Below, piece by piece: positions 1 to 64,000 of a stretch of DNA of 64,000 bases. Every line of letters starts with the position of its first letter. The first letter of the stretch is position 1. Source of the stretch: an uncultured virus (IMG/VR IMGVR_UViG_3300030330_006853). Its lineage: Duplodnaviria; Heunggongvirae; Uroviricota; Caudoviricetes. The stretch lies in the IMG/VR virus record IMGVR_UViG_3300030330_006853, one strand, 5' to 3'. Made by a program: the position numbers and the translations under genes. Under the pieces are notes generated by a model. It was not told where the DNA came from. It did not search any database and worked only from the letters and a program-made list of their open reading frames with translations.

Positions 1-3000
1 CAATGCATTAGAATCATTGTCATTTACCCACTCAGTATACGTGGTTGTTCTGTTTGTCCCTGTAACAGCGTGAATTACTCTTGCATAGTTCCAACCGTTT
101 ACTTGATCTGTTGTTGATACGCGGTATTTTCCAGTTCTGTACAGCTTAGTATAGTCCTTAACACCGTTACTAAACTCAGCGGGAGCAAAAGTGCTTAAAT
201 TTACAAACCCGGAGCCGTTACTTGCGGTAAAGATACCTGTCCCTGACCCTGGATTTCCTGTTCCAACTGATCCGGTGAGAGTCACTACGTGAAGAGTGGC
301 GCCATTGACCTCTAAGGTTAGCGTTCCCGTAAGGGCTTGATCAAACGACTTGGCAACAAAACTAGGAGAACTAGCGGCGACTTGAGGATTGAGGTCTCCT
401 TCAAAAGTAGTAGTGCCATCGAATGTTGCTGCTCGTATGTTGTTGCTGGAAGTCGCTACCTGATAGACTCCATTTACATCTACAGCGGCTCCGATGCCCG
501 CAGAAGCAGCAACAGATGTGTATCCTGATATTGCTTTTGATGCTCCGAACGAGAGCTTTGATGTTACTCCTGTAGAATCAGCATCTATTCTCGATAAAAC
601 AGGCGCCGTGGCAGTAGTTCCAGTTCCAGCCCCGAAGCTTACTTCTATTTCATCAACCTGTCCTGTCCAAGATGCGTCAGCTTCAACTCTCATGCAAATA
701 TACTCGTTATTTGCAATTCCCTGGACACCGAAGTTTGCATTATTTATCGCGTTGAGTGAAGAGTCTAAAGTCCCATCTAAGCATCCATTATTGTCTTCGT
801 AGCTTCCAAAACTAAAAGCAGATGCAAGGTCAAGCCATCCAGTAGATCCAGCGGTTCCGGATGGTATTTTTAAGAAAACTCGTAGTCGACTTGAATTTAG
901 AGCGGTTGAGCTTCCAACAATTGTTCCCCCGCTTCCGCTCATCGCTATTCTAGCTGTATAGTGTGTAAATCCAGTTTCATTTCTAAAGTGCCTGTAAAAA
1001 GTTCTTTGCCCAGACTGGCTTGAGTAGTTTGGATTTCCTGATGGTCCGTGAGTAACGCTTCCTCCATCAGAAGCGTTTCTAAAATCTCCGCCGAAAATAG
1101 TATTTAAAGGAGACCTGAGCGATGAAGAGAAAAACTGAAGTCCGTTGCTATGGCCCCCGTTGCTGGCAGTCATGAACACACTAGAACTCCATGCATTACC
1201 CCCTGACGTTACGTCCGACTGGGTGTTGTAAGAAGCTGACTGTATCCTAAATGTTTCTACCCTAAACTTCTCAACAAGAGCAGTAGAGCTTCCTGACAGG
1301 CCGTACATTAGTATGCCGCTGGCAGATGCTTGACCTCCTGCTGTTAAGTCTGACTTGAATGGATGTGTGACATTGACAGAAGCTGTAACAGAACCGGTAA
1401 GCATTACAGTTTGGCTTATCACGCCTACACCTGTCAGGTGGAGAACCTTGGTATGATTTTCTCCTGCACCGATTGTAGGCTTAGCCTGAGCTGAAATATT
1501 GCAGTTAGTTGTGGTAAATGTAATATTGTTAGTATCGTAAGTGTTTCGATACGCGTTAGAGACAGCGACTTTATATCTCACATTTCCAGAAATAAAATAC
1601 TCAACACCAGATAAATGGACGCTGCCCGACATTTCAGGTGTTGCAGAATTGCCAGATGCAGAAAGCGCATCAGAATTAGAATCATTAACCCATTCAATAA
1701 AATTAGTATTAAGATTTACCCCGTCCGCGAAATGCAAAATTCGAGCATAATTCCAACCGTTTCTTTGACTAGATGTAGAGATTAGATATCTTCCTGTCCT
1801 GTGCTGGAAAAAAGTGAAAGCTGATCCATCTTCTTTAACTGCAGAGCCCGTCGTAGAAAAATTAGTAAAACCTGATCCGGCTGCAGTTAGAAGCTGAGCT
1901 GATCCTGATCCTGGAGGATTAGTGCCAAATGAGGAAGACAAGCTTGCAGTTGCAATGACTGCTCCGTTAACTTCAAGATGAAGATAACCCTGCTCTCCGT
2001 TTCCAAAGCTTTGAGAAACAAAATTTAGGACAGCACCGGAAAGTCCTCTTTCAACATCAGCATTTAGAACACCTGATATACTTTGCGTCAAGTTAAAAGC
2101 TGCTATCCTAATGTTATTACTGCTGGTTGCAACCTGGTATACACCGTTTACGTCAACTGCAGTTCCAAATCCGGCGGAGTTTCCTACGTTCGTATAGCCA
2201 GATATCGAATTGGAGCTTCCAAAAGAAAGCGAAACAGTTTTTCCTGTTGCCATTGCATTAATATCGTCTAAGTTAGGGGCTGGGCTGGGTGCCAACTCCT
2301 TTAGAACTTCATTAATTTTATCTATTGCAACACCCGTGTATGTCTTGTTAGTAAAAGTCGTAAATAAGCCATCGGAATAGTCACCATCCTCGGCTGTCCC
2401 GATAGTTCCTGATATTACAACAGTATTGCTTCCCGCATCTGTGACAATCGCATTGTCAAAAGAGATAGTAGTTACGCTGCTTACAGAAGGTGACCCATCG
2501 TTCTCTTTTACAGTTATGGATCCTCCGCCGCCGCCTCCAGAGGAAGCTATTGTAACCTGGCCGTTTGATGCTGACGTAATTGTTACGTTTGAACCTGCAA
2601 CAAGATAGGTGCGACCGTCTGCAAGACGCGTAAGTGATCCTGAAAGCCCCATCGATGCAGTAACAAATCCCCCAATATGCAAATTACCATCAATAAATGC
2701 AGAGCCTGTAACATTTAAATTTGGGGTAATTCCTACTGGGCCGGTAAATTGAGTTCCGCTTACCGTTGCTACTACAGAGTCATTAATTGCAACAGTGAAA
2801 GCTCCTCCTGAGCCTCCATCAGTAGACGTAATTCCCGTCCCATCAGTAAAAACTCGTTCTCGCGTTAGTGATCCTGTTGCTGTTAGAACCAAGTAGCTAG
2901 CATTTGGATCACCAGCTCCTCCGGTGCCGGTGGACGAAATAGTCACTTGACCATTTGATGACGAAGCTATTGATATATTCTCTCCTGCTAGCAAATAGCT

Positions 3001-4911
3001 TCTTCCGTCAGAAAGCTTCGTCAAAGATCCTGAAAGACCTTGAGCGTGTATCGTTGCTCCTGTAAATCTAGTTCCTGATACTGTTGCAACAACAGAGTTG
3101 TCTATTGCGTAAGTTACCGTGCTGCTGGCTCCAGAAGTGCTTATTCCTGTCCCGCCTGCGAATGTTAAGGCATGAGATGAAGCACTGGCAGTTCCAGAAT
3201 CAGTTGCACCTTGCTTTACAATGTCTTCGTCTAGAGACACATGCCCAGCGGAAACAGTAAAGTCTGCAATTGCAAAAGAAGCAACACCTTTTACAGATGT
3301 TGTCGCATTAGTTCCCGATATCTCAAGCCTTGAGCCGTTTCCTTTAGTTGTAATTCCGGGTCCACCGACTGCGCTAAACCCATGAGATGCGGGCGTAGTA
3401 GTCCCCGAGTCTCCTGATATTGTTTTTACCACGCTGTCTTCGAGATTAAGAACGCCTAGCAGGAAGTCAAAATCGCTGGTGTTTGCAGAAACAGAAAGCG
3501 TCACATTGTTTCCTGCTCCTCCGTCAGTGATAGTGATACCTGAGCTTCCTGATAAAACTCTTTCAGCTGACAGTGTGCCGTTAGTTGCGAGTGTTACATA
3601 CTGTGCATCTGCTGGTGCTCCTGCGGCGCCTGCTAGTAGATCAAACTCAGAACCGCTATCATTTTTGAAATAAAGCTTGCTATCAGAGTTTTTAACATAA
3701 AGCTTGCCGTAGCCAGAAGTTGCCGAGGGTGCACCCGCAACCTCGTCAAGAGATATTGCTCCTTCAACCGTGATCTTCTCATTTGGCGCGGCGGTTCCTA
3801 CACCTAACTGGCCCTTATTGTTAATTGTGACTACTTCTGTTGATCCTGTCAGGAAATTAACTAAGTCTCCTGTGCCATCTTGAGTGACCTTTAGGGTAGT
3901 TTGCGTGTTATTAGCGTTATCATCTTGAAATTGAACTAGAGGCTGGGATCCGCCTTCTGATATATTTCGATACACATACAGCCCGTAGCCAGATGTAATA
4001 TCTTGCTGCAAGAACGCTCCCCCATAACCGGTAGCTTTTATTGCCGGAGAAGACGTTGACTCAGAATCTACAAGCAATCCGAAGTAAGGGCCTGTCTCAT
4101 TTGCATCGATAACAACAGCATCAGCACTATCAGAGGTAGAAGTTTCTACCTCTAGTTTGGCATCAGGAACATAAGTCCCGATTCCTACGTAGCCGCTAGC
4201 TTTTATTCGCATGGCTTCGTTGGGCTGACCTCTGTTATCTGTAGTCTCTTTGGTAAAAAATGCTAAATCACCTTTTGCATAAGAACCACTGTCTTGGTAG
4301 ATGATAGCCGAGCCTACATTATTGTTTGTAGTCCCGAAGGCAATTCCAGCGGATTTTCCATTTGTAGTCGAAGACTGCTGGATATATAGATGAAAAGCTG
4401 AAGGGTCTGTAGTTCCTGTAATGGGATCAAGACTGCTTAAAATTCTAACTTTGCCATCAGGTGTATTCGTTCCGATTGCGACCTGGTCAGAGTTAGTAGT
4501 CAATCGAACAGTTGCAGATCCTCTTGTCCAGCCTCCGGCTGAGCCTGCGCCCGTTGAATTGATCGTAATTTGACCGTCTGATCCTGTCACTATCGTTATG
4601 CTGCTCCCCGCAGAAAGATAAGATCTTCCATCTGCTAAGTTCGTAAGTGAGCCGCTGATTCCACTATTAGCAATGAAACTACCCGAAACGAAAACATCGC
4701 CGCCGAAAGCGGAGACACCAATAGGCTTTGTAGCTGTTTTTCCCCCGATAGAGCCAGATACAAAAAAGTGTGTATCGGTTCCCGGCATCTCTCGACTGCC
4801 GACTCTAAGCTGGTTGCTTCTCACATCAGAGATTGCAGCTTGGGTGCTGACTATGGTTTCTGGTCTTCCTGACTTGGTGTTGACAAGGAACTTTGTGAAC
4901 TTATCGGCCAC
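1..4911 (-). CDS. Very large Ser/Gly/Thr-rich virion/tail-fibre protein, 3'-truncated by the window (>1637 aa); absent from the ORF track
   Basis: Manual translation: GTG at 4911 with AGGAG upstream, MADKFTKFLVNTKSGRPETIV..., open to position 1 (...TEWVNDNDSNAL). It has fibre-like motifs (GYVGIGT, GQLGVGT), three GxSGSLTxLxDGRxYLxAG repeats and a ~558-aa internal duplication. Confidence 0.85.
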   Translation of the reverse strand, partial: MADKFTKFLVNTKSGRPETIVSTQAAISDVRSNQLRVGSREMPGTDTHFFVSGSIGGKTATKPIGVSAFGGDVFVSGSFIANSGISGSLTNLADGRSYLSAGSSITIVTGSDGQITINSTGAGSAGGWTRGSATVRLTTNSDQVAIGTNTPDGKVRILSSLDPITGTTDPSAFHLYIQQSSTTNGKSAGIAFGTTNNNVGSAIIYQDSGSYAKGDLAFFTKETTDNRGQPNEAMRIKASGYVGIGTYVPDAKLEVETSTSDSADAVVIDANETGPYFGLLVDSESTSSPAIKATGYGGAFLQQDITSGYGLYVYRNISEGGSQPLVQFQDDNANNTQTTLKVTQDGTGDLVNFLTGSTEVVTINNKGQLGVGTAAPNEKITVEGAISLDEVAGAPSATSGYGKLYVKNSDSKLYFKNDSGSEFDLLAGAAGAPADAQYVTLATNGTLSAERVLSGSSGITITDGGAGNNVTLSVSANTSDFDFLLGVLNLEDSVVKTISGDSGTTTPASHGFSAVGGPGITTKGNGSRLEISGTNATTSVKGVASFAIADFTVSAGHVSLDEDIVKQGATDSGTASASSHALTFAGGTGISTSGASSTVTYAIDNSVVATVSGTRFTGATIHAQGLSGSLTKLSDGRSYLLAGENISIASSSNGQVTISSTGTGGAGDPNASYLVLTATGSLTRERVFTDGTGITSTDGGSGGAFTVAINDSVVATVSGTQFTGPVGITPNLNVTGSAFIDGNLHIGGFVTASMGLSGSLTRLADGRTYLVAGSNVTITSASNGQVTIASSGGGGGGSITVKENDGSPSVSSVTTISFDNAIVTDAGSNTVVISGTIGTAEDGDYSDGLFTTFTNKTYTGVAIDKINEVLKELAPSPAPNLDDINAMATGKTVSLSFGSSNSISGYTNVGNSAGFGTAVDVNGVYQVATSSNNIRIAAFNLTQSISGVLNADVERGLSGAVLNFVSQSFGNGEQGYLHLEVNGAVIATASLSSSFGTNPPGSGSAQLLTAAGSGFTNFSTTGSAVKEDGSAFTFFQHRTGRYLISTSSQRNGWNYARILHFADGVNLNTNFIEWVNDSNSDALSASGNSATPEMSGSVHLSGVEYFISGNVRYKVAVSNAYRNTYDTNNITFTTTNCNISAQAKPTIGAGENHTKVLHLTGVGVISQTVMLTGSVTASVNVTHPFKSDLTAGGQASASGILMYGLSGSSTALVEKFRVETFRIQSASYNTQSDVTSGGNAWSSSVFMTASNGGHSNGLQFFSSSLRSPLNTIFGGDFRNASDGGSVTHGPSGNPNYSSQSGQRTFYRHFRNETGFTHYTARIAMSGSGGTIVGSSTALNSSRLRVFLKIPSGTAGSTGWLDLASAFSFGSYEDNNGCLDGTLDSSLNAINNANFGVQGIANNEYICMRVEADASWTGQVDEIEVSFGAGTGTTATAPVLSRIDADSTGVTSKLSFGASKAISGYTSVAASAGIGAAVDVNGVYQVATSSNNIRAATFDGTTTFEGDLNPQVAASSPSFVAKSFDQALTGTLTLEVNGATLHVVTLTGSVGTGNPGSGTGIFTASNGSGFVNLSTFAPAEFSNGVKDYTKLYRTGKYRVSTTDQVNGWNYARVIHAVTGTNRTTTYTEWVNDNDSNAL

Positions 4912-4921
4912 TTATTAGCTC

Positions 4922-7900
4922 CTAGGTGCCGTCGAGAAGACTTGCGATATCTAAAGTGTTTTGCTTTTCAGTGACAGGATAATGAAGTCGGTTTCTTGCA
5001 TGACCATCAAAATAGGGCATAGAGCTTGTGCACTCTAAGCTCATATTTGAACACTGTGTGGTCTGGTTTGGCTGCACCTTGATTCTCGAAAGAGTTCTTC
5101 CGTCATTTTCAATCATGCTAAACTTGACGGTTACCGGGCCGTCAGTTACAGAAGTAGGCTCTTGAAACCTGCCGGGCAATAGGCCAGCCCTTCCCTCGAA
5201 ATAAAACTTAGAATCTTTTCTTTGCTCAAGCCTGTCTCGAAACTGCCCGTAGGAGTTGAACCTGTAGATTGACTTTGAATTTTCAGGGAGCGCATTATAA
5301 ACTCCGTATTTCCAGCCTCTTAGATATGTTGCCCCGATCCAGGAGTTGCTTCCAGCGATTCCGTGCACAGACCCTGTCAGAGCAGCAACACCGGACCCTA
5401 CACCATACCAGTATTTATATGCTAAGCTTTGATTCATCGCTGGGATAGAAGGAGCTGGCTTTCTAAAAACTTGCAGCCCAAGGCTGGCACCCTTACTAGT
5501 GAAAGAGACTGAAATATTGTTAGACTTTCTTTCAAAGACAGCATTGTCACTCACCTTCCGGTCTGATATTGAAGTTAATGATCCTTGGGGCTGCCGATTC
5601 AGTCTTGAATAAAAGGGCTCAAACGGAAAAGATCGTAACCACCTGTCATTGCTCTGGAAAACAAAACCGTTGCTCTTATCTAGTTGCGGCCCTAGAAAAA
5701 AGAAGTTCTGGTTCGGTGATCCGTCTTTGCCGTAAACAAGTCCACCGCCGAGACGATAAGTGTCTTCTAGGGTTGGCAAGACAGTGTCGTAATAGCGCTC
5801 ATTACCGTCGATCAATTGCGTTGCACGTAGAAGAGATCCTGATCTGAAGTAATGAATACCCCTGAAACCTGCTGCGTCTACGGAGCCGTCTTTTCCATTT
5901 GCATTAGTGATCATTGATCCAGTAATCACATTTCCTACATAGCTACCTGAGAATTGTGACTTGTATGAGGTCTCGTATTGGTCTAGGCAGTTTGACTCTC
6001 CCATGGGCGACGTAGTGTCTTGAATATCCTCGTGGATAGCATCTGACGTCAAGGGTTGGTTGAGACCGTAGTGAAACTCTTTGTTGTCCTTGACAAAACT
6101 TCCATAAAGAGTTAGCTTATGAGTTCCTGGTGTGAAAGTTAGGCTTGAACCGATCGGTGAGCGGTCTTTAGCATAATCAGAAAATTTCGCCGTCATAGGT
6201 ATCTGGCACCCTAGGACGAGCTTGTCGCTCGGAAGAAGCAAATAGGGCGAGACAATACCTACCTTAGCGGGATCAGGGAGGCGCCATTGGAGGTTATTGA
6301 CTCCGCCAAATATAACATCAGACTCTACAAAAAATTCTTTGTTGCCTTTTATTGTCGAGGAAAGGAATTGACGTAGGCCTGATAATTCTCCACCAAGCCC
6401 TCTTCCTGTAAGCATGCCCAGCCCCTGGCGGCCGGCGCCTTCCCCGAAATCAAGGCCCCTTGAACCAGACACACCCTGTGAATACCTCAGTGTCATGTTA
6501 TATTTTTCTCGATAAACGGAGGGGTTTGAATCTGTTCCATTGTCCTGCCCTACTCCGAGCCCGGGCATTGCTCCCGCTGTAATTCCTGGAACTTTAACAG
6601 CACCGGATATGATCAACTTATTCGGGAGGAAAGATATATTATTCGTGTCTGGGTATTTTGGTGGTGCAAAACCAGAAGCGGCCGCATTAATATTAAGCTC
6701 TTTAGAAATTCTATCTCTAGTTGCAGGAGGTGCCGTCTGAACTACAGGTCCTCCTGTGATTGATGCTTGAAAAAACGTAACTATATCTCTTATTGTGTCC
6801 ACACGAGTTGTGTTGGCCCCTGCAGTAAGTGCAATATCTTGTGGAATAGAAGCAGTAAGCGTTCCGAATTGAATATTTTGATTGAAGCCGAAGGGAGGAG
6901 TGAGCTGCGCATAAGTCCTCTGTAACGCAGGGCTATTAAGAGAAAAACCGTCCCGCTGGTTGAGAAGGAAAAAGCTGAGAACTGCAACGTTGCTAGCAAA
7001 GGAGCTTTGGCCAAAATCAAAAGAGCAGCTTGTTTCAAAAACAATCTTTTCGCAAAGAAAAGGCTGGTTGAGAACTCCGGTCATGTGAAAAACCTGAGAA
7101 CTTGTCGCGTGAAATTTTGGATGATAAGGAAAGCCAAAGTTACTAATTGCAGCTCCGGCTCCTCCTGTGTATTTTATTTGGCCAGTAGCCGGATCTTCGC
7201 CTCGGGTGATGGAGGTGCCTTGATAAATACTGGGCGCAAAACCAAACATTGCCTCTGATAAAAAGTCTTGTCTTGTATATGTTCGAGACGGATTGGTCGC
7301 AGAACCTGAAGTAAAAAAGTCTCTCCCGCGACCGATGCCCTCCCAGCGAGAATTACTAAAATTATAGTATCCCATGGGAAATATCTTGTTAGCACCGCTG
7401 TTTACAAGCATTCCTATACGAGTTTCAACTTGCTGAGAGATATCAATCTCGATCTTTGTCTTAGATCTAAGTGAAGACTTAAATCCCAGGCCTACATCTG
7501 CTGGTGCGCTACCCGTAATATAGAACGGGTCGCTATAAGACGGAAGAGATATAACATGTAAATTTTCTTCTACAAAGGGCTTAAGATCTTCGCCTTTTGT
7601 GAACTGAATATTGGTGTCAGAGATGCCTGCGACAATTTTTCCAGAGCCTTTGAGTGTAGGCCCAGAACTGGGTGATGCGACAAGGTCATTCTGGTAGTAA
7701 GAGCCAGAGAGCGCTGCAGCTCCAAATGTGACATTTGATGAATTTCCGAAAACCAGAGTTTTTCTGTCGTCAAACTTAGCGTTGTAAACTCCTGTTCTTG
7801 AGTCGCCAGTTCGAGCTGTTGTAGGATACGACCCCGTCTTAGAGTCTCGAATACTAAGAACATTTCTAGGCAAGAGCGATATCATACCTGATCTTTTGTG

Positions 7901-8719
7901 CTGTTCTTGACTTAAGAATCCCGTTTTTACACCGTTCTTCACATCATAAAGGGCTGCAACGTCCGTAGCCGACAAAACTCTACCCGACCAGATGGCAAAT
8001 TCGTAAAAAGAAGGAGTTTGGTTTTGTGCATCTGCCCCCACAAGAGTTACTGAGCCCACTCTAATTGACGCCGATGTATTAGTCATTGCGGTGTAGCTAG
8101 AGAATACAGCTCCAGAAGTAGAAAGCGCAGTGCCATTAAGATAAAATGTGCCTCGGTCGCCTATTGTCGAGGCCGATGCATTGTAAGTTAAGACTATGTG
8201 CATCCATTGGTCGACTACTAGGGGTGCTGATGCTCCGGTAATTTCCAAGTTTTTGGCGAAGTTATTATTGCTAAAGAGGCGCGCCTTCAGAGTGCTTGCT
8301 CCGGTTGAAAAGATTTGATACTCAATATTGCCGACGTCAACCTTTGAAATAAGATTGTTGTCGCCAGACAAGGCATCTAGCTTTATCCAGAGGCTCATGC
8401 TAAAGCTTGTGTCTGAAGATCCGTCACCAAAAGACAGGTCAGCAGCGTCTTCAATCTTTACCGGGTGGGGCTTGCTAAGTTCAACCGTAGATCTAAGATT
8501 ATTCAGGCCCGAATTAACGAGAGGGCCAGAATTAGGTCTCAGCATTGCCAAGTCGGCTTCGATTAAATGCGCGCCTGTCCCTTGATCATCAAACTGCTTG
8601 CTCTCATCAGCCCGGGTCCACAAGATTAGGTTTCCAGCGGTGTAGGCGTGTCCGTTAGCTGAAGTGAAATTTCGGGTTAAGTCATATTTGATCTTTGTTA
8701 GCTCAACAACTTTAGGCAT
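4922..8719 (-). CDS. Large virion structural protein with an N-terminal LamG/concanavalin-A-like domain
   Basis: FSMSLWIK...WMHIVLTY...FYLNG...FAIWSGRVLSATDVAALY is a LamG-like pattern. The likely start is ATG 8719 (GGAGG upstream) rather than TTG 8737. It lies in the baseplate block. Confidence 0.75.
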   Translation of the reverse strand: MPKVVELTKIKYDLTRNFTSANGHAYTAGNLILWTRADESKQFDDQGTGAHLIEADLAMLRPNSGPLVNSGLNNLRSTVELSKPHPVKIEDAADLSFGDGSSDTSFSMSLWIKLDALSGDNNLISKVDVGNIEYQIFSTGASTLKARLFSNNNFAKNLEITGASAPLVVDQWMHIVLTYNASASTIGDRGTFYLNGTALSTSGAVFSSYTAMTNTSASIRVGSVTLVGADAQNQTPSFYEFAIWSGRVLSATDVAALYDVKNGVKTGFLSQEQHKRSGMISLLPRNVLSIRDSKTGSYPTTARTGDSRTGVYNAKFDDRKTLVFGNSSNVTFGAAALSGSYYQNDLVASPSSGPTLKGSGKIVAGISDTNIQFTKGEDLKPFVEENLHVISLPSYSDPFYITGSAPADVGLGFKSSLRSKTKIEIDISQQVETRIGMLVNSGANKIFPMGYYNFSNSRWEGIGRGRDFFTSGSATNPSRTYTRQDFLSEAMFGFAPSIYQGTSITRGEDPATGQIKYTGGAGAAISNFGFPYHPKFHATSSQVFHMTGVLNQPFLCEKIVFETSCSFDFGQSSFASNVAVLSFFLLNQRDGFSLNSPALQRTYAQLTPPFGFNQNIQFGTLTASIPQDIALTAGANTTRVDTIRDIVTFFQASITGGPVVQTAPPATRDRISKELNINAAASGFAPPKYPDTNNISFLPNKLIISGAVKVPGITAGAMPGLGVGQDNGTDSNPSVYREKYNMTLRYSQGVSGSRGLDFGEGAGRQGLGMLTGRGLGGELSGLRQFLSSTIKGNKEFFVESDVIFGGVNNLQWRLPDPAKVGIVSPYLLLPSDKLVLGCQIPMTAKFSDYAKDRSPIGSSLTFTPGTHKLTLYGSFVKDNKEFHYGLNQPLTSDAIHEDIQDTTSPMGESNCLDQYETSYKSQFSGSYVGNVITGSMITNANGKDGSVDAAGFRGIHYFRSGSLLRATQLIDGNERYYDTVLPTLEDTYRLGGGLVYGKDGSPNQNFFFLGPQLDKSNGFVFQSNDRWLRSFPFEPFYSRLNRQPQGSLTSISDRKVSDNAVFERKSNNISVSFTSKGASLGLQVFRKPAPSIPAMNQSLAYKYWYGVGSGVAALTGSVHGIAGSNSWIGATYLRGWKYGVYNALPENSKSIYRFNSYGQFRDRLEQRKDSKFYFEGRAGLLPGRFQEPTSVTDGPVTVKFSMIENDGRTLSRIKVQPNQTTQCSNMSLECTSSMPYFDGHARNRLHYPVTEKQNTLDIASLLDGT

Positions 8720-9650
8720 AGTATCTCTTGCCTCCAAAAGCTATTGAGTCAGTTCCTTCAGGATTATTAAATACAAATCCTGATGTTGCAACCTTTGTTG
8801 CTGGAGGTGGAAATATTTCTGTGTCTGGGCTCATTTCCGCTACTTTTCCGATAATATCAGAGTTTTGTTGTCCTACTTCTGTGTCATTACCTTTATTAAG
8901 ATAGCCGTTATCGTTAAAAGGACGAATCTTTCGGGTGTCTTCAAATATCGGATCATCCAACCTAATACTAGCAGTCAAAAGAAATCCAAAGTGCTCTGGC
9001 GCATCAAAGAAAGCGGAGATTCCTGATCCTGTTTTTTGATTTATGAGGCGCGAGATGATCGTAGTGTGCCCGTAAGAGTCTTGACATCCATCCATTAGCG
9101 ATGCACGAATATCATGAGGCTCAAGCCGTGGGTCGAGAGACGTGAAAGTTGCAGGTCCTCGAATTGCTAGCGGTTCTATGACCCCGTCTTCAAGATCCAG
9201 GTTCTTATAGCTGGGATTATCTCCTACGACAGGATAAGATATCGATGATCCAAGCCCGTTTACAAAAGATATAGGCCCACCGTCCGCAGTGATTCCAGAG
9301 ACGGTAACAGTTTCGAGGGTAGGCATATCAGTAAAGGGCGTAAAGTCCTTAAACGAATCTTCTTCGCCAAATTGGTGAAACTCTATTACATTGTCTTCTC
9401 TTCCGGAATAAAGCCTGGGAAGTGCTCTTTTTTGTGCAACGAATGCATTATTGATGCTCACACCCTGTCGAAAGGGATCAGTAGAAGAAATATTAGAACC
9501 GCTTATGCTTCCTGACACATATCCTGAAGCATGTGGATTGTAGGTTGCGGGCAAATTCCTCTTTGTGTCTCTATAGGCTGACAGTGCTCTTATTGACCCG
9601 CTTATCTGCGTGGATCTTCCAAATCTGTCTGTAAAAGGCGTAAAAATCAT
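8712..9650 (-). CDS. Hypothetical virion structural protein
   Basis: 312-aa ORF overlapping the downstream gene in the structural operon; contains SGS motifs. Confidence 0.65.
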   Translation of the reverse strand: MIFTPFTDRFGRSTQISGSIRALSAYRDTKRNLPATYNPHASGYVSGSISGSNISSTDPFRQGVSINNAFVAQKRALPRLYSGREDNVIEFHQFGEEDSFKDFTPFTDMPTLETVTVSGITADGGPISFVNGLGSSISYPVVGDNPSYKNLDLEDGVIEPLAIRGPATFTSLDPRLEPHDIRASLMDGCQDSYGHTTIISRLINQKTGSGISAFFDAPEHFGFLLTASIRLDDPIFEDTRKIRPFNDNGYLNKGNDTEVGQQNSDIIGKVAEMSPDTEIFPPPATKVATSGFVFNNPEGTDSIAFGGKRYYA

Positions 9651-9659
9651 TTATCCCTC

Positions 9660-12600
9660 TTAGAATTTCTTCATGGATGCGACAAACTGCTGGAGTAGAA
9701 TCCTACCCTTTAGGTCACTTCTATTGTTATCACCCAAGTAGTGATCGTTAAATAAGTATTCAAATTTTGGTCGCTCTAAAATGTGAGATTCAATAACGAA
9801 ATTTATACCCTGGAATCTTGTTTTCTTAGGTAGCAAGTCTTCGATCATGTTTCCTACGGCGCCGTCAAACCACTTATAAAATTCAAAAAATTCTTTATTG
9901 TTTATTTTTTTAGTAAGCCTGTTGAAGTAAACATCTCTTAGATTTGTTAAGCTGGGATAATCAGGAGCAAACATCAGCTCTGGATTACCGATTGCATTTT
10001 CAATTTCTTGAAGTGTAGAGAAAATATTGATTATATCTTCGTCAACTGCATCTGCTATAGAAAAATCTATGGTAAATCTTGGGTCGTCTGTGGGTTCAAG
10101 AGAAGGCTGCAGCTTATAAATGGGTGCAAACTCTACATCAAACTCTTTTACATTAGCTTTCTGAGAAAACCCTCTTGCACGAACTTTGACATCTGTCTCA
10201 GCTTCGTCAAATCTTGGTGAAATATGACTATAGTAGAATGTCTCGGGAAATATAATATCTGATCCTGATGCAAAGCCAGTTCCCGTGAGATGCAAGTCAT
10301 TCTGTGAGAAATCAAATATTTGTCTGCTGCGGTCGGCAAGAGCAGAAGTCAAAACTTGGTCTGTCGACGCGTCGATTCTCAGTCTTTCAAAAGAACCGCT
10401 GGGTGTTGTCTCAAAGTTAAAATTAACCAGTGGATTGGATACACCAAGAGACTTAAAGTTTCTTACATGCTCCTTCCATTCTTCAGCTTCCAGGGCTTTC
10501 GACCAAAATCTTATATGACCGACTTTTCCAGTAAAGTTCGTCTGGTTTGCTAAAGGCCTAACATTTCTTGTGTTGAGATAGTAGCCTGTGCCTAGATTCA
10601 AAGATTGAGAACCTATGGTAAAGAAGGAACCGGAGGCATTATTAGTAAGACTTTGCAAAACAACATTTCCGAAAGAACCCGATGGATCCTCTAGGTAAAA
10701 AGAAGATGTTGCAAAATAGTCTACTATCCTCCCGTTATCTTGTCGGGCACAGCGCAAGAAATAAGATGAAGATACCACAGAACCAGTAAGGTCATTTCGA
10801 AAGCGACCGAATGAAACGTTCCATTTTTTCCCATCAAATATATCAACCCCTGAAAGCTCCATATCAAGAGCGGGATAAACAGTCGTTGAAGTTACCCCAA
10901 AACTTGGCCGGCCAAACAGCCTTACTCCGGAGTTTTCTGAACCTGTAACAGCTAATAAATTAAAGATTAATCCGTAGGCATTAGCATTAGAAACTGCGCC
11001 TGATACGTTTAGCCTCATTAGACTTTGCGTGGTAGGATGAGAAGCTACAGATCCTGTTGCAGTAATATTTTCAAACTTATAAATCCCTTCATAGGTCCAA
11101 GAACCTGACGTAAAAAGGCCGTCAGATGGCTGGTTTGAGATTCCGTGAACACCGTTTCTTGTCCCCTTGTTGACCATCGATCCGCGGATTAAAGGATTTC
11201 CTACCTCAATTCTGGAACCCGAGAGAAATGGTGACTGGACAAATGGCATCTTTGGATTAATGCCTCTGAGATCAACGCTTGTCTTAACCACAGTTGTCGC
11301 AAGAGATCCCGAAAATGTCAATAGGGTGCTTGTTTCTGTCTTTCTTTTTCGATACTGTTTAATTTTTCGCTGAGTAGGTCCTCCAAACTCTCTTATTCTA
11401 AAGTTTGAGTCTGGGTCGATTCCCATAGACCTGATTAGAGACTTTACACCATGAAGCGTTCCCTTGGACCTAATCACATCCTGAAAATTGGTTAGTATTC
11501 TTCTGGTGATTTCATTCTTGACAAACTGCAGAGTTTTTGATGAGTAACCTGCGATATCTTTTAAATCTTCACCCTGATAAAACTGAGCTGGATCTGAATC
11601 TGCAAAAAAGTTAGGTATTGTCACACCATAGTGGTCCACTAGCGAAGGTAGAAGATGATCAGCTATCGTATCTTCTCGATCGTAGCTTACAGTTTTTACT
11701 TTAGAAAGCTGGTCCACATATATCTTCATTTCATCGAAGAACTTAGCCCAAACATACAAGAAAGAAGACAGTATTTGTTCAGTCCCAAGCTCAGCAGATC
11801 CCGGTATACTCTCCCCGCCTATCGATCCCGTGATATTTCCTTCTTCATTTTCAAATCCGAAAAAGGCCTTACCTTCTTCAAAGTAGTGCTTAGGAACAAG
11901 CTTTGTAATCAAATTAGGATTTTCTTCGTCATAAGAAGTTCCGCTGTTCAATAGATCCATATTAAGCAAGTGAACCTTGCTATATCCCGGAAATAACACT
12001 GGATTAAATTCTTCTTTTTCATCCTTAAGAGGAACAGGTATCGAAGATGTATTTCTAAGACTATGTTTAAAATTAGTTATTAAAGAGTGAAGAGAGTTCC
12101 CGCTGCTATCTAAAACAATATTGCTTCTTTGGCCTAGAGAGCCAGTAGGCTCATTAAACTTAAAGTAAAGCTTTAGATCTTCTTCGGCAAAGATATTTTT
12201 ATTTTTAAACTGTTTTTGAATTTCTTCAGACCGGTTTGAATGGAAAATTCTAAGCTCATCTAGTGCACCTGAGAATGTTTGTGTTGGTGTAAAGTTAAGT
12301 GTCGAATAGTTAGGTCCCATGTGACGGTGAATTGAACCGCTACCGATCGTAAGAGGTGACACCTGGAAATCGATGCTCCCCATCCCATATGAATTAGAAG
12401 ATGTTGCAACTCTTGCAGAATTAACGAATATTTCTAGAAAATTATTTCCAGCCTTTCTGTTAAAGGTTGCACATATGTGATTGAACTTTCCTTTTGCAAT
12501 AGATGCGCTTGTGTGTAGTCGAGCTTCTGATCCTGAAGAAATAGCGAACAAAAGATTGCACGTAGTCGTGCTTGCAGACTGCGAAAGCCCTAGCGTTATC

Positions 12601-13208
12601 CCCTTAGTAGACCCCGAAAGTTTTTGTATGACAACCTGATTTGAATTTGCAATGGTTGGAACAAATAGCTCCATTTCAAAACTAATTGATTTATTTATGG
12701 GGTTTAAAACATTTTCTCCATCATCTCTTTTCGAGAGCGTAGGAAATGTAGATCCAGCAAAATCAACTACTTTAATGTGAGTGCCTTCTAGAGAGCCGCC
12801 ATGAGTTGAACCAGAAAAGAACAAGTATCCTTTACTCGTAGGGAATTTATCAAAGATGTATTTTTCGTATCCTGTCAGACTGTCAAGAAATTCTATTCTC
12901 TCAGCGCTAGACCCGTCAAAAGGATAGTTGTTAATAATCCTATCAAAGGCAACATTTACAGAAGTAACTGCAGAGTTGAAAAATATATGATTTTCTAGTC
13001 CTGCGTAATCAAGAGCAATTTGCTGGGTTGATCTTAGCCCAGTCCCGGGTTGATCATATCTAAAAGCTGTGCTTTTTATGATCCCGGAAGATTTTAGCGT
13101 TTGTTTATCTTGATTATATAGAGCGCGGCTGTCCCCGTCGGCTGCGCGAACTATATCTGAGGTAAAAACGGGTGGTGCACCCTGTGTAAGTGAACGCTTA
13201 CTTGACAT
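9660..13208 (-). CDS. Baseplate/tail protein with LamG-like domains and a baseplate-wedge-like central region
   Basis: LamG pattern (FNHICATF...FSGALDELRIF...LKLYFKFNE). The LLPSLVDHYG...SKGTLHGVKSLIRSMGI segment resembles P2 gpI/T4 gp7-like wedge proteins. Confidence 0.7.
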   Translation of the reverse strand: MSSKRSLTQGAPPVFTSDIVRAADGDSRALYNQDKQTLKSSGIIKSTAFRYDQPGTGLRSTQQIALDYAGLENHIFFNSAVTSVNVAFDRIINNYPFDGSSAERIEFLDSLTGYEKYIFDKFPTSKGYLFFSGSTHGGSLEGTHIKVVDFAGSTFPTLSKRDDGENVLNPINKSISFEMELFVPTIANSNQVVIQKLSGSTKGITLGLSQSASTTTCNLLFAISSGSEARLHTSASIAKGKFNHICATFNRKAGNNFLEIFVNSARVATSSNSYGMGSIDFQVSPLTIGSGSIHRHMGPNYSTLNFTPTQTFSGALDELRIFHSNRSEEIQKQFKNKNIFAEEDLKLYFKFNEPTGSLGQRSNIVLDSSGNSLHSLITNFKHSLRNTSSIPVPLKDEKEEFNPVLFPGYSKVHLLNMDLLNSGTSYDEENPNLITKLVPKHYFEEGKAFFGFENEEGNITGSIGGESIPGSAELGTEQILSSFLYVWAKFFDEMKIYVDQLSKVKTVSYDREDTIADHLLPSLVDHYGVTIPNFFADSDPAQFYQGEDLKDIAGYSSKTLQFVKNEITRRILTNFQDVIRSKGTLHGVKSLIRSMGIDPDSNFRIREFGGPTQRKIKQYRKRKTETSTLLTFSGSLATTVVKTSVDLRGINPKMPFVQSPFLSGSRIEVGNPLIRGSMVNKGTRNGVHGISNQPSDGLFTSGSWTYEGIYKFENITATGSVASHPTTQSLMRLNVSGAVSNANAYGLIFNLLAVTGSENSGVRLFGRPSFGVTSTTVYPALDMELSGVDIFDGKKWNVSFGRFRNDLTGSVVSSSYFLRCARQDNGRIVDYFATSSFYLEDPSGSFGNVVLQSLTNNASGSFFTIGSQSLNLGTGYYLNTRNVRPLANQTNFTGKVGHIRFWSKALEAEEWKEHVRNFKSLGVSNPLVNFNFETTPSGSFERLRIDASTDQVLTSALADRSRQIFDFSQNDLHLTGTGFASGSDIIFPETFYYSHISPRFDEAETDVKVRARGFSQKANVKEFDVEFAPIYKLQPSLEPTDDPRFTIDFSIADAVDEDIINIFSTLQEIENAIGNPELMFAPDYPSLTNLRDVYFNRLTKKINNKEFFEFYKWFDGAVGNMIEDLLPKKTRFQGINFVIESHILERPKFEYLFNDHYLGDNNRSDLKGRILLQQFVASMKKF

Positions 13209-14758
13209 TACGGATCAATCCTGAAACTTCCACCTATTTTCTCGAATACTCTATCTACGCCTGAATCCTTTAAAAGGATATCGATTACAAAGCTTCTACC
13301 GATCGGGAAATCATCGGTAAAGATATCAAAATACATGCCGTCAGAGTCTGTAGAAAGAAGTGTTGCATTTTTACTAGTCTCGAACGGTATTACTACGTCA
13401 TGGCTATAAGCATCTCTAATCCTGTAATAAGCTGAAGTGTAGATTTTGCTTTTTCTTTCCAGGGGAACTTTGTGAACAACAACAGGCTCTCCGATATCGA
13501 AAGCTACAACTCTTATTCTAGCTTTATTGCCAACTTTATAAGAAGCATTTAAATTTGAAATATTCCACGAAAGAACTGGATCAACATTAGTAAATCCAGA
13601 AGTATTTTGTCGATTAATCTTGAGCGAACCCGTAAAAAATCCTACTGTGGAATCAAGAGACTGCCAGAAAGTAGTGAAAGTTATGGAGCCGCTATCTCTC
13701 ACATAATCAGATAGCGATACTGAACCGTATGTTCCTGTATTAACAACAGAATTATCACCACTCCAAATCGCGAAAGATGCAGAATAAACTCCTGTCACAA
13801 AGTTTGTGGAACGACTAAACTGCGAACCTGTGATAATTTTATTATAGGATCCAGTAGACACCTTCACGAGAAGTGAGTTGTTTCCCTTAATCTCTGTTAA
13901 TGAAGAACCTGAAACTATGTTCTTTAGTCTCCCTCTAATCTTATTGTTTAAAAATATAGAGCCTGTTGAATCAAAAAAGAAGGACTCATGATGATCCTGA
14001 ATTGAGTCATCGAACATGACTTCGAGTCTAGGCGTAACATTCCTATTTGAAGAATGCCTTGAAGAAAACCGCTTTACAAATCGAGTCTTTTCATCAGTTT
14101 CTTGTGTTCCCGAAAATGAAATTCTAAAGCCGTGATCAGGAATCTGACTTGAGAGTGTAGCTGAAACTAATGTAGTAACGTCTATGCACAAATCTTCTGT
14201 GCCGTTGCTAAAAAGCTGTTCTTTCCAGAGATTTGCGACGCCATTGCCATCACTTAGGTTTCCGCTAGAAATAATATCAATATTACTGGATCCTAAGAGT
14301 CCTTGTGCATTCGCTCCAGTAATATTCCAGGTGACTGCAGTATCTCCGGATATACTAGAAGTAATAAAGTTTGCAGCATCAAGGTCTTGAAACTTAACAA
14401 CATCTTTTCCAATTCCTTCATCAAAAGACTTTGACAACGGGAAAAGTATTAGCTTGAAATTGCTAGGTAGGGTTTGACCTCCCATGACATCAAACATTTT
14501 AACATTACACTTGAACGAAGGGTCTGTGTAGTCTAATATAGATCCTGTCAGCTGCCGAAGAGGATTTAGATCAAACTTAACAAGAACTCTTGTTAATTCT
14601 TTTGGCTTAGACTCACCTGAAATGTCTGACTCGTCGAAAAGCTTGAATAAGTCAAGAGTTCCAGCTCGACCAACATTTGCATCTGTTGCTCTAAAATCGT
14701 TGTTAATGATCTTATTAGTAATATATGTGTCTTTGGAGGCAGTTAAAATTCTATACAT
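13208..14758 (-). CDS. Virion structural protein (baseplate-associated)
   Basis: 516-aa ORF lying between wedge genes, rich in TGS/SGS. Confidence 0.65.
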   Translation of the reverse strand: MYRILTASKDTYITNKIINNDFRATDANVGRAGTLDLFKLFDESDISGESKPKELTRVLVKFDLNPLRQLTGSILDYTDPSFKCNVKMFDVMGGQTLPSNFKLILFPLSKSFDEGIGKDVVKFQDLDAANFITSSISGDTAVTWNITGANAQGLLGSSNIDIISSGNLSDGNGVANLWKEQLFSNGTEDLCIDVTTLVSATLSSQIPDHGFRISFSGTQETDEKTRFVKRFSSRHSSNRNVTPRLEVMFDDSIQDHHESFFFDSTGSIFLNNKIRGRLKNIVSGSSLTEIKGNNSLLVKVSTGSYNKIITGSQFSRSTNFVTGVYSASFAIWSGDNSVVNTGTYGSVSLSDYVRDSGSITFTTFWQSLDSTVGFFTGSLKINRQNTSGFTNVDPVLSWNISNLNASYKVGNKARIRVVAFDIGEPVVVHKVPLERKSKIYTSAYYRIRDAYSHDVVIPFETSKNATLLSTDSDGMYFDIFTDDFPIGRSFVIDILLKDSGVDRVFEKIGGSFRIDP

Positions 14759-14766
14759 GGTTTATC

Positions 14767-16608
14767 CTACAGAGCCGTTCCTCTTATATCAAATTCATCA
14801 AACTTTAACTCAAAAATTCCTCCGGGAGGTGGGAAAACAATACCCTTTCTAGTTTGTGACAAGACGTTAAATGTAGAGGAAGAATATTTTCTCTTTTTAA
14901 AGATGCCGCTGAGGTTTCTTAATCTCAAGTCTATCACAGACAAAACCCCCGAAGTATTAAAAGCAAGATTTTCAAGGTCTGATAATATTACAGGCTGGTC
15001 TATTTGAAAGTTTTCGACATCCATATAGCTTGCTATCTTATCAATGACATCTTGTAAGACGACTTCTTGATTGAAGTTAGGATCGACGGCGACTTGAAAG
15101 TCTACTCCCACATTAAAAACTTGAGCATCTAAAATATCTATTGCATCAGAAATTAGCCTAAACTCGTTCAAATACTTAACGAGGTTTTTCTTAAGGGTGT
15201 CTGGAGACATAATTAGGCGACCCGCGTCATCTCGACTTACAACAAACAGCTGGCTGGCATTTGGATTGTTTTCATTAGGCCTAATTCCTGCCCTAAAAAC
15301 CCTTCCAAACTGTGCAGGCAAAGTATAAATCCTAGAGAGAAGATCTTGCTTAGTTACTATTCTTGACTGGGCGTTTCTTGCTGGTGCTATCTTAGACCTG
15401 AGATCATCGATAGAGGGAGCATCAGAACCTCCTGTTGCAGGTGATTCATTAGTGCACTCAGTAGAGCTTCTCACATTTCTAGCAACTAGAGCGCTTACAG
15501 ACTCATCAAAATCCATAAGAAGTGTCTGGACACCTACTATGGTTTCAGCACCTACGTTATGATCTAGACCGCCCCCGTGACGATATCTTACCGTCAATGC
15601 AGTGTTCCTAGGGGATATTCCTAGCGTAGATGTATTAAGCAAAGCTCCGGGATCAATAGTAAATCTTGAAAATGCCTTTTTGCCAAAAAGCGGAAGAGAC
15701 AGAGTGCTAGGATCAGGAATCGCATCAGAATCTGAAGAAGTTTCATTTCCGCTTCCAAATCTAAGCGTGGTCTCTTTTGTTTGAAAGTCAGTCTCTGTTA
15801 CAAATCTTCTATTTGCAAACCTTAAGTCCAGATTGTCTTTTACAACGAGATTGTCATCAGAAAGATTTACTGTTGAGACAAAAACTGTGTCTTGTGCGAG
15901 CGCATCTACTTCGTAATATTCATTTCCATTTGTATCAAAAACTGAAAGAATAACATTTACGTCTTCATTAGAAAGAGTAATGGTTCTGAAAGGAATGTGA
16001 ACATCAGGTATTGCGAAGGTTTCTTCTGTCTCAATACCTGATGCGCATAAACCGCTAAGAGACAGCGTGTAGTTTGTTGGAATTCCTTCTGTGTCTGTAG
16101 TAAGAACTTTTACTCCTGCAATCAGGTTGCCGTTTTTGTCTTTTTTAGAAAAATCTAAGTCTTCTGTTAGGTTAAAATTAACATCTCCTGTAGAGACAAT
16201 AGTTCCTTGCTTGATTATTGGCAGGGCAGCAGACTGAGGTTGATATACAGAGCCTTTTCTTTCTGCTGGCACTTCAATTAGAAACTTCACGGTTGCAACT
16301 GCAGGGCTTGCGCCTTCAATATCGACACCTGCCATTCGCAGCATTCTTTCTATATTTTCTTCTTCAACAGCTGTGTTTGGATCAAGTTCTTTAAACTGGT
16401 GATCTAAGTAAAAAGAATTTACATCTCCAACATATGCTGCTAAGTCTAAAAGAAGACCGCCTACAGAAGCTTCTGAAAAATCTTGTATTTTATCGGCAAA
16501 ATAAGTTCTTGCATACTGCAGCAAGTCGCCTCTTAAAGAACCGAAATCTTTATTCAAATAGGATCTTTGCCTGTCAGGAAGAACCTTCTTTTTAGTATCT
16601 TCTGCCAC
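14767..16608 (-). CDS. Baseplate wedge subunit (T4 gp6 / baseplate J-like)
   Basis: YLNKDF..LR...DFSEASVGGLLLDLAAYVGD..FYLD N-terminus; LRFGSG; ATGGSD...AQSRIVTKQD motif typical of gp6/J. Confidence 0.9.
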   Translation of the reverse strand: MAEDTKKKVLPDRQRSYLNKDFGSLRGDLLQYARTYFADKIQDFSEASVGGLLLDLAAYVGDVNSFYLDHQFKELDPNTAVEEENIERMLRMAGVDIEGASPAVATVKFLIEVPAERKGSVYQPQSAALPIIKQGTIVSTGDVNFNLTEDLDFSKKDKNGNLIAGVKVLTTDTEGIPTNYTLSLSGLCASGIETEETFAIPDVHIPFRTITLSNEDVNVILSVFDTNGNEYYEVDALAQDTVFVSTVNLSDDNLVVKDNLDLRFANRRFVTETDFQTKETTLRFGSGNETSSDSDAIPDPSTLSLPLFGKKAFSRFTIDPGALLNTSTLGISPRNTALTVRYRHGGGLDHNVGAETIVGVQTLLMDFDESVSALVARNVRSSTECTNESPATGGSDAPSIDDLRSKIAPARNAQSRIVTKQDLLSRIYTLPAQFGRVFRAGIRPNENNPNASQLFVVSRDDAGRLIMSPDTLKKNLVKYLNEFRLISDAIDILDAQVFNVGVDFQVAVDPNFNQEVVLQDVIDKIASYMDVENFQIDQPVILSDLENLAFNTSGVLSVIDLRLRNLSGIFKKRKYSSSTFNVLSQTRKGIVFPPPGGIFELKFDEFDIRGTAL

Positions 16609-17078
16609 TATGCTCCTCCGGTTATTTCAATGGAAAGGGATCTATTTTCTACCGCTAAAACGGGAACATCGTAAGTTAACCTAATCTTCAGTCGTGATAG
16701 GCTGTCGCCTGTACCGGGCTGAAACTGACTTTCAAATTCTTGAAGATCTATAAAGGGTAAATATTTTTCAACGGATGTCTTTATCCTTACCATTGCTTCT
16801 TCTTCTATGTCTACTTCGGCAGATGACTCAAATACTAATGGTAAAAGATCTGCACCGAAGTCGTAAAAACCTAGTCTTTCCCCGTGATTAGTCAAGAGCA
16901 AATTTTTTAAGTTGTCTTGTATCTGATCTATAGGCGTATAGTGCATAGAAAATATGCCTTCTTTAAGAACGCCGAGGCGCAAAGGTGTTTTAAATCCTAT
17001 GGGTTTTGGAAGCGTCTTTACCTCATATTTTTTGTTGGTAGATAAAGTTCCAACGCTTTTAAAGCTACGTGCCATCAT
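16608..17078 (-). CDS. Baseplate wedge protein, gp25/gpW-like
   Basis: QIQDNLKNLLLTNHGERLGFYDFGADL..LVFE...VEKYLPFI matches the gp25 family pattern; directly upstream of the gp6-like gene. Confidence 0.9.
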   Translation of the reverse strand: MMARSFKSVGTLSTNKKYEVKTLPKPIGFKTPLRLGVLKEGIFSMHYTPIDQIQDNLKNLLLTNHGERLGFYDFGADLLPLVFESSAEVDIEEEAMVRIKTSVEKYLPFIDLQEFESQFQPGTGDSLSRLKIRLTYDVPVLAVENRSLSIEITGGA

Positions 17079-17103
17079 AGATTCCGGGGAAAGTGGTCAA
17101 AAC

Positions 17104-17110
17104 TAAATAT
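17104..17110 (-). promoter_or_regulatory. Putative late promoter motif ATATTTA upstream of the baseplate wedge operon
   Basis: The same 7-mer recurs in several intergenic gaps; here it is ~26 nt before the gp25-like start. Confidence 0.55.
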
Positions 17111-17129
17111 CACTGTTAATAAAAATGGA

Positions 17130-17756
17130 TCACATGAGAGTGCTAACTATAGGTCCTGCTGCAGGTGGAGCTGTGTTAGTTCCTGCACCCGTAAAGGTTG
17201 CAACCTTAAAAGAACTATGAATAGCCGATGCCATTAACTTGATTACATCGTCTTCTTCACCTTGAGCTAATCCTGCGGCGATAGCTGGTGTCAGCAAAGG
17301 AGGTAGTGCCATCAATGTAGTTCCGACCCCTGCGATCGTGTTAGCAATGTTTGAAAAAGCAGTAAAAGATGTAGTAGCATACGCAAGTATTCCGCTTGTA
17401 ATTGCTGTCATTGCAGGATCTTGAGTTTTTAAAGATGCCAAAATTACTGACTTTAATGCGGGCGCGCCTACCTGTGATGTTTTAACTTTAAGTTTAGCAC
17501 CGGAAGAAGCTGCATCGGGGGGAGCTGGAGGTGCGGTTACGATTAAAGTCGAAGGAATAGGGATCATTATTTCTGCATCTGATGCATAATCAACGATAGC
17601 ATCAGTAATAAATCCTGCAATGGCATCCTGGCTATGTTTGGGCTCAGAAACTTCTACTTCTTGGCCATCGACATTTTTTTTAGACTTCTTTAGCTCTTTA
17701 GCTTTTGTAAAAGCGTCTTTTAGACCATTGACTAGCTTGTCTTGATCCAAAGCCAT
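17130..17756 (-). CDS. Hypothetical Ala-rich protein following the spike gene
   Basis: 208-aa ORF coupled to the spike-like gene. Confidence 0.65.
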   Translation of the reverse strand: MALDQDKLVNGLKDAFTKAKELKKSKKNVDGQEVEVSEPKHSQDAIAGFITDAIVDYASDAEIMIPIPSTLIVTAPPAPPDAASSGAKLKVKTSQVGAPALKSVILASLKTQDPAMTAITSGILAYATTSFTAFSNIANTIAGVGTTLMALPPLLTPAIAAGLAQGEEDDVIKLMASAIHSSFKVATFTGAGTNTAPPAAGPIVSTLM

Positions 17757-19498
17757 TACTTTGTTCTCGCATTTTTGCTTAAGAAAGAATCAAGCTGCCC
17801 TTTTACTTCAGCTATTTTGGAAACAATTGACGGGTTTAATATTCCAGGCCCAGTTCCGGTTGCAACAAAATTAGCTGCATTTTGCTCGAATGAAGTGAGC
17901 AAGCTGGAAAGCAAATCTCTTAGTATCCCACCCAAAACAATAGGCTCAGTAGCGTTATTACCGATATAAACCTGAGTTCCTTCACCATTTTCATTTTCTT
18001 TCCCTGAGCCTATTACTATTGATGGACTGTCAATAAGCATAGTCCCGGTAGGGTTCATTAAAATACAAGCTTGAGTTTTAGGGTGGCCTTCTTCGTCTAC
18101 CTGCCCTTCTTTTATGATTCTAATACTTCCTGCAGCTGCTGTGTCTTCTATAAATTTACCGTCAGCTTGTCTAGGGTGACTTGCAATAATCCTAACTTCT
18201 TTAGACTTGGAAATGACATAAGCGGAATCTGGAACTGGGTTAAAAGTCGGATCATTTCCAAGCCGCGGGAGCAAACTAGGCTCTGAGTATCCTAGGTTTT
18301 CATCCCCGTTCGTCTTCATTGAAATATAGATTCTAGAAAGATCTGTAATAAAGTTCGGGTCGCCTTCTATGATATTCTGCGATGGTATTCCGTCTTTTTT
18401 GGAACCTTGTCGCTTATCCTTGTCGGTAAAAGTCCAGGTTCTTTTTTCTACCTCTTCGTATTCTCTAGAATTTTTATCAGTAATAGTAGGCGTTTCTGGT
18501 GGTCTTAAGTTTACCTCGAGTTCAGGATTTATGATTGCAAGCGCTGATCTTCCGGCGACAATGTCTATGCTTCCCTGATATCCCTTAAGCCTGGGTAGAT
18601 TTTTTACAGGCTTGGCACCCTTGTTAGGTTCTTCGCCCTCAGGAAGCTTATAATTAACGCTACTTTCTTCCGTAGCAGAAGAACTTGGCCTGTCTTCTCC
18701 TAGGCAAATCAGAGTGTTATTAGATCCTTGAAGGACTAAGTCTCCTGGCCTGCTTGTAAATCTAGGCACTGCTTCTCGAGTCGTAAGAGACGACCCCTTT
18801 GCAAGTCTATTGATGTCTTCATAGTCTAGATCTGTTCTAAGTGTCTTAGAAGTCTTGATATCACGGTTTTCATCAGACCCTATTCCATTGTTGAACTGGG
18901 GTGGACCTATTTCTGGACCGCCTTTTTTAGAAATTTGTTCCGAAATACTAATGAGTGACTTAGACCGGTCAGCATGAGAGAAATTAAGGTCTTCTGCATA
19001 ACGAGGAAGGCAAATCCTAGACATCCAATATCCTTCACACATTGCCTCTGACGGTGTAAAAGACAGCAGTTGTTCTTCGTTTTTTCCTGCGTCTGAAAGA
19101 TTTCTTGAGATCGTAGCAGCTGGTGCACCTGCCTCGGTAGTTACGCCTGGAGTGAAAACCCATACATGCTCGCCTGGCTTGACAGGTAAGGAAAAATGAC
19201 TTTGAAAAAATGGATAATAAATTCTCGGAACAACACCATCATTTTCATTGGCGGTGACGTCTAATCCAACTACGCTGTTTTTAGGACAACAAAGAATTTG
19301 CTTTTTTAAAACTTCGTAAGCAGCTGACTTTGTCGTATTGAAAACAGAAAATATCCCGCCAGACTTTTCTGGTTCTTTGCTTGTTTTAGACTCAAAAAGA
19401 GTAGATAGTTCTTCTGCTGAGAGGAGTGAATACCTTTGTGCATCATCAATTACTTCAATAACGACAACTTGGCGAAACATAGAAACTGGAAATGCCAT
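17756..19498 (-). CDS. Baseplate central spike/hub protein (gp5/gpV-like)
   Basis: OB-fold-like YYPFF...LPVKPGEHVWV; PGDLVLQGSNN; C-terminal ATEPIVLG...GTGP pattern seen in spike proteins; position before gp25/gp6. Confidence 0.65.
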   Translation of the reverse strand: MAFPVSMFRQVVVIEVIDDAQRYSLLSAEELSTLFESKTSKEPEKSGGIFSVFNTTKSAAYEVLKKQILCCPKNSVVGLDVTANENDGVVPRIYYPFFQSHFSLPVKPGEHVWVFTPGVTTEAGAPAATISRNLSDAGKNEEQLLSFTPSEAMCEGYWMSRICLPRYAEDLNFSHADRSKSLISISEQISKKGGPEIGPPQFNNGIGSDENRDIKTSKTLRTDLDYEDINRLAKGSSLTTREAVPRFTSRPGDLVLQGSNNTLICLGEDRPSSSATEESSVNYKLPEGEEPNKGAKPVKNLPRLKGYQGSIDIVAGRSALAIINPELEVNLRPPETPTITDKNSREYEEVEKRTWTFTDKDKRQGSKKDGIPSQNIIEGDPNFITDLSRIYISMKTNGDENLGYSEPSLLPRLGNDPTFNPVPDSAYVISKSKEVRIIASHPRQADGKFIEDTAAAGSIRIIKEGQVDEEGHPKTQACILMNPTGTMLIDSPSIVIGSGKENENGEGTQVYIGNNATEPIVLGGILRDLLSSLLTSFEQNAANFVATGTGPGILNPSIVSKIAEVKGQLDSFLSKNARTK

Positions 19499-19830
19499 TA
19501 TTCATCTCCTGCAGAAATTTTCGTGTAGAGGCTGTCAGAATCTATTTCTTCTTTTTCTTCTTCATCAGACTTTTTCTGGAATAATTCTGCTAATTTAATA
19601 AGCTGATCGTTTGACTTTGCCATTCTCTCTAGGTATTTAGAGATTGCTGAGCCGAATAGCGCGTGCTTTTCTGGATCTGCTGTTACCTCTTTCCAAAGAT
19701 TGGTAATCAGCATTGAAGCTTTTTCTCGATCTGCTGTAGCATTTCGATATATTTCTTCACAAAGCTTGTCTGAAGTTACGTCTTCCTCTGCATCAGCAAG
19801 TTCTTTGTTTCTATTATCCGAAGATGGCAT
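19498..19830 (-). CDS. Hypothetical acidic helical protein
   Basis: 110-aa ORF overlapping both neighbours. Confidence 0.7.
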   Translation of the reverse strand: MPSSDNRNKELADAEEDVTSDKLCEEIYRNATADREKASMLITNLWKEVTADPEKHALFGSAISKYLERMAKSNDQLIKLAELFQKKSDEEEKEEIDSDSLYTKISAGDE

Positions 19831-20554
19831 AATATTCGTCGTGGTCCTTAATTTCTCTATACTTCTTCTTAATAGAAGACATCGTAGTTGTTAACTGCTT
19901 TGGATTGAGGCCGCTCATTTCTCTCAAATAGACAAAGACAGCACGCTTATTTAAAAAATCTAGATCATCAACGTTTTCAAAAAGGGAAATTATAGCGGAT
20001 ATGCAAAGCTTTTCATTTTCAGATGTTGCCTTTTTCTGTATTTCAGATAGAAGCTTAAATATTCCTTCTTTTTTCTGCTTTATCTCTGTGGGAGACTCAA
20101 AACCCATTTGAGTAAAATCATTTGCCAGAGACATGCTCTCGTAAGGTGTAAAAGTATCGGGATTATCAAGGCTAACATTCCTCTTTACAAACTTGGTTTT
20201 TTGCTTTGACTTGATTATAAGAAAGTTCTTAGCGACTACATTGAAGTAAGAAAACGCTTTTGTCCCTCTTGAGGCATCAAATTTATAAAGGGTCTCATAC
20301 AGAAAAGAAACACAATCATTTTTTAGAGCTTCATAGTTTTCATGAAGCGAAGAAAACTTGTAAATGAAGATTAAGTTTTCCGCTAGCTTTTCAAATGCCG
20401 GGCGTATTTCTTCATCATAAATCTTGTGTTTTTCGCTCAGGACATCAGACGCCTGAAAATTTTCAATTGCGGCTTGAGTTCCTTCATGGAAATACTGCCT
20501 GAGCTTGTTTTTGCCTCTTTTTTTGCGACGTCTCTTCACTGCCTTCTTTGTCAT
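19814..20554 (-). CDS. Phage sigma-factor-like protein (sigma region 2; T4 gp55-like late sigma)
   Basis: LKNDCVSFLYETLYKFDASRGTKAFSYFNVVAKN matches the sigma70 region 2.2-2.3 'kFDpskG..fstYa' pattern; upstream of structural genes. Confidence 0.7.
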   Translation of the reverse strand: MTKKAVKRRRKKRGKNKLRQYFHEGTQAAIENFQASDVLSEKHKIYDEEIRPAFEKLAENLIFIYKFSSLHENYEALKNDCVSFLYETLYKFDASRGTKAFSYFNVVAKNFLIIKSKQKTKFVKRNVSLDNPDTFTPYESMSLANDFTQMGFESPTEIKQKKEGIFKLLSEIQKKATSENEKLCISAIISLFENVDDLDFLNKRAVFVYLREMSGLNPKQLTTTMSSIKKKYREIKDHDEYYAIFG

Positions 20555-20556
20555 AA

Positions 20557-20847
20557 TTACTCATTCGTGTCTGAAATGCTGGATACTCGATTAGCTATAT
20601 ATAATATAGCATCTCTAGACTTTCCTATTTCATCAATGACTATTCTAACTTCGGGACTGTCATAAAAAATAGGCCTCTGTAGAACTTCTCCAATGGATTG
20701 GAACGATCCATCTAAGACTTCCAAAGAGTCTTCAAGTGCATCTTCAAAATTTAAAATAATTCTTGAAAATCTCCAAAGATAAAACAGGGAAACACAGAAG
20801 GATATCCCTAAAAAGATGCACATGCCAGAGAGAAACAATATCACCAA
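20557..20847 (-). CDS. Small membrane-anchored hypothetical protein
   Basis: N-terminal hydrophobic helix followed by an acidic helical region. Confidence 0.7.
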   Translation of the reverse strand: MVILFLSGMCIFLGISFCVSLFYLWRFSRIILNFEDALEDSLEVLDGSFQSIGEVLQRPIFYDSPEVRIVIDEIGKSRDAILYIANRVSSISDTNE

Positions 20848-22001
20848 AGATCTCCAAACTTCTTGTCATATAAGCTGGCGATTTTTTCCCAAGAATAGTT
20901 TTCAATAATTTTCTTTTTTAAAATTTGCGAAGAATCAAGAAACTGCTTGTAGTTTTCATACACTTTTCTCATCTTCTTCTTTGCATCACCCTCATCAGCT
21001 TCTGACCACTTAGATCCTGCAGCAAATATATCGCTATCAGACCTTGACTTAGGAATGCTTTTAAGCTCATACCTAACTTTTGCAAAACTACCGATTCTTA
21101 GAAATTCGGTATGTGCTGACCAGTTGGTTGCAATTACTGGTTTTCCGGCGGCTGCAGTTTCAAGAATAGGTAGCCCAAATCCTTCTCCTCTAGTTAGCGT
21201 AACAAGAGCTTTTACTTTCTCGCTATTGTAAAGACGATAGAGGTCTGCGTCTTCAAGATCACCGTGCACAAGGTGAATTTTTGGAAAGCCCGATGGTCGA
21301 ACTTCAGCTAGAAGCTTATTTAAAAGCTGCGATGTTGCTAGTCTATCTATCTTCGTAGACCTACCCCTATTTGTCTTGACGATTAAACCTACTTCTTTAT
21401 CTTCTTTGAATTCTTCACAAAACCACTTTACAGTATTGTAAAAATTTTTTCTATCATTTTCCGAGTTATTGCCTGTAATTTGTCCAAAAAGAAGAAAATT
21501 AAAAGGAGTAGAAAAGTCAAACTGCTCAAAGTCCTTGTTATCACTAGCAAGCTGGTCGAAATAGCTTTCAGGAATAACGTCTATCTTAGAAGAAAATGCA
21601 CCAGACATGCTTCTTTTTGCATGCTCGGAGGGAACAACAACTAAATCCATTTTTTGAATATGCTGGTGCCAAGAATCATGGCATCTATCTGTTTCAATTC
21701 CTGCAGTTATTCCAACATTGTATGAAGCTAATTCATGGTCCCACTCGAAAGGCAGTTGAACTTGAAAAGAAATGTCGGCCTTAACTTCCAAGTTTACGCT
21801 CCTTTTCATAATCTCTCCCGCTAGACCTTCATATCGATCAGGAGAAATTGACCAAGTTGTAATACCCCATCCTGTAGGCTGGCAATAAAGCTTAATGTTG
21901 CCTGCTCTCTCATTGGCAAGAAGCCATCTGAATATTTGACGAGAGTGAACTCCGTATCCAGAATTTGTTAAGCACGGGCCTCTAAAGACTACATTCTTCA
22001 T
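20841..22001 (-). CDS. Glycosyltransferase, GT4 (GT-B)
   Basis: SGYG N-terminal motif; RGEGFGLPILETAAAGKPVIATNWS. Confidence 0.92.
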   Translation of the reverse strand: MKNVVFRGPCLTNSGYGVHSRQIFRWLLANERAGNIKLYCQPTGWGITTWSISPDRYEGLAGEIMKRSVNLEVKADISFQVQLPFEWDHELASYNVGITAGIETDRCHDSWHQHIQKMDLVVVPSEHAKRSMSGAFSSKIDVIPESYFDQLASDNKDFEQFDFSTPFNFLLFGQITGNNSENDRKNFYNTVKWFCEEFKEDKEVGLIVKTNRGRSTKIDRLATSQLLNKLLAEVRPSGFPKIHLVHGDLEDADLYRLYNSEKVKALVTLTRGEGFGLPILETAAAGKPVIATNWSAHTEFLRIGSFAKVRYELKSIPKSRSDSDIFAAGSKWSEADEGDAKKKMRKVYENYKQFLDSSQILKKKIIENYSWEKIASLYDKKFGDLW

Positions 22002-23257
22002 TAAAAAGTCCTCACAGAATAAGGTTGATAAATTGAACTTCTATTATTTTTCCAATCCTCAGAAAGCTTCCACAAACTCTCATCCCATTTTTGTATGACA
22101 TCAGACAATGAGAATTCTGAGTTTACATAGCTTCTAGCTTTTTCTCCAAGCTCTTTTCTTTTTTCGGGGCCCATTTTATAGAGGTCGAAGATAGCTGTTG
22201 AGATAGTTTCATTAGAAACATAGTCTTCATAGATATAGGGGACTAGCTGGCTGCCCACCAAAGACCTAGTCTCTATGGGAAGGGCAATACCGTTTTCACT
22301 TCCATCTCTATGATCGACAACTTGTCTTGTTAGGCCACCAGTTTTAGGTGCAATAATTGGATTTCCGCACTGCATTGACTCAAGAGTTGTCAGTCCAAAA
22401 CCTTCATTTAAAGATACGTTAATACAGAAGTCAGAAATATTATGCAAAACGTTCATTTTTTCAAACTCAAGCCTATCTGTAGAAAAGAAAACGTTTGAGC
22501 TGATACCCATCATATCAACAGTCTGGTATAGGTTGGGACCTTCTTGATCTAAGGGATCTGTGTGCATTATAAGTGTGGCTTTTCTATGCCCCTGATCTTT
22601 TTCAAGCTTTTCTAAAAATATCTTCCAGGACTCTAGAAGGTCATTAGGCCTTTTTCTCTTTGCATTTCTATTGATCCAAATTCCAACAAAATGATCCTTT
22701 CTTTCTTCACCTAAAAGAATTTTCTTGTAATATTTCTGCTCCTGGTCAGGTAATTTTTTAAACAAGTCTTGCGGGAGAGCGTGTGGGATAAAGTTTGTTT
22801 TGTTAGGGAATTTTTCTTTTACGAGCTCGTATGTCATGTGAGAGTGACAATTTACTAAATCAGTTGATTCATACACTGTTCTATTGAATTCTGGCCAGGG
22901 ACCATTGTCCCACACGTGCCAGTATGCAATTGGGCAAACTTGATGTATCTCATCTTCCATCTCAAAAAGCCAGGTAAAAAATCTCGGATCTGTAAAGATT
23001 AAAAGAACATCTGGTTTTTCCATTGCCAGGGTGGTCCTAATCATATCCTGAGTTCCAAAGCCATCAACGGGCTTAATTACAATTTCTGGATGCGGCTGAA
23101 CTACTGAGTAATCTGTATGCTTAATTGCAGCGCCGAACTGCCTAATTGTCCACCTATCTGTTTGAGCTAGCCCAAAGGCAAGATATCTAGATTGGCATCC
23201 CACGCCGGACGTGCTTAGCAGGTGATCGCTTAGCATTAAAATTTTCTTCTTTTTCAT
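22001..23257 (-). CDS. Glycosyltransferase, GT4 (GT-B)
   Basis: NRNAKRKR; NEGFGLTTLESMQCGNPIIAPKTGGL. Confidence 0.92.
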   Translation of the reverse strand: MKKKKILMLSDHLLSTSGVGCQSRYLAFGLAQTDRWTIRQFGAAIKHTDYSVVQPHPEIVIKPVDGFGTQDMIRTTLAMEKPDVLLIFTDPRFFTWLFEMEDEIHQVCPIAYWHVWDNGPWPEFNRTVYESTDLVNCHSHMTYELVKEKFPNKTNFIPHALPQDLFKKLPDQEQKYYKKILLGEERKDHFVGIWINRNAKRKRPNDLLESWKIFLEKLEKDQGHRKATLIMHTDPLDQEGPNLYQTVDMMGISSNVFFSTDRLEFEKMNVLHNISDFCINVSLNEGFGLTTLESMQCGNPIIAPKTGGLTRQVVDHRDGSENGIALPIETRSLVGSQLVPYIYEDYVSNETISTAIFDLYKMGPEKRKELGEKARSYVNSEFSLSDVIQKWDESLWKLSEDWKNNRSSIYQPYSVRTF

Positions 23258-23331
23258 TAATTTTCCGTGCTAGTCGAAAAAACGACCTTTAATGTAATAT
23301 TATTTGCACAGGCAAGAAAGTAAAAATTATT

Positions 23332-24174
23332 CTATGAGTTCGGACAGTGCTCTGTGCTCTTGAACTCGCACCACCTGCACGCACTAAAGTTTTTCGGGAA
23401 AAATCCCTTTCTAACTGCTGCAAGCATTGATCTTACAGTCTTTACTGCCTTGTTAATTTTTGCCTCTGAGCCTGACACTTCAACAAGCTCACAACGATTG
23501 CCGTTCTTTCCGTCTCTCTTCAAGAGGATAAAACCAACCTTTATATCTTTCGGATCAATGTTGTGCTTCTGCGACCAGAAGTGCTTGTAAAGTATCAGCT
23601 GCATCTGGTAATTAAAGTCTTGTTTCTTAGAGGGCTTCCATCCCCACCCTGCTGTCTTCCAGTCAAGAAGCCATATCTTGTTCTGTCCTCGCTTGTTCTT
23701 GGCAAGAATGACTGCATCGATAAATCCCTTGAACTGCATCTCATCGTTCTGGATGACCTCGTAGAGCTGTTCCTCTCCCTCTACACCTTTCCACTCAGGG
23801 AAGGTATCATCTAAGAATTTGGGGACATCGTCGATAATGTCAGAGGCTATCTGCTTCCACTGTTCTCGATCTGGTGAATACTTGCAAAAACCATTAGCGG
23901 CAATATACTCATTGATGCCTTCTTGATTCTCATCCCAGTAATCATCAATCTCTTTGAAAGCTAGATCTTTGTCTATCTCTCTAGTCTCGATATAGTGCTC
24001 GCAAGTTGCGTGAACACCGGTTCCAAAACCGAGATAAGGAGAAGGATCAAAAGATCCTAGCTTGTCAATGTGAAGAAGCTTATGCCTATATGGGCACTCT
24101 TTCCAGGCAAAAAGCTCTGAAAATGAGATGTGTGGCTTGCCAGTAGGAAATATCATATTATAATGGTATATCAA
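23332..24174 (-). CDS. PD-(D/E)XK nuclease, Cas4/AddB-like, with four Cys (Fe-S) ligands
   Basis: HISFS...ECPY; GFIDAV...LLDWKT...QLILY; C-terminal CRWCEFKSTEHC. Confidence 0.88.
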   Translation of the reverse strand: MIYHYNMIFPTGKPHISFSELFAWKECPYRHKLLHIDKLGSFDPSPYLGFGTGVHATCEHYIETREIDKDLAFKEIDDYWDENQEGINEYIAANGFCKYSPDREQWKQIASDIIDDVPKFLDDTFPEWKGVEGEEQLYEVIQNDEMQFKGFIDAVILAKNKRGQNKIWLLDWKTAGWGWKPSKKQDFNYQMQLILYKHFWSQKHNIDPKDIKVGFILLKRDGKNGNRCELVEVSGSEAKINKAVKTVRSMLAAVRKGFFPKNFSACRWCEFKSTEHCPNS

Positions 24175-25056
24175 CTAATAAGAAAGTACAGTGTCTTCTA
24201 ATCTGCTAGTAGGTGACCACCCTAAGACCTGTGTGGCTTTAGAAATGTCAGCCATTGTCTCTCGAGCTTCTCCTGATCGAGAGGGTATGTAAGTTTTCTC
24301 TCCACCTACAAGATCTGCGACCTGGTTGATAGAATAATTTCTACCTGTCCCGATATTAAAGAGTCCATGATATACCTTTGAATCTGCAGCCATCATATTA
24401 GCACGAACAACGTCCTTAATGTAAGTAAAGTCGCGGCGTTGTTCGCCATCTCCTACAATGGTTAGTTTCTCACCTGCTTCTTTCATCCTCTTAAAAAGGC
24501 CCACAACTGGTGCGTATTGACCTTTCAGCGGTTCCCTTGGACCATACACATTAAAATAACGCAATGTGATTGTGCTTAAACCGTATAGGTCTGAGAACAT
24601 CTTGCAGAGCTCTTCGCCCTGCTTCTTTGAAAGAGAATAAGGTGTAAGGCAGTCTGGTATCATCTCCTCGTGGTGAGGCGGCTTATTCTTGTGTCCATAG
24701 CAGGAAGAGCTGCTTGAGTAGACAACCTTTTTAACTCCTGCGTTTTTAGCATTATTGAGAACCTTCGAGGTTCCTAGAACGTTTGATTCAAATGCCCCAG
24801 ATGGATCGTCGATGGTTGGCTGGATTCTCGATCTTGCTGCAAGGTGAAACACGACGTCAACACCCTTGTAGAGATCTGCAGTTCTATCATCACAGATATC
24901 AAGCTTGAAATAGTCAGCTCCGCTAAACTTATAAAACTCGTGGTTCTCATTTGCAGACTCGTCGTCAATCACGAGAACCTGATCTCCTTTTAATAGGAGT
25001 TCTTCGACAACGTGAGAACCGATAAATCCGCAACCTCCAGTAACCAGAGCTTTCAT
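24175..25056 (-). CDS. NAD-dependent nucleotide-sugar epimerase/dehydratase
   Basis: VTGGCGFIGSH; YSLSK catalytic motif; LRYFNVYGP; RDFTYIKDVV. Confidence 0.93.
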   Translation of the reverse strand: MKALVTGGCGFIGSHVVEELLLKGDQVLVIDDESANENHEFYKFSGADYFKLDICDDRTADLYKGVDVVFHLAARSRIQPTIDDPSGAFESNVLGTSKVLNNAKNAGVKKVVYSSSSSCYGHKNKPPHHEEMIPDCLTPYSLSKKQGEELCKMFSDLYGLSTITLRYFNVYGPREPLKGQYAPVVGLFKRMKEAGEKLTIVGDGEQRRDFTYIKDVVRANMMAADSKVYHGLFNIGTGRNYSINQVADLVGGEKTYIPSRSGEARETMADISKATQVLGWSPTSRLEDTVLSY

Positions 25057-25913
25057 TAATCCTCCGAAACCGCTCTACCCGACATTGCTTCCCAGTCACG
25101 ATGTTCGGGTGCACGGACTTCCAAATTTTTATTCCATACTGCCTGTAGAACGCTAGGATCTACACCTTTCTCTCTTGCCAAGAACATTAAAGCGTTGACG
25201 TCTTTCGGAAAGCAGTGACCTCCAAATCCGTAAGATCCATCAGGACCCGGAGAAGATAAATGTGAATTTCCTATTCTCTGGTCATAAAGACCATATTCAA
25301 CAACTTTATCGTAGTCTATTTTAGACTTTTCGCAAATCTGTCTCATTTCGTTAGAAAAACTAACTTTTGTTGCCAGGAAACAATTTGTAAAATACTTTAC
25401 CATTTCTGCGGTGTTAGAGCCTGTTTTGATAATAGATGACTTTGGAAAGGCTTTTGAAAACAGGGTTTTCAAAATAGAAGTAGCTGGACGCGGGCCACCT
25501 AATATTATTCTATTTTGATTCTTGAAGTCGTTGATTGCATTTGCTTCAGTTAGAAATTCAGGATTAAAAACAACTTGAATATTGTGAACCTTTGAATTTA
25601 GCATCTCAGTTGTTCCAGGAGGAACAGTCGATTTAATGACTACTATTTCACAAGAAGCTTCACTGTCATTGCAAATACTATCTATTTCCAATACGGTTTT
25701 CTCTACAAGCCTAACGTCGCACTCACCTGATTTTCTCATAGGTGTCGGTAAGCATTGGAATATTATTTTTGCCTGATATGCTAGATCTTCTAGCGTATCA
25801 ACTGCGAAATCTTCTTTTTTTGAGATATCAAATGTTCTTATATCATAAAAGTCTCTCAATCCTTCTCTGACAGCAGTTCCAACAAATCCTTGCCCGCATA
25901 TCCCTATAATCAA
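25056..25913 (-). CDS. UDP-glucose/UDP-GlcNAc 6-dehydrogenase family, lacking the C-terminal domain
   Basis: GQGFVG; KSTVPPGTT; FNPEFLTE; GFGGHCFPKD; only 285 aa. Confidence 0.9.
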   Translation of the reverse strand: MIIGICGQGFVGTAVREGLRDFYDIRTFDISKKEDFAVDTLEDLAYQAKIIFQCLPTPMRKSGECDVRLVEKTVLEIDSICNDSEASCEIVVIKSTVPPGTTEMLNSKVHNIQVVFNPEFLTEANAINDFKNQNRIILGGPRPATSILKTLFSKAFPKSSIIKTGSNTAEMVKYFTNCFLATKVSFSNEMRQICEKSKIDYDKVVEYGLYDQRIGNSHLSSPGPDGSYGFGGHCFPKDVNALMFLAREKGVDPSVLQAVWNKNLEVRAPEHRDWEAMSGRAVSED

Positions 25914-26218
25914 TTGTTCGACTCCTTAAAGAAAGCCTTGTCATTAAAAGCTTTGTCATCCACGAAAATATCATAGTAAGGCTTTCCTAAATGAAGCTCA
26001 TGATACTGAACACCCCAGGACTTCATTTGATCCTCCGTGAGACCCCTCCAGTCTATTCCAGTTGTAGACCCGCGAGCTGTAAACAAAATAATGCGATGCC
26101 CTTCATCATATAAATTATTGACAATTTTAATCCTGTCGTAAAAGGGCATAGCTTGTTCGTAAGTTCCTTCAGTGTTAGAGCATAAAGTTCCATCAATATC
26201 GAAACAGTAGTGCATCAT
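25910..26218 (-). CDS. Small HAD-superfamily phosphatase (capsule-biosynthesis type)
   Basis: FDIDGTLC; FTARG; GKP...FVDDKA. Confidence 0.88.
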   Translation of the reverse strand: MMHYCFDIDGTLCSNTEGTYEQAMPFYDRIKIVNNLYDEGHRIILFTARGSTTGIDWRGLTEDQMKSWGVQYHELHLGKPYYDIFVDDKAFNDKAFFKESNN

Positions 26219-27201
26219 TAAGAGTTACTCCTTATAAATTCTTCAACCATTGACCTCTGATTACTATCCTCAAAAATATCCAGATCTATTTTGCCTATAT
26301 TGTTTCTCAAAAAGACATAGTGGTGAATCTTGTTAGGCTTTCTTGAAAGAGACGCAACCCTTACAACAGCTTCATATCGAGTAGGCAGCTCATAAAAAGA
26401 TCTGTTTACTAAAAGTTTTTCCTCGAAGCATTTTTGTAGAAATTTTTCATTAACTCCCGGGACTGATGTTGAAACATCTATCTGATAGTGAAGCATATCA
26501 TTTTCTTCAAATCGAACCCTGAATCCGTTTTTCTCTTCTATGATGCTTAGATTAAATTCGCCCTTATTTTTCTCCGCAAAGCTTGTGACTTCTTCTTTCA
26601 CAGACTTTAGTTCATCTTTTTTTACTATAACATCCAAGTCTTTTCCGACAGCATAACTACTAGGAAAAGAAGGTGGATTGCAAGGAGTGTCTCTTTTGAT
26701 TAGAAAGTATTCATATTTTTTAAGACTAGAAAGAAGTCTGCCTATGTCAAGCTTACACTTCATGGCTTTTCCATGTTTTTCAAAAACTTCATTCAGGTAA
26801 GAAGTGTGATCATGAGTATCGCCCATGTGAATTATGACATCAGGCTTCCCTTCAAAAGTCTTCAAGAAACTATATCTTTCTCTGATAGCTCTTTTAATAT
26901 TTTCTGTAACTATTGAAATTGGCATGCCGTTTGATTTAGTTCGATAGTTTGGATTGGGAATGTCTATGTTTATCATTCTTGCTACGCGCTTATACTGCCT
27001 CATTCTTTCAACCTTCTTTTCAATTTTCCAAGTAGGCATACTATCAGGCTCATAAATGTCTAAAATAAACTGGTCATAATTTTCCCATGTAGAAAAATAA
27101 TAATCTCTAGAGTCTACAACTTGAAATCCTCCAGAAAGATCACTTTCAATTTCATTAAAAAATTCTTTGGCTGCAGCCCATAAAGTCACACAAAATATCA
27201 T
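26218..27201 (-). CDS. Hypothetical protein with a possible C-terminal nucleotidyltransferase-like domain
   Basis: GKDLDVIV (DxD) followed later by QIDV; embedded in the sugar cluster. Confidence 0.45.
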   Translation of the reverse strand: MIFCVTLWAAAKEFFNEIESDLSGGFQVVDSRDYYFSTWENYDQFILDIYEPDSMPTWKIEKKVERMRQYKRVARMINIDIPNPNYRTKSNGMPISIVTENIKRAIRERYSFLKTFEGKPDVIIHMGDTHDHTSYLNEVFEKHGKAMKCKLDIGRLLSSLKKYEYFLIKRDTPCNPPSFPSSYAVGKDLDVIVKKDELKSVKEEVTSFAEKNKGEFNLSIIEEKNGFRVRFEENDMLHYQIDVSTSVPGVNEKFLQKCFEEKLLVNRSFYELPTRYEAVVRVASLSRKPNKIHHYVFLRNNIGKIDLDIFEDSNQRSMVEEFIRSNS

Positions 27202-27680
27202 TTTATCTTTTGAAAAACCTCTTCTTTTTTAGTAGTCATAGCCGAAATATATTTTTCATCTAATCCGAGACTTTTAAAATATTCTATTCCGTAGAACTTT
27301 GGATTTTTTCTTCTTTCATCTGATCTTGCTTTTACTATGACGGGTATATTGTCTATCTGAAAAAACATTGCGCATGCAAGGCGATGTGTTCCCCCAGTCA
27401 TCAAACCATCATAGTCGTCATATTCAATGGGAAATCTAGGTAAGAATCCAAATTTATCAAAAGAAAGGACCAGTTGGTGAAAGTCTGAGACTGCAGTATC
27501 TGGATTTCTTTTTTTCCTCGAGATAATCCACTGCCTATAAACCTCTATGCCGAAATCATTTTTTCCTGCAAAATTCTCAATTGCAAGAAGCATTGCAAAC
27601 GTTTGATAGGAGTAAAACCTTCCATCCTTTTCTTGCATTCTCAAAAACTTAGCAAGATCAATGGTGACAAAATTATGCAA
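27198..27680 (-). CDS. ParB/sulfiredoxin-fold protein
   Basis: SFDKFGF...PI......LMTGGTHRLACA....IPV fits the ParB/Srx 'G.HRl.A' motif. Confidence 0.6.
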   Translation of the reverse strand: MHNFVTIDLAKFLRMQEKDGRFYSYQTFAMLLAIENFAGKNDFGIEVYRQWIISRKKRNPDTAVSDFHQLVLSFDKFGFLPRFPIEYDDYDGLMTGGTHRLACAMFFQIDNIPVIVKARSDERRKNPKFYGIEYFKSLGLDEKYISAMTTKKEEVFQKIK

Positions 27681-28034
27681 CTAATCACCCTTTACTATTC
27701 GATAGCTATCTTCATCAAAATGCTGCGTTGAAAATTCAAACAATTCTGAGTTTTCGAGTGCAATCATCTGGTGCCGCAGCCCCCGGTAAATGTGAAAGTT
27801 TTCACCCGGGTTTAGTATTATCTCTTCGGCATTTTCAAGATCATCTTGTTCACTAAACTTTACGACCATTTTCCCTGACTGTAGGTAGAAGACTTCATCC
27901 TTGATTTTGTGATAATGCCAAGAGCATCTCTTGCCCTTATTGAAGAATAGAAGCTTACCGCAATATTCTTCTTTGTTGACTATCCACCTCTCCCATCCCC
28001 AGCCTTTATCAACATGAGTCATTTCTAGAGTCAT
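27681..28034 (-). CDS. Cupin-fold sugar isomerase/epimerase-like protein
   Basis: KGWGWE; SWHYHKIKDEVFY; H..RH cupin metal motifs. Confidence 0.85.
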   Translation of the reverse strand: MTLEMTHVDKGWGWERWIVNKEEYCGKLLFFNKGKRCSWHYHKIKDEVFYLQSGKMVVKFSEQDDLENAEEIILNPGENFHIYRGLRHQMIALENSELFEFSTQHFDEDSYRIVKGD

Positions 28035-28035
28035 A

Positions 28036-28806
28036 TTAGAGTCCTTTCGCTAGCCATCCACCGTCGACGTATATATCTTGACCTGTGACGTAACAAGAAG
28101 CAGAAGAAGATAAAAAAATTGCAGCTCCTACTAAGTCTTCGGGTGTGCCCCACCTTCCTAGAATGGTTTTATCTGATCTTTGTTTTCTCATGTTCTCATC
28201 AGACCAGCTTTTAGCTGTCATTGCAGTTTTTACATATCCGGGCCCTAAGCTGTTTACTCTTATCCCTCTTTTTCCAAGATCAAGAGCGGCAGATTTTGTA
28301 AGCATTTTAAGACCTCCCTTAGATGCTACATAAGCTGGATTTTCAGGAAATGCCATCTCAGAGTTTAAGCTAGTCACATTAATAATTGAGCTTCCAGAAG
28401 TCATTTTTACTGATAACATTCTTATTATCTTAAAAGAAGCTGTCAGATTAACATTGAGTGTATCTTCCCAGTCTTTGTCCGTGTATTGCGAAATACTTCC
28501 GCCCCTGGTTATGCCGGCACAGTTAACTAAAATATCAACTTTGCTAAAAAAGTTACCCATTAATTCTAGGTCAGATGATGAAGTAATGTCACAGCACAGA
28601 GTATAAACTTTTCCTTTTCCCGGAATCTCGCTTTTTTCTATCTGTGACTTTGACCTAGCTAATCCCGCCTCATCTCTATCTACAAGCAAGACATCTGCTC
28701 CTGCGTGGCACAACCCTCGAGAAATTTCTTTACCATTGCCATTTGCTGCACCTGTGACGATGGCATTTTTTCCGTCAAGAGAAAAAATATTTTCAATATA
28801 ACTCAT
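28036..28806 (-). CDS. SDR oxidoreductase (gluconate 5-dehydrogenase/KduD-like)
   Basis: TGAANGNG; NCAGI; YVASKGG; GQDIYVDGGW. Confidence 0.92.
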   Translation of the reverse strand: MSYIENIFSLDGKNAIVTGAANGNGKEISRGLCHAGADVLLVDRDEAGLARSKSQIEKSEIPGKGKVYTLCCDITSSSDLELMGNFFSKVDILVNCAGITRGGSISQYTDKDWEDTLNVNLTASFKIIRMLSVKMTSGSSIINVTSLNSEMAFPENPAYVASKGGLKMLTKSAALDLGKRGIRVNSLGPGYVKTAMTAKSWSDENMRKQRSDKTILGRWGTPEDLVGAAIFLSSSASCYVTGQDIYVDGGWLAKGL

Positions 28807-29528
28807 TGAACAAACATCCTGTTTACTCGTATCTCTTCTAAAATCATGTTTCCATCTAAAGAAGTAATTTCAGCAACACATTTTCCAAGCTCCTTAGGGT
28901 CAATAAAAGTATCGTAGTCCTGACCTACTACGCTTTTACCCATTTCTGTCTTAATTGAACCAGGAGAGATACAAATGCATCTTATTCCAAAATTTTTAAG
29001 CTCTTGAAAAAGAGATCTACTAAGGCCTAATAATGCATGCTTTGATGAACAGTAAACAGAAGTGTTTGGAAAGCCTGCATACGCAGAAGAAGAACCTATG
29101 TTTACTATTCTTCCCCACCCTTTTTCTTTCATTTTAGAAGAAAAGTTTCTTGACAAAACAAAAGGAGCGATCACGTTCACTTGAAAACACTTCTCTATTA
29201 ATTCTATGTCTGTTTCTTCAAGTGAGCCTACTGGAAAAATTCCTGCGCAGTTAACTAAAATATCAATACTGCCCATGCTCTCTTCGGCTTTCTTTGTTAG
29301 AAAGTCTATTTGAGATATGTTTGATAGATCAAAAGAGCAAGAAAAGAATTTTTGATTTGAGTATTTTTTAGACAAGCTACTGGAAAGATTTTCAACATCG
29401 CTCGTGCTTGATCCTGCAACCAAAAACAGGTTAGCACCCAAGGATGCAAGACTCTCTGCGATTTCTTTTCCTAAGCCTCCTGATGCTCCTGTAATAAAAG
29501 CATTTTTACCGCTTAAAACAGATTTCAT
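28803..29528 (-). CDS. SDR oxidoreductase
   Basis: TGASGGLG; NCAGI; YCSSKHA. Confidence 0.92.
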   Translation of the reverse strand: MKSVLSGKNAFITGASGGLGKEIAESLASLGANLFLVAGSSTSDVENLSSSLSKKYSNQKFFSCSFDLSNISQIDFLTKKAEESMGSIDILVNCAGIFPVGSLEETDIELIEKCFQVNVIAPFVLSRNFSSKMKEKGWGRIVNIGSSSAYAGFPNTSVYCSSKHALLGLSRSLFQELKNFGIRCICISPGSIKTEMGKSVVGQDYDTFIDPKELGKCVAEITSLDGNMILEEIRVNRMFVQ

Positions 29529-29531
29529 TTT

Positions 29532-30386
29532 TTACCAATTGAAATCTTCTACGCTAAAATATCGAAGCTTATCGGCGCATTCTTTTTCTTCAGCAAGAAC
29601 TACTTTTTCTCCGCTACCTAAAATGCTAGACATGTTTCGAACATCCCTGACTAGCCTTCTAATCCCTTCTTTTTCAAGAGATGCTGACTGGTCTGATCCG
29701 TACATTGTTCTATCTAGGGTGATGTGCCTTTCTATGGCAGTAGCCCCCATCGATGCAGCTACTAGAGAAGGAGTAATTCCCCTCTCGTGTCCAGAATAAC
29801 CTACCTCGCAACCATACCGATCCCTTAGGGTATTTATCATATTAAGGTTGCAGTCTTTGTCATTGCAGGGATAAGTGGAGACAGCGTGAAGGAGAGTAAA
29901 TGGACAATCTTCTTCTTTAAAGATGTTAACAGCTCTGTCAATGTCTTCAAACGTAGACATTCCAGTGGAGATATAAGTATGCCTTCCTTCTCTCGCAATT
30001 TCTCTGAGTAGATTTGCGTGCGTAATCATAGCAGATGCAACCTTGTTGAAAGAAAGATCATAATTTTGAAGAAATTTTTGGCTATCTACATCCCATGCAG
30101 AAGCAGACCACTTAATATTAGCTTTTCTACAATATTCATCTATTTCATCATACTGTAGCTTGGAAAACTCCAGGCCTTCTTTTTGTTCCCGCTGAGTGTT
30201 TCCCCAAGGGCTTTCTCGAGTTCCTGCGAGATATTCTTGCGTATAAACCTTGTCTATGTTTCTTTTTTGAAACTTTACAGCGTCACATCCCGCTTCAACT
30301 GCCATATCAATTAGCTTTCTAGCGATGGCCATGTCACCGTTATGATTGATTCCAACTTCTGCTATCATAAAAACTTTACTCATCAC
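29532..30386 (-). CDS. neuB: N-acetylneuraminate-synthase-family (ulosonic acid synthase), short form without the C-terminal SAF domain
   Basis: IAEVGINHNGD; DAVKFQKR; ISTGMS; GYSGHE; IERHITLDR..GSDQ.ASLE. Confidence 0.92.
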   Translation of the reverse strand: MMSKVFMIAEVGINHNGDMAIARKLIDMAVEAGCDAVKFQKRNIDKVYTQEYLAGTRESPWGNTQREQKEGLEFSKLQYDEIDEYCRKANIKWSASAWDVDSQKFLQNYDLSFNKVASAMITHANLLREIAREGRHTYISTGMSTFEDIDRAVNIFKEEDCPFTLLHAVSTYPCNDKDCNLNMINTLRDRYGCEVGYSGHERGITPSLVAASMGATAIERHITLDRTMYGSDQSASLEKEGIRRLVRDVRNMSSILGSGEKVVLAEEKECADKLRYFSVEDFNW

Positions 30387-31035
30387 TAAAAACCTTTCGT
30401 CTGAGCATTATAGATTCTACAATCTTAAAATCGATTGTATCGTCAACTTCAAAAGAAGCCCACTTTGGTATTTCATAGCAAGATATGTTACCAGAAAGAC
30501 GGCACCTTGTTTCGAGCAGCGCGCTTCTTGATGTAATAAAAAACATTCCTGTCTCACGCATCAGCTCACCCTTTTCTTGTCTCATCTTTCTTTTTTCAAG
30601 ATCGTAGTGTGGGGTAGAGTTAGACCACCAAAAACCGTGGTCTAGAGTGCATGCAACAACAGAATCTACATCTTTACTTTTTTGTAAATTTATTGCCTCA
30701 GATAAAAATGCGCTCTCCACTAAGGGTGATGTTGCCTGTAAAAACACCAAGATATCAAAGTCAACATGATTCGAGAAATGAATGAGAGCATCTTCCGAAC
30801 TACAGGTGTCTGTGGATATATCTTTCGGCCTCTTTAAAGTGTTAGCATTCAAAGATTTAGAGCAGCTTAGTATTTCTTCATCATCACTACTCACCCAAAC
30901 TTCATCGATAAGATCACACTTCTGAGCTGCAATTATAGAATATCCTATCAGAGGCATTCCACACAAACTCTTAAGATTTTTCCTAGGAATACCTTTGCTT
31001 CCGCCTCTTGCAGGTATTAGTGCGACAACTTTCAT
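30376..31035 (-). CDS. neuA: CMP-ulosonic acid synthetase (acylneuraminate cytidylyltransferase)
   Basis: IPARGGSKGIPRKN; LQATSPL; EVDDTIDF. Confidence 0.92.
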   Translation of the reverse strand: MKVVALIPARGGSKGIPRKNLKSLCGMPLIGYSIIAAQKCDLIDEVWVSSDDEEILSCSKSLNANTLKRPKDISTDTCSSEDALIHFSNHVDFDILVFLQATSPLVESAFLSEAINLQKSKDVDSVVACTLDHGFWWSNSTPHYDLEKRKMRQEKGELMRETGMFFITSRSALLETRCRLSGNISCYEIPKWASFEVDDTIDFKIVESIMLRRKVFSDE

Positions 31036-31691
31036 TTTACTGCAACGTGATTAAGCTTCGGATCAAAGCTTGAGTTAGTAACAAAAGTAAAATTTACTTC
31101 AGGATTATTTAATAAAAATTCAGCAACAAAGCTCTTCATCTTAGAACCCTTTTTCTTTTGGTTTTCTCCAGGCTCTTTCTTTTGTGTAAAGCTATTTTCG
31201 CTGAAATAGCTGTCTTCAAAAAAGTCCAGACCAATTACAGTAACGTCGGTCGCTTTTTGATTTACCACAGAGTCTACTAGAGCCAGCACTCCAGTTGATG
31301 GAAAAGATGCTCTATCTGGGCGTATTTTCAGACCGTGATCATACATGTTTTCGTTTAGAGGGACAACTTTCGCATCTTTTTTTACTCTTGCTATCATTCC
31401 CGGGATGGTTGAGTTTTTAAATTCACCCTCTAGGACGTTTAGAATATATTTTTCTACACTCACGATATTATCTAAGCCCATAAACCAAGAAAGCCGCGGC
31501 TCTCTATTAAGATAATGAACAGCTTTTTTGCTTTGTAGAATTTCTTTAAATTCTTTTTGCATGAAGACTTGTCTTCCCCACTCATTTACAAGGCACACCA
31601 GGTCAAAATTACTGTCTTTGATCTCGCTAATTCTGGAAAGAGAATTTCCTCTACAGAGAACCAGAACTTTTAATTCTTCCGAGCTAGACAT
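31032..31691 (-). CDS. Putative sialyltransferase-like (GT29/GT42/Maf-fold) protein
   Basis: VLVLCRGNSL...FPSTGVLAL...VTVIGLDFF resembles sialyltransferase motifs; adjacent to neuA/neuB. ATG 31691 is preferred over TTG 31760. Confidence 0.55.
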   Translation of the reverse strand: MSSSEELKVLVLCRGNSLSRISEIKDSNFDLVCLVNEWGRQVFMQKEFKEILQSKKAVHYLNREPRLSWFMGLDNIVSVEKYILNVLEGEFKNSTIPGMIARVKKDAKVVPLNENMYDHGLKIRPDRASFPSTGVLALVDSVVNQKATDVTVIGLDFFEDSYFSENSFTQKKEPGENQKKKGSKMKSFVAEFLLNNPEVNFTFVTNSSFDPKLNHVAVK

Positions 31692-32472
31692 TGATGTTAA
31701 TCTCAACTTCACCCAAACCAAAACTAATCTTGTGCTTACTTTCTTGAGCGTATCTAACAAAACTTTGGTCTTTTAGTTCTTCATCTGCAAATCGAGATTG
31801 CTCTCTTGGGTAATCCCAAGCCATAAGCTTTATTCCTTTTTGTAAGATCTTTTTGGCGTTTTCAAATCCCATATTGTTCAAGCTTCTAGAGACCATATAC
31901 GGCGGAGAAATATACCAGACAGCTTTAGGTTTTGATATTCTTACAAGCTCTTCTATTACAGTGTCATAGTCAGTTTGCCGTAGCTTTGTCAGGGCAGACT
32001 TACTAACTATGTTTTCAAATGAGTTGTCTTCGAATTCCATTTTAACGCCGTCCCAAAAGCTGACGTCTGCCCCATTTTCTTTATGAAAGAGAGGAAAGCA
32101 ATCTAAGACTTCTTGAGTATTGATATCAAGACCTTTGACTTCTTTGAAACCTAGAGATTTGCCGACAACGCAACTCCATGCTGCACCTGCTCCGAAATCC
32201 AGAATAGACTCATTTTTTCTATTATGAAAAACATTCTCAAAAAACTTGTGCCAAACCAAGAGCTCGTGATGATAGTCCTTGTATATAAGCCATCTTTTAG
32301 CGTCTTTTGATGTCATTCCCGGAGTATTATCATCCCATCTATCGAGATGAATATTATCAATAGCTTTCTGCTGATTTTTAGTTAGATACAAGTCGGCAAC
32401 TGTATTCTCCTTGTTTTTTCTTCTTGGCGGTTTTTTAATTTCATTAAAGTTAAGTTTATTAAATTTAGACAT
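31684..32472 (-). CDS. Class I SAM-dependent methyltransferase
   Basis: ILDFGAGA motif I; GLDI; FEDNSFENIV. Confidence 0.85.
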   Translation of the reverse strand: MSKFNKLNFNEIKKPPRRKNKENTVADLYLTKNQQKAIDNIHLDRWDDNTPGMTSKDAKRWLIYKDYHHELLVWHKFFENVFHNRKNESILDFGAGAAWSCVVGKSLGFKEVKGLDINTQEVLDCFPLFHKENGADVSFWDGVKMEFEDNSFENIVSKSALTKLRQTDYDTVIEELVRISKPKAVWYISPPYMVSRSLNNMGFENAKKILQKGIKLMAWDYPREQSRFADEELKDQSFVRYAQESKHKISFGLGEVEININV

Positions 32473-33187
32473 TTTTTGTTCCTAACATACTTTTTAAAAC
32501 TTCTGCTTGCCAAGGAGCGTCTATCTCCATTGTTGCTTCTTCTACCCATGGTAGAATCTTTTTTCCCAACCAGGGAAATGGCAAATTACCATCTTTAGAC
32601 AATACTGCGCTTCTTCTACAGATAAAAAAAGATCCATTTGCAAAGTAAATGTTCCCAGCGGACTTTTTGTCATTTACATTTCCAGTGGTTTTCATTTCGC
32701 TTATCTTGTCTTGTCTTAGCCAAGTTTCTATTAGGCCGTCAGATATCTTGAGCGCTCGAAAAGGATTGAACATGTTGAACTCAGATACGCTAACTATAGA
32801 ATCGGCATCTGGATTATCCTGGAGCATTTTAATTGCATCATCTAAGGCTTTTGAAGATGAACCCAGAGAATTACCTAAAAGAACCACTATGATTTCAACC
32901 TGCACCCCTAAAGACTTCTCTATCCAGTCAATTCCGTGTATCATTACATCTTGATGAGAAGAGTCATCTTGAGCTAAATGCTGGGGTCTTTCAAAAGCAT
33001 GGTATTGAGCTGAATCTGAATTGATAATTTCCTGTATGTCAGTGCTGACGTAAACATGATCTATTTTACTGGATCCTAATGCTTTGTCCAGCGCATGTCG
33101 ATACATGGGTTTCTCACCCATTAACATTACATTCTTGTTTATGACTGATTTGCTTCCGGCTCGAGCGGTTTGTAATGCAACTATCAT
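32465..33187 (-). CDS. Second NeuA/KdsB-family cytidylyltransferase
   Basis: TARAGSKSVINKN; VSTD; RPQHLAQD; EIDAPWQ. Confidence 0.88.
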   Translation of the reverse strand: MIVALQTARAGSKSVINKNVMLMGEKPMYRHALDKALGSSKIDHVYVSTDIQEIINSDSAQYHAFERPQHLAQDDSSHQDVMIHGIDWIEKSLGVQVEIIVVLLGNSLGSSSKALDDAIKMLQDNPDADSIVSVSEFNMFNPFRALKISDGLIETWLRQDKISEMKTTGNVNDKKSAGNIYFANGSFFICRRSAVLSKDGNLPFPWLGKKILPWVEEATMEIDAPWQAEVLKSMLGTKNV

Positions 33188-33198
33188 AAATTATCTTA

Positions 33199-34299
33199 TC
33201 ACAATATTTTCTCAATTACATTTTTAATTTGAAAAACTAGATGATGAACATTCACGTATTCAAGCCTAGAATGACCTTTTTCTGGGTCAACAAACACCAT
33301 CATTATATCTTCGCCCACTGATTTTTTGTCTCTCATTAAGACATCCTTCATCACGTTGTAGTCAATATTACGCAAAGGATTCTTGTTAGAGATAAGAGAC
33401 AAAGTTTCTTCTTCCAGATCTTTTGAAAGAGTATTATTGAGAGAATTAGAAACATACATTCCCAGAGCAACTGCTTGACCGTGCGGAATGCTATATTGAG
33501 TCAAGGTCTCAATCGCGTGACCTACAGTATGGCCGTAATTAAGCGCTCTTCTAATATCATTCTCTAGCTCATCGTGCTCAATAATTGCCTTCTTTACACA
33601 TAGACTCATAGAGATTAACTCTTGCCATCTAGAAAAATTTTGAACAGATCCCTTTGTAACCCTCTTCGAATAAAATTTAAAAAGATCGTTTCCTGCCATT
33701 GAATAAACCTTAAGAATCTCTCCTAGGCCTGACTTTATCTCGTCATCTTTTAGTGTCTTTAGAAAAATAGGATTTATAAGAATCTTTTTAGGCGGAGCAA
33801 AAAGACCAATTTGATTTTTTACACCATCATAATTTAGTCCTGATTTTGATCCTATACAGCTATCACACTGGGCTAAAAGTGTAGTAGGTATAAATGTCCA
33901 ATCGATGCCTCTCTTAAAGCACGCTCCTACGAATGAACCTATATCTTGAGTTATTCCTCCGCCTATGACAATTATATTGTTTTTCTTGTGAAAGTTTTTC
34001 TCATTAAGAAAAGTTATAAGCTCCAGCGCAGTATCAATAGTTTTATTTTCTTCGATCGGATCAATTAGGAAAATATCATCGCTAGGTATTTTTGAAGTAA
34101 TTTCCTTTCGATAAATCTGAGCTACATTCTTATCGATGACAACTACATTATTTTTCTTAAATTCATTTTCAAAAGTTTTAGCTACGGGAAGATTCTCAAA
34201 TATTACTCGATAATCTTTGGAGTAAGAAGATATTGATAAGCTTTCTGAGAAGCTTTTATTAAGGAACAACTCAGTATTGCTGATACTAAAATACGACAT
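33199..34299 (-). CDS. 3-dehydroquinate-synthase-like sugar-phosphate cyclase
   Basis: IGGGITQDIG; PTTLLAQCDSCIGSK; GLGEILK; LNYGHTVGHAIE; HGQAV. Confidence 0.9.
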   Translation of the reverse strand: MSYFSISNTELFLNKSFSESLSISSYSKDYRVIFENLPVAKTFENEFKKNNVVVIDKNVAQIYRKEITSKIPSDDIFLIDPIEENKTIDTALELITFLNEKNFHKKNNIIVIGGGITQDIGSFVGACFKRGIDWTFIPTTLLAQCDSCIGSKSGLNYDGVKNQIGLFAPPKKILINPIFLKTLKDDEIKSGLGEILKVYSMAGNDLFKFYSKRVTKGSVQNFSRWQELISMSLCVKKAIIEHDELENDIRRALNYGHTVGHAIETLTQYSIPHGQAVALGMYVSNSLNNTLSKDLEEETLSLISNKNPLRNIDYNVMKDVLMRDKKSVGEDIMMVFVDPEKGHSRLEYVNVHHLVFQIKNVIEKIL

Positions 34300-34935
34300 T
34301 TATCTCACCTCAAAAATATCATTTTTTCTAATTAGAATGCTGCTTCCGACCAGATACTTTTCATCAATTATTTCTTCACAAATATGTGCTATGTCTTTGG
34401 GAGAAAGCATGTCAGGATCATGGATATGCTTCTTTGCATGACTAGATGAATTCTTTTTTAGTTTTTTCCTAAACTTTGTATCGACGCTTCCTGGGCAAAT
34501 GACGTAAGCTTTGATACCCTCTTTAGCCATGCACTTGGTCATTGCGACAACAGCTGCTTTTGAGCTGGCATAAGAGCTAAAGTTTTCAAAAAATTGATAC
34601 GCTGACATTGAGGAAATATTGATAATGATGGTATTTTTATTTCTTGATAAAGCCTCGTGTGATACTCGGTAAGTTCCTATCAAGTTTATATCTATTATTT
34701 TTTCCCATTCTTTTTTAGCTGTATCTACAAAAGAACCAACATGGATATCGCCTGCATTGTTTATAACCAAATCAAACTCTGGAGCTCGCTCGAAAAAACT
34801 ACGCAATGATTTTTCAGAGACAACGTCTAGTGCTTTTCTACTAGGTGAAAAAACTTTATATCCTAAATGAGAAAGCTTTTCTTGTATTGCTCTACCGATG
34901 TCGCCGGAGCCACCAGTAATAAGAGCCCTTTTCAT
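34300..34935 (-). CDS. SDR oxidoreductase
   Basis: TGGSGDIG; NNAG; YASSKAA; CPGSVDT. Confidence 0.92.
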   Translation of the reverse strand: MKRALITGGSGDIGRAIQEKLSHLGYKVFSPSRKALDVVSEKSLRSFFERAPEFDLVINNAGDIHVGSFVDTAKKEWEKIIDINLIGTYRVSHEALSRNKNTIIINISSMSAYQFFENFSSYASSKAAVVAMTKCMAKEGIKAYVICPGSVDTKFRKKLKKNSSSHAKKHIHDPDMLSPKDIAHICEEIIDEKYLVGSSILIRKNDIFEVR

Positions 34936-34936
34936 C

Positions 34937-35527
34937 CTAGCCTCTCAATGCTTTAGGAGCTTTTGACTTTCTTCTAATTTCTTTATCAATTGTAGGGCAT
35001 TCGTGACCTAAGTCATGAACTATCTGATAAAATAACATAAGCGTAACGAGCTCTGCTGTGTGAAAACTTTCGCAATCAATGCATAACTCGTCAATTCCCT
35101 CAGGTAAGCAAATCGACTTTTTCCCTGATATTAAAATAGAGTCCCATCCTTTATCTCGGGCACCATCAAGAGAAGAAACAATATTTTTGGAGTTTCCGGA
35201 TCCGGAAAGACCGATTACACATACTTTTACATTTTTCCTTTTGGTAAAAGTTGACTCTATTTTATCAAACCACCTAGTAAAAATATTGTTATACCCGTAG
35301 TCGTTTGCAACAGAAGAAAAATAACTCATGCTATCCATTGATATTACAAACTTATTAGTAAGACGTGTAACATCAGAAGCAGCGTGAGATGCTATTGAAT
35401 AATTACCTCCGTTTCCTGTGACAATAACAATGTCACTTCTCTTCATATAATTCAAAAGGTTTTTGTATTCTTGTGAACTTATTGAAGTGTCAAATTTTTC
35501 CTGTATGTTTTCAAATATATCGCTCAT
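34937..35527 (-). CDS. SIS-domain phosphosugar isomerase (GmhA-like)
   Basis: GNGGNYSIASH; ANDYGY..IF; LSGSGNSKNI. Confidence 0.88.
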   Translation of the reverse strand: MSDIFENIQEKFDTSISSQEYKNLLNYMKRSDIVIVTGNGGNYSIASHAASDVTRLTNKFVISMDSMSYFSSVANDYGYNNIFTRWFDKIESTFTKRKNVKVCVIGLSGSGNSKNIVSSLDGARDKGWDSILISGKKSICLPEGIDELCIDCESFHTAELVTLMLFYQIVHDLGHECPTIDKEIRRKSKAPKALRG

Positions 35528-35539
35528 ATCTTAGCAATC

Positions 35540-36343
35540 CTAGTTCATGTTTTTAATTTTTTGAGCAACGCTCTCAGCAATAGGGCAATCACCACCTATC
35601 CCTAACTTTTTATATGCAGGCTGATTGTAGACAACTTCCGGGTAATGACCTTGCTCAGGACCTCTTAGACCAAGCTCTGCCTTAATTCCTGTCATGTGTA
35701 TTTTCATTTGCTCTAAAGCCATCAAGCAAAGAGGCTCCGCTAGCCTAAAGTTAAAACCTATGTATTCGTGATTATACTTGCCAACTTGTCCCTGGTCACA
35801 GATTGATCTTATTTTTTTGGAATCAAGCCTTGATCCTTTTGGAATGCATATCATACCGCCTTCAAACGTTGATATGTTTTTTGTTTTATAGAATGAGAAA
35901 GTTCCGCAGTCTGAAACCATTCCAGCATATTTTCCACAATGACACTCAGCACCAAAAGCTTGAGCTGTGTCTTCGATTACAGCTAAATTGTGTTTGTTAG
36001 CAATTTCATTAATAGCGTCCATTTCGCAAACGCGACCGTATAGATGAACTGGAATAATAGCTCTTGTCTTGCCAGTTATCGCAGATTCAATCTTGGCTGG
36101 GTCTATAAGGTATGTAGATGGGTCGATGTCTACAAAAACAGGTGTTGCACCTGCTACAACAATAGCATTTGCAGTTGCTATAAAAGTAAAAGGTGTAGTT
36201 ATAACTTCATCACCCGGCTTGAGGTCTAGTGACCAAAGAGGTGCAATGAGAGCCGATGTTCCATTGTTTACGGCAATACAATCTTCTAAGTCAAATCTTT
36301 CTTTAACATATTCTTCAAATATATTTCTGACTATTGCTGGCAT
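35540..36343 (-). CDS. DegT/DnrJ/EryC1/StrS-family PLP aminotransferase, shortened (~267 aa)
   Basis: NNGTSAL; TTPFTFIATANA; IEDTAQAFGA; FSFYKTKNI; GFNFRL. Likely start ATG 36343 (GGAG upstream). Confidence 0.9.
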   Translation of the reverse strand: MPAIVRNIFEEYVKERFDLEDCIAVNNGTSALIAPLWSLDLKPGDEVITTPFTFIATANAIVVAGATPVFVDIDPSTYLIDPAKIESAITGKTRAIIPVHLYGRVCEMDAINEIANKHNLAVIEDTAQAFGAECHCGKYAGMVSDCGTFSFYKTKNISTFEGGMICIPKGSRLDSKKIRSICDQGQVGKYNHEYIGFNFRLAEPLCLMALEQMKIHMTGIKAELGLRGPEQGHYPEVVYNQPAYKKLGIGGDCPIAESVAQKIKNMN

Positions 36344-36344
36344 T

Positions 36345-37061
36345 CTACATTTCTCCAAATCTGTCAAGATATTTATCAAGATTTTTATGAAGGTCTTTCT
36401 CTAATTCTGGGGGAACAGACCTGTGATAATTCTTGCCACTATCTAGCGTTTTTAGACTAGGCAAAATATCAGTATCTTCTAATTTTTTTAAGCTTTTGAT
36501 CATTAGTTCTTGTTCTTTGCTTTGTAGTCGAAGATGAATGTCAACCAAAGTGTCATCGGAGTAAACTTTGATTTCCTCTTTAAGGATCATTTTTCCCATG
36601 TCTATCTTACTGTTGATAAGATGGGAAGTCACACCCTGCTTAATATTTTTAATAACTGCCCACTTAAGGTTGTCTAACCCCCTGTTTTCCGGCAGTAAAC
36701 CTGGGTGCATATTAATGATTCCCACGTTAAAAGAATCTATTATCTCTTTCTTTAATATTCTAGCGCCAAGAATGACTCCAACGTCAAGATTTAAATCCTT
36801 GATTAAGTCAGCACAGTCTACGCTGTTGTGAACCATGACCTTGTATTTTATTTCAAATAGATCGCAGATTTTTCTAGTATCGTTAATATACAAGCCCTTT
36901 GGCGCAACTCTTATTTTTGACTTATAAAATTTAAGATCTACGGGATCAGCACCAATTACAACATCAGGCTTAAAACCCGAAGCACATAAGTTAAGAATTC
37001 CTGTTTGGGTTTTTAAATGAGGCCAATTATATGCAAAGACCCCGATTCTTAGCTTTTTCAT
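36345..37061 (-). CDS. Sugar N-formyltransferase (formyl transferase family)
   Basis: IINMHPGLLPENRG; GVTSH....DMG. The start could be ATG 37061 or TTG 37100. Confidence 0.87.
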   Translation of the reverse strand: MKKLRIGVFAYNWPHLKTQTGILNLCASGFKPDVVIGADPVDLKFYKSKIRVAPKGLYINDTRKICDLFEIKYKVMVHNSVDCADLIKDLNLDVGVILGARILKKEIIDSFNVGIINMHPGLLPENRGLDNLKWAVIKNIKQGVTSHLINSKIDMGKMILKEEIKVYSDDTLVDIHLRLQSKEQELMIKSLKKLEDTDILPSLKTLDSGKNYHRSVPPELEKDLHKNLDKYLDRFGEM

Positions 37062-37108
37062 ACTTTCGACATTTCTTCCAGGTAGTTTCCACAGCAGCAA
37101 ATACCTTA

Positions 37109-37945
37109 CTAGATACTATACTCATAGTTTGAAAAAAATTCAACTGCTTGAAGGTATTTTTGATTTAAAAACTTGGTATCGCCTTTTGCAAACCATATTT
37201 TATCAGTCCTAAAATTGGTATCGCAGAAAGGATTTTGAGCTCTCGGTATTCCAAGCCCAGTATCTTTTTTTAGCTGCCAGCCGATTTCATTTTGAACTTC
37301 TATGTAAGACTGGACGAAAAGGTTCATATCTGAGTATTTTTGACTTAAATCTACTGGGTTTTCTACAAGATCTTTCCACCTACTAAGAACTTTCATCGTA
37401 TGCTCATTGTTTCTCATTGCATGTGTCCCCAAGAGAACAATTTTAGAAGTTGAAGTAGGAAAAACTTCGGGAAATGTAAGTCCTGTGTCGATCATGAATT
37501 CATTCAATTCTTCCATTGATCCTATCTTTTCCGGGTGGTCAGAAAATCTATTTGGCTTTTGCCTCTCAAGAAAAACAAAATCATTTTTTTCTAAAGTTTT
37601 TTCGATGTATTCAAGACTTGTCCAGATAATACCGTTTGCCGCAAAAGTGCATAATTTACCATTTGGGGACTTTTTAAGCTGTTCTATAAAATATCTGGGC
37701 CTACAGTTCCTGTAATACTCTACGTTGTTTCTTACTTTAATATCGCTGAAGTTTTGGCCGTTATCCCATATGAATTCTATCTTAGAATCATTTTTAAAAA
37801 TTTCAAGAACCTTTTCTTTTTGGTCAGGTGCAAAGTCCATAAGAAGGGCTACAATATGATTATCATTTTTGTGATATCTGATGCTTCTTATCAAAGCATT
37901 CATGAAATGAAAATAATTGGGATCACACCACGTGAATATTCTCAT
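37109..37945 (-). CDS. Hypothetical protein, possibly a GT-A-fold glycosyltransferase
   Basis: IFTWCDPNYF...LIRSIR N-terminus resembles GT8/GT77-like proteins; the DxD position reads FAAN (degenerate). Confidence 0.45.
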   Translation of the reverse strand: MRIFTWCDPNYFHFMNALIRSIRYHKNDNHIVALLMDFAPDQKEKVLEIFKNDSKIEFIWDNGQNFSDIKVRNNVEYYRNCRPRYFIEQLKKSPNGKLCTFAANGIIWTSLEYIEKTLEKNDFVFLERQKPNRFSDHPEKIGSMEELNEFMIDTGLTFPEVFPTSTSKIVLLGTHAMRNNEHTMKVLSRWKDLVENPVDLSQKYSDMNLFVQSYIEVQNEIGWQLKKDTGLGIPRAQNPFCDTNFRTDKIWFAKGDTKFLNQKYLQAVEFFSNYEYSI

Positions 37946-38810
37946 TATAACCTCCTACCACGCTTAAAGCATGAAGTGCCTCATCTATTGTGCACAAAGG
38001 CTTAACGTTATCTCTTATCATTGAACAAAAGTAACTAATTTCTGCAGCTAGAGGCTCACCTCTTCTAACAAACTCATTAAGATCTGTATCATTACCCTGT
38101 AAATCTACTATTGAAAGTGACTGCTTTATGTAGTCAAGCCTCACTATACCTTGGGATGAATGGCATGTGAGATCCCTTACCTTAATAGGAGAAAACCAAT
38201 TGGCAGTGCAAGATGCCAGGAAACCATCAAACTTTGTGCAGAGCTCTGAGTAGTCAACCCTTCCGTCAGAATGTGTAGACTGCTCCAGGAGAGTTCCCGA
38301 TATTGCTTTTTTATCAGTCAGGTAACAACAGACATCGTAATCGTGAACTAAAAGATCTTTTGAAATATTAGTCATCTCTCTACTGGTGACATTATTGTTT
38401 CTTCTAGTTCGCATGGAATAAATGCTCTTAATAAGCCCAGTGTGTATCATTTTCTTAAGAGCAATAACAGCAGGATTAAATCTTTCAATATGGCCTACCA
38501 TTATCTGGTCTTTGAACTCTTGAAGCTTCTTAACTTTTTCAGGATCTGTATCAATAGGCTTCTCAATTAAAAGCTTGATATTAGGATTTTCTTTCAAGAT
38601 ATCATATGAAATGTCCGCATGTGTGTGACTAGGTGAGCAAATCGACACTCCATCAAGAGAAGAACACTTAGTTAAAAACTCTTCGTATTTTAGAGAGTCC
38701 TTATGTGCAGGGTCGTAGATGAGGACATCTTGCTCTAAGTCTAAATTTTCTCTCATCACCCTAAGGTGATTTCTTCCCATGTTACCAACGCCGACAAGCC
38801 CTAGTTTCAC
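37923..38810 (-). CDS. Gfo/Idh/MocA oxidoreductase (WbpB/WlbA-like)
   Basis: GVGNMGRNH; LIEKPI; VGHIERFNPA; DLLVHDYD. Confidence 0.92.
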   Translation of the reverse strand: MKLGLVGVGNMGRNHLRVMRENLDLEQDVLIYDPAHKDSLKYEEFLTKCSSLDGVSICSPSHTHADISYDILKENPNIKLLIEKPIDTDPEKVKKLQEFKDQIMVGHIERFNPAVIALKKMIHTGLIKSIYSMRTRRNNNVTSREMTNISKDLLVHDYDVCCYLTDKKAISGTLLEQSTHSDGRVDYSELCTKFDGFLASCTANWFSPIKVRDLTCHSSQGIVRLDYIKQSLSIVDLQGNDTDLNEFVRRGEPLAAEISYFCSMIRDNVKPLCTIDEALHALSVVGGYNENIHVV

Positions 38811-38811
38811 T

Positions 38812-39723
38812 TCAAACTCCTCTTGAAAGCATAAAGCTTCTTACAATTTTCTTGCTATCACCTTCCATGTTTTCTCTGCATGCAAATTTCAATAGATCTT
38901 CATTGCTAATGTTGTTGTAAACACCTCTGACAAATCCGTCGGTAGGAATAGAAGCAATGGGTTCATATCCGTTTTCTTTAAAAAGTTGAGGCTGTGGGAC
39001 AGGGGTAGATACCACAAATGTGGGCCTGAAACCTAGTTTAAAATATTCTGTAAGAACTGCTTCAAAGTCATTTTCTTTACTGTAGAGGTGGGGATGAACC
39101 TCTACTAAAAAATGCGTGGTTCCATCATTCTTTGAAAAATAGTCCAAGCCGCTTTCAAAGATCTTCACCTCATGCCCCTCCACATCCATCTTTATAAAAT
39201 TTGGATACTTTCTATTTTCTAAGAAGTCTGGGACACTAAAACAGTCTACTGTTACTTTATCAGTGCTATGCTTTGTTTGGCTTACACTGTTTAAATTGGG
39301 CTTATCTGCCATCCAAAAATCTAATTTTCCAGTGTGGTCGGAGATTGCACACTGTGTAACCTCAACTCTTTCGTTGAAATTATTGCTATTAAAGTTTATA
39401 TTTGCTAGAGTTAGATTTCTCGGGTCTGGATCAACAGCATATACAAATCCGTCAGGCCCTACATTCCTAAGCATGAAGAGCGTCGTATATCCAATATTAC
39501 ACCCTAAGTCCCAGCAAACCATTCCGGGAGAAACAATAGAATGCAGAAGTGACATGAAGGCTCTTTCTCGAACGCCTACATGATACAGAACATGAGATAT
39601 TCCTCCGTCTGAAGGGTCTAGTGTCATGTCGAATCCCTCTATGTTCTTTTGAACAAAGTTAGGGTTCGGACCTTCGCCATTATTTCCGGAAAAGGCATCA
39701 CCGAAATTTACGTGATTAAACAT
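38812..39723 (-). CDS. FkbM-family methyltransferase
   Basis: WDLGCNIGYTT; AVDPDPRN; FIKMDVEGHE; VEVH. Confidence 0.92.
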   Translation of the reverse strand: MFNHVNFGDAFSGNNGEGPNPNFVQKNIEGFDMTLDPSDGGISHVLYHVGVRERAFMSLLHSIVSPGMVCWDLGCNIGYTTLFMLRNVGPDGFVYAVDPDPRNLTLANINFNSNNFNERVEVTQCAISDHTGKLDFWMADKPNLNSVSQTKHSTDKVTVDCFSVPDFLENRKYPNFIKMDVEGHEVKIFESGLDYFSKNDGTTHFLVEVHPHLYSKENDFEAVLTEYFKLGFRPTFVVSTPVPQPQLFKENGYEPIASIPTDGFVRGVYNNISNEDLLKFACRENMEGDSKKIVRSFMLSRGV

Positions 39724-40441
39724 TAGGAATCTCCTCGAGTTTGCAAGTCTTCATTCTTTCTTTGAGTAAGCTTTCAGGGGATAAGTTGTAAGATTCTATG
39801 CCGTTAAATTCGCAAAACTCAGGAATAAAATCTTTGAGTTTAAAAGTAGGGTGCAAAGAGTCTGGGGGTCTTTCATCTGGTTTGCACGACTTCATAATGT
39901 CAGGAATAGGATATTCTTCATATTTTGGATTATCAGTCCAGAAGTATTTACTTGACGTCATATCGACTCCTGCAAAACTAATAGACTCATATTCCATTCT
40001 TTGCATAATATCCAAAATAACAGTCAAAGAAGCATTGCAGCTTACTGATACTTTTTTCTTGTCTATTTCATATGCACCCGAATCACCATTGCGATACACT
40101 TTGTCATACAAGAAAATATTTTCAAAATATCTAGGATCTATAAATTGCAGCAAGTAGGGTCGTGTATTATCAAGAATCCAGCACACATCTTTATAGCTTT
40201 CATGCTTTAGATTGAGCATATCAACCATAAGCTGCCCAGATCTGTGCATCTTTACCTCTAAGTGATAAAAGTCTGGTATGATATCTTTGTTAACAATCCA
40301 GTTATTTGAAGCCCACACATCAAAATTATCTTTTATAAACTTCCACTGGTCGGCAGTGAAATTTTCTATCGATGGCCCACATCCTAAAAATATTGCAGAT
40401 TTCTTTTTCTTGAAGTTAGGAAGTTCTAAAAAGCTTTTCAT
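39716..40441 (-). CDS. Second sialyltransferase/Maf (MptE-like) fold protein
   Basis: AIFLGCGPSI...SNNW...PDFY...ISFAGVDM pattern shared by GT42/Maf-type proteins. Confidence 0.55.
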   Translation of the reverse strand: MKSFLELPNFKKKKSAIFLGCGPSIENFTADQWKFIKDNFDVWASNNWIVNKDIIPDFYHLEVKMHRSGQLMVDMLNLKHESYKDVCWILDNTRPYLLQFIDPRYFENIFLYDKVYRNGDSGAYEIDKKKVSVSCNASLTVILDIMQRMEYESISFAGVDMTSSKYFWTDNPKYEEYPIPDIMKSCKPDERPPDSLHPTFKLKDFIPEFCEFNGIESYNLSPESLLKERMKTCKLEEIPNV

Positions 40442-41331
40442 TATTGTGCAAATCTTTCAAAAAAACTTAAATACTGTTGTGCTGTATCATTAATATCACA
40501 GCTGACGGTAGATTTATATTTTTGAGTAACAGAAAAGTCTAGCTTGGGCGGCTCATAAAGCTTAAAGGGTAAATAATCCCACTCCATATCCTGTATGATC
40601 ACAGAATTGTCTCCAGCGATTTCTTTTGTTCCGCCTGATGAACTACATATAATTTTACATCCTGCAGCTCTGGCATCAACCACGACATTTGGGCAGTGGT
40701 CCATCAAAGCTAAATGAAGAAAATATTTTGACCTCTTGTATAGCGAGATTAATTGCTCCCATTCCAGAACTCCTGCATAAAATATCCTGGGCATGTCAAG
40801 AGGGGTATCTGGGTTGTTTCCTGCCACTATTAAGCAATCATTAGGCCCTGATTTTTCTAAAAAATATCTTACATTTTCGGAAAGTCTTTTGTGGGGCCTC
40901 CAAGAAGATGCACATGACCAAACATTTTCAAACTTATCAATTTCTGGATGGCTCAGAGGCTGTATCTTGTCAATATGGCTTAATTTAGTTCCGTTGTGAA
41001 TCACTACAGAGTTTTCTTTTTTGCCAAAATATTTTTCTGTTAAAGCTTTATTAAAATTAGACTGAAAAACTACACCATCTGCAAGATCAAAAGTTTGCCT
41101 GATAGGCTTGTTAAGAGATTTCCAATCTTGCTCTGAATTAAAGTAGATTCCGTCTAGTCGCTGTATCATGGGTGCTATCTTTGTTGTTGCCTGTATAAAT
41201 GAAAGCTGGACTGCAGGATTTTCATGAGTTATCCTGTGCCCAAGAGAGGAAAAGTGGCTGGCTAGCTTGCTGGCAAAGGAGTTAGGCCCAGAAGGTGAAG
41301 TAAAGTCAACGTTGTCAAAAAATATTTTCAT
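40441..41331 (-). CDS. Glycosyltransferase, GT4-like
   Basis: SGPNSF; RLDG; WRPHKRL; DHCPNVVVDARAAGC.....GGTKEI. Confidence 0.88.
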   Translation of the reverse strand: MKIFFDNVDFTSPSGPNSFASKLASHFSSLGHRITHENPAVQLSFIQATTKIAPMIQRLDGIYFNSEQDWKSLNKPIRQTFDLADGVVFQSNFNKALTEKYFGKKENSVVIHNGTKLSHIDKIQPLSHPEIDKFENVWSCASSWRPHKRLSENVRYFLEKSGPNDCLIVAGNNPDTPLDMPRIFYAGVLEWEQLISLYKRSKYFLHLALMDHCPNVVVDARAAGCKIICSSSGGTKEIAGDNSVIIQDMEWDYLPFKLYEPPKLDFSVTQKYKSTVSCDINDTAQQYLSFFERFAQ

Positions 41332-42035
41332 TTTAAAAAGCCACGTGATCGGACTAAGTTAACTGTTGCTATTTGAGTTGACTCGCACCAGTCCCTTTTT
41401 TCGCTAGGTATTGACGCAGAATCAATGTTGTATAGATAGCAGACTTCATCGATGTATTTTCTCTTTTCTGTCAAAGATAAAATTGGTAAAAGTAGCGCCT
41501 GGTCATAGCCTCTCTTAAACCATTCGCCATTCATGTCTTGAAAGTTTTTGACATTTATCTTTCTTAATATGCTTAGCTTAAAAGTCCTAAAGTGCGAAGC
41601 GCACCAGGGCCACTGATATGGGTTGACTTTCTCGGGCATTGCCCTTGAAATATTCATTCCATTTACATCCCAACTATGTGCAGTCCATACAACATCGTGA
41701 CCTGATTCGTATTGTTCTAATACTTTTGATACGGTGTCTGGATTACATAGAGAATCGTCGCCATCGACGACACCTATTACTGCGTCTTCTTCTTCTATTT
41801 GTAGGCAAGCGTCCACTATGTTTTTAAGTGCAAACTTCTTGGAGGAGTTCTTTATTATAGTAAACCTCTCATCACCCTGAGTTTGTCGCTCTATTTCTTC
41901 CCAGGTTCCATCACTAGAAATATCGTCAATTATAATGTGATGCCATCTATCATCGTTCTGAGCCTTTATCGAATTTATCAGTGTCTCAATGTTAGGCTTT
42001 GCATTAAAGCAGGGAGATATTATAAAGAGTTTCAA
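41328..42035 (-). CDS. Glycosyltransferase, GT2
   Basis: IISPCFNA; IIDDISSDGT; VDGDD. Confidence 0.92.
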   Translation of the reverse strand: MKLFIISPCFNAKPNIETLINSIKAQNDDRWHHIIIDDISSDGTWEEIERQTQGDERFTIIKNSSKKFALKNIVDACLQIEEEDAVIGVVDGDDSLCNPDTVSKVLEQYESGHDVVWTAHSWDVNGMNISRAMPEKVNPYQWPWCASHFRTFKLSILRKINVKNFQDMNGEWFKRGYDQALLLPILSLTEKRKYIDEVCYLYNIDSASIPSEKRDWCESTQIATVNLVRSRGFLK

Positions 42036-43984
42036 AGCTTAAATCCTGGCCAGTTTTGAATGTTACTTGGAAGATTAATGTCTAGGCTTAGATGTCCAGT
42101 TTCCTGATTGCCATCCCATTTTGTGTGCCATATCCAACCCCCAAGCTTTTCTTTCATAAGAGCTGCTCGATCTCGGATCATTTCATCTGTAACATCTTCC
42201 CATTTAGCGTCAAACATCATATTGTTTTCTGGCGTATCAATTACTTCTTTGTCAAACAGCGACTTCCAGTGCTTGCCCCAGTAGTCTCGATAAGTTTTTA
42301 TTTTTCTTTCTAGATTCCACCAGGAAAAATGGTGAACAACTGGAAATCCTGCGCAAATTTGATTTAGCCAAGCCTCGTAGGCTTTTCTAGCATTTTCATC
42401 TGTTGCACACATCTGGCGAGCTTGCTCCACATCAGGTGTAACAAAAGTTCCAAACGGAACAGGTTCATAGCTGTCATTTCTAATGTAGTCGCAACCGTCA
42501 GAACCCTGTGCAGAATAAAGGTCTCCCGACTCATCAAATCTTCTTAGGCTGGAGGGTATTCCGTGTGTAATGTAAGGCTTATTTCTACTTAGGCGCCACT
42601 TCCAGGGATTAACATCAAATCTAACTTTTTCTGGGCCTCCCCAGTATTCAATCACGGGAAGAGCAATTAAGTCGGTATTGCTTGGGAAGTTTTTGCATAT
42701 GTCCTTTATAATTTGATATTGGCTTTCATCAACGATTTCATCGCAATCCATTTGCCAACAAAACTCTTGTGTGCATAAAGATCTTGCCAAAGCTTTTTGT
42801 GCCCCATCAAAAACTGCAAATCTCTTGTGCTCCCAGTCTCTTTCTTGCCTATACGCCTTCAAAGAATCATTTTTCTCTGACCACACTTGAAGCTCTTCCC
42901 ATGTTCCGTCATCAGATCCCCCATCCACCACAACAACTTCGTCACAAAAACCTAAAAGAGACTCAATAGTTTGCCTCCAAGGATAGTTGTGACGATTACA
43001 GTTTAATGTTGTCGTGTATCCAGAAATCTTTGGTGAATATTCCATATCTGACTTTATTCCATTCCAAAACCTTGATCGTGCTGCATAAAGATAAGACTCG
43101 GTATCGAGCCTATCATCCGTATTAAACCATAGTTCATCTTTGTGTTGAACATTATCATTCAATGCTAGTTTACAATTAAGCATTTTAGCTTCAATGACTA
43201 TTCTAGGGCAAGTATCGCCACCCTTAGGTAGAAATACCAAGCCTTCGCTTTGGGCTAGCTTTTCTAATAAGTCTCCATAGGGTAGATTCCAGACTTCTTC
43301 ATATTCCTTATTGTTTTCTTCGCACCATTTTTTGCAGTCTTCTACTCCCTTTATCCATGATGTGGAACCTAAAACAATCCACTTATCATTCTTTTTTCCT
43401 TCATGCTTTTTGTTAAGAAGTTTTACAGATGCAAAAAAGTCATCGTCAAAAACAGAAGAAAGCACTGTGTTGTGTCGCTCACCATAAAAAGGAAATCTTT
43501 CGTGGTGGGTTTTCATTTGCTTTTCTGACATCCACCAGAGCGATCGTGCACCATAGAAAAACGCTGATATCATTTTTCCCCACATCTGGTCATGACAATC
43601 ACATGGTTTTACCTCTATTTCTCTGTGCTTCTCAATCGATCTATACTTGCAAAACTTATAATCAAATTCAACTATAGAATACTGAAGATTTGCTACGATT
43701 GTAGGCAATAAGCTTGTGTCTAAAGCAGATATGTTTCCGAAGACCCAATATTTATCTTTTCCCTCCTCCAAAACCTGAATTGTTACATCCTTAGCGTGAA
43801 CTTTGTCATATTCAGTTGGGCAAGAATCAATCAAAGCTTGAAACGTTAGCTCGGCTCCACCAGTATAATCAGCGGCGAACATGTCAGAAACAAAAACTAT
43901 TTTGGAGTCAGGAGTAATTAGCTTTTTGTTATTAAAGCTAAACCCACCAAAAATATTTTGATTAAAATCCATTAGGCTCTCCAT
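42032..43984 (-). CDS. Bifunctional glycosyltransferase (N-terminal GT-B/GT4-like plus C-terminal GT2)
   Basis: GGAE...KGV...DTCPRIVIEAKMLNC, then VVVDGGSDDGT...QMDCDE. Confidence 0.85.
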   Translation of the reverse strand: MESLMDFNQNIFGGFSFNNKKLITPDSKIVFVSDMFAADYTGGAELTFQALIDSCPTEYDKVHAKDVTIQVLEEGKDKYWVFGNISALDTSLLPTIVANLQYSIVEFDYKFCKYRSIEKHREIEVKPCDCHDQMWGKMISAFFYGARSLWWMSEKQMKTHHERFPFYGERHNTVLSSVFDDDFFASVKLLNKKHEGKKNDKWIVLGSTSWIKGVEDCKKWCEENNKEYEEVWNLPYGDLLEKLAQSEGLVFLPKGGDTCPRIVIEAKMLNCKLALNDNVQHKDELWFNTDDRLDTESYLYAARSRFWNGIKSDMEYSPKISGYTTTLNCNRHNYPWRQTIESLLGFCDEVVVVDGGSDDGTWEELQVWSEKNDSLKAYRQERDWEHKRFAVFDGAQKALARSLCTQEFCWQMDCDEIVDESQYQIIKDICKNFPSNTDLIALPVIEYWGGPEKVRFDVNPWKWRLSRNKPYITHGIPSSLRRFDESGDLYSAQGSDGCDYIRNDSYEPVPFGTFVTPDVEQARQMCATDENARKAYEAWLNQICAGFPVVHHFSWWNLERKIKTYRDYWGKHWKSLFDKEVIDTPENNMMFDAKWEDVTDEMIRDRAALMKEKLGGWIWHTKWDGNQETGHLSLDINLPSNIQNWPGFKL

Positions 43985-44004
43985 TTACATTGCTAGACAG
44001 CCTT

Positions 44005-44033
44005 ATTCTACAAGGACATTTAAGATTTTTAAA
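44005..44033 (-). promoter_or_regulatory. Putative sigma70-type promoter heading the glycan cluster
   Basis: TTTAAA-N17-TAGAAT on the minus strand in the gap before ATG 43984. Confidence 0.4.
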
Positions 44034-44049
44034 TTAAGTTGATTTTCCG

Positions 44050-47000
44050 CTATCCGGAGTGATATGTGCAACTTATCCTTTTAGTGCTTCCGGGCTCATC
44101 AGACCAAGTCACAGACTCAGTAGACTTAGCAACTGTGTAATTTCTAAGAATTCCGTCAGACTGCTTCATTGCATGACCTGAAGTATTTGAAGAGCATAGA
44201 TAGTCACCAATGGAAATGTCGCCCCCTTCATCACAAACAAGAACATGACCGTCACCAAGAGCAAAAATTTGGTGAGGTGCTTCAGATGGACCTGTCCCGC
44301 TCAGAGGAGTATTATAAACCCCAATTACGCCAGGATCTTGACTTGACGTAGACTCAGAAACATTATAGAAAACCTGCCTCGAGCGAGGCATAGATCCTGT
44401 AAATGTTGAATGTATTTTTACAACAGTTCCGTATTCATAAGAGCTTACACCTTCTGGGAGGGCTGCGTAGTGGCCGCCCGTGAAGGGTCCGTATGTAACA
44501 GTTCCGCCTGTAGATGTAATCGAACCAATTGAAGTTCCGTCGCCGTCAAAGAAACCAACTGCAGTTGAAGTTCCTGAGCCGCCGTCGTCACCATACTGAA
44601 TTTTCAATCCTTTTTTATTGACGTTATTTCCGTCATTAACAAAAACACTTACAAAGTCTGATCTTGAACCTGACACATCTAAGTACGTGTCAGGGGTGTG
44701 ATCGCCGATTCCAACATACCCGAGAGTATTTACCCTCAGCGCTGCAGATCCCGCTGTAAAGATCTGGACTCCGAAAGAATCAAGGGTTCCTATTAAAAGA
44801 TCATTACTAACTGCATTTGTAACATCGTGACCGTCAGGAGCTTTACCTGTCCCAGGTGACTGACCTATTAGGCTTCTAACAGCGCCGCCATCTCCTAAGA
44901 GCTTAATAAACGGAACGTCAAATTCACCTGAATTGTCTGTATCTGCTTCTAGTCTTAACGATACGCTTCCTGTGCTGCTTACGTGCAAAGACCCGCTGGG
45001 ATTTGTTGTTCCTATACCTAATCGACCTTCTCCTGGCAGGGTAACATTTTTTGTTCCAGAAAGAGCCAGCACAAGCTCTGGGTTGGCTCCTGAAGAGGTG
45101 CTTTTCTTTACATGAAACGAAAGATCGCCGGTGGAAAAGTTCCCCTTGTCTGTAAAGATCATTGATGCACCAACGTTATTATTTGATGTGCCAAGCGCAA
45201 TTCCTGCTGAAGCTAACGTGCTTGTGTCTTCTTGCCTAACAACCAGACCGTATCTTGCTGGATTTCCAGCTTGAACTATAGAGCTTTTTCCTTTAGCTTG
45301 AACAATCTCTAGCGGAGCTTGAGGAGATGTAGTGTTAATTCCTAGCTTGATACCACCAGAGCCAGAAATATAGTTGTTTGTTCCTGCCCTCGGAGTTAAT
45401 CTTATGTTTGCTTGAGATCCCAAGGCGAGAGCCTCATATATATCAAGAGCACCGTCATCCTCGCCGTTCATATTGTAGACTTTGGCAAGTGTTGCATTAT
45501 TGCCATCGGGAGCCTTGATTGGTCCTTCGAGCTGGATTGCAGCTCCTGACACGTGAAGCGCATGAGATGGATTCAATCCAATTCCAATATCACCAGTGGA
45601 CTTCCTGACCATGAATGCTCTTGGCCGGCTTCCGCCGTGTGCTAAAAGAGTTGCACCTGCACTTGCAGCATCAATAGGACCAGCAAATTCTGGGCGAACA
45701 GTTACGCCTTCGTATCCTATTCTCAGCTGCTCATCAAGCTTACCTGTCGTGTTTTGAGTGAAGAAAGCAAGCCTTCCATAATTTTGCGTGCTGCTAGCAG
45801 AATCTTTCCTACCTTCAATAGCAGCGCCTGGTACAGATCCGTTATCGAAAGGAATTTTAAATAGAATTCTTGTTCCGCCTTTAGTGCTGCTAACAGATCC
45901 TGATCTATCGAGTATAAGCGCGGTTGTTGTTGCTGCTGTATTTGACTTTGCTCTAAAATGAATAGGGCTGTATGTCCTAAGAACTTCTATATTAGACCCT
46001 GTAGCGCTAGCTCGAAGAGAACCCCCGATAGAACCACTAAAAAGAACATCTCCTCCAAATACTGCAGTGCTGATAGTTCCTCTATTGTCAGCCGGATCAG
46101 GCTTGACAGAACCTGAGACGAAGAAGCTTGTGTCTAATCCAGGTAGGGGTGGCATGTGACCTGAGTATTGGGCTGATGCACTTCCGAAAGTCGCTACACC
46201 TGATACTGCTAATAAAGTCTGTTGCGCACCATCTGCAAGAATAGCGCTGTTTATTTGAACTGGGTGAATATTTGCATTGATGATCGCGCCTGCTGCAGAA
46301 CCTCCACCATCATACGCGCTGTCAAGTGTGGCTGCTGCAGAACTTATGGTCCACTGTCTTGTTGTATGATTATAAGTAGCAGATGTTGATGAATCACCGG
46401 CAATAAAAGGCTGACCTGTAGGAGTTCTAGATATAGAGCCAGTAAGCCCAGGAATAGAACTTGGTTGCATTCCAAAGCTAATAAATCCACCCTGGGATGC
46501 TGTAACTGATGTTGTCGCTGTGACTGATCCGGCGGTTCGTAAGGATGTATCTCCCATCAACCCGCCTGGGACTGCAAGAGCTTGAATCGTTCCTGATACT
46601 ACTAAGTCTCCTCCAAAGAGAGCAGATCCCGTTGGTGCTTGAGCACCTGGCATCATTGAAGAATTCTTTGAACCTGAAACATAGAAGAAGACATTAAGAC
46701 CTTTTCCGAATCCTGCTGTATTAGAGTCTGCATCTCCTACAGGATTTGCAAAAGCAACAGAAGATGTTGTTTCTCCTCTAAAGCCTGTTCCTGCTGTTAC
46801 AGCAAAAATACCGTCCCCACCTGATGGGCCTTGAACTCCTTGAATACCCTGTATTCCCTGCGAACCTGTTGGACCCTGTGTTCCATCTGCGACTCGGTAA
46901 ATAGCAATAGACTCAGAGAAACTATCGCTAGATGCAGTTACGAATACTGGAAATCTTGTCCTATCTGCGTTGTTGTAACTGAAGACTATCGAAGCTTCGC

Positions 47001-49251
47001 CAGTGACTTTTCCACCGGACGTAGTGCTTGTATTGGAGAAAGCTGAAAACCTGCTTCCAGATAGATTTGTTCCATCACTGCCAGAGGCCTGAAAGTCGAG
47101 GGCTGTCATAGCATTTGATTGACTTACATAAGTTGCTGTAATCTTAACTGAAGCTGGATTTGACGTTAGAGAACCAGAAGGCGTGATTGAAAATATAAGC
47201 GCATTAGATGAAATGCTAAGACTTGGCGGGGCTGACCCTGTAAGTCCCTGGACTCCTTGAATACCCTGGATACCTTGTTCACCTTGCGGCCCCTCTGTGA
47301 CTCGATAGATCGCCACAGATTTTGTAAAGCTGTCACTAGATGCAGTTACAAATACTGGATATCTGGTCTTGTCAGCATTGTTGTAACTGAAGACTATCGA
47401 AGCTTCGCCAGTGACTTTTCCTCCCGATGTTGTGCTTGTATTAGAAAATGCAGAAAATCTACTTCCGGATAAGTTAGTTCCATCACTTCCAGAGACCTGG
47501 AAGTCAAGAGCTGTCATAGCATTTGACTGGCTCACATAAGTTGCTGTGAGCTTAACTGATGTGGGGTTTGATGTTGTTGAACCTGACGGGACGATTGAAA
47601 AGATAAGAGCATTAGCGGATAGATCTAAACTTGGAACAGCAGATCCCGTAAGGCCCTGAGAACCTGTAACTCCTTGAACACCTTGAATACCCTGGATACC
47701 TTGAATTCCCTGGTCTCCCTGGGGCCCTTCTGAAACTCTGAATATTGTTAGTGACTCAGAGAAACTATCACTAGAAGCAGTTACGAATACTGGGAATCTT
47801 GTCCTGTCAGCATTGTTATAACTAAATACAATAGATGCCTCTCCTGTAACTTTTCCACCTGAGGTTGTGCTTGTATTGGAGAAAGCTGAAAATCTACTTC
47901 CGGATAAGTTAGTTCCATCACTTCCAGAGACCTGGAAGTCAAGAGCTGTCATAGCATTTGATTGACTTACATAAGTTGCCGTAATCTTAACCGAAGTTGG
48001 ATTCGAAGTTGCTGAGCCTGATGGGACGATTGAAAAGATAAGTGAGTTTGAGGAAACGCTTAGACTGGGAGGCGCGGATCCAGTGAGACCCTGGAGTCCT
48101 TGAATACCCTGTATTCCCTGCGAACCTGTTGGACCCTGTGTTCCATCTGCGACTCGGTAAATAGCAATAGACTCAGAGAAACTATCGCTAGATGCAGTCA
48201 CAAAAACCGGGTATCGTGTTCTATCAGCATTGTTATAGCTAAATACTATTGATGCTGCTCCGGTGACTTTTCCTCCGGACGTAGTGCTAGTGTTAGAAAA
48301 TGCAGAAAATCTACTTCCGGATAAGTTAGTTCCATCACTTCCAGAGACCTGGAAGTCAAGAGCTGTCATAGCGTTCGATTGGCTTACGTAAGTTGCTGTA
48401 ATCTTAACAGACGACGGGTTTGATGTTAATGATCCCGAAGGAGTGATTGAAAATATAAGAGCATTAGATGATAGGTCAAGGCTTGGTGGAGCTGATCCTG
48501 TGAGACCCTGAAGCCCCTGTATACCTTGGATACCTTGATCACCTTGCGGACCTTCTGCAACGCGGTAAATCGTTACTGTTTTTGTAAAGCTGTCACTAGA
48601 TGCAGTTACAAAGATCGGATATCGGGTTCTATCAGCGTTGTTATATGTGAATACCACAGATGCATCACCAGTAACTTTTCCACCTGATGTTGTGCTTGTA
48701 TTGGAGAAAGCTGATAGTCTTCCTGAGAGGTCTGAGCCGTCACTACCTGATACTTTATAATCGGCCAAAACCATAGCATTTGACTGGCTCACATAAGTTG
48801 CTGTGAGCTTAACTGATGTGGGGTTTGATGTTGTTGAACCTGACGGGACGATTGAAAAGATAAGTGAGTTTGAAGAGAGATCAAGGCTTGGCGGAGCTGA
48901 TCCTGTGAGACCCTGGAGTCCTCTAGGGCCTATAGGCCCGTCTGAACCCGTAACTATATTTCCCTTCATGGCTCCGCTGAAGAAAACGTCTCCAATGAAG
49001 ACCATTGTCCCTCTTACTCTGTTACCTGACGCTCTTGACATGGAGCCTGATGTTCCTGATACTACAAGAAATACGTCCTCACCTATTGTAGAAGGAATAA
49101 ATCCGCCTCTCGCAGGAGACTTAATGCCACCTGTCAAATCATTGGCGACGGAAGCGCTATAAATCATGAATGCTGGCTCATTACCACTAGAGCCAGAGAG
49201 GATGAACCTGTTACCTCTTATTCTGTCTGCTTTAAAATCAGATGTTGCCAT
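44050..49251 (-). CDS. Tail fibre protein with five tandem ~135-145-aa domains separated by short collagen (Gly-X-Y) linkers and a C-terminal intramolecular-chaperone/peptidase-G2-like domain
   Basis: GxQ triplet runs; LGIGTTNPSGSLHV-type fibre repeats; C-terminal FTGGH...GDISIGDYLCSS..GHAMKQ...YTVAK. Confidence 0.85.
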   Translation of the reverse strand: MATSDFKADRIRGNRFILSGSSGNEPAFMIYSASVANDLTGGIKSPARGGFIPSTIGEDVFLVVSGTSGSMSRASGNRVRGTMVFIGDVFFSGAMKGNIVTGSDGPIGPRGLQGLTGSAPPSLDLSSNSLIFSIVPSGSTTSNPTSVKLTATYVSQSNAMVLADYKVSGSDGSDLSGRLSAFSNTSTTSGGKVTGDASVVFTYNNADRTRYPIFVTASSDSFTKTVTIYRVAEGPQGDQGIQGIQGLQGLTGSAPPSLDLSSNALIFSITPSGSLTSNPSSVKITATYVSQSNAMTALDFQVSGSDGTNLSGSRFSAFSNTSTTSGGKVTGAASIVFSYNNADRTRYPVFVTASSDSFSESIAIYRVADGTQGPTGSQGIQGIQGLQGLTGSAPPSLSVSSNSLIFSIVPSGSATSNPTSVKITATYVSQSNAMTALDFQVSGSDGTNLSGSRFSAFSNTSTTSGGKVTGEASIVFSYNNADRTRFPVFVTASSDSFSESLTIFRVSEGPQGDQGIQGIQGIQGVQGVTGSQGLTGSAVPSLDLSANALIFSIVPSGSTTSNPTSVKLTATYVSQSNAMTALDFQVSGSDGTNLSGSRFSAFSNTSTTSGGKVTGEASIVFSYNNADKTRYPVFVTASSDSFTKSVAIYRVTEGPQGEQGIQGIQGVQGLTGSAPPSLSISSNALIFSITPSGSLTSNPASVKITATYVSQSNAMTALDFQASGSDGTNLSGSRFSAFSNTSTTSGGKVTGEASIVFSYNNADRTRFPVFVTASSDSFSESIAIYRVADGTQGPTGSQGIQGIQGVQGPSGGDGIFAVTAGTGFRGETTSSVAFANPVGDADSNTAGFGKGLNVFFYVSGSKNSSMMPGAQAPTGSALFGGDLVVSGTIQALAVPGGLMGDTSLRTAGSVTATTSVTASQGGFISFGMQPSSIPGLTGSISRTPTGQPFIAGDSSTSATYNHTTRQWTISSAAATLDSAYDGGGSAAGAIINANIHPVQINSAILADGAQQTLLAVSGVATFGSASAQYSGHMPPLPGLDTSFFVSGSVKPDPADNRGTISTAVFGGDVLFSGSIGGSLRASATGSNIEVLRTYSPIHFRAKSNTAATTTALILDRSGSVSSTKGGTRILFKIPFDNGSVPGAAIEGRKDSASSTQNYGRLAFFTQNTTGKLDEQLRIGYEGVTVRPEFAGPIDAASAGATLLAHGGSRPRAFMVRKSTGDIGIGLNPSHALHVSGAAIQLEGPIKAPDGNNATLAKVYNMNGEDDGALDIYEALALGSQANIRLTPRAGTNNYISGSGGIKLGINTTSPQAPLEIVQAKGKSSIVQAGNPARYGLVVRQEDTSTLASAGIALGTSNNNVGASMIFTDKGNFSTGDLSFHVKKSTSSGANPELVLALSGTKNVTLPGEGRLGIGTTNPSGSLHVSSTGSVSLRLEADTDNSGEFDVPFIKLLGDGGAVRSLIGQSPGTGKAPDGHDVTNAVSNDLLIGTLDSFGVQIFTAGSAALRVNTLGYVGIGDHTPDTYLDVSGSRSDFVSVFVNDGNNVNKKGLKIQYGDDGGSGTSTAVGFFDGDGTSIGSITSTGGTVTYGPFTGGHYAALPEGVSSYEYGTVVKIHSTFTGSMPRSRQVFYNVSESTSSQDPGVIGVYNTPLSGTGPSEAPHQIFALGDGHVLVCDEGGDISIGDYLCSSNTSGHAMKQSDGILRNYTVAKSTESVTWSDEPGSTKRISCTYHSG
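46820..48897 (-). repeat. Five tandem coding repeats of 405-435 nt
   Basis: Units start at 48897, 48492, 48075, 47640 and 47232 (A-P/V-PSL). Long identical nucleotide stretches occur between units, e.g. 46861-46920 = 48121-48180. Confidence 0.95.
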
Positions 49252-49262
49252 TTTCTAATCCA

Positions 49263-49493
49263 CTAGTTTCCATGCATGGCCTTGTATTCTACAACAGCCG
49301 TAATTTTTGCCGATGCTGTAATCTCGAAGCCCGTATTAGTCACATTTCGAATGTAAATATTAGGGTGTCCTAGATTAGAACTTGCAGTATTTAATGTGCA
49401 GCAAACAACAGGAGCTGCATCAAAAACACTTGTAAAAGTCACAGATCCAAACTTTGTGTTAGTTAATGTGTGATTTCCTGTCTCAATGATCAT
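49263..49493 (-). CDS. Small tail-fibre-associated beta protein (H-type lectin-like)
   Basis: VTFTSVFDAAPVVCCT...NVTNTGFEI pattern. Confidence 0.6.
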   Translation of the reverse strand: MIIETGNHTLTNTKFGSVTFTSVFDAAPVVCCTLNTASSNLGHPNIYIRNVTNTGFEITASAKITAVVEYKAMHGN

Positions 49494-49825
49494 GAAATTT
49501 CCATTACTTGAACAGACACTTTTCCTGTAAAGTTAGCTGTAGCTTGAAGACCAACTGCGCTTGTAGTTATTGAAGTAATGTGAACACCCACATTGGCTCC
49601 ATCATTAGACTCTGAATCTACAGGAGATATCACTACATTTGGTGCTGCAGTATATGTGTTTTGAAAAGTGTATGTTCCTGAGTCTGAATTAGTAAAAGTT
49701 ACCTCTCCTGTTTCGGCGGCGAAATCATTAGTAGTTATGCTTACTCTTCTTTCTGGGCGCCTAACAACAGGATAAATTCTTTTCATTCTGTTCTTATCGA
49801 TGCTTGTAGTTGTTGTAGATCCCAA
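49490..49825 (-). CDS. Small tail-fibre-associated beta protein (H-type lectin-like), paralogous to 49263..49493
   Basis: ETGEVTF...YTFQNTYTAAPNVVIS...ATANFTGKV parallels ETG...VTF..FDAAPVV...ASAKITAVV. Confidence 0.6.
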   Translation of the reverse strand: MGSTTTTSIDKNRMKRIYPVVRRPERRVSITTNDFAAETGEVTFTNSDSGTYTFQNTYTAAPNVVISPVDSESNDGANVGVHITSITTSAVGLQATANFTGKVSVQVMEIS

Positions 49826-49829
49826 TTGA

Positions 49830-49870
49830 CTCTCCGGATATCTTACTTAAGTAAATATCTCGTCAGAGAG
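49830..49870 (-). promoter_or_regulatory. RBS-sequestering hairpin containing the putative late promoter ATATTTA (49852-49858)
   Basis: Minus strand CTCTCTG..GATAT-TTAC-TTAA-GTAA-G-ATATC-CGGAGAG; the 3' arm carries the GGAG RBS of 49825. Confidence 0.55.
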
Positions 49871-49873
49871 AGA

Positions 49874-51202
49874 TTACAGAATTTCTGCAGCTATGCTTGC
49901 AAGCTTAGATCTTTCACCCTTAATGAGGGTAATGTGTCCTGCTATAGATTGATCTTTAAACTTTTCTACACAGTAAGCTAAGCCGTTAGAAACAGAGTCT
50001 AAATAGTCGTGGTCTATTTGCTCAAGATCACCAGTTAAAATTATCTTAGTATCCTCTCCAACTCTAGTTATAATTGTTTTCAACTCATGAACACTAAGGT
50101 TTTGAGCCTCATCAATAATCATAAATGAATTAGGGATTGATCTACCTCTAATGAATGATATGGCTTCGACTTCAATGGTTTTCTTCTCCATCATCCATTC
50201 TAGAGTCTGCTCACCATCTTCACCCTTGAAAAGGAAACTAAGCTGATCTCTAATCGGTGCAATCCAGGGCGCCATTTTTTCTTCTAGCGTCCCAGGTAAA
50301 AATCCTATCTCTTTCCCTACTGAGACGATTGGCCTGGTAACAATCAGCCTATCGTATTTTTTCTGTTCTATTACTTGCTCCAGACCTGCTGCCACAGCAA
50401 GGAGGGTTTTTCCACAACCTGCTTTTCCCGTAAGCGTTACAATTCTAATATTGTCATCAAAGAGCAAATCAAGTGCAAACTTTTGCTCCTTGTTTCTTGG
50501 TCGAAGATCCCATGCAGACTTTATGTCGATGATAGGTTTTATGGGACTGTTTTCATTTATAAACTTGCCAATTGCAGAGCCTTGACCTGAATTGTTATCT
50601 TTCATCACAATAAACTGGTTTGGTTTGAATGATGATGCATCCACTAGATCATCTGTAAGAACTAGTTCTCCATCTGTATAAAATCTGTCTATGGTCTTTT
50701 GATCAACGTCAGCTCTTGAAACACCCGAATAGAGCCCAGATACTGATTTTAGGACCCTGTGTTTGCGATAGTCTTCGCAAGACACACCAACTACATCACA
50801 GACCACCCTGACATTGATGTCCTTGGTCACCAGGACAACTTTTCTATTTTCCTTTTGTTCTATATACTTCGCCATTCTGATGATGACATGATCAGTCTTA
50901 GAACCCTGTATCTCTCTTGGAACTTGAAGAGAATCCTCATCGACGTCTTCTTGTGACATTATCTGGAGAGTTCCTCCGTTTTCAAGCTTAACTCCATTTT
51001 TTAAATTAGACTTTATTCTCAAATCATCCAGGTTTCTTGCAGCCTGTCTTGCATTTTTCCCCACCTCGTCATGTCTATTCTTTTTGGAGTCAAGCTCTTC
51101 TAGAACTATTAGCGGAATGATTACATCATTGTCTTCAAAAGCAAAAATGCAGTCTGCGTCGTAAAGCAAAACGTTTGTGTCTAAAACGAATAATTTATTC
51201 AT
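49874..51202 (-). CDS. phoH: PIN-domain PhoH-family ATPase (PhoH2/YlaK-like)
   Basis: VLDTNVLL PIN motif; GKAGCGKT; IGFLPG; RGRS; IIDEAQN; GDLEQID. Confidence 0.95.
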   Translation of the reverse strand: MNKLFVLDTNVLLYDADCIFAFEDNDVIIPLIVLEELDSKKNRHDEVGKNARQAARNLDDLRIKSNLKNGVKLENGGTLQIMSQEDVDEDSLQVPREIQGSKTDHVIIRMAKYIEQKENRKVVLVTKDINVRVVCDVVGVSCEDYRKHRVLKSVSGLYSGVSRADVDQKTIDRFYTDGELVLTDDLVDASSFKPNQFIVMKDNNSGQGSAIGKFINENSPIKPIIDIKSAWDLRPRNKEQKFALDLLFDDNIRIVTLTGKAGCGKTLLAVAAGLEQVIEQKKYDRLIVTRPIVSVGKEIGFLPGTLEEKMAPWIAPIRDQLSFLFKGEDGEQTLEWMMEKKTIEVEAISFIRGRSIPNSFMIIDEAQNLSVHELKTIITRVGEDTKIILTGDLEQIDHDYLDSVSNGLAYCVEKFKDQSIAGHITLIKGERSKLASIAAEIL

Positions 51203-51233
51203 TTGAATTCCTCAAATTAAAATAATCCTTGAG

Positions 51234-51485
51234 ATGAAAAATAAAAGTAAAATAACATGCTTTGAAGCAAAAGAACTTCTAGATATTTCTTGTAAAAAAA
51301 TAGACTGCGTTAACTGGATTAACTGCAAAGAGGATAATAATTGTGTTTTAATTAGTGCCAAGTCTGGTCCTAAAACTTTGCAAGCAGTTGGAGACATTTT
51401 CGGTTTAACTCGAATGAGGGTTTGTCAAATTGAAAAGTCCATTCTAAAGAAGATAAAGCCATACTTAGATCCAGATCTTAATTAG
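51234..51485 (+). CDS. Stand-alone sigma70 region-4 HTH protein with a Cys-rich N-terminus
   Basis: KTLQAVGDIFGLTRMRVCQIEKSILKKIK matches the region 4.2 consensus TLeEiG..fgvtRERiRQIE..aL.Kl; five Cys precede it. Confidence 0.82.
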   Translation: MKNKSKITCFEAKELLDISCKKIDCVNWINCKEDNNCVLISAKSGPKTLQAVGDIFGLTRMRVCQIEKSILKKIKPYLDPDLN

Positions 51486-51527
51486 CTAAAAATAAATATC
51501 TCTCTAGTTTGAAATAAGCTTACACAA

Positions 51528-51846
51528 TGGTGGAGCCGGCGGGAATCGAACCCGCGTCCGCAACCTTCAATTGTAGGGATTCATTCACAAGTTTAGCTGA
51601 TTTTGACTTCAGCAAGCACATCTCAAAAATATGCCCGCTTTTAAAAGGAGCGAGCGAACCTTATCTCATGCAACTTTCTGTTTATCGGTTGTTGCCACCT
51701 CACACATCTACTGGTTTTTAAGCAGCGACTGCGAGAATATCAAAATCGTCGTTTGCGATTATTATTTTGTGCCTTTTTACCTGGCCAGGCACCTCCAGGA
51801 CTTGCATCACCTCAACATCCGACCACGTCGAAACCGTGTCGGCCCC
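51528..51846 (-). ncRNA. ssrA: tmRNA, 319 nt, tag peptide ANDDFDILAVAA (51756-51718)
   Basis: 5' GGGGCCG pairs with 3' CGGCTCC-ACCA, giving G3:U. T-arm GCGGG-TTCGATT-CCCGC. PK1 stems CCTGG/CCAGG and GTGCCT/AGGCAC. Resume context ATAATC-GCA-AAC-GAC...GCT-GCT-TAA. Confidence 0.96.
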
Positions 51847-51847
51847 A

Positions 51848-52483
51848 TTATAGTTCCTTATTTAGAGCGCCAAGCGCTACGTCTTTTATCCCTGAGGTAG
51901 GAATTCCTAGGGCAGACTTGTATGCAGAAGAGAAAACTTCTTTAAAATCAACGTCACAAATTGTTTGTGCAACAGCTTGATAAATTGGACTTGCTTTATC
52001 GTTCGCAGCATCAGAAAGTATTTCTTTTATTGCTCTTGCAAAAAGAGAATCGTTAGGAACGCCAAAAGATAGAGCTACTTTATCAATCCCTGTTTCCAAA
52101 AAAGCCTTCATGATCGCGTCGGTCACGTTGTAACACACATCGTAGTCATCAGAGTATATCAAGTCTGCAATGTCTTGAAAGTCTAAGTTTCCAAACGCGT
52201 TAACGATCATACCGTAAAACCAAGACTTAGGACTGACTCCCAAGTAGTCAAGAAAAGATTGTGCCAAAAGCTCTTTAACTGCGCCTACAGTGCTAGCCCC
52301 AGCGCTTGACAAAAAGCTAGACAAGCGTGAAGGATCAGTAAACCTAGACAAGTCTATTTCTTTTAGAGCATCTAGATTTTTACTTTGATTTTGAGCTATA
52401 GGCTGAGATGTTTTTTTATTGAGCTGGTTTTTAATCTCTTGCTCTATTAACGATTTAAACGTAGAAGGTGATACTTTATTCAT
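51848..52483 (-). CDS. Hypothetical protein (possible late/internal virion protein)
   Basis: 211-aa ORF with GGGAG RBS and ATACTTA upstream. Confidence 0.7.
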   Translation of the reverse strand: MNKVSPSTFKSLIEQEIKNQLNKKTSQPIAQNQSKNLDALKEIDLSRFTDPSRLSSFLSSAGASTVGAVKELLAQSFLDYLGVSPKSWFYGMIVNAFGNLDFQDIADLIYSDDYDVCYNVTDAIMKAFLETGIDKVALSFGVPNDSLFARAIKEILSDAANDKASPIYQAVAQTICDVDFKEVFSSAYKSALGIPTSGIKDVALGALNKEL

Positions 52484-52516
52484 GACGATCTCCCGCCATA
52501 TAAGTATTGTTATCTT

Positions 52517-52711
52517 TTAAGATTTTCTTGACTTGTCTTGTGCAAGGGATTCCTTTACAAGGTCTCCGGCAACTGTCTTCACCATTCTTAGGCCTTTTCT
52601 GGCACGAGTTCCTGCTGAAGCATTTCCGCCTACGTTTTTGTGTATATCAATTTCTAGGGTCTCCATAAGAACCTTAAGCTCGTTCCACTTATCTAAAACT
52701 GAATTTCCCAT
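52517..52711 (-). CDS. Histone H1-like nucleoid protein (Hc1 family N-terminal domain)
   Basis: GNASAGTRARKGL matches the Hc1 'GNkaAgtRaRk' signature. Confidence 0.8.
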   Translation of the reverse strand: MGNSVLDKWNELKVLMETLEIDIHKNVGGNASAGTRARKGLRMVKTVAGDLVKESLAQDKSRKS

Positions 52712-52712
52712 C

Positions 52713-53411
52713 TTATCTCTCTCTTTCTAATAATGACATAGTTTTGTCATATTGTTTTTGTAACTCTTCGAATAGTTTTTGTAAATAGCCATTCCTTCTT
52801 AAAACCTTAAAAACAATATTCTCTGTTGACATTTCGCCTCCGACTTCAAGACCTGCTGCTCTCATATTAGTAATCTTGTTTTTAATTTTTTTAAGCTTAG
52901 AATAAGAATTTTTCTTTCCAATCAAATTATCAATTTGCTTAGCTATGTCTTTTGACTTCTTTAAAATAGTAGGCCTATCATAATCAACCTCTGACTTTAT
53001 CGGAACAGAAATCCATTCATTGTCTAGTAAACTAAAAGCTCCTGCCATTTTCGGGACTTCTTTTGGAGCATGAACATAAACCTCAACTTCGTGTCCTTTG
53101 ATTCTGATATCGTGTTTATTGTTCCAGAGTCTCCGAGCAGCATCAAAAAAAGCTTCGGCTAAATCCTTCTGGATTCCAAAGCCATCTAAATCAACTACTA
53201 TGTGAACATCTATATCACTCTGAGGTGTGTAGTTGTAGTTTGCCATGCTTCCTGTGACTATTATATCACGAATTGGAGCACTTACCCTCAAGCTTTTCAT
53301 GAAGTCGCTAGCAATTTTTTTAAGCTTTTCCAAGACTTGAACAGACATTTTCATGTCTTCGTTCCAGAGTTTTTTGCTCAGTTTAGATTTATCTTTTGCA
53401 GGTAGTTCCAT
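52713..53411 (-). CDS. Pol-beta-superfamily nucleotidyltransferase
   Basis: VTGSMANYNYTPQSDIDVH (GS..DxD) plus EVEVYV. Start ATG 53411 is supported by GAGG and an upstream ATATTTA. Confidence 0.8.
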   Translation of the reverse strand: MELPAKDKSKLSKKLWNEDMKMSVQVLEKLKKIASDFMKSLRVSAPIRDIIVTGSMANYNYTPQSDIDVHIVVDLDGFGIQKDLAEAFFDAARRLWNNKHDIRIKGHEVEVYVHAPKEVPKMAGAFSLLDNEWISVPIKSEVDYDRPTILKKSKDIAKQIDNLIGKKNSYSKLKKIKNKITNMRAAGLEVGGEMSTENIVFKVLRRNGYLQKLFEELQKQYDKTMSLLERER

Positions 53412-53439
53412 TTTAACCTCTTGCAGTAAATATGGAACA

Positions 53440-53682
53440 TCAAGTAATGATTTTAGGACCTTCTTTAAAAACTTCACCCTCATCAATCTTTTTGCATACT
53501 TCATTGATCATAAGCATAGCGTCTCTACTCTCCAGCTCAAAAGCCAGTAGTTTTATAATTTTGACTATCTGATCTTGTGACACTCCAAAATCCATAATTT
53601 CGCTTACGATTTGTCGACATCGAAATGTATCGAGCGCCCCTTTCTCTGTATTAGTTTCTCCGTATTTCTTAACTGTCATCAT
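53440..53682 (-). CDS. Hypothetical protein
   Basis: 80-aa ORF coupled to the upstream gene. Confidence 0.7.
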   Translation of the reverse strand: MMTVKKYGETNTEKGALDTFRCRQIVSEIMDFGVSQDQIVKIIKLLAFELESRDAMLMINEVCKKIDEGEVFKEGPKIIT

Positions 53683-54151
53683 CTTCTCCTACGTAAAGAT
53701 CGCTTCCTTCAGCTTCTATTGTAAATCGATCAAAGTATAGAATTTTTAAAAATTTACCCTCTTGACTTTTTTCAGTCTCAGACCTAGACAACAAAATTCT
53801 TTCATCCCACTTTTTGTTGTCAAAAATAAATTTTGCATGCTCCCATGTTGCTAAGTCTACTTTATACTCTTCTAAAATGTCACAAAGGTCGTTTGGTAAA
53901 CATATCTTAATATCCCTCTTTGTAATCAATGTAGGAAGATCTTCTAAATTAGTGACAATCTCGCTTTTGCAAATATCCTTAACATTATGGACAACTCCGC
54001 AGTTTTCACATTGAGAGTATTTTTCTACAACATCATCATCTCTAATCTCAGAAAAAACTACAAACTTATGAAAGACAGGATCAGGTCTTTTTCTATACTG
54101 TGGTAGTATGCAGTGACATTCAACTAAATGCTTTACGCCTGTAATGTTCAA
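53669..54151 (-). CDS. Hypothetical protein with a putative Zn-binding motif
   Basis: ECHC ... CENCGVVH...C. Confidence 0.72.
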   Translation of the reverse strand: MNITGVKHLVECHCILPQYRKRPDPVFHKFVVFSEIRDDDVVEKYSQCENCGVVHNVKDICKSEIVTNLEDLPTLITKRDIKICLPNDLCDILEEYKVDLATWEHAKFIFDNKKWDERILLSRSETEKSQEGKFLKILYFDRFTIEAEGSDLYVGEDDDS

Positions 54152-54166
54152 CTTCTAATTTCACTA

Positions 54167-54388
54167 TCAGCGGTTATGTCTTTCTAGAACATTTGATAGA
54201 ATTGCAGAGTCATTTGAAAGAACCTGCTCGATCGTTTGATCAAGCAAAAGTGAAAGACCCTCTATCTTCGAATCTTCAATGTCGATCATTTCTTTTCTCA
54301 TTGCCGCGGTGAGGTTTTGCTTATATCTGACCTGTAAAGTTTCTAAAACCTGCTTGACTGCATACATCACATCTGATTGTAAGCTCAT
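54167..54388 (-). CDS. Hypothetical protein
   Basis: 73-aa ORF with AGGAG RBS. Confidence 0.7.
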   Translation of the reverse strand: MSLQSDVMYAVKQVLETLQVRYKQNLTAAMRKEMIDIEDSKIEGLSLLLDQTIEQVLSNDSAILSNVLERHNR

Positions 54389-54411
54389 TTTAAAGCTCCT
54401 TCTGCTTTTTT

Positions 54412-55770
54412 CTAGTTAAATAATACAGCATTATGAGTGTCTGTTAATAATTTTGAAAAAACTTTTGCATCTCTTAGACCAAGCGTAATAGAAGAAGAAG
54501 GTATGACGGGTATTCTTGAAAGCTTCTTTATTGTTGAGTCTGATAAGAATGTTTCTTCTTTTTTGAGTAGGCTTTTCAAAGATGAGAAATTAATTTTTCC
54601 AAATGCGATAAGAGACTTCATAGTTCTAAGGACGTTATCAATTTTTTCTGTCATTAAAACGTTGGAAGCTTCATCTTTTCTAGGAAGAATAATTCTGACA
54701 GTTCTTCCCGTCAGAGATTTAATTCTGCTATCTAGATATGCTAAATCATTCTCATTTTTTTCACGAGAATTTTTCAGTCGATCGACATGATATCTTACTG
54801 CATCTTTTTGTGATGGGTTGACTATTTTTATTTTTCCCATGCTAGCATGAAAATCATCAACGATCGGAAGGCTTTCTGGGTCAACTGATGATATGAGTTC
54901 ACCCTTTAAACTTGAAATTACATCACTTCCTGAGCATATAGCAATATCTACTAATTTATTAGGATTTGATTCTTCGATTGGGATTCCGATACACATAACA
55001 TTAAGAACTCCTCTTTGATTATTCAGGACTATGGTAGAAATTACATCGTAAGAGAATCCTCTTGCACAAATAACTAGAGGGGCCTTTCTGTCCACGCAGT
55101 GATTCAGTATGTTATCAATCTCAGAAACTTTTTCTATTAAGCCGTCAACAACAAGAACTTTGGCGTCTTTAAATTCCCATATATGTTTTTTCATAGAAGA
55201 TAAAACATTAACATCAGGCGTGCACTGGAAATAATATCCGCTTGTTACATCGATCGCAGGCTGGTTTACTTCACTAAACTCTATAGCAACAGTTCCCTCC
55301 AGCCCTGCTTTCTTAATAGCTTCAATTATAATGCTTTGCATTTGAGGATTGAAGTTCCACTTTAATATTTTTTTAAAGTCTTTGAGTTTTGCTCTTTCCG
55401 ATGACTTGTGAAATATTTCAAAAAGCCTTAATACTTGTTCGTTAAAGTCAATTATCCTAAATTCACTTAGTGATGCCTGCATTAAATCTACAAGTATGTG
55501 AAAAAGGACTTCAGAAGAAATTGCAGATTTCTTTTCGGCCTCGTAGCATGCTTCTCTTATCATTGAAAGTATCAAGTTTTCAAGCCTGGACTCGCCCTTC
55601 ATTATCTTCAGGGCTGTCAATATAGACCTGCTCACCAAGGGCGTATTGTCTACGCTGAAAATAAAACCTCTTTCATCTTTTTCAGACGAAATCTTTTCAA
55701 TTTTTTGCAATGATAAAAGAAGAGCTTTTTTAATCTCTTCTCTTTTGTGGACAGTAATATTGTCTTTCAC
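54412..55770 (-). CDS. Degenerate GroEL/Cpn60-like protein
   Basis: IIEAIKKAGLEGTVAIE; PLVICARGFSYDVISTIVLN..RG.LNV; LVDIAICSG; YLDSRIKSLTG align with the GroEL intermediate/apical domains; no GDGTTT motif. Confidence 0.75.
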   Translation of the reverse strand: MKDNITVHKREEIKKALLLSLQKIEKISSEKDERGFIFSVDNTPLVSRSILTALKIMKGESRLENLILSMIREACYEAEKKSAISSEVLFHILVDLMQASLSEFRIIDFNEQVLRLFEIFHKSSERAKLKDFKKILKWNFNPQMQSIIIEAIKKAGLEGTVAIEFSEVNQPAIDVTSGYYFQCTPDVNVLSSMKKHIWEFKDAKVLVVDGLIEKVSEIDNILNHCVDRKAPLVICARGFSYDVISTIVLNNQRGVLNVMCIGIPIEESNPNKLVDIAICSGSDVISSLKGELISSVDPESLPIVDDFHASMGKIKIVNPSQKDAVRYHVDRLKNSREKNENDLAYLDSRIKSLTGRTVRIILPRKDEASNVLMTEKIDNVLRTMKSLIAFGKINFSSLKSLLKKEETFLSDSTIKKLSRIPVIPSSSITLGLRDAKVFSKLLTDTHNAVLFN

Positions 55771-55780
55771 CTAGAACGAC

Positions 55781-57712
55781 CTAGCCATCTCTCCAAAGAT
55801 TATTAGCAGCAAACTTAATCACTTCTTCTGCAGAATCTTCATTGTATCCATAGTCATCAATAAGTGTAGACACCATATCATTATATTTTTTCTGCTGCTT
55901 GTTGTCTCTAGACTTTGATTTTGTAACAATTCTTGACATATCTTTCACAGATGTCATAAGCTTATTTTCAATGGCTTCTTTGAGGGGCCCATAAGCCTTC
56001 CAATCAATCTTCTTTTTAGCGCGAAGAAGAGTGAACATGTAAGTAGTAACATCAGACCTAAACCCGTCTCTGGCTGAACCCGTAATCCCTATATTCTCTT
56101 CAATTGATTTCATGAAGTTTTCGTCAGGTTCCATCTCTTCTCTAGTCACTTTATCTTTTACTCTAGTCTTGTTGACGTAAGCTTCAGCATGATCAAGGTA
56201 GTTATCAAACAGGGTTTCTGCCTGCTCTTCGTATGCACTTACAAAAGCTTTGGTAATTTCCTTCTCCAAAATTCTCAAGTATTCTTCATGAAGAGTTTTC
56301 TGCAAGTATTGAAGATATCTTTCTCTTGCTTCCTCATCAATGATCTGCTCTTTTACTTGCTTAATCAGAGAGTCTCTGACGGAAATCGGAGTTACCATAT
56401 TTCTCTCAGAGTCTGAAAGCGCTGAGTCGATCGCTTTGGTGATGAAGCGCGTTGAGATGCCGGTCATGCCTTCATCGCGGGATTCCTCACGAAGATCTTT
56501 GATGTCGACCTTCTTGACTCTTCCCTTTTCAATGATGTCCTCACCGTTGTAGATCTTCATCTTAACCAAAGGATCAACCTTACCAGAAGGTTTCAGGCGA
56601 GACATCACGGCGAACATTGATGCCACCTCAAGTGTGTGTGGTGCGATGTGTGCATCAAAGTCAGACATCTTTAACATCTTCTGGTAAATCTTTACCTCTT
56701 CGTCAAGTTCTAGGCAGTACGGGACATTAATCTTAACGATTCGGTCAAGGATTGCTTCATTTGTGTGTGTGGATTTAAATCGGTTCCATTCCGCTTCGTT
56801 ACAGTGTGCAAGAATCACACCGTCAAAGTAAATCATAGCACCTTTACCAGGGGAGGGAACTGCTTTCTCCTGCGTTGCTGTGATCATTGTGTGAAGGAAC
56901 TCGATCTCATTTTTAAAGACCTCCACAAACTCAACGATACCTCTGTTACCAACATTAAAGGCCCCGTTTAAGGAAAGCACTCTGGGATCATCCTCGGGAT
57001 ACAGATCCAACTTAGAGATGTCCTCTGAGCCTATGAGGATTGAAGTGTCTTGAGTATTAGCATCTACAGGAGGAACGACACCTACACCCCGTCTTCCTCG
57101 AACTGAGAAAGATGATTGCTTGACTGGAAAATCTTCGTACTTACCGTCGAACTCTTCTAAGAGCCTATGGCGGCAAACTGGACAGAGATCTCCTTCAATC
57201 TTCACACCAAGCATTTCTTCAAATTGGGGTCGAAGAGATCGAGGCAGCAGATGAAGAGGTTCTTCTCTAATCGGGCAGCCCTCGAGATGATAAATGCTGT
57301 CTGCTCTTTCAAGCCCCTTTTTAATGTGCTCAATAAGCGCTGATTTTCCGGCGCCGACTGGGCCTAGCAAAAGAAGAACTTGTCTACTTTCCTCGCCTTT
57401 CATTGATGCAGATCTAAGGAATCTCATTACCTTGGCAAGTGACCTCTCCATTCCAAAGAAGTGAGGTTTAAAGTAATTGTAGACTTTTATTTTCTCGCTA
57501 TCGAAAAGTCGTCGACATCTTTCATCAGTTTCATCGAGGACTTCGATTCCTTCTGAAGTTAAAGACTCATATAGCCTTTTATGTGCAAGATTTGCAATCT
57601 TAGGATCTTCTTCTAAGACTTCTAAATATTCAAGAAAAGTTCCCTCAAATGACTTGTCTTTCTTTTCAGCTCTCTGCTTGCTAATAATTTCAGCAAATTT
57701 TGATTTTGACAT
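55781..57712 (-). CDS. prkA: PrkA/YeaG-family AAA+ ATPase (annotated serine kinase)
   Basis: HFFGME; GEESRQVLLLLGPVGAGKS; GCPIREEPL; GNRGIVEFVEVFK; EGMTGISTRF. Confidence 0.95.
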   Translation of the reverse strand: MSKSKFAEIISKQRAEKKDKSFEGTFLEYLEVLEEDPKIANLAHKRLYESLTSEGIEVLDETDERCRRLFDSEKIKVYNYFKPHFFGMERSLAKVMRFLRSASMKGEESRQVLLLLGPVGAGKSALIEHIKKGLERADSIYHLEGCPIREEPLHLLPRSLRPQFEEMLGVKIEGDLCPVCRHRLLEEFDGKYEDFPVKQSSFSVRGRRGVGVVPPVDANTQDTSILIGSEDISKLDLYPEDDPRVLSLNGAFNVGNRGIVEFVEVFKNEIEFLHTMITATQEKAVPSPGKGAMIYFDGVILAHCNEAEWNRFKSTHTNEAILDRIVKINVPYCLELDEEVKIYQKMLKMSDFDAHIAPHTLEVASMFAVMSRLKPSGKVDPLVKMKIYNGEDIIEKGRVKKVDIKDLREESRDEGMTGISTRFITKAIDSALSDSERNMVTPISVRDSLIKQVKEQIIDEEARERYLQYLQKTLHEEYLRILEKEITKAFVSAYEEQAETLFDNYLDHAEAYVNKTRVKDKVTREEMEPDENFMKSIEENIGITGSARDGFRSDVTTYMFTLLRAKKKIDWKAYGPLKEAIENKLMTSVKDMSRIVTKSKSRDNKQQKKYNDMVSTLIDDYGYNEDSAEEVIKFAANNLWRDG

Positions 57713-57758
57713 TCTTTATGCTCCACACGTTCAATAATACACAATAATATGTAGGAGT

Positions 57759-59066
57759 TTAAATCTCGAAAGGTTCGTCTTCTATGATTGTAAAGAACTT
57801 AAAGTCATCACCCCAGAGGTCTAGGATGTGGTCACATACATTGTGTGCGTAATCAAGATCTAAATCTCTACCATCATGCTCATGTCGCAGAACTAGAGTG
57901 TGATCCTTCTGCATTTCTTCTATATAAATGTTTGGCAGTGAGTTAAGACCTACATTTTTTATAAGGTCTTCTCGAATCTGCTTCCACCCACCTTCGTCAG
58001 ATATATCGTCGATTGTCCACTCTTTCTTTTTCTTTGAATAAGAGAAAAGATTAAGATCTTCGCAGATCTCGCGGTTAAGGTATGTCCTAATAAAAGATTC
58101 ATCATTGTGTGATGTTCTAGCTATGAAGCACTCATCTAGACCCTTATTTTCTTCAATCCACTTAAAAATGGTAAAACCTAAGTGATATGGATTAATTCTT
58201 CCAACCATAGGCCTAAGAACTTGATTATGAAACTTCAAAAAAGATAAGTGGAACTCTTGAGGAAGATCTAATTCTGACATGATTTTATAGTGCCAAAACG
58301 ATGCCCAGCCTTCATTCATAATTTTTGTCATTGCTTGCGGCATAAAATACATCGACTCTTCTCGAACAATATTAACAATATCTCTTTCCCAGGAATCTAG
58401 ATTCCTAGAATATTTTGCTATAAATCCTAAGACATCATAGTCTGGCTCTAAGGGTATTTTATTGACATTGAAGTCAAGTGGTAAATTCTCCGGCATGTAA
58501 TTGGCAATATCAACATAATATTGCTTTATTTCATCGTGAGTCTTTCTTTTTATTCCGAATTCACGATAGTTGTGATATTTGAGAGCGTGACAGGCGTCAA
58601 TAATCTTCTCTACAGACTCTACGCCGATGTGTGTGTTATCAACATACTTCTTGATTCTCTTTGCCGCATTTCTAAATCTAGAAATTACATTTGCAGCATC
58701 TGTATGGCCAAACATTCGGTTGTTCTTAAAAAAGTCAGAGTGGCCTACACAATGTGCCATAATAAGAACCTGGAGAGGAAGAGGATTCTCAGACATTAAA
58801 TATGATATCGAAGGATCACTATTGATGATCATCTCATAGGGAAGACCCTCCATGCCGAGATTATACATGGTGTGTGTTCTCTCAAAAGATTTTCCATAAG
58901 ACCAGTGCTGGTAGTGTGTCGGCATTCCAATGTATGACATGTAACCAATCATATCATGATAATCACATACCTCATAGTCAATCGGATACCAGTCAAGATT
59001 GTATTTCTTGGCTAGGCTAACAATTTTTTCGTCCCATTCTTGCAAGTCTTCAAAAGTCCATTGCAT
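57759..59066 (-). CDS. spoVR: SpoVR/YcgB-family protein
   Basis: GMPTHYQHWSYGKSF; LPYEMIINSDP; AHCVGHSDFFKNN; TKIMNEGWASFWH; NPYHLG. Confidence 0.95.
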   Translation of the reverse strand: MQWTFEDLQEWDEKIVSLAKKYNLDWYPIDYEVCDYHDMIGYMSYIGMPTHYQHWSYGKSFERTHTMYNLGMEGLPYEMIINSDPSISYLMSENPLPLQVLIMAHCVGHSDFFKNNRMFGHTDAANVISRFRNAAKRIKKYVDNTHIGVESVEKIIDACHALKYHNYREFGIKRKTHDEIKQYYVDIANYMPENLPLDFNVNKIPLEPDYDVLGFIAKYSRNLDSWERDIVNIVREESMYFMPQAMTKIMNEGWASFWHYKIMSELDLPQEFHLSFLKFHNQVLRPMVGRINPYHLGFTIFKWIEENKGLDECFIARTSHNDESFIRTYLNREICEDLNLFSYSKKKKEWTIDDISDEGGWKQIREDLIKNVGLNSLPNIYIEEMQKDHTLVLRHEHDGRDLDLDYAHNVCDHILDLWGDDFKFFTIIEDEPFEI

Positions 59067-60235
59067 TACTCTGATCTCCCTCCGAAAAGCTTTTTAAATG
59101 AAGGCCAAATCTCCTTTGAATTAATCATCTTTAACGTCTTAAATTTCTTTCCTACCAGCGGTTGGTAAACATCCCACATTCTAGAGTTTCCATTTTGACG
59201 CCACTGAGATGATTCATTTGCAGGATCAATTTCACAAAAAGCGTAGAGCTGTGAAATCTCTTTAAGTTTTTGCGAAACATTAAAAGCTTTTTCTTCATCC
59301 TCTGACCAGTTGTCTCCATCAGAGCAGTGAAAAGAATAAATGTTCCAATTACTAGGGTGATATCTCTTTTCTACTATTTCCAGAGTAAGATCAATGGCAG
59401 GGGAAATAAAAGTTCCGCCTGAAGGAGCTAAGCTAAAGAAATCGTTCTCGCTTACTTCTTTTGCTGTTGTTGTATGAGCAATGAATACAACTTCCACATT
59501 GTCGTACTTGTGCCTCAAGAATTGATATAGAAGAAAGAAAAAACTGCGCGCAATATACTTTTTCTCTGTGCTCATTGACCCAGAAATATCCATGATAAAG
59601 AATATTGCCGCCGATGATATTTCTGTCTCTTTTACTTTGAAATGCTTATATCGAAGGTCGTCATCATGAAAAGGAAATCTTTCCTCATCTTCAGGGTTAT
59701 AAGTTCCTGCTTTCTGAGCCATTTTCTTTCGGCGGATCTTCTGCTTGAGAGTCTCTTTTTTCGAAAGGCGAGGACGAATTCCCTTGGGTCTAAAACCTTT
59801 TCTACGAAAAGTATCGGAGGACAGAAACTTAAATTTCTTTTTATCCAGGTCAGGAAGCTCAAGATCGCTGAAAAGATATTCTGCGAGTTCCTCTAATGTA
59901 ATCTCTACGTCATAGAACTCTTCACCTGGTTTATCACCTGGTTTGTTACCTGATTTGTTACCTTCGTTATCCTCAGCAATCTTTTGACCGCGGTGGATAT
60001 CTTTGCCAGGAGCTGATCCTACTTTCTTGGAGTTGTCGCCGTAGATAAACTGGTATTCTTTAATGCCTTTGACAGGTATCCGAACTTTTTTCTTGCCATC
60101 TTGTCCAATAATAGACTCTTCAGCAACTATATTTCTAATTCCTTCTTTTAAGGCTTTATCTATTTTTTGTTTGTGTCTAGATCGATCTGTAGCTGATCTG
60201 TCTGCTATGGATTTATGTTTTCGAAAAGTGCTCAT
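59066..60235 (-). CDS. yeaH: YeaH/YhbH (DUF444) vWA-domain protein
   Basis: DRSRH N-terminus; MDISGSM (MIDAS); FIAHTTTAKEV; SGGT; SDGDNW. Confidence 0.95.
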   Translation of the reverse strand: MSTFRKHKSIADRSATDRSRHKQKIDKALKEGIRNIVAEESIIGQDGKKKVRIPVKGIKEYQFIYGDNSKKVGSAPGKDIHRGQKIAEDNEGNKSGNKPGDKPGEEFYDVEITLEELAEYLFSDLELPDLDKKKFKFLSSDTFRRKGFRPKGIRPRLSKKETLKQKIRRKKMAQKAGTYNPEDEERFPFHDDDLRYKHFKVKETEISSAAIFFIMDISGSMSTEKKYIARSFFFLLYQFLRHKYDNVEVVFIAHTTTAKEVSENDFFSLAPSGGTFISPAIDLTLEIVEKRYHPSNWNIYSFHCSDGDNWSEDEEKAFNVSQKLKEISQLYAFCEIDPANESSQWRQNGNSRMWDVYQPLVGKKFKTLKMINSKEIWPSFKKLFGGRSE

Positions 60236-60253
60236 AGTTGTTCTTGGACATTT

Positions 60254-60706
60254 TTAAGATAACATCATCTTCCATAGCATATTAACAACTAGAGCGAAAA
60301 GTGTACTACCGAATAGCCATTGTAGCCTAGAAACATTTGATTGCCATATCTTGAGTCTATCTAAATCAATATTATGCTGGTCGATTACATCTATCTTTTT
60401 TGCAGCTTCTTTTTGCCAACCAATAAAGTCCTCAAGTAGCTCAATTTTCTGCTCTGCTCTTTCGACAAACTGGAGCCTTCTATTAGACTCTGCTTCAAGA
60501 TCTCTCACTCTAGAGATAATTCCTTTTTCAGGATCATTTATAGTGTCTTTAAGTTCATCAACAGACTCATGAAGAGACTGGATGCTAGAATTTGCATTCT
60601 TTACATCAACAGCAAGTTTATCAAATCCACCGTTTAATACTTTAGCACTTGCCAGCTTCTCATTAATTGAAGCTATAGCTTTTAAAATTTGATCGTTGGT
60701 TGCCAA
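60254..60706 (-). CDS. Coiled-coil protein with a C-terminal transmembrane helix (holin-like candidate)
   Basis: Heptad-rich body ending in WLFGSTLFALVVNMLWKMM; TTG start with CAGGAG RBS. Confidence 0.65.
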   Translation of the reverse strand: MATNDQILKAIASINEKLASAKVLNGGFDKLAVDVKNANSSIQSLHESVDELKDTINDPEKGIISRVRDLEAESNRRLQFVERAEQKIELLEDFIGWQKEAAKKIDVIDQHNIDLDRLKIWQSNVSRLQWLFGSTLFALVVNMLWKMMLS

Positions 60707-60710
60707 TTTA

Positions 60711-60762
60711 CTCTCCTGAGAATCTGCAAAGAACTCTGTATTAAGTATCTAAAACAGGAGAG
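60711..60762 (-). promoter_or_regulatory. Inverted repeat CTCTCCTG/CAGGAGAG sequestering the RBS, with the ATACTTA motif (60742-60748) between the arms
   Basis: Perfect 8-bp arms at 60711-60718 and 60755-60762. Confidence 0.6.
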
Positions 60763-60771
60763 AATTTGCCC

Positions 60772-60903
60772 TTATAGAAGAAACAGAAGAGCTAAATTTA
60801 CAACTGCTAAAACTGCAGCGCCTGTTGCAACCCAACCTATTTTTTTAACTCTGTCTTCAACGGCAATTAATTGAGCTGCCATTCTTTTAGGATTGATTGA
60901 CAT
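60772..60903 (-). CDS. 43-aa single-pass membrane protein (below the ORF-track cutoff)
   Basis: MSINPKRMAAQLIAVEDRVKKIGWVATGAAVLAVVNLALLFLL*; the ATG directly follows the M23 stop, with GGAGG upstream. Confidence 0.7.
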   Translation of the reverse strand: MSINPKRMAAQLIAVEDRVKKIGWVATGAAVLAVVNLALLFLL

Positions 60904-61497
60904 TTAGTTTCCTCCTGTGTGAAAATGATCTTCGTGATCATGTGAGTGAGCCTCATCGACAAAGCTGTTAGGGTCGATCTGAACTCCGCTCGCATCCGTG
61001 ACTTCAAAGTGAAGATGAGGACCGGTGCTTCTTCCCGTTGAACCTACCTCTCCGATAAGCTCACCTTTCTCGATCCTGTCACCTCGCTTTACATAAATAT
61101 TACTCAAGTGACAATACTTGTTAAAGACTTCTTCGCTGACCTTCACTATGACATAGTGTCCACAACCCCGATACCCTTTTGAGGTCTTAACAATCCTTCC
61201 TGCTGCTAGTGCAGGGATTCCAGCTCCGTATCTTCCCGCGAAATCAATGCCCCGATGAAAACGAGTCCCGAAAGTAAAGGGATCGTTTCTCCAGCCCCAG
61301 TTAGAAGTCACGATATCGTAACGAACTAAGCCCTTTGATTTAGCAATCTCGGACTTAACAATCGGAACGGGCTTTTTCTTGTATTTTTTGTTAAATTTAT
61401 TGATCTGGGGAACAAAATTATGATTTGCATAGTCGATTCCATGAAATAGAAGGTAGAAAAAGCCCATCATTTTCATGTAAGCAGCTAATTTATTCAT
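60904..61497 (-). CDS. M23-family Zn peptidase (peptidoglycan endopeptidase) with an N-terminal hydrophobic segment
   Basis: HRGIDF; YCHL; VGSTGRSTGPHLHFEV; IDP. Confidence 0.92.
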   Translation of the reverse strand: MNKLAAYMKMMGFFYLLFHGIDYANHNFVPQINKFNKKYKKKPVPIVKSEIAKSKGLVRYDIVTSNWGWRNDPFTFGTRFHRGIDFAGRYGAGIPALAAGRIVKTSKGYRGCGHYVIVKVSEEVFNKYCHLSNIYVKRGDRIEKGELIGEVGSTGRSTGPHLHFEVTDASGVQIDPNSFVDEAHSHDHEDHFHTGGN

Positions 61498-61537
61498 CTT
61501 ATTTCTCCTGTTTCTATTTTACCACAGGAAATAAAAC

Positions 61538-61822
61538 TTACACATTTTCATTACACTTTGGACATCGATACAAAATCTCAGCACCTCTAAAAGTTGCTTG
61601 CCAATCATCTAAAGCCCCGGGTTGATTTTGATCGAAAGGCTCTGGGCAAAAACTACACTTTTTAGGGAGCATTCTGAGAAGATTCGTAAGACCATCAAGC
61701 TTTTTTTGTGAATCAATTCTGTGCTTTTCTTCAGAAAGCCTTTTTTGCTTAGACTTATTAGCTCTTTTAAGTCTTTTCTTTTCAGACTTTTTCTGATTTT
61801 TACGAGAATTTTTATTTTTCAT
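61538..61822 (-). CDS. Basic protein with a CxxC...CxxC Zn finger
   Basis: Lys/Arg-rich N-terminus; CSFC ... CPKC. Confidence 0.72.
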   Translation of the reverse strand: MKNKNSRKNQKKSEKKRLKRANKSKQKRLSEEKHRIDSQKKLDGLTNLLRMLPKKCSFCPEPFDQNQPGALDDWQATFRGAEILYRCPKCNENV

Positions 61823-61849
61823 TAAACACCTTCTCTATTATGGTTATCT

Positions 61850-61878
61850 ATTATATAGAGAGAATACAGAGTTATCTA
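61850..61878 (-). promoter_or_regulatory. Putative sigma70-type promoter
   Basis: TAGATA-N17-TATAAT on the minus strand in the gap before ATG 61822. Confidence 0.5.
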
Positions 61879-61882
61879 TACT

Positions 61883-62137
61883 TTATTCATTATCATCTAA
61901 TATTATAGATCTTATAGGAATATTGTATCTCTGATATCTGTACAGTACGGGAATAGCTAACGTGAGATAGTCATCATCCTCGTTAAAGTGAAATCCGGAG
62001 CCCCGATCATCTTCGAAAAGATATCTTCCTGGACGACCTACTGGCCGACCAATAATCAAACCTAGATTTTCCGATTCTTCGTCCCTGAATTTTATTAGAT
62101 TACCTACTGCGAATGTATTGTAGTAGATCTTTTTCAA
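61883..62137 (-). CDS. Hypothetical protein
   Basis: 84-aa ORF abutting the upstream stop (TTG start). Confidence 0.55.
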   Translation of the reverse strand: MKKIYYNTFAVGNLIKFRDEESENLGLIIGRPVGRPGRYLFEDDRGSGFHFNEDDDYLTLAIPVLYRYQRYNIPIRSIILDDNE

Positions 62138-63259
62138 TTACTCAAAGACTGCTAGCAGTTCACCTTCTCCGCCCGGAATATCATCTTCATCATATTCCTC
62201 TTCAGCGAAGATATCTTCTTCTGCGCTAGCTAAAGTTTCACTTGAAGATTGTGGCATATTTTTAGGTTTTACTAAAGGCTTGCTAGGTGTTTTGATATTC
62301 TCTGATAAGCCTTTAAATAACTCAATTACTTTGTTGTAAGCATCATCTTCTGTCTTGACATCATCGCGTATGAATATCAAGTAAAGTGCATTACCCAGTC
62401 TCTTCTGTGCAAGCAGAGCATCGCTGTCAAAAGATTCCATGAAGGCGTCTAATGACTTTGTGACACCAAACAAGTCTTGCATAAAGTTAACGACACCTCC
62501 TGCATCCCATCCCGGTGCATTTTTCATAGATAATCCGTAGTCATCAGCTACCTTTTCGCTCGCAAAAGGATTATCTTGCTCGGAAACTACTTTCTCTGCT
62601 CCGACAGCTGCATCTCCTGCAAGGCCAGGAGCAACAATCGACGCCCCTATACCTGCCCCCATTTGACGCTTAGTAAGTTTATAAGTTGCCCCTTTTGATA
62701 TATTGAGAGCCTTTGCAACTTTACCTACAGGAGGTGCAGCTTTAGTTGCTACTTGCACTGCACCAAACACACCAGGCGCAATCTTTCCAAAAAATGCTGC
62801 AGCAGGACCAAAAGCAATCCAGCTTAAGAAATAAATTGCACCCGTGGCATACTTCTTCAGTCTAAAAGCATCAAAAATATCTCTGACGGCTTCTTGGAAG
62901 TCACCCCTTCCTTGAATTGTTACCGTTCCGTCCTCGTCAGGCTCAGATTTCTCAGGTTTTGAGGCGATCTGCTTAAGCCTAGAAAATCCAGAATTAATAA
63001 GTTCTGCAATGTAGTATGCTCCTCGTCCTGCCATGTCCTTGCTATTAAATCCGCTTACCTGCCAAGTAGCAGTTGTCAGTGCATCTAAATCAGACATTAC
63101 TTTTGAAGAAGCTTCACCGTTTCTAATTTTATCTAAGTTATTAAAAACGTTGCTCTGTATGTTATTCCATGCTTGCTTTCTACCCTGTTCTTTCTTTTGC
63201 TCAGATATCATCTCTTGGATTACAGGTTTTAATGTCTTTATATCCATAATCTTTTTCAT
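62138..63259 (-). CDS. Hypothetical protein with hydrophobic Gly/Ala-rich helices and an acidic tail
   Basis: 373-aa ORF. Confidence 0.72.
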   Translation of the reverse strand: MKKIMDIKTLKPVIQEMISEQKKEQGRKQAWNNIQSNVFNNLDKIRNGEASSKVMSDLDALTTATWQVSGFNSKDMAGRGAYYIAELINSGFSRLKQIASKPEKSEPDEDGTVTIQGRGDFQEAVRDIFDAFRLKKYATGAIYFLSWIAFGPAAAFFGKIAPGVFGAVQVATKAAPPVGKVAKALNISKGATYKLTKRQMGAGIGASIVAPGLAGDAAVGAEKVVSEQDNPFASEKVADDYGLSMKNAPGWDAGGVVNFMQDLFGVTKSLDAFMESFDSDALLAQKRLGNALYLIFIRDDVKTEDDAYNKVIELFKGLSENIKTPSKPLVKPKNMPQSSSETLASAEEDIFAEEEYDEDDIPGGEGELLAVFE

Positions 63260-63267
63260 AATTTTTC

Positions 63268-64000
63268 CTACAAAACACTTTTAAGCTTAGACTGAGTGTC
63301 TTTAAGTTTAGCTCGCCAGTCAGGATCACCTGATTTTCGATAAAGACTTCTAAGGGTTACAGGTGATATCTCATCATTACCTCTTATCTCAACAAAACTC
63401 CAAGAGTTTCCTCCTGGATCACTTATGAATCTGGCAACTAGCTTTTCTGGTTTAACCTGACTTCCTTTGTACTTTGATATCACCACCTTGCCGCGATACT
63501 TGGAATCTTTTCCTGCTTTTCTCGAGGGCTTAGTAAGCGTATAAATGTTTCCAGGCTGATAAACCCCGACAGCCTTCAATTTACTTGTTATGTCGACAGC
63601 TTTTGCTTGACCTAAATTAACTTCTTCTTGGCCCATATTTGCGACATCAACTTCATCACTATCTGATGCTGAAAAATAAAGTGTTCCCGCCAGTGCACCC
63701 CCAATAACAAGAGTTCCTAGTGTTTTCACTAGCCACTGCGGGACAGACCAGCTTTCATCGTCAACTGCACCTGTAACCACTCTAGATGAAACATCAGCAA
63801 CTGCATATGCTTTTCCAAGCCTTGTGGCATAAAGTCTACCCACTCCCGGGAGTTTTTCCAAAGCACCATCCAGCTGCTTGAATATTTCTATTACTTTGTT
63901 AGAGTCTCCTTTGGCTGCAGCCGCCTCTGCCTGACCTAAAAGTCCGGCAACGTCATCCATTCCTTGTGCAGCAACATCATCTGCAGATCGAACAGCAGCT
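63268..64000 (-). CDS. Hypothetical protein, 5'-truncated by the window edge
   Basis: The frame stays open upstream of 63960 to the edge (AAVRSADDVAAQG-M...); one hydrophobic helix. Confidence 0.7.
   Translation of the reverse strand, partial: AAVRSADDVAAQGMDDVAGLLGQAEAAAAKGDSNKVIEIFKQLDGALEKLPGVGRLYATRLGKAYAVADVSSRVVTGAVDDESWSVPQWLVKTLGTLVIGGALAGTLYFSASDSDEVDVANMGQEEVNLGQAKAVDITSKLKAVGVYQPGNIYTLTKPSRKAGKDSKYRGKVVISKYKGSQVKPEKLVARFISDPGGNSWSFVEIRGNDEISPVTLRSLYRKSGDPDWRAKLKDTQSKLKSVL

What the first reader, a model, noticed from the sequence alone, without database searches (positions are those of the whole stretch)
1..49251. Candidate phage virion glycosylation system: [ST]-G-S/[ST]-A-S sequon-like enrichment in structural proteins flanking a 23-kb glycan cluster
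Seen: outer virion proteins are saturated with SGS/TGS (and SAS/TAS), usually after a hydrophobic residue (VSGS, ITGS, LTGS, VTAS). By-eye [ST]GS counts are about 16 in the 1182-aa protein, 7 in the 516-aa protein, 9 in the 1271-aa protein, 4 in the 312-aa protein, and dozens in the two fibres. I found none in the gp6-like wedge (613 aa) or the spike (580 aa), and about one in PrkA. The motif occurs in unrelated folds (LamG, collagen linkers, beta repeats), so it is not a single repeat family. These genes bracket a cluster with about 8 glycosyltransferase-like genes. Known: some phages and giant viruses glycosylate virion proteins, and Ser-Gly is the glycosaminoglycan attachment context in eukaryotes. 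Inference: the motif is an acceptor sequon for phage-encoded O-glycosylation that coats the particle.
Basis: partly seen in the sequence, partly recalled or inferred. Interest (0 to 1): 0.85.

Follow-up and report, generated by a model that had tools for sequence, protein, structure and literature searches.

The report
Ser/Thr-Gly-Ser tag on phage tails
The outer tail proteins of this uncultured giant phage carry the three-residue pattern Ser/Thr-Gly-Ser about six times more often than chance, right beside the phage's own sugar-making genes, so the pattern may mark where the phage sugar-coats its tail, although no chemistry has shown this.

Summary
Observation confirmed. In the four non-repetitive outer baseplate proteins SGS is 21 against 3.5 expected and TGS 15 against 2.3. 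SSG, GSS, GSG, SGT and the 47 other ORFs sit at chance. SAS/TAS is not significant here. Five glycosyltransferases plus one weak candidate are supported, not eight.

The excess is conserved in 85 related loci and in the cultured phages immuto and Mel-JY01. It is absent from T4. Every motif-rich lineage keeps a GT4 gene pair; in this clade it lies in the baseplate operon (30 of 30 loci). The two proteins are predicted to bind each other. The sugar island between conserved flanks differs completely among three relatives and encodes no membrane proteins.

Against the reading: the excess sits at fixed turn and strand-end sites. One lineage keeps the GT pair but has lost most motifs. The major capsid protein of immuto is not enriched.

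The sequon reading is plausible but unproven (about 0.4). The scan flagged this pattern before on related DNA (e1-6091973).

The parts
1..4911 (-). Fibre protein, 1637 aa seen (ORF runs off the window); 19 [ST]GS, including three copies of a G-L/I-SGS-LT-x-L-x-DGR unit
   Evidence: (19 vs 7.0, z 4.5); shares a domain with the other fibre
4922..8737 (-). 1271-aa outer baseplate/fibre protein with a LamG domain; 9 [ST]GS
   Evidence: 9 vs 2.6, z 4.1; PF13385 E 4.9e-12
8712..9650 (-). 312-aa virion protein of no known family; 4 [ST]GS
   Evidence: 4 vs 0.54, z 4.6; orthologues 36 vs 9.2 over 17 proteins
9660..13208 (-). 1182-aa large wedge-like protein with a LamG domain; 16 [ST]GS, mostly in loops just after or before strands
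   Evidence: (16 vs 1.8, z 10.5); orthologues 515 vs 86.9 over 43 proteins; T700-S701-G702-S703 invariant in 44 sequences
13208..14758 (-). 516-aa outer baseplate protein: chain of beta-sandwich domains (CBM-like jelly roll, then Ig/FN3-like); 7 [ST]GS
   Evidence: 7 vs 0.97, z 6.3; pLDDT 96
14767..16608 (-). gp6-like baseplate wedge protein, 613 aa; 0 motifs; orthologues depleted
   Evidence: (PF04865); orthologues 17 vs 52.9 over 84 proteins
16608..17078 (-). gp25-like wedge protein, 156 aa; 0 motifs
   Evidence: PF04965; orthologues 3 vs 10.1 over 78 proteins
17756..19498 (-). 580-aa hub/spike-position protein; 0 motifs
   Evidence: orthologues 23 vs 26.0 over 40 proteins
20841..22001 (-). 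GT4b: 386-aa group-1 glycosyltransferase, second gene of the conserved pair
   Evidence: PF00534 32.1 bits, cut-off 26.4; E273 invariant, E281 in 90% or more
22001..23257 (-). GT4a: 418-aa group-1 glycosyltransferase, first gene of the pair; 58-70% identical across relatives
   Evidence: PF00534 43 bits; E285 and E293 invariant
23332..24174 (-). PD-(D/E)XK nuclease, conserved just upstream of the GT4 pair
24175..41331 (-). Variable part of the sugar island: nucleotide-sugar genes. They include a NeuB-like synthase (29532-30386), two PseF-like cytidylyltransferases (30376-31035, 32465-33187), a LegC/PseC-like aminotransferase (35540-36379), a formyltransferase (36345-37100), an AroB-related cyclase (33199-34299), SDRs, a UDP-sugar dehydrogenase (25056-25913), an epimerase/dehydratase (24175-25056), an FkbM methyltransferase (38812-39723), a Maf-like candidate (39716-40441) and a GT4-like protein (40441-41331)
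   Evidence: no transmembrane segment; replaced by other gene sets in relatives
41328..42035 (-). 235-aa GT2 glycosyltransferase
   Evidence: PF00535 E 5.2e-18
42032..43984 (-). 650-aa protein with a central GT2 domain; conserved far flank of the island; its family is seen almost only in viruses
   Evidence: (642- and 643-aa counterparts in G002 and G003)
44050..49251 (-). 1733-aa collagen-like fibre with five diverged repeat units; 37 [ST]GS (about 21 after collapsing the repeats)
   Evidence: 37 vs 8.6; PF01391

Best explanation
The window is part of an uncultured jumbo T4-like myovirus. Its best-supported reading is that the phage glycosylates the outward-facing proteins of its own tail in the host cytoplasm.

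Shown:
- The ordered tripeptide [ST]-G-S, usually between hydrophobic residues, is about six-fold over-represented in the outer baseplate and fibre proteins only.
- This holds across a large clade of aquatic phages.
- All of these phages keep two GT4 glycosyltransferase genes; in this clade the pair lies in the baseplate operon.
- A sugar island without membrane proteins differs between relatives.

Inferred:
- GT4a and GT4b act as a two-subunit soluble enzyme that puts the first sugar on a Ser (or Ser/Thr) of exposed [ST]-G-S turns.
- The GT2 and GT4 enzymes and the nucleotide-sugar pathways of the variable island then build a lineage-specific glycan. In this phage that glycan includes a nonulosonic (sialic-acid-like) sugar.
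- The result is a serotype-like sugar layer on the sheath periphery, baseplate and fibres. It does not cover the capsid shell.

Which residue is modified, which sugar is used and what the coat is for (shielding, host recognition or avoidance of debris) are not shown.
For: 1. Order-specific excess confined to a subset of virion proteins. SGS is 21 vs 3.5 and TGS 15 vs 2.3, while other orders of the same letters and the 47 other ORFs are at chance.

2. Conserved across relatives. In 85 loci p516 has 496 vs 69.3, p1182 515 vs 86.9, p312 36 vs 9.2 and p1271 54 vs 11.5. gp6 has 17 vs 52.9, gp25 3 vs 10.1, the hub 23 vs 26.0 and GT4a 0 vs 3.7. In 109 full-length representatives of the p516 family (of the 150 listed; 921 hits at E<=1e-3) the ratio is 5.7.

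3. Not a general property of myovirus tails. Sixteen T4 structural proteins hold 7 instances against about 10 expected, with a highest z of 1.3. T4 has no PF00534 match.

4. Exterior only. In cultured immuto the sheath has 7 vs 1.3, protein 214 has 12 vs 1.2 and the outer baseplate and fibres reach z 3.5-9.0. The major capsid protein has 1 vs 0.6, and the portal, tape measure and hub have 0.

5. The motif is not needed for the fold. Motif-poor family members carry D/E/N/K-rich tripeptides at the same columns. The motif occurs mid-strand, at hairpin turns, at helix C-caps and in loops.

6. GT4 pair.
- It is present in the order PDDEXK-GT4a-GT4b-baseplate in 30 of 30 loci that have at least 8.6 kb upstream.
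- Homologues are found elsewhere in the genomes of the motif-rich phages immuto and Mel-JY01.
- LR756508 has no GT4b and no clear excess.
- Both proteins keep an E-x7-E pair.
- Predicted GT4a-GT4b binding scores 0.85, with the best of 3 controls at 0.01. That mark was reached by 116 of 157 solved complexes and 2 of 215 mismatched pairs. The counts hold only roughly because my own alignments were used. The runs agree in at least 98% of contacts and the partner's pLDDT is at least 89.

7. Sugar island. It has conserved flanks and wholly different contents in the window, G002 and G003. No credible membrane protein appears among 27, 32 and 14 island proteins. Only a DegT and an RmlA-like enzyme touch the hydropathy threshold. 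It therefore encodes no flippase, polymerase or lipid-carrier transferase of its own.

8. Precedent. Phage-encoded virion glycosylation is reported for mycobacteriophages (as summarised in PMC12363180 and PMC12619734; passages read). Clade-specific glycan clusters for virion fibrils are reported in Megavirinae (PMC10117803, abstract read).
Against: - No sugar has been observed on any protein. Everything here is sequence statistics and gene context.
- The excess sits at about 15 recurrent alignment columns (427 of 510 instances). The other 44 columns hold 83 instances, about the 89 expected by chance. There is therefore no sign of free gain of sites.
- Many sites are strand-turn-strand junctions, where Gly followed by Ser has a structural rationale. 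In p1182, 85% of motif residues are coil against 52% overall.
- The lineage of L110/L111 keeps intact GT4a (60% identity) and GT4b (46%). Its p516 homologue has 1 vs 0.7 and two further large proteins have 1 each. Only the p1182 homologue stays enriched, at 6 vs 1.2.
- The GT-motif co-occurrence rests on a few deep lineages and is confounded by descent.
- The Maf-like candidate is below Pfam's cut-off (20.8 vs 34.6 bits).
- NeuB-like and PseF-like scores are below NCBIfam equivalog cut-offs, so the sugar is not identified.
- This scan has proposed several different 'sequons' in other phages. That is a warning that Ser/Thr/Gly-rich loops in outer virion proteins may be a general habit.
Confidence: 0.4

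Rival explanations
1. The motif is a structural or surface-property habit of this phage lineage. [ST]-G-S makes tight turns and strand ends in beta-sandwich and fibre domains, or gives an uncharged hydrophilic surface. On this reading the motif has nothing to do with the glycosyltransferases.
For: The excess is concentrated at about 15 fixed columns, and the other columns are at chance. Most instances lie at strand ends, hairpin turns or loops. One site overlies the conserved Gly of the LamG x-G-x-[IL]-D-E-x-R element (consensus; that LamG consensus is recalled, not tested). A lineage with intact GT4 genes has lost most motifs. The scan has flagged several different small-residue motifs in other phages.
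Against: The fold does not need the motif: homologues at 37-40% identity carry charged tripeptides at the same sites. T4 and LR756508 tail proteins show no excess. General turn preferences would also favour G-N, G-D and G-T. Here GD is 0.53x, GN 1.0x and GT 1.0x, and SGT and TGT are at chance. Inner baseplate proteins are depleted rather than neutral. The motif also occurs mid-strand and at helix ends.
Confidence: 0.33
2. The sugar genes do act, but on another acceptor, and the motif excess is unrelated. Possible acceptors are virion proteins at other sites, phage DNA bases, or host envelope glycans made with host membrane machinery.
For: Phage glycosyltransferase clusters that modify DNA can lie among structural genes (bioRxiv 10.1101/2023.12.21.572611, abstract and passages read). 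A PD-(D/E)XK nuclease is conserved beside GT4a. A weak ParB-like hit (E 9.8e-4) lies in the island at 27198-27680. The GT pair persists where motifs are few.
Against: No cytosine methyltransferase, TET/5mYOX or thymidylate-synthase family was found among the window's 53 ORFs of 100 aa or more. That preprint reports these as the usual neighbours of DNA glycosyltransferases. No island protein is membrane-bound in any of three lineages. A complex nonulosonic-acid pathway is not known to me as a DNA modification (recalled). Only 64 kb of a genome estimated at 350-480 kb was seen, so base-modification genes could lie elsewhere.
Confidence: 0.17
3. Another lineage-specific reader recognises the motif. 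It could be a protein kinase (the PrkA homologue at 55781-57712), an assembly chaperone or a host defence sensor.
For: A PrkA/SpoVR/DUF444 triad lies 6 kb from the fibre gene. The motif is Ser/Thr-based.
Against: No call links PrkA to the motif, and I did not test whether the triad is conserved in motif-rich relatives. The GT4 pair, not PrkA, is the gene set embedded in the baseplate operon.
Confidence: 0.05

Closest known systems
Virion glycosylation of mycobacteriophages (Che8, Corndog, Myrna; Freeman et al. 2023). The paper itself is not held; I know it only through passages in PMC12363180 and PMC12619734
   Same: Phage-encoded soluble glycosyltransferases would modify the phage's own virion proteins in the cytoplasm.
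   Different: In the mycobacteriophages the glycans sit at the C-termini of capsid and tail-tube subunits (PMC12619734 passage). Here the candidate sites are dispersed internal tripeptides in outer baseplate, sheath and fibre proteins, and the capsid protein of a cultured relative is not enriched. This phage also has a 23-kb sugar island and a GT4 pair. Homology of the enzymes was not tested.
Fibril glycosylation clusters of Megavirinae giant viruses (PMC10117803, abstract read)
   Same: A virus-encoded cluster of nucleotide-sugar pathways plus glycosyltransferases (6 to 33 genes there, about 27 here). It makes bacterial-type rare sugars, and its content is specific to each clade. The three relatives compared here also differ completely.
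   Different: Those viruses are eukaryotic viruses with chemically proven glycans on capsid fibrils. Here the virus is a tailed phage, the glycans are unproven and a short candidate sequon is involved.
Flagellin O-glycosylation with nonulosonic acids by Maf or FlmG transferases (PMC7591256 and bioRxiv 10.1101/2022.03.25.485807, abstract openings in the search listing only)
   Same: A cytoplasmic, lipid-carrier-free transfer of pseudaminic- or legionaminic-type sugars onto Ser/Thr of a surface filament protein. The window has a NeuB-like synthase, two PseF-like cytidylyltransferases and a LegC/PseC-like aminotransferase.
   Different: The Maf-type domain is only a sub-threshold hit. Relatives G001-G003 have no NeuB but keep the motif, so a nonulosonic acid cannot be the conserved first sugar.
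GtfA-GtfB O-GlcNAc transferase of serine-rich-repeat adhesins (recalled; not retrieved by any search)
   Same: Two adjacent GT-B-type proteins predicted to form a complex that would act on serines of a surface fibre protein.
   Different: phmmer against solved structures did not list GtfA or GtfB for either protein (17 other GT4 hits for GT4a, 0 hits for GT4b). Both subunits here keep the E-x7-E pair, whereas GtfB is non-catalytic (recalled). The targets are dispersed tripeptides, not long Ser-rich repeats.
Autotransporter heptosyltransferases TibC/Aah acting on serines of beta-helix adhesins (recalled; named as closest known in earlier scan notes)
   Same: Cytoplasmic multi-site O-glycosylation of serines in turns of a beta-rich surface protein.
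   Different: No such enzyme family was detected in the window. The enzymes here are GT4 and GT2.

Membership tests
GT4 / 'Glycosyl transferases group 1' (for GT4a and GT4b) | Match to PF00534 above Pfam's gathering score | tested here: met
   GT4a 43.0 bits and GT4b 32.1 bits against a cut-off of 26.4
GT4 / 'Glycosyl transferases group 1' (for GT4a and GT4b) | Conserved E-x7-E pair in the C-terminal domain (a signature recalled from knowledge of retaining GT4 enzymes) | tested here: met
   GT4a E285 and E293 are invariant in 31 sequences. GT4b E273 is invariant and E281 is conserved in 90% or more of 35 sequences
Mycobacteriophage-type virion glycosylation | Phage-encoded glycosyltransferases | tested here: met
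   Five Pfam-supported GTs
Mycobacteriophage-type virion glycosylation | Glycans at the C-termini of capsid and tail-tube subunits | tested here: not met
   Candidate sites are internal and dispersed. The major capsid protein of immuto has 1 vs 0.6 expected. The tail tube was not identified
Mycobacteriophage-type virion glycosylation | Glycan demonstrated chemically on virion proteins | not testable with these tools
   Needs virions and mass spectrometry
Maf-type flagellin nonulosonic-acid glycosylation | Nonulosonic-acid synthase plus CMP-activating enzyme | tested here: met
   PF03102 246 bits and PF02348 92 and 47 bits. The scores are below NCBIfam equivalog cut-offs, so the exact sugar is unknown
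Maf-type flagellin nonulosonic-acid glycosylation | Maf transferase domain (PF01973) | tested here: inconclusive
   39716-40441: 20.8 bits against a cut-off of 34.6, covering profile positions 17-167 of 171. There was no informative hit among solved structures
Maf-type flagellin nonulosonic-acid glycosylation | The system goes together with its target | tested here: not met
   Relatives G001-G003 have no NeuB match (0 of 3) but keep the motif excess
Megavirinae-like virion glycan cluster | Clustered virus-encoded nucleotide-sugar pathways and GTs whose content is clade-specific | tested here: met
   Window: NeuB/PseF/LegC-like set. G002: GDP-mannose dehydratase, RmlA/C/D-like, GT6, GT11, GT2. 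G003: GTs, a methyltransferase and GNAT only
Megavirinae-like virion glycan cluster | Glycans shown on virion fibrils | not testable with these tools
   No virions available
Wzx/Wzy- or ABC-type envelope polysaccharide locus (host-surface modification) | Membrane proteins: initiating lipid-carrier transferase, flippase, polymerase or transporter | tested here: not met
   In a 19-residue hydropathy scan only a DegT (window) and an RmlA-like enzyme (G002) touch the threshold, among 27, 32 and 14 island proteins. No such Pfam family was found
DNA sugar hypermodification cluster | Neighbouring C5-methyltransferase with 5mYOX, or a ThyS homologue (as described in bioRxiv 10.1101/2023.12.21.572611) | tested here: not met
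   None among the 53 window ORFs. The rest of the genome was not seen
Eukaryotic glycosaminoglycan Ser-Gly attachment context | Ser-Gly with acidic flanks (recalled) | tested here: not met
   The flanks are hydrophobic at -1 and +3, and S-G-G and S-G-T are not enriched
GtfA/GtfB-type two-protein O-glycosyltransferase | Two GT-B proteins that bind each other | tested here: met
   Prediction only. Score 0.85, best of 3 controls 0.01. The mark was reached by 116 of 157 solved complexes and 2 of 215 mismatched pairs (roughly, because my own alignments were used). Runs agree in at least 98% of contacts and partner pLDDT is at least 89
GtfA/GtfB-type two-protein O-glycosyltransferase | Sequence relationship to GtfA/GtfB, and a non-catalytic second subunit | tested here: not met
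   GtfA and GtfB are not among the solved-structure hits. Both subunits keep E-x7-E

The most novel reading that the evidence does not exclude
A large, abundant clade of aquatic myoviruses, including jumbo phages and the cultured phages immuto and Mel-JY01, carries a sequon-directed virion glycosylation system. A soluble GT4a-GT4b heterodimer encoded in the baseplate operon would prime serines in exposed hydrophobic-[ST]-G-S-hydrophobic turns of sheath, baseplate and fibre proteins. A hypervariable island that behaves like an O-antigen locus would then build lineage-specific glycans: nonulosonic acids here, and fucose, rhamnose and GT6/GT11 products in a relative. Phage tails would then have 'serotypes'.
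Probability: 0.3. Interest if true: 0.85.

Novelty: new variant of a known kind. Interest (0 to 1): 0.62.

Why it matters
If the reading is true, tailed phages outside the actinobacteriophages would decorate their host-recognition apparatus with self-made, rapidly diversifying glycans at a short readable tag. That would change how tail-fibre specificity, phage serology and cryo-EM densities are interpreted. It would give a sequence rule for predicting glycosites in metagenomic phages. It would also explain why large sugar islands sit inside structural operons.

The idea can be tested directly, because two cultured phages (Flavobacterium phage immuto and Microcystis phage Mel-JY01) share both the motif excess and the GT4 pair.

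If the reading is false, the result is still a clean example of a lineage-specific, order-specific tripeptide bias confined to exterior virion proteins, and that bias would need another explanation.

Tried and rejected
Explanations rejected:
- Composition alone.
- Dipeptide bias alone: SGS and TGS are still about 2x.
- A DNA-level repeat: 54 different 9-mers encode the 92 motifs.
- One repeated domain family: the six proteins share no BLAST similarity apart from a domain common to the two fibres.

Searches that gave nothing:
- blastn of the baseplate region against phage records found no match.
- No whole genome is held for the window.
- NeuB was found in 0 of 3 related contigs.
- Close relatives of the motif-poor family members P0068, P0075 and P0087 were not found in viral contigs. 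P0068 was then found in metagenome contigs.
- PHROGs gave no names for 27 of 30 large ORFs of G002 and G003. The capsid, sheath and tube of those relatives could not be identified, so immuto's annotation was used instead.
- The Maf-like ORF had no informative match among solved structures.
- Tandem Repeats Finder sees only 1.9 copies of a 417-bp unit in the collagen-like fibre. The five protein-level copies are too diverged at DNA level.

Papers:
- Freeman et al. 2023 is not held.
- No paper in the library names Mel-JY01.
- PMC12014285 (marine phage proteomics) mentions glycosylation only for animal viruses in the passages shown.
- The 'moraphage' paper PMC12619734 reports four core glycosyltransferase groups in large aquatic phages of Bacteroidota. 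I could not tell whether that is this lineage, because it names none of the records used here.
- My literature searches listed no paper reporting a sequon for phage virion O-glycosylation. I read only the listings and the passages cited above.


Full report
**What the window is.** All 53 ORFs of at least 100 aa that I treated as genes lie on the minus strand. Pfam and PHROGs identify several modules.
- A T4-like baseplate module: a gp25-like protein at 16608-17078 and a gp6-like protein at 14767-16608.
- Large downstream proteins: two with LamG domains, plus two fibres, one of them collagen-like.
- A 23.1-kb block of sugar genes at 20841-43984.
- Beyond the block: PhoH, PrkA/SpoVR/DUF444 and an M23 peptidase.

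There is no DNA-level match among 50,697 phage records. The gp6-like protein finds only six records, at 31-32% identity. These are four entries of Flavobacterium phage immuto, Microcystis phage Mel-JY01 and the 484-kb uncultured phage LR756508. Related IMG/VR contigs of 28-77 kb are rated 8-19% complete, which implies genomes of roughly 350-480 kb. The 516-aa protein has 921 representatives at E<=1e-3 in a 50%-clustered library. The lineage is therefore abundant and uncultured.

- Within-protein shuffles give z 4.1-10.5 for the six proteins named. They give nothing for the gp6-like and 580-aa proteins.
- In the four non-repetitive proteins SGS is 21 against 3.49 expected and TGS 15 against 2.33.
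- The same residues in other orders (SSG, GSS, GSG, SGG) and the variants SGT and TGT are at chance.
- So are SGS and TGS in the 47 other ORFs, at 5 vs 5.4 and 3 vs 3.0.
- Correcting for dipeptide frequencies leaves a two-fold excess.
- The motif is encoded by 54 different 9-mers.
- Hydrophobic residues are over-represented at -1 and +3.

- SAS/TAS is not significant in the window.
- About 16 of the 37 instances in the collagen-like fibre are extra copies of a diverged repeat unit.
- Pfam supports five glycosyltransferases plus one sub-threshold Maf-like ORF, not eight.

**Conservation and specificity.** The excess is a property of orthogroups, not of this genome alone. The table gives observed against expected counts over 85 related loci.

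| Orthogroup | Observed | Expected | Ratio |
|---|---|---|---|
| p516 | 496 | 69.3 | 7.2x |
| p1182 | 515 | 86.9 | 5.9x |
| p312 | 36 | 9.2 | 3.9x |
| p1271 | 54 | 11.5 | 4.7x |
| gp6-like | 17 | 52.9 | 0.32x |
| gp25-like | 3 | 10.1 | 0.30x |
| hub | 23 | 26.0 | 0.89x |

These sequences are related, so the totals are not independent events.

The more distant cultured phages immuto and Mel-JY01 show the same excess in the proteins downstream of their gp6 homologues, with z 3.5-11.6. The flanks are again hydrophobic. LR756508 does not show it, apart from one 482-aa protein. Sixteen T4 structural proteins hold 7 instances against about 10 expected.

In immuto, where the record is annotated, the enriched proteins are the sheath (7 vs 1.3), an unnamed 373-aa protein (12 vs 1.2), and the outer baseplate and fibres. 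The major capsid protein (1 vs 0.6), portal, tape measure and hub are not enriched. The signal therefore marks exterior tail parts. It does not mark 'the particle' as a whole.

**Where the motif sits.**
- AlphaFold2 on a 110-sequence alignment gives a very confident model of the 516-aa protein (pLDDT 96, pTM 0.92). It is a chain of beta-sandwich domains. Foldseek matches polysaccharide-binding modules and Ig/FN3-like domains.
- Its seven motifs lie in varied settings. Two are mid-strand (310, 376). One is a hairpin turn (302). Two are at helix ends (71, 356). One starts a strand (265). One lies in a loop just after a short strand (283).
- The 1182-aa protein folds less confidently (pLDDT 71.8). 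There, 85% of motif residues are coil against 52% overall, typically directly after or before a strand.
- I could not read coordinates, so exposure is inferred, not measured.

Across 110 family members the 510 instances fall in 59 alignment columns. Fifteen recurrent columns hold 427 of them. Each of these carries the motif in at most 52 of the 110 sequences, with alternates such as SGT, SAS, TSS and TGT. The other 44 columns hold 83 instances, close to the 89 expected by chance. The selection is therefore site-specific. It is not a free scatter of sites.

**A natural experiment.** Some family members have almost no motif. One of them (P0068) was traced to metagenome contigs L110 and L111.
- These contigs keep the synteny PDDEXK-GT4a-GT4b-hub-gp6-p516. 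GT4a is 60% and GT4b 46% identical to the window's.
- Their p516 homologue has 1 instance (0.7 expected). Two further large proteins have 1 each. Only the p1182 homologue is still enriched, at 6 vs 1.2.
- At the recurrent columns, motif-poor members carry Asp/Glu/Asn/Lys-rich tripeptides.

This shows that the fold does not need the motif and that the sites tolerate charged residues, as exposed positions would. It also shows that the GT pair is kept where few motifs remain. That weakens a strict one-to-one link between the pair and the motif.

**The glycosyltransferase pair.**
- In 30 of 30 loci with enough upstream sequence, GT4a and GT4b lie in the same order between a PD-(D/E)XK nuclease and the baseplate genes. 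GT4b was seen in 8 of 9 loci with partial upstream sequence.
- GT4a is among the most conserved proteins of the region, at 58-70% identity.
- Homologues of both exist in immuto and Mel-JY01, elsewhere in their genomes and next to GT2 genes. LR756508 has only a GT4a homologue.
- Both proteins keep an E-x7-E pair.
- A complex prediction supports, but does not show, that they bind. The score is 0.85 and the best of 3 controls 0.01. That mark was reached by 116 of 157 solved complexes and 2 of 215 mismatched pairs, which holds only roughly because my own alignments were used. The runs agree in at least 98% of contacts, and the partner's pLDDT is at least 89.
- Neither protein lists GtfA or GtfB among its solved-structure hits. 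A pass from memory of that complex is therefore unlikely, and membership of that family is not claimed.

**The sugar island.** The island has the same flanks in the window, G002 and G003. One flank is a 642-650-aa protein with a GT2 domain. The other is the nuclease plus GT4 pair. The contents between the flanks are wholly different.
- Window: a NeuB-like synthase, two PseF-like cytidylyltransferases, a LegC/PseC-like aminotransferase, a formyltransferase and an AroB-related cyclase.
- G002: GDP-mannose dehydratase, RmlA/C/D-like enzymes, UDP-GlcNAc 2-epimerase, and GT6, GT11 and GT2 enzymes.
- G003: only transferases, a methyltransferase and a GNAT-like protein.

NCBIfam scores are below equivalog cut-offs, so the sugars are not identified. 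No island protein in any of the three lineages has a credible transmembrane segment. The island therefore encodes no envelope-polysaccharide export or polymerisation machinery of its own. Its products are most simply built on a soluble acceptor. Among the window's ORFs there is no cytosine methyltransferase, TET-like dioxygenase or thymidylate-synthase homologue. A preprint on DNA glycosylation reports those as the usual neighbours of DNA glycosyltransferases. Most of the genome is unseen, however.

**Weighing the readings.** The sequon reading explains several things together.
- The order-specific excess.
- Its restriction to exterior tail proteins.
- The depletion in inner baseplate proteins.
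- The dispensability of the motif for the fold.
- The lineage restriction, which matches a GT4 pair lodged in the baseplate operon.
- A membrane-free, fast-changing sugar island.

The structural reading explains the fixed sites and the turn positions. It also explains why motifs can be lost without losing the GT pair. It does not explain why only this order of residues is favoured, why only this lineage shows it, or why only exterior proteins carry it.

I put the sequon reading at about 0.4 and the purely structural reading at about 0.33. A reading in which the sugars go elsewhere gets about 0.17, and other readers of the motif about 0.05.

**Comparison with what is known.**
- Phage-encoded virion glycosylation is documented for mycobacteriophages, at the C-termini of capsid and tail-tube subunits (passages in PMC12619734 and PMC12363180). 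The original paper is not held.
- Clade-specific glycan clusters for virion fibrils are documented for Megavirinae (PMC10117803, abstract).
- The present case would differ in three ways: a short internal sequon on tail proteins, a two-subunit GT4 enzyme in the baseplate operon, and an O-antigen-like variable island in a tailed phage.
- My four literature searches listed no paper describing such a sequon.
- This scan has noted the same kind of pattern before. It did so once on DNA sharing words with this 516-aa protein (e1-6091973) and several times with other motifs in other phages. Those are unchecked AI notes and I do not count them as support.

Noticed in passing
window 55781-60235: A PrkA / SpoVR / DUF444 gene triad with very strong Pfam scores (E 5.5e-147, 4.8e-125, 5.3e-111) lies in a phage genome. 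A PIN-PhoH fusion lies at 49874-51202. G003 also has the PIN-PhoH fusion.
   Followed up: no
L014:13154-17494 and L015:1-3753 (contig G003): The large terminase carries an intein with a LAGLIDADG domain. The T4-like portal carries an intein with an HNH domain. A further intein/HNH ORF lies at L014:18843-20000.
   Followed up: no
L011:8150-8857 and L011:10393-11262 (contig G002): The relative's sugar island encodes a GT6 enzyme (E 5.9e-25) and a GT11 fucosyltransferase-like enzyme (E 5.3e-33), together with a GDP-mannose dehydratase. In animals this enzyme pair makes histo-blood-group-type glycans (that last point is recalled).
   Followed up: no
window 14767-17078 and orthologues in 85 loci: The inner baseplate proteins are depleted in [ST]GS rather than neutral: gp6-like 17 vs 52.9 and gp25-like 3 vs 10.1. 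This could reflect avoidance of the motif, but the sequences are related and I made no phylogenetic correction.
   Followed up: partly
window 33199-34299: An AroB-related putative sugar-phosphate cyclase (TIGR04425, 339 bits, below the cut-off of 400) sits inside the sugar island next to a second cytidylyltransferase. It may point to a carbocyclic or otherwise unusual sugar.
   Followed up: no
window 25056-26218: The UDP-sugar dehydrogenase ORF is short (285 aa, matching only the end of the N-terminal domain and the central domain). The ORF just upstream of it is a 102-aa HAD/phosphatase-like protein. G002 has a similar 288-aa form, so the short form looks conserved rather than broken.
   Followed up: no
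window 1-4911 and 44050-49251: The unit G-[LI]-S-G-S-L-T-x-L-x-D-G-R recurs three times in the first fibre (residues 86, 627, 757). The second fibre alternates collagen-like G-x-y runs with five diverged units of about 135-140 aa.
   Followed up: partly
L012:4869-6062 (contig G003): A 398-aa protein of no family, with 5 [ST]GS against 0.8 expected, lies inside G003's glycosyltransferase island. It could be a further substrate encoded among the enzymes.
   Followed up: no
window 27198-28034: A 160-aa ORF with a weak ParB-like PHROG hit (E 9.8e-4) lies next to a 117-aa cupin inside the sugar island. ParB-like proteins accompany some phage DNA-modification enzymes (title and significance text of PMC13229309 in the search listing).
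   Followed up: no
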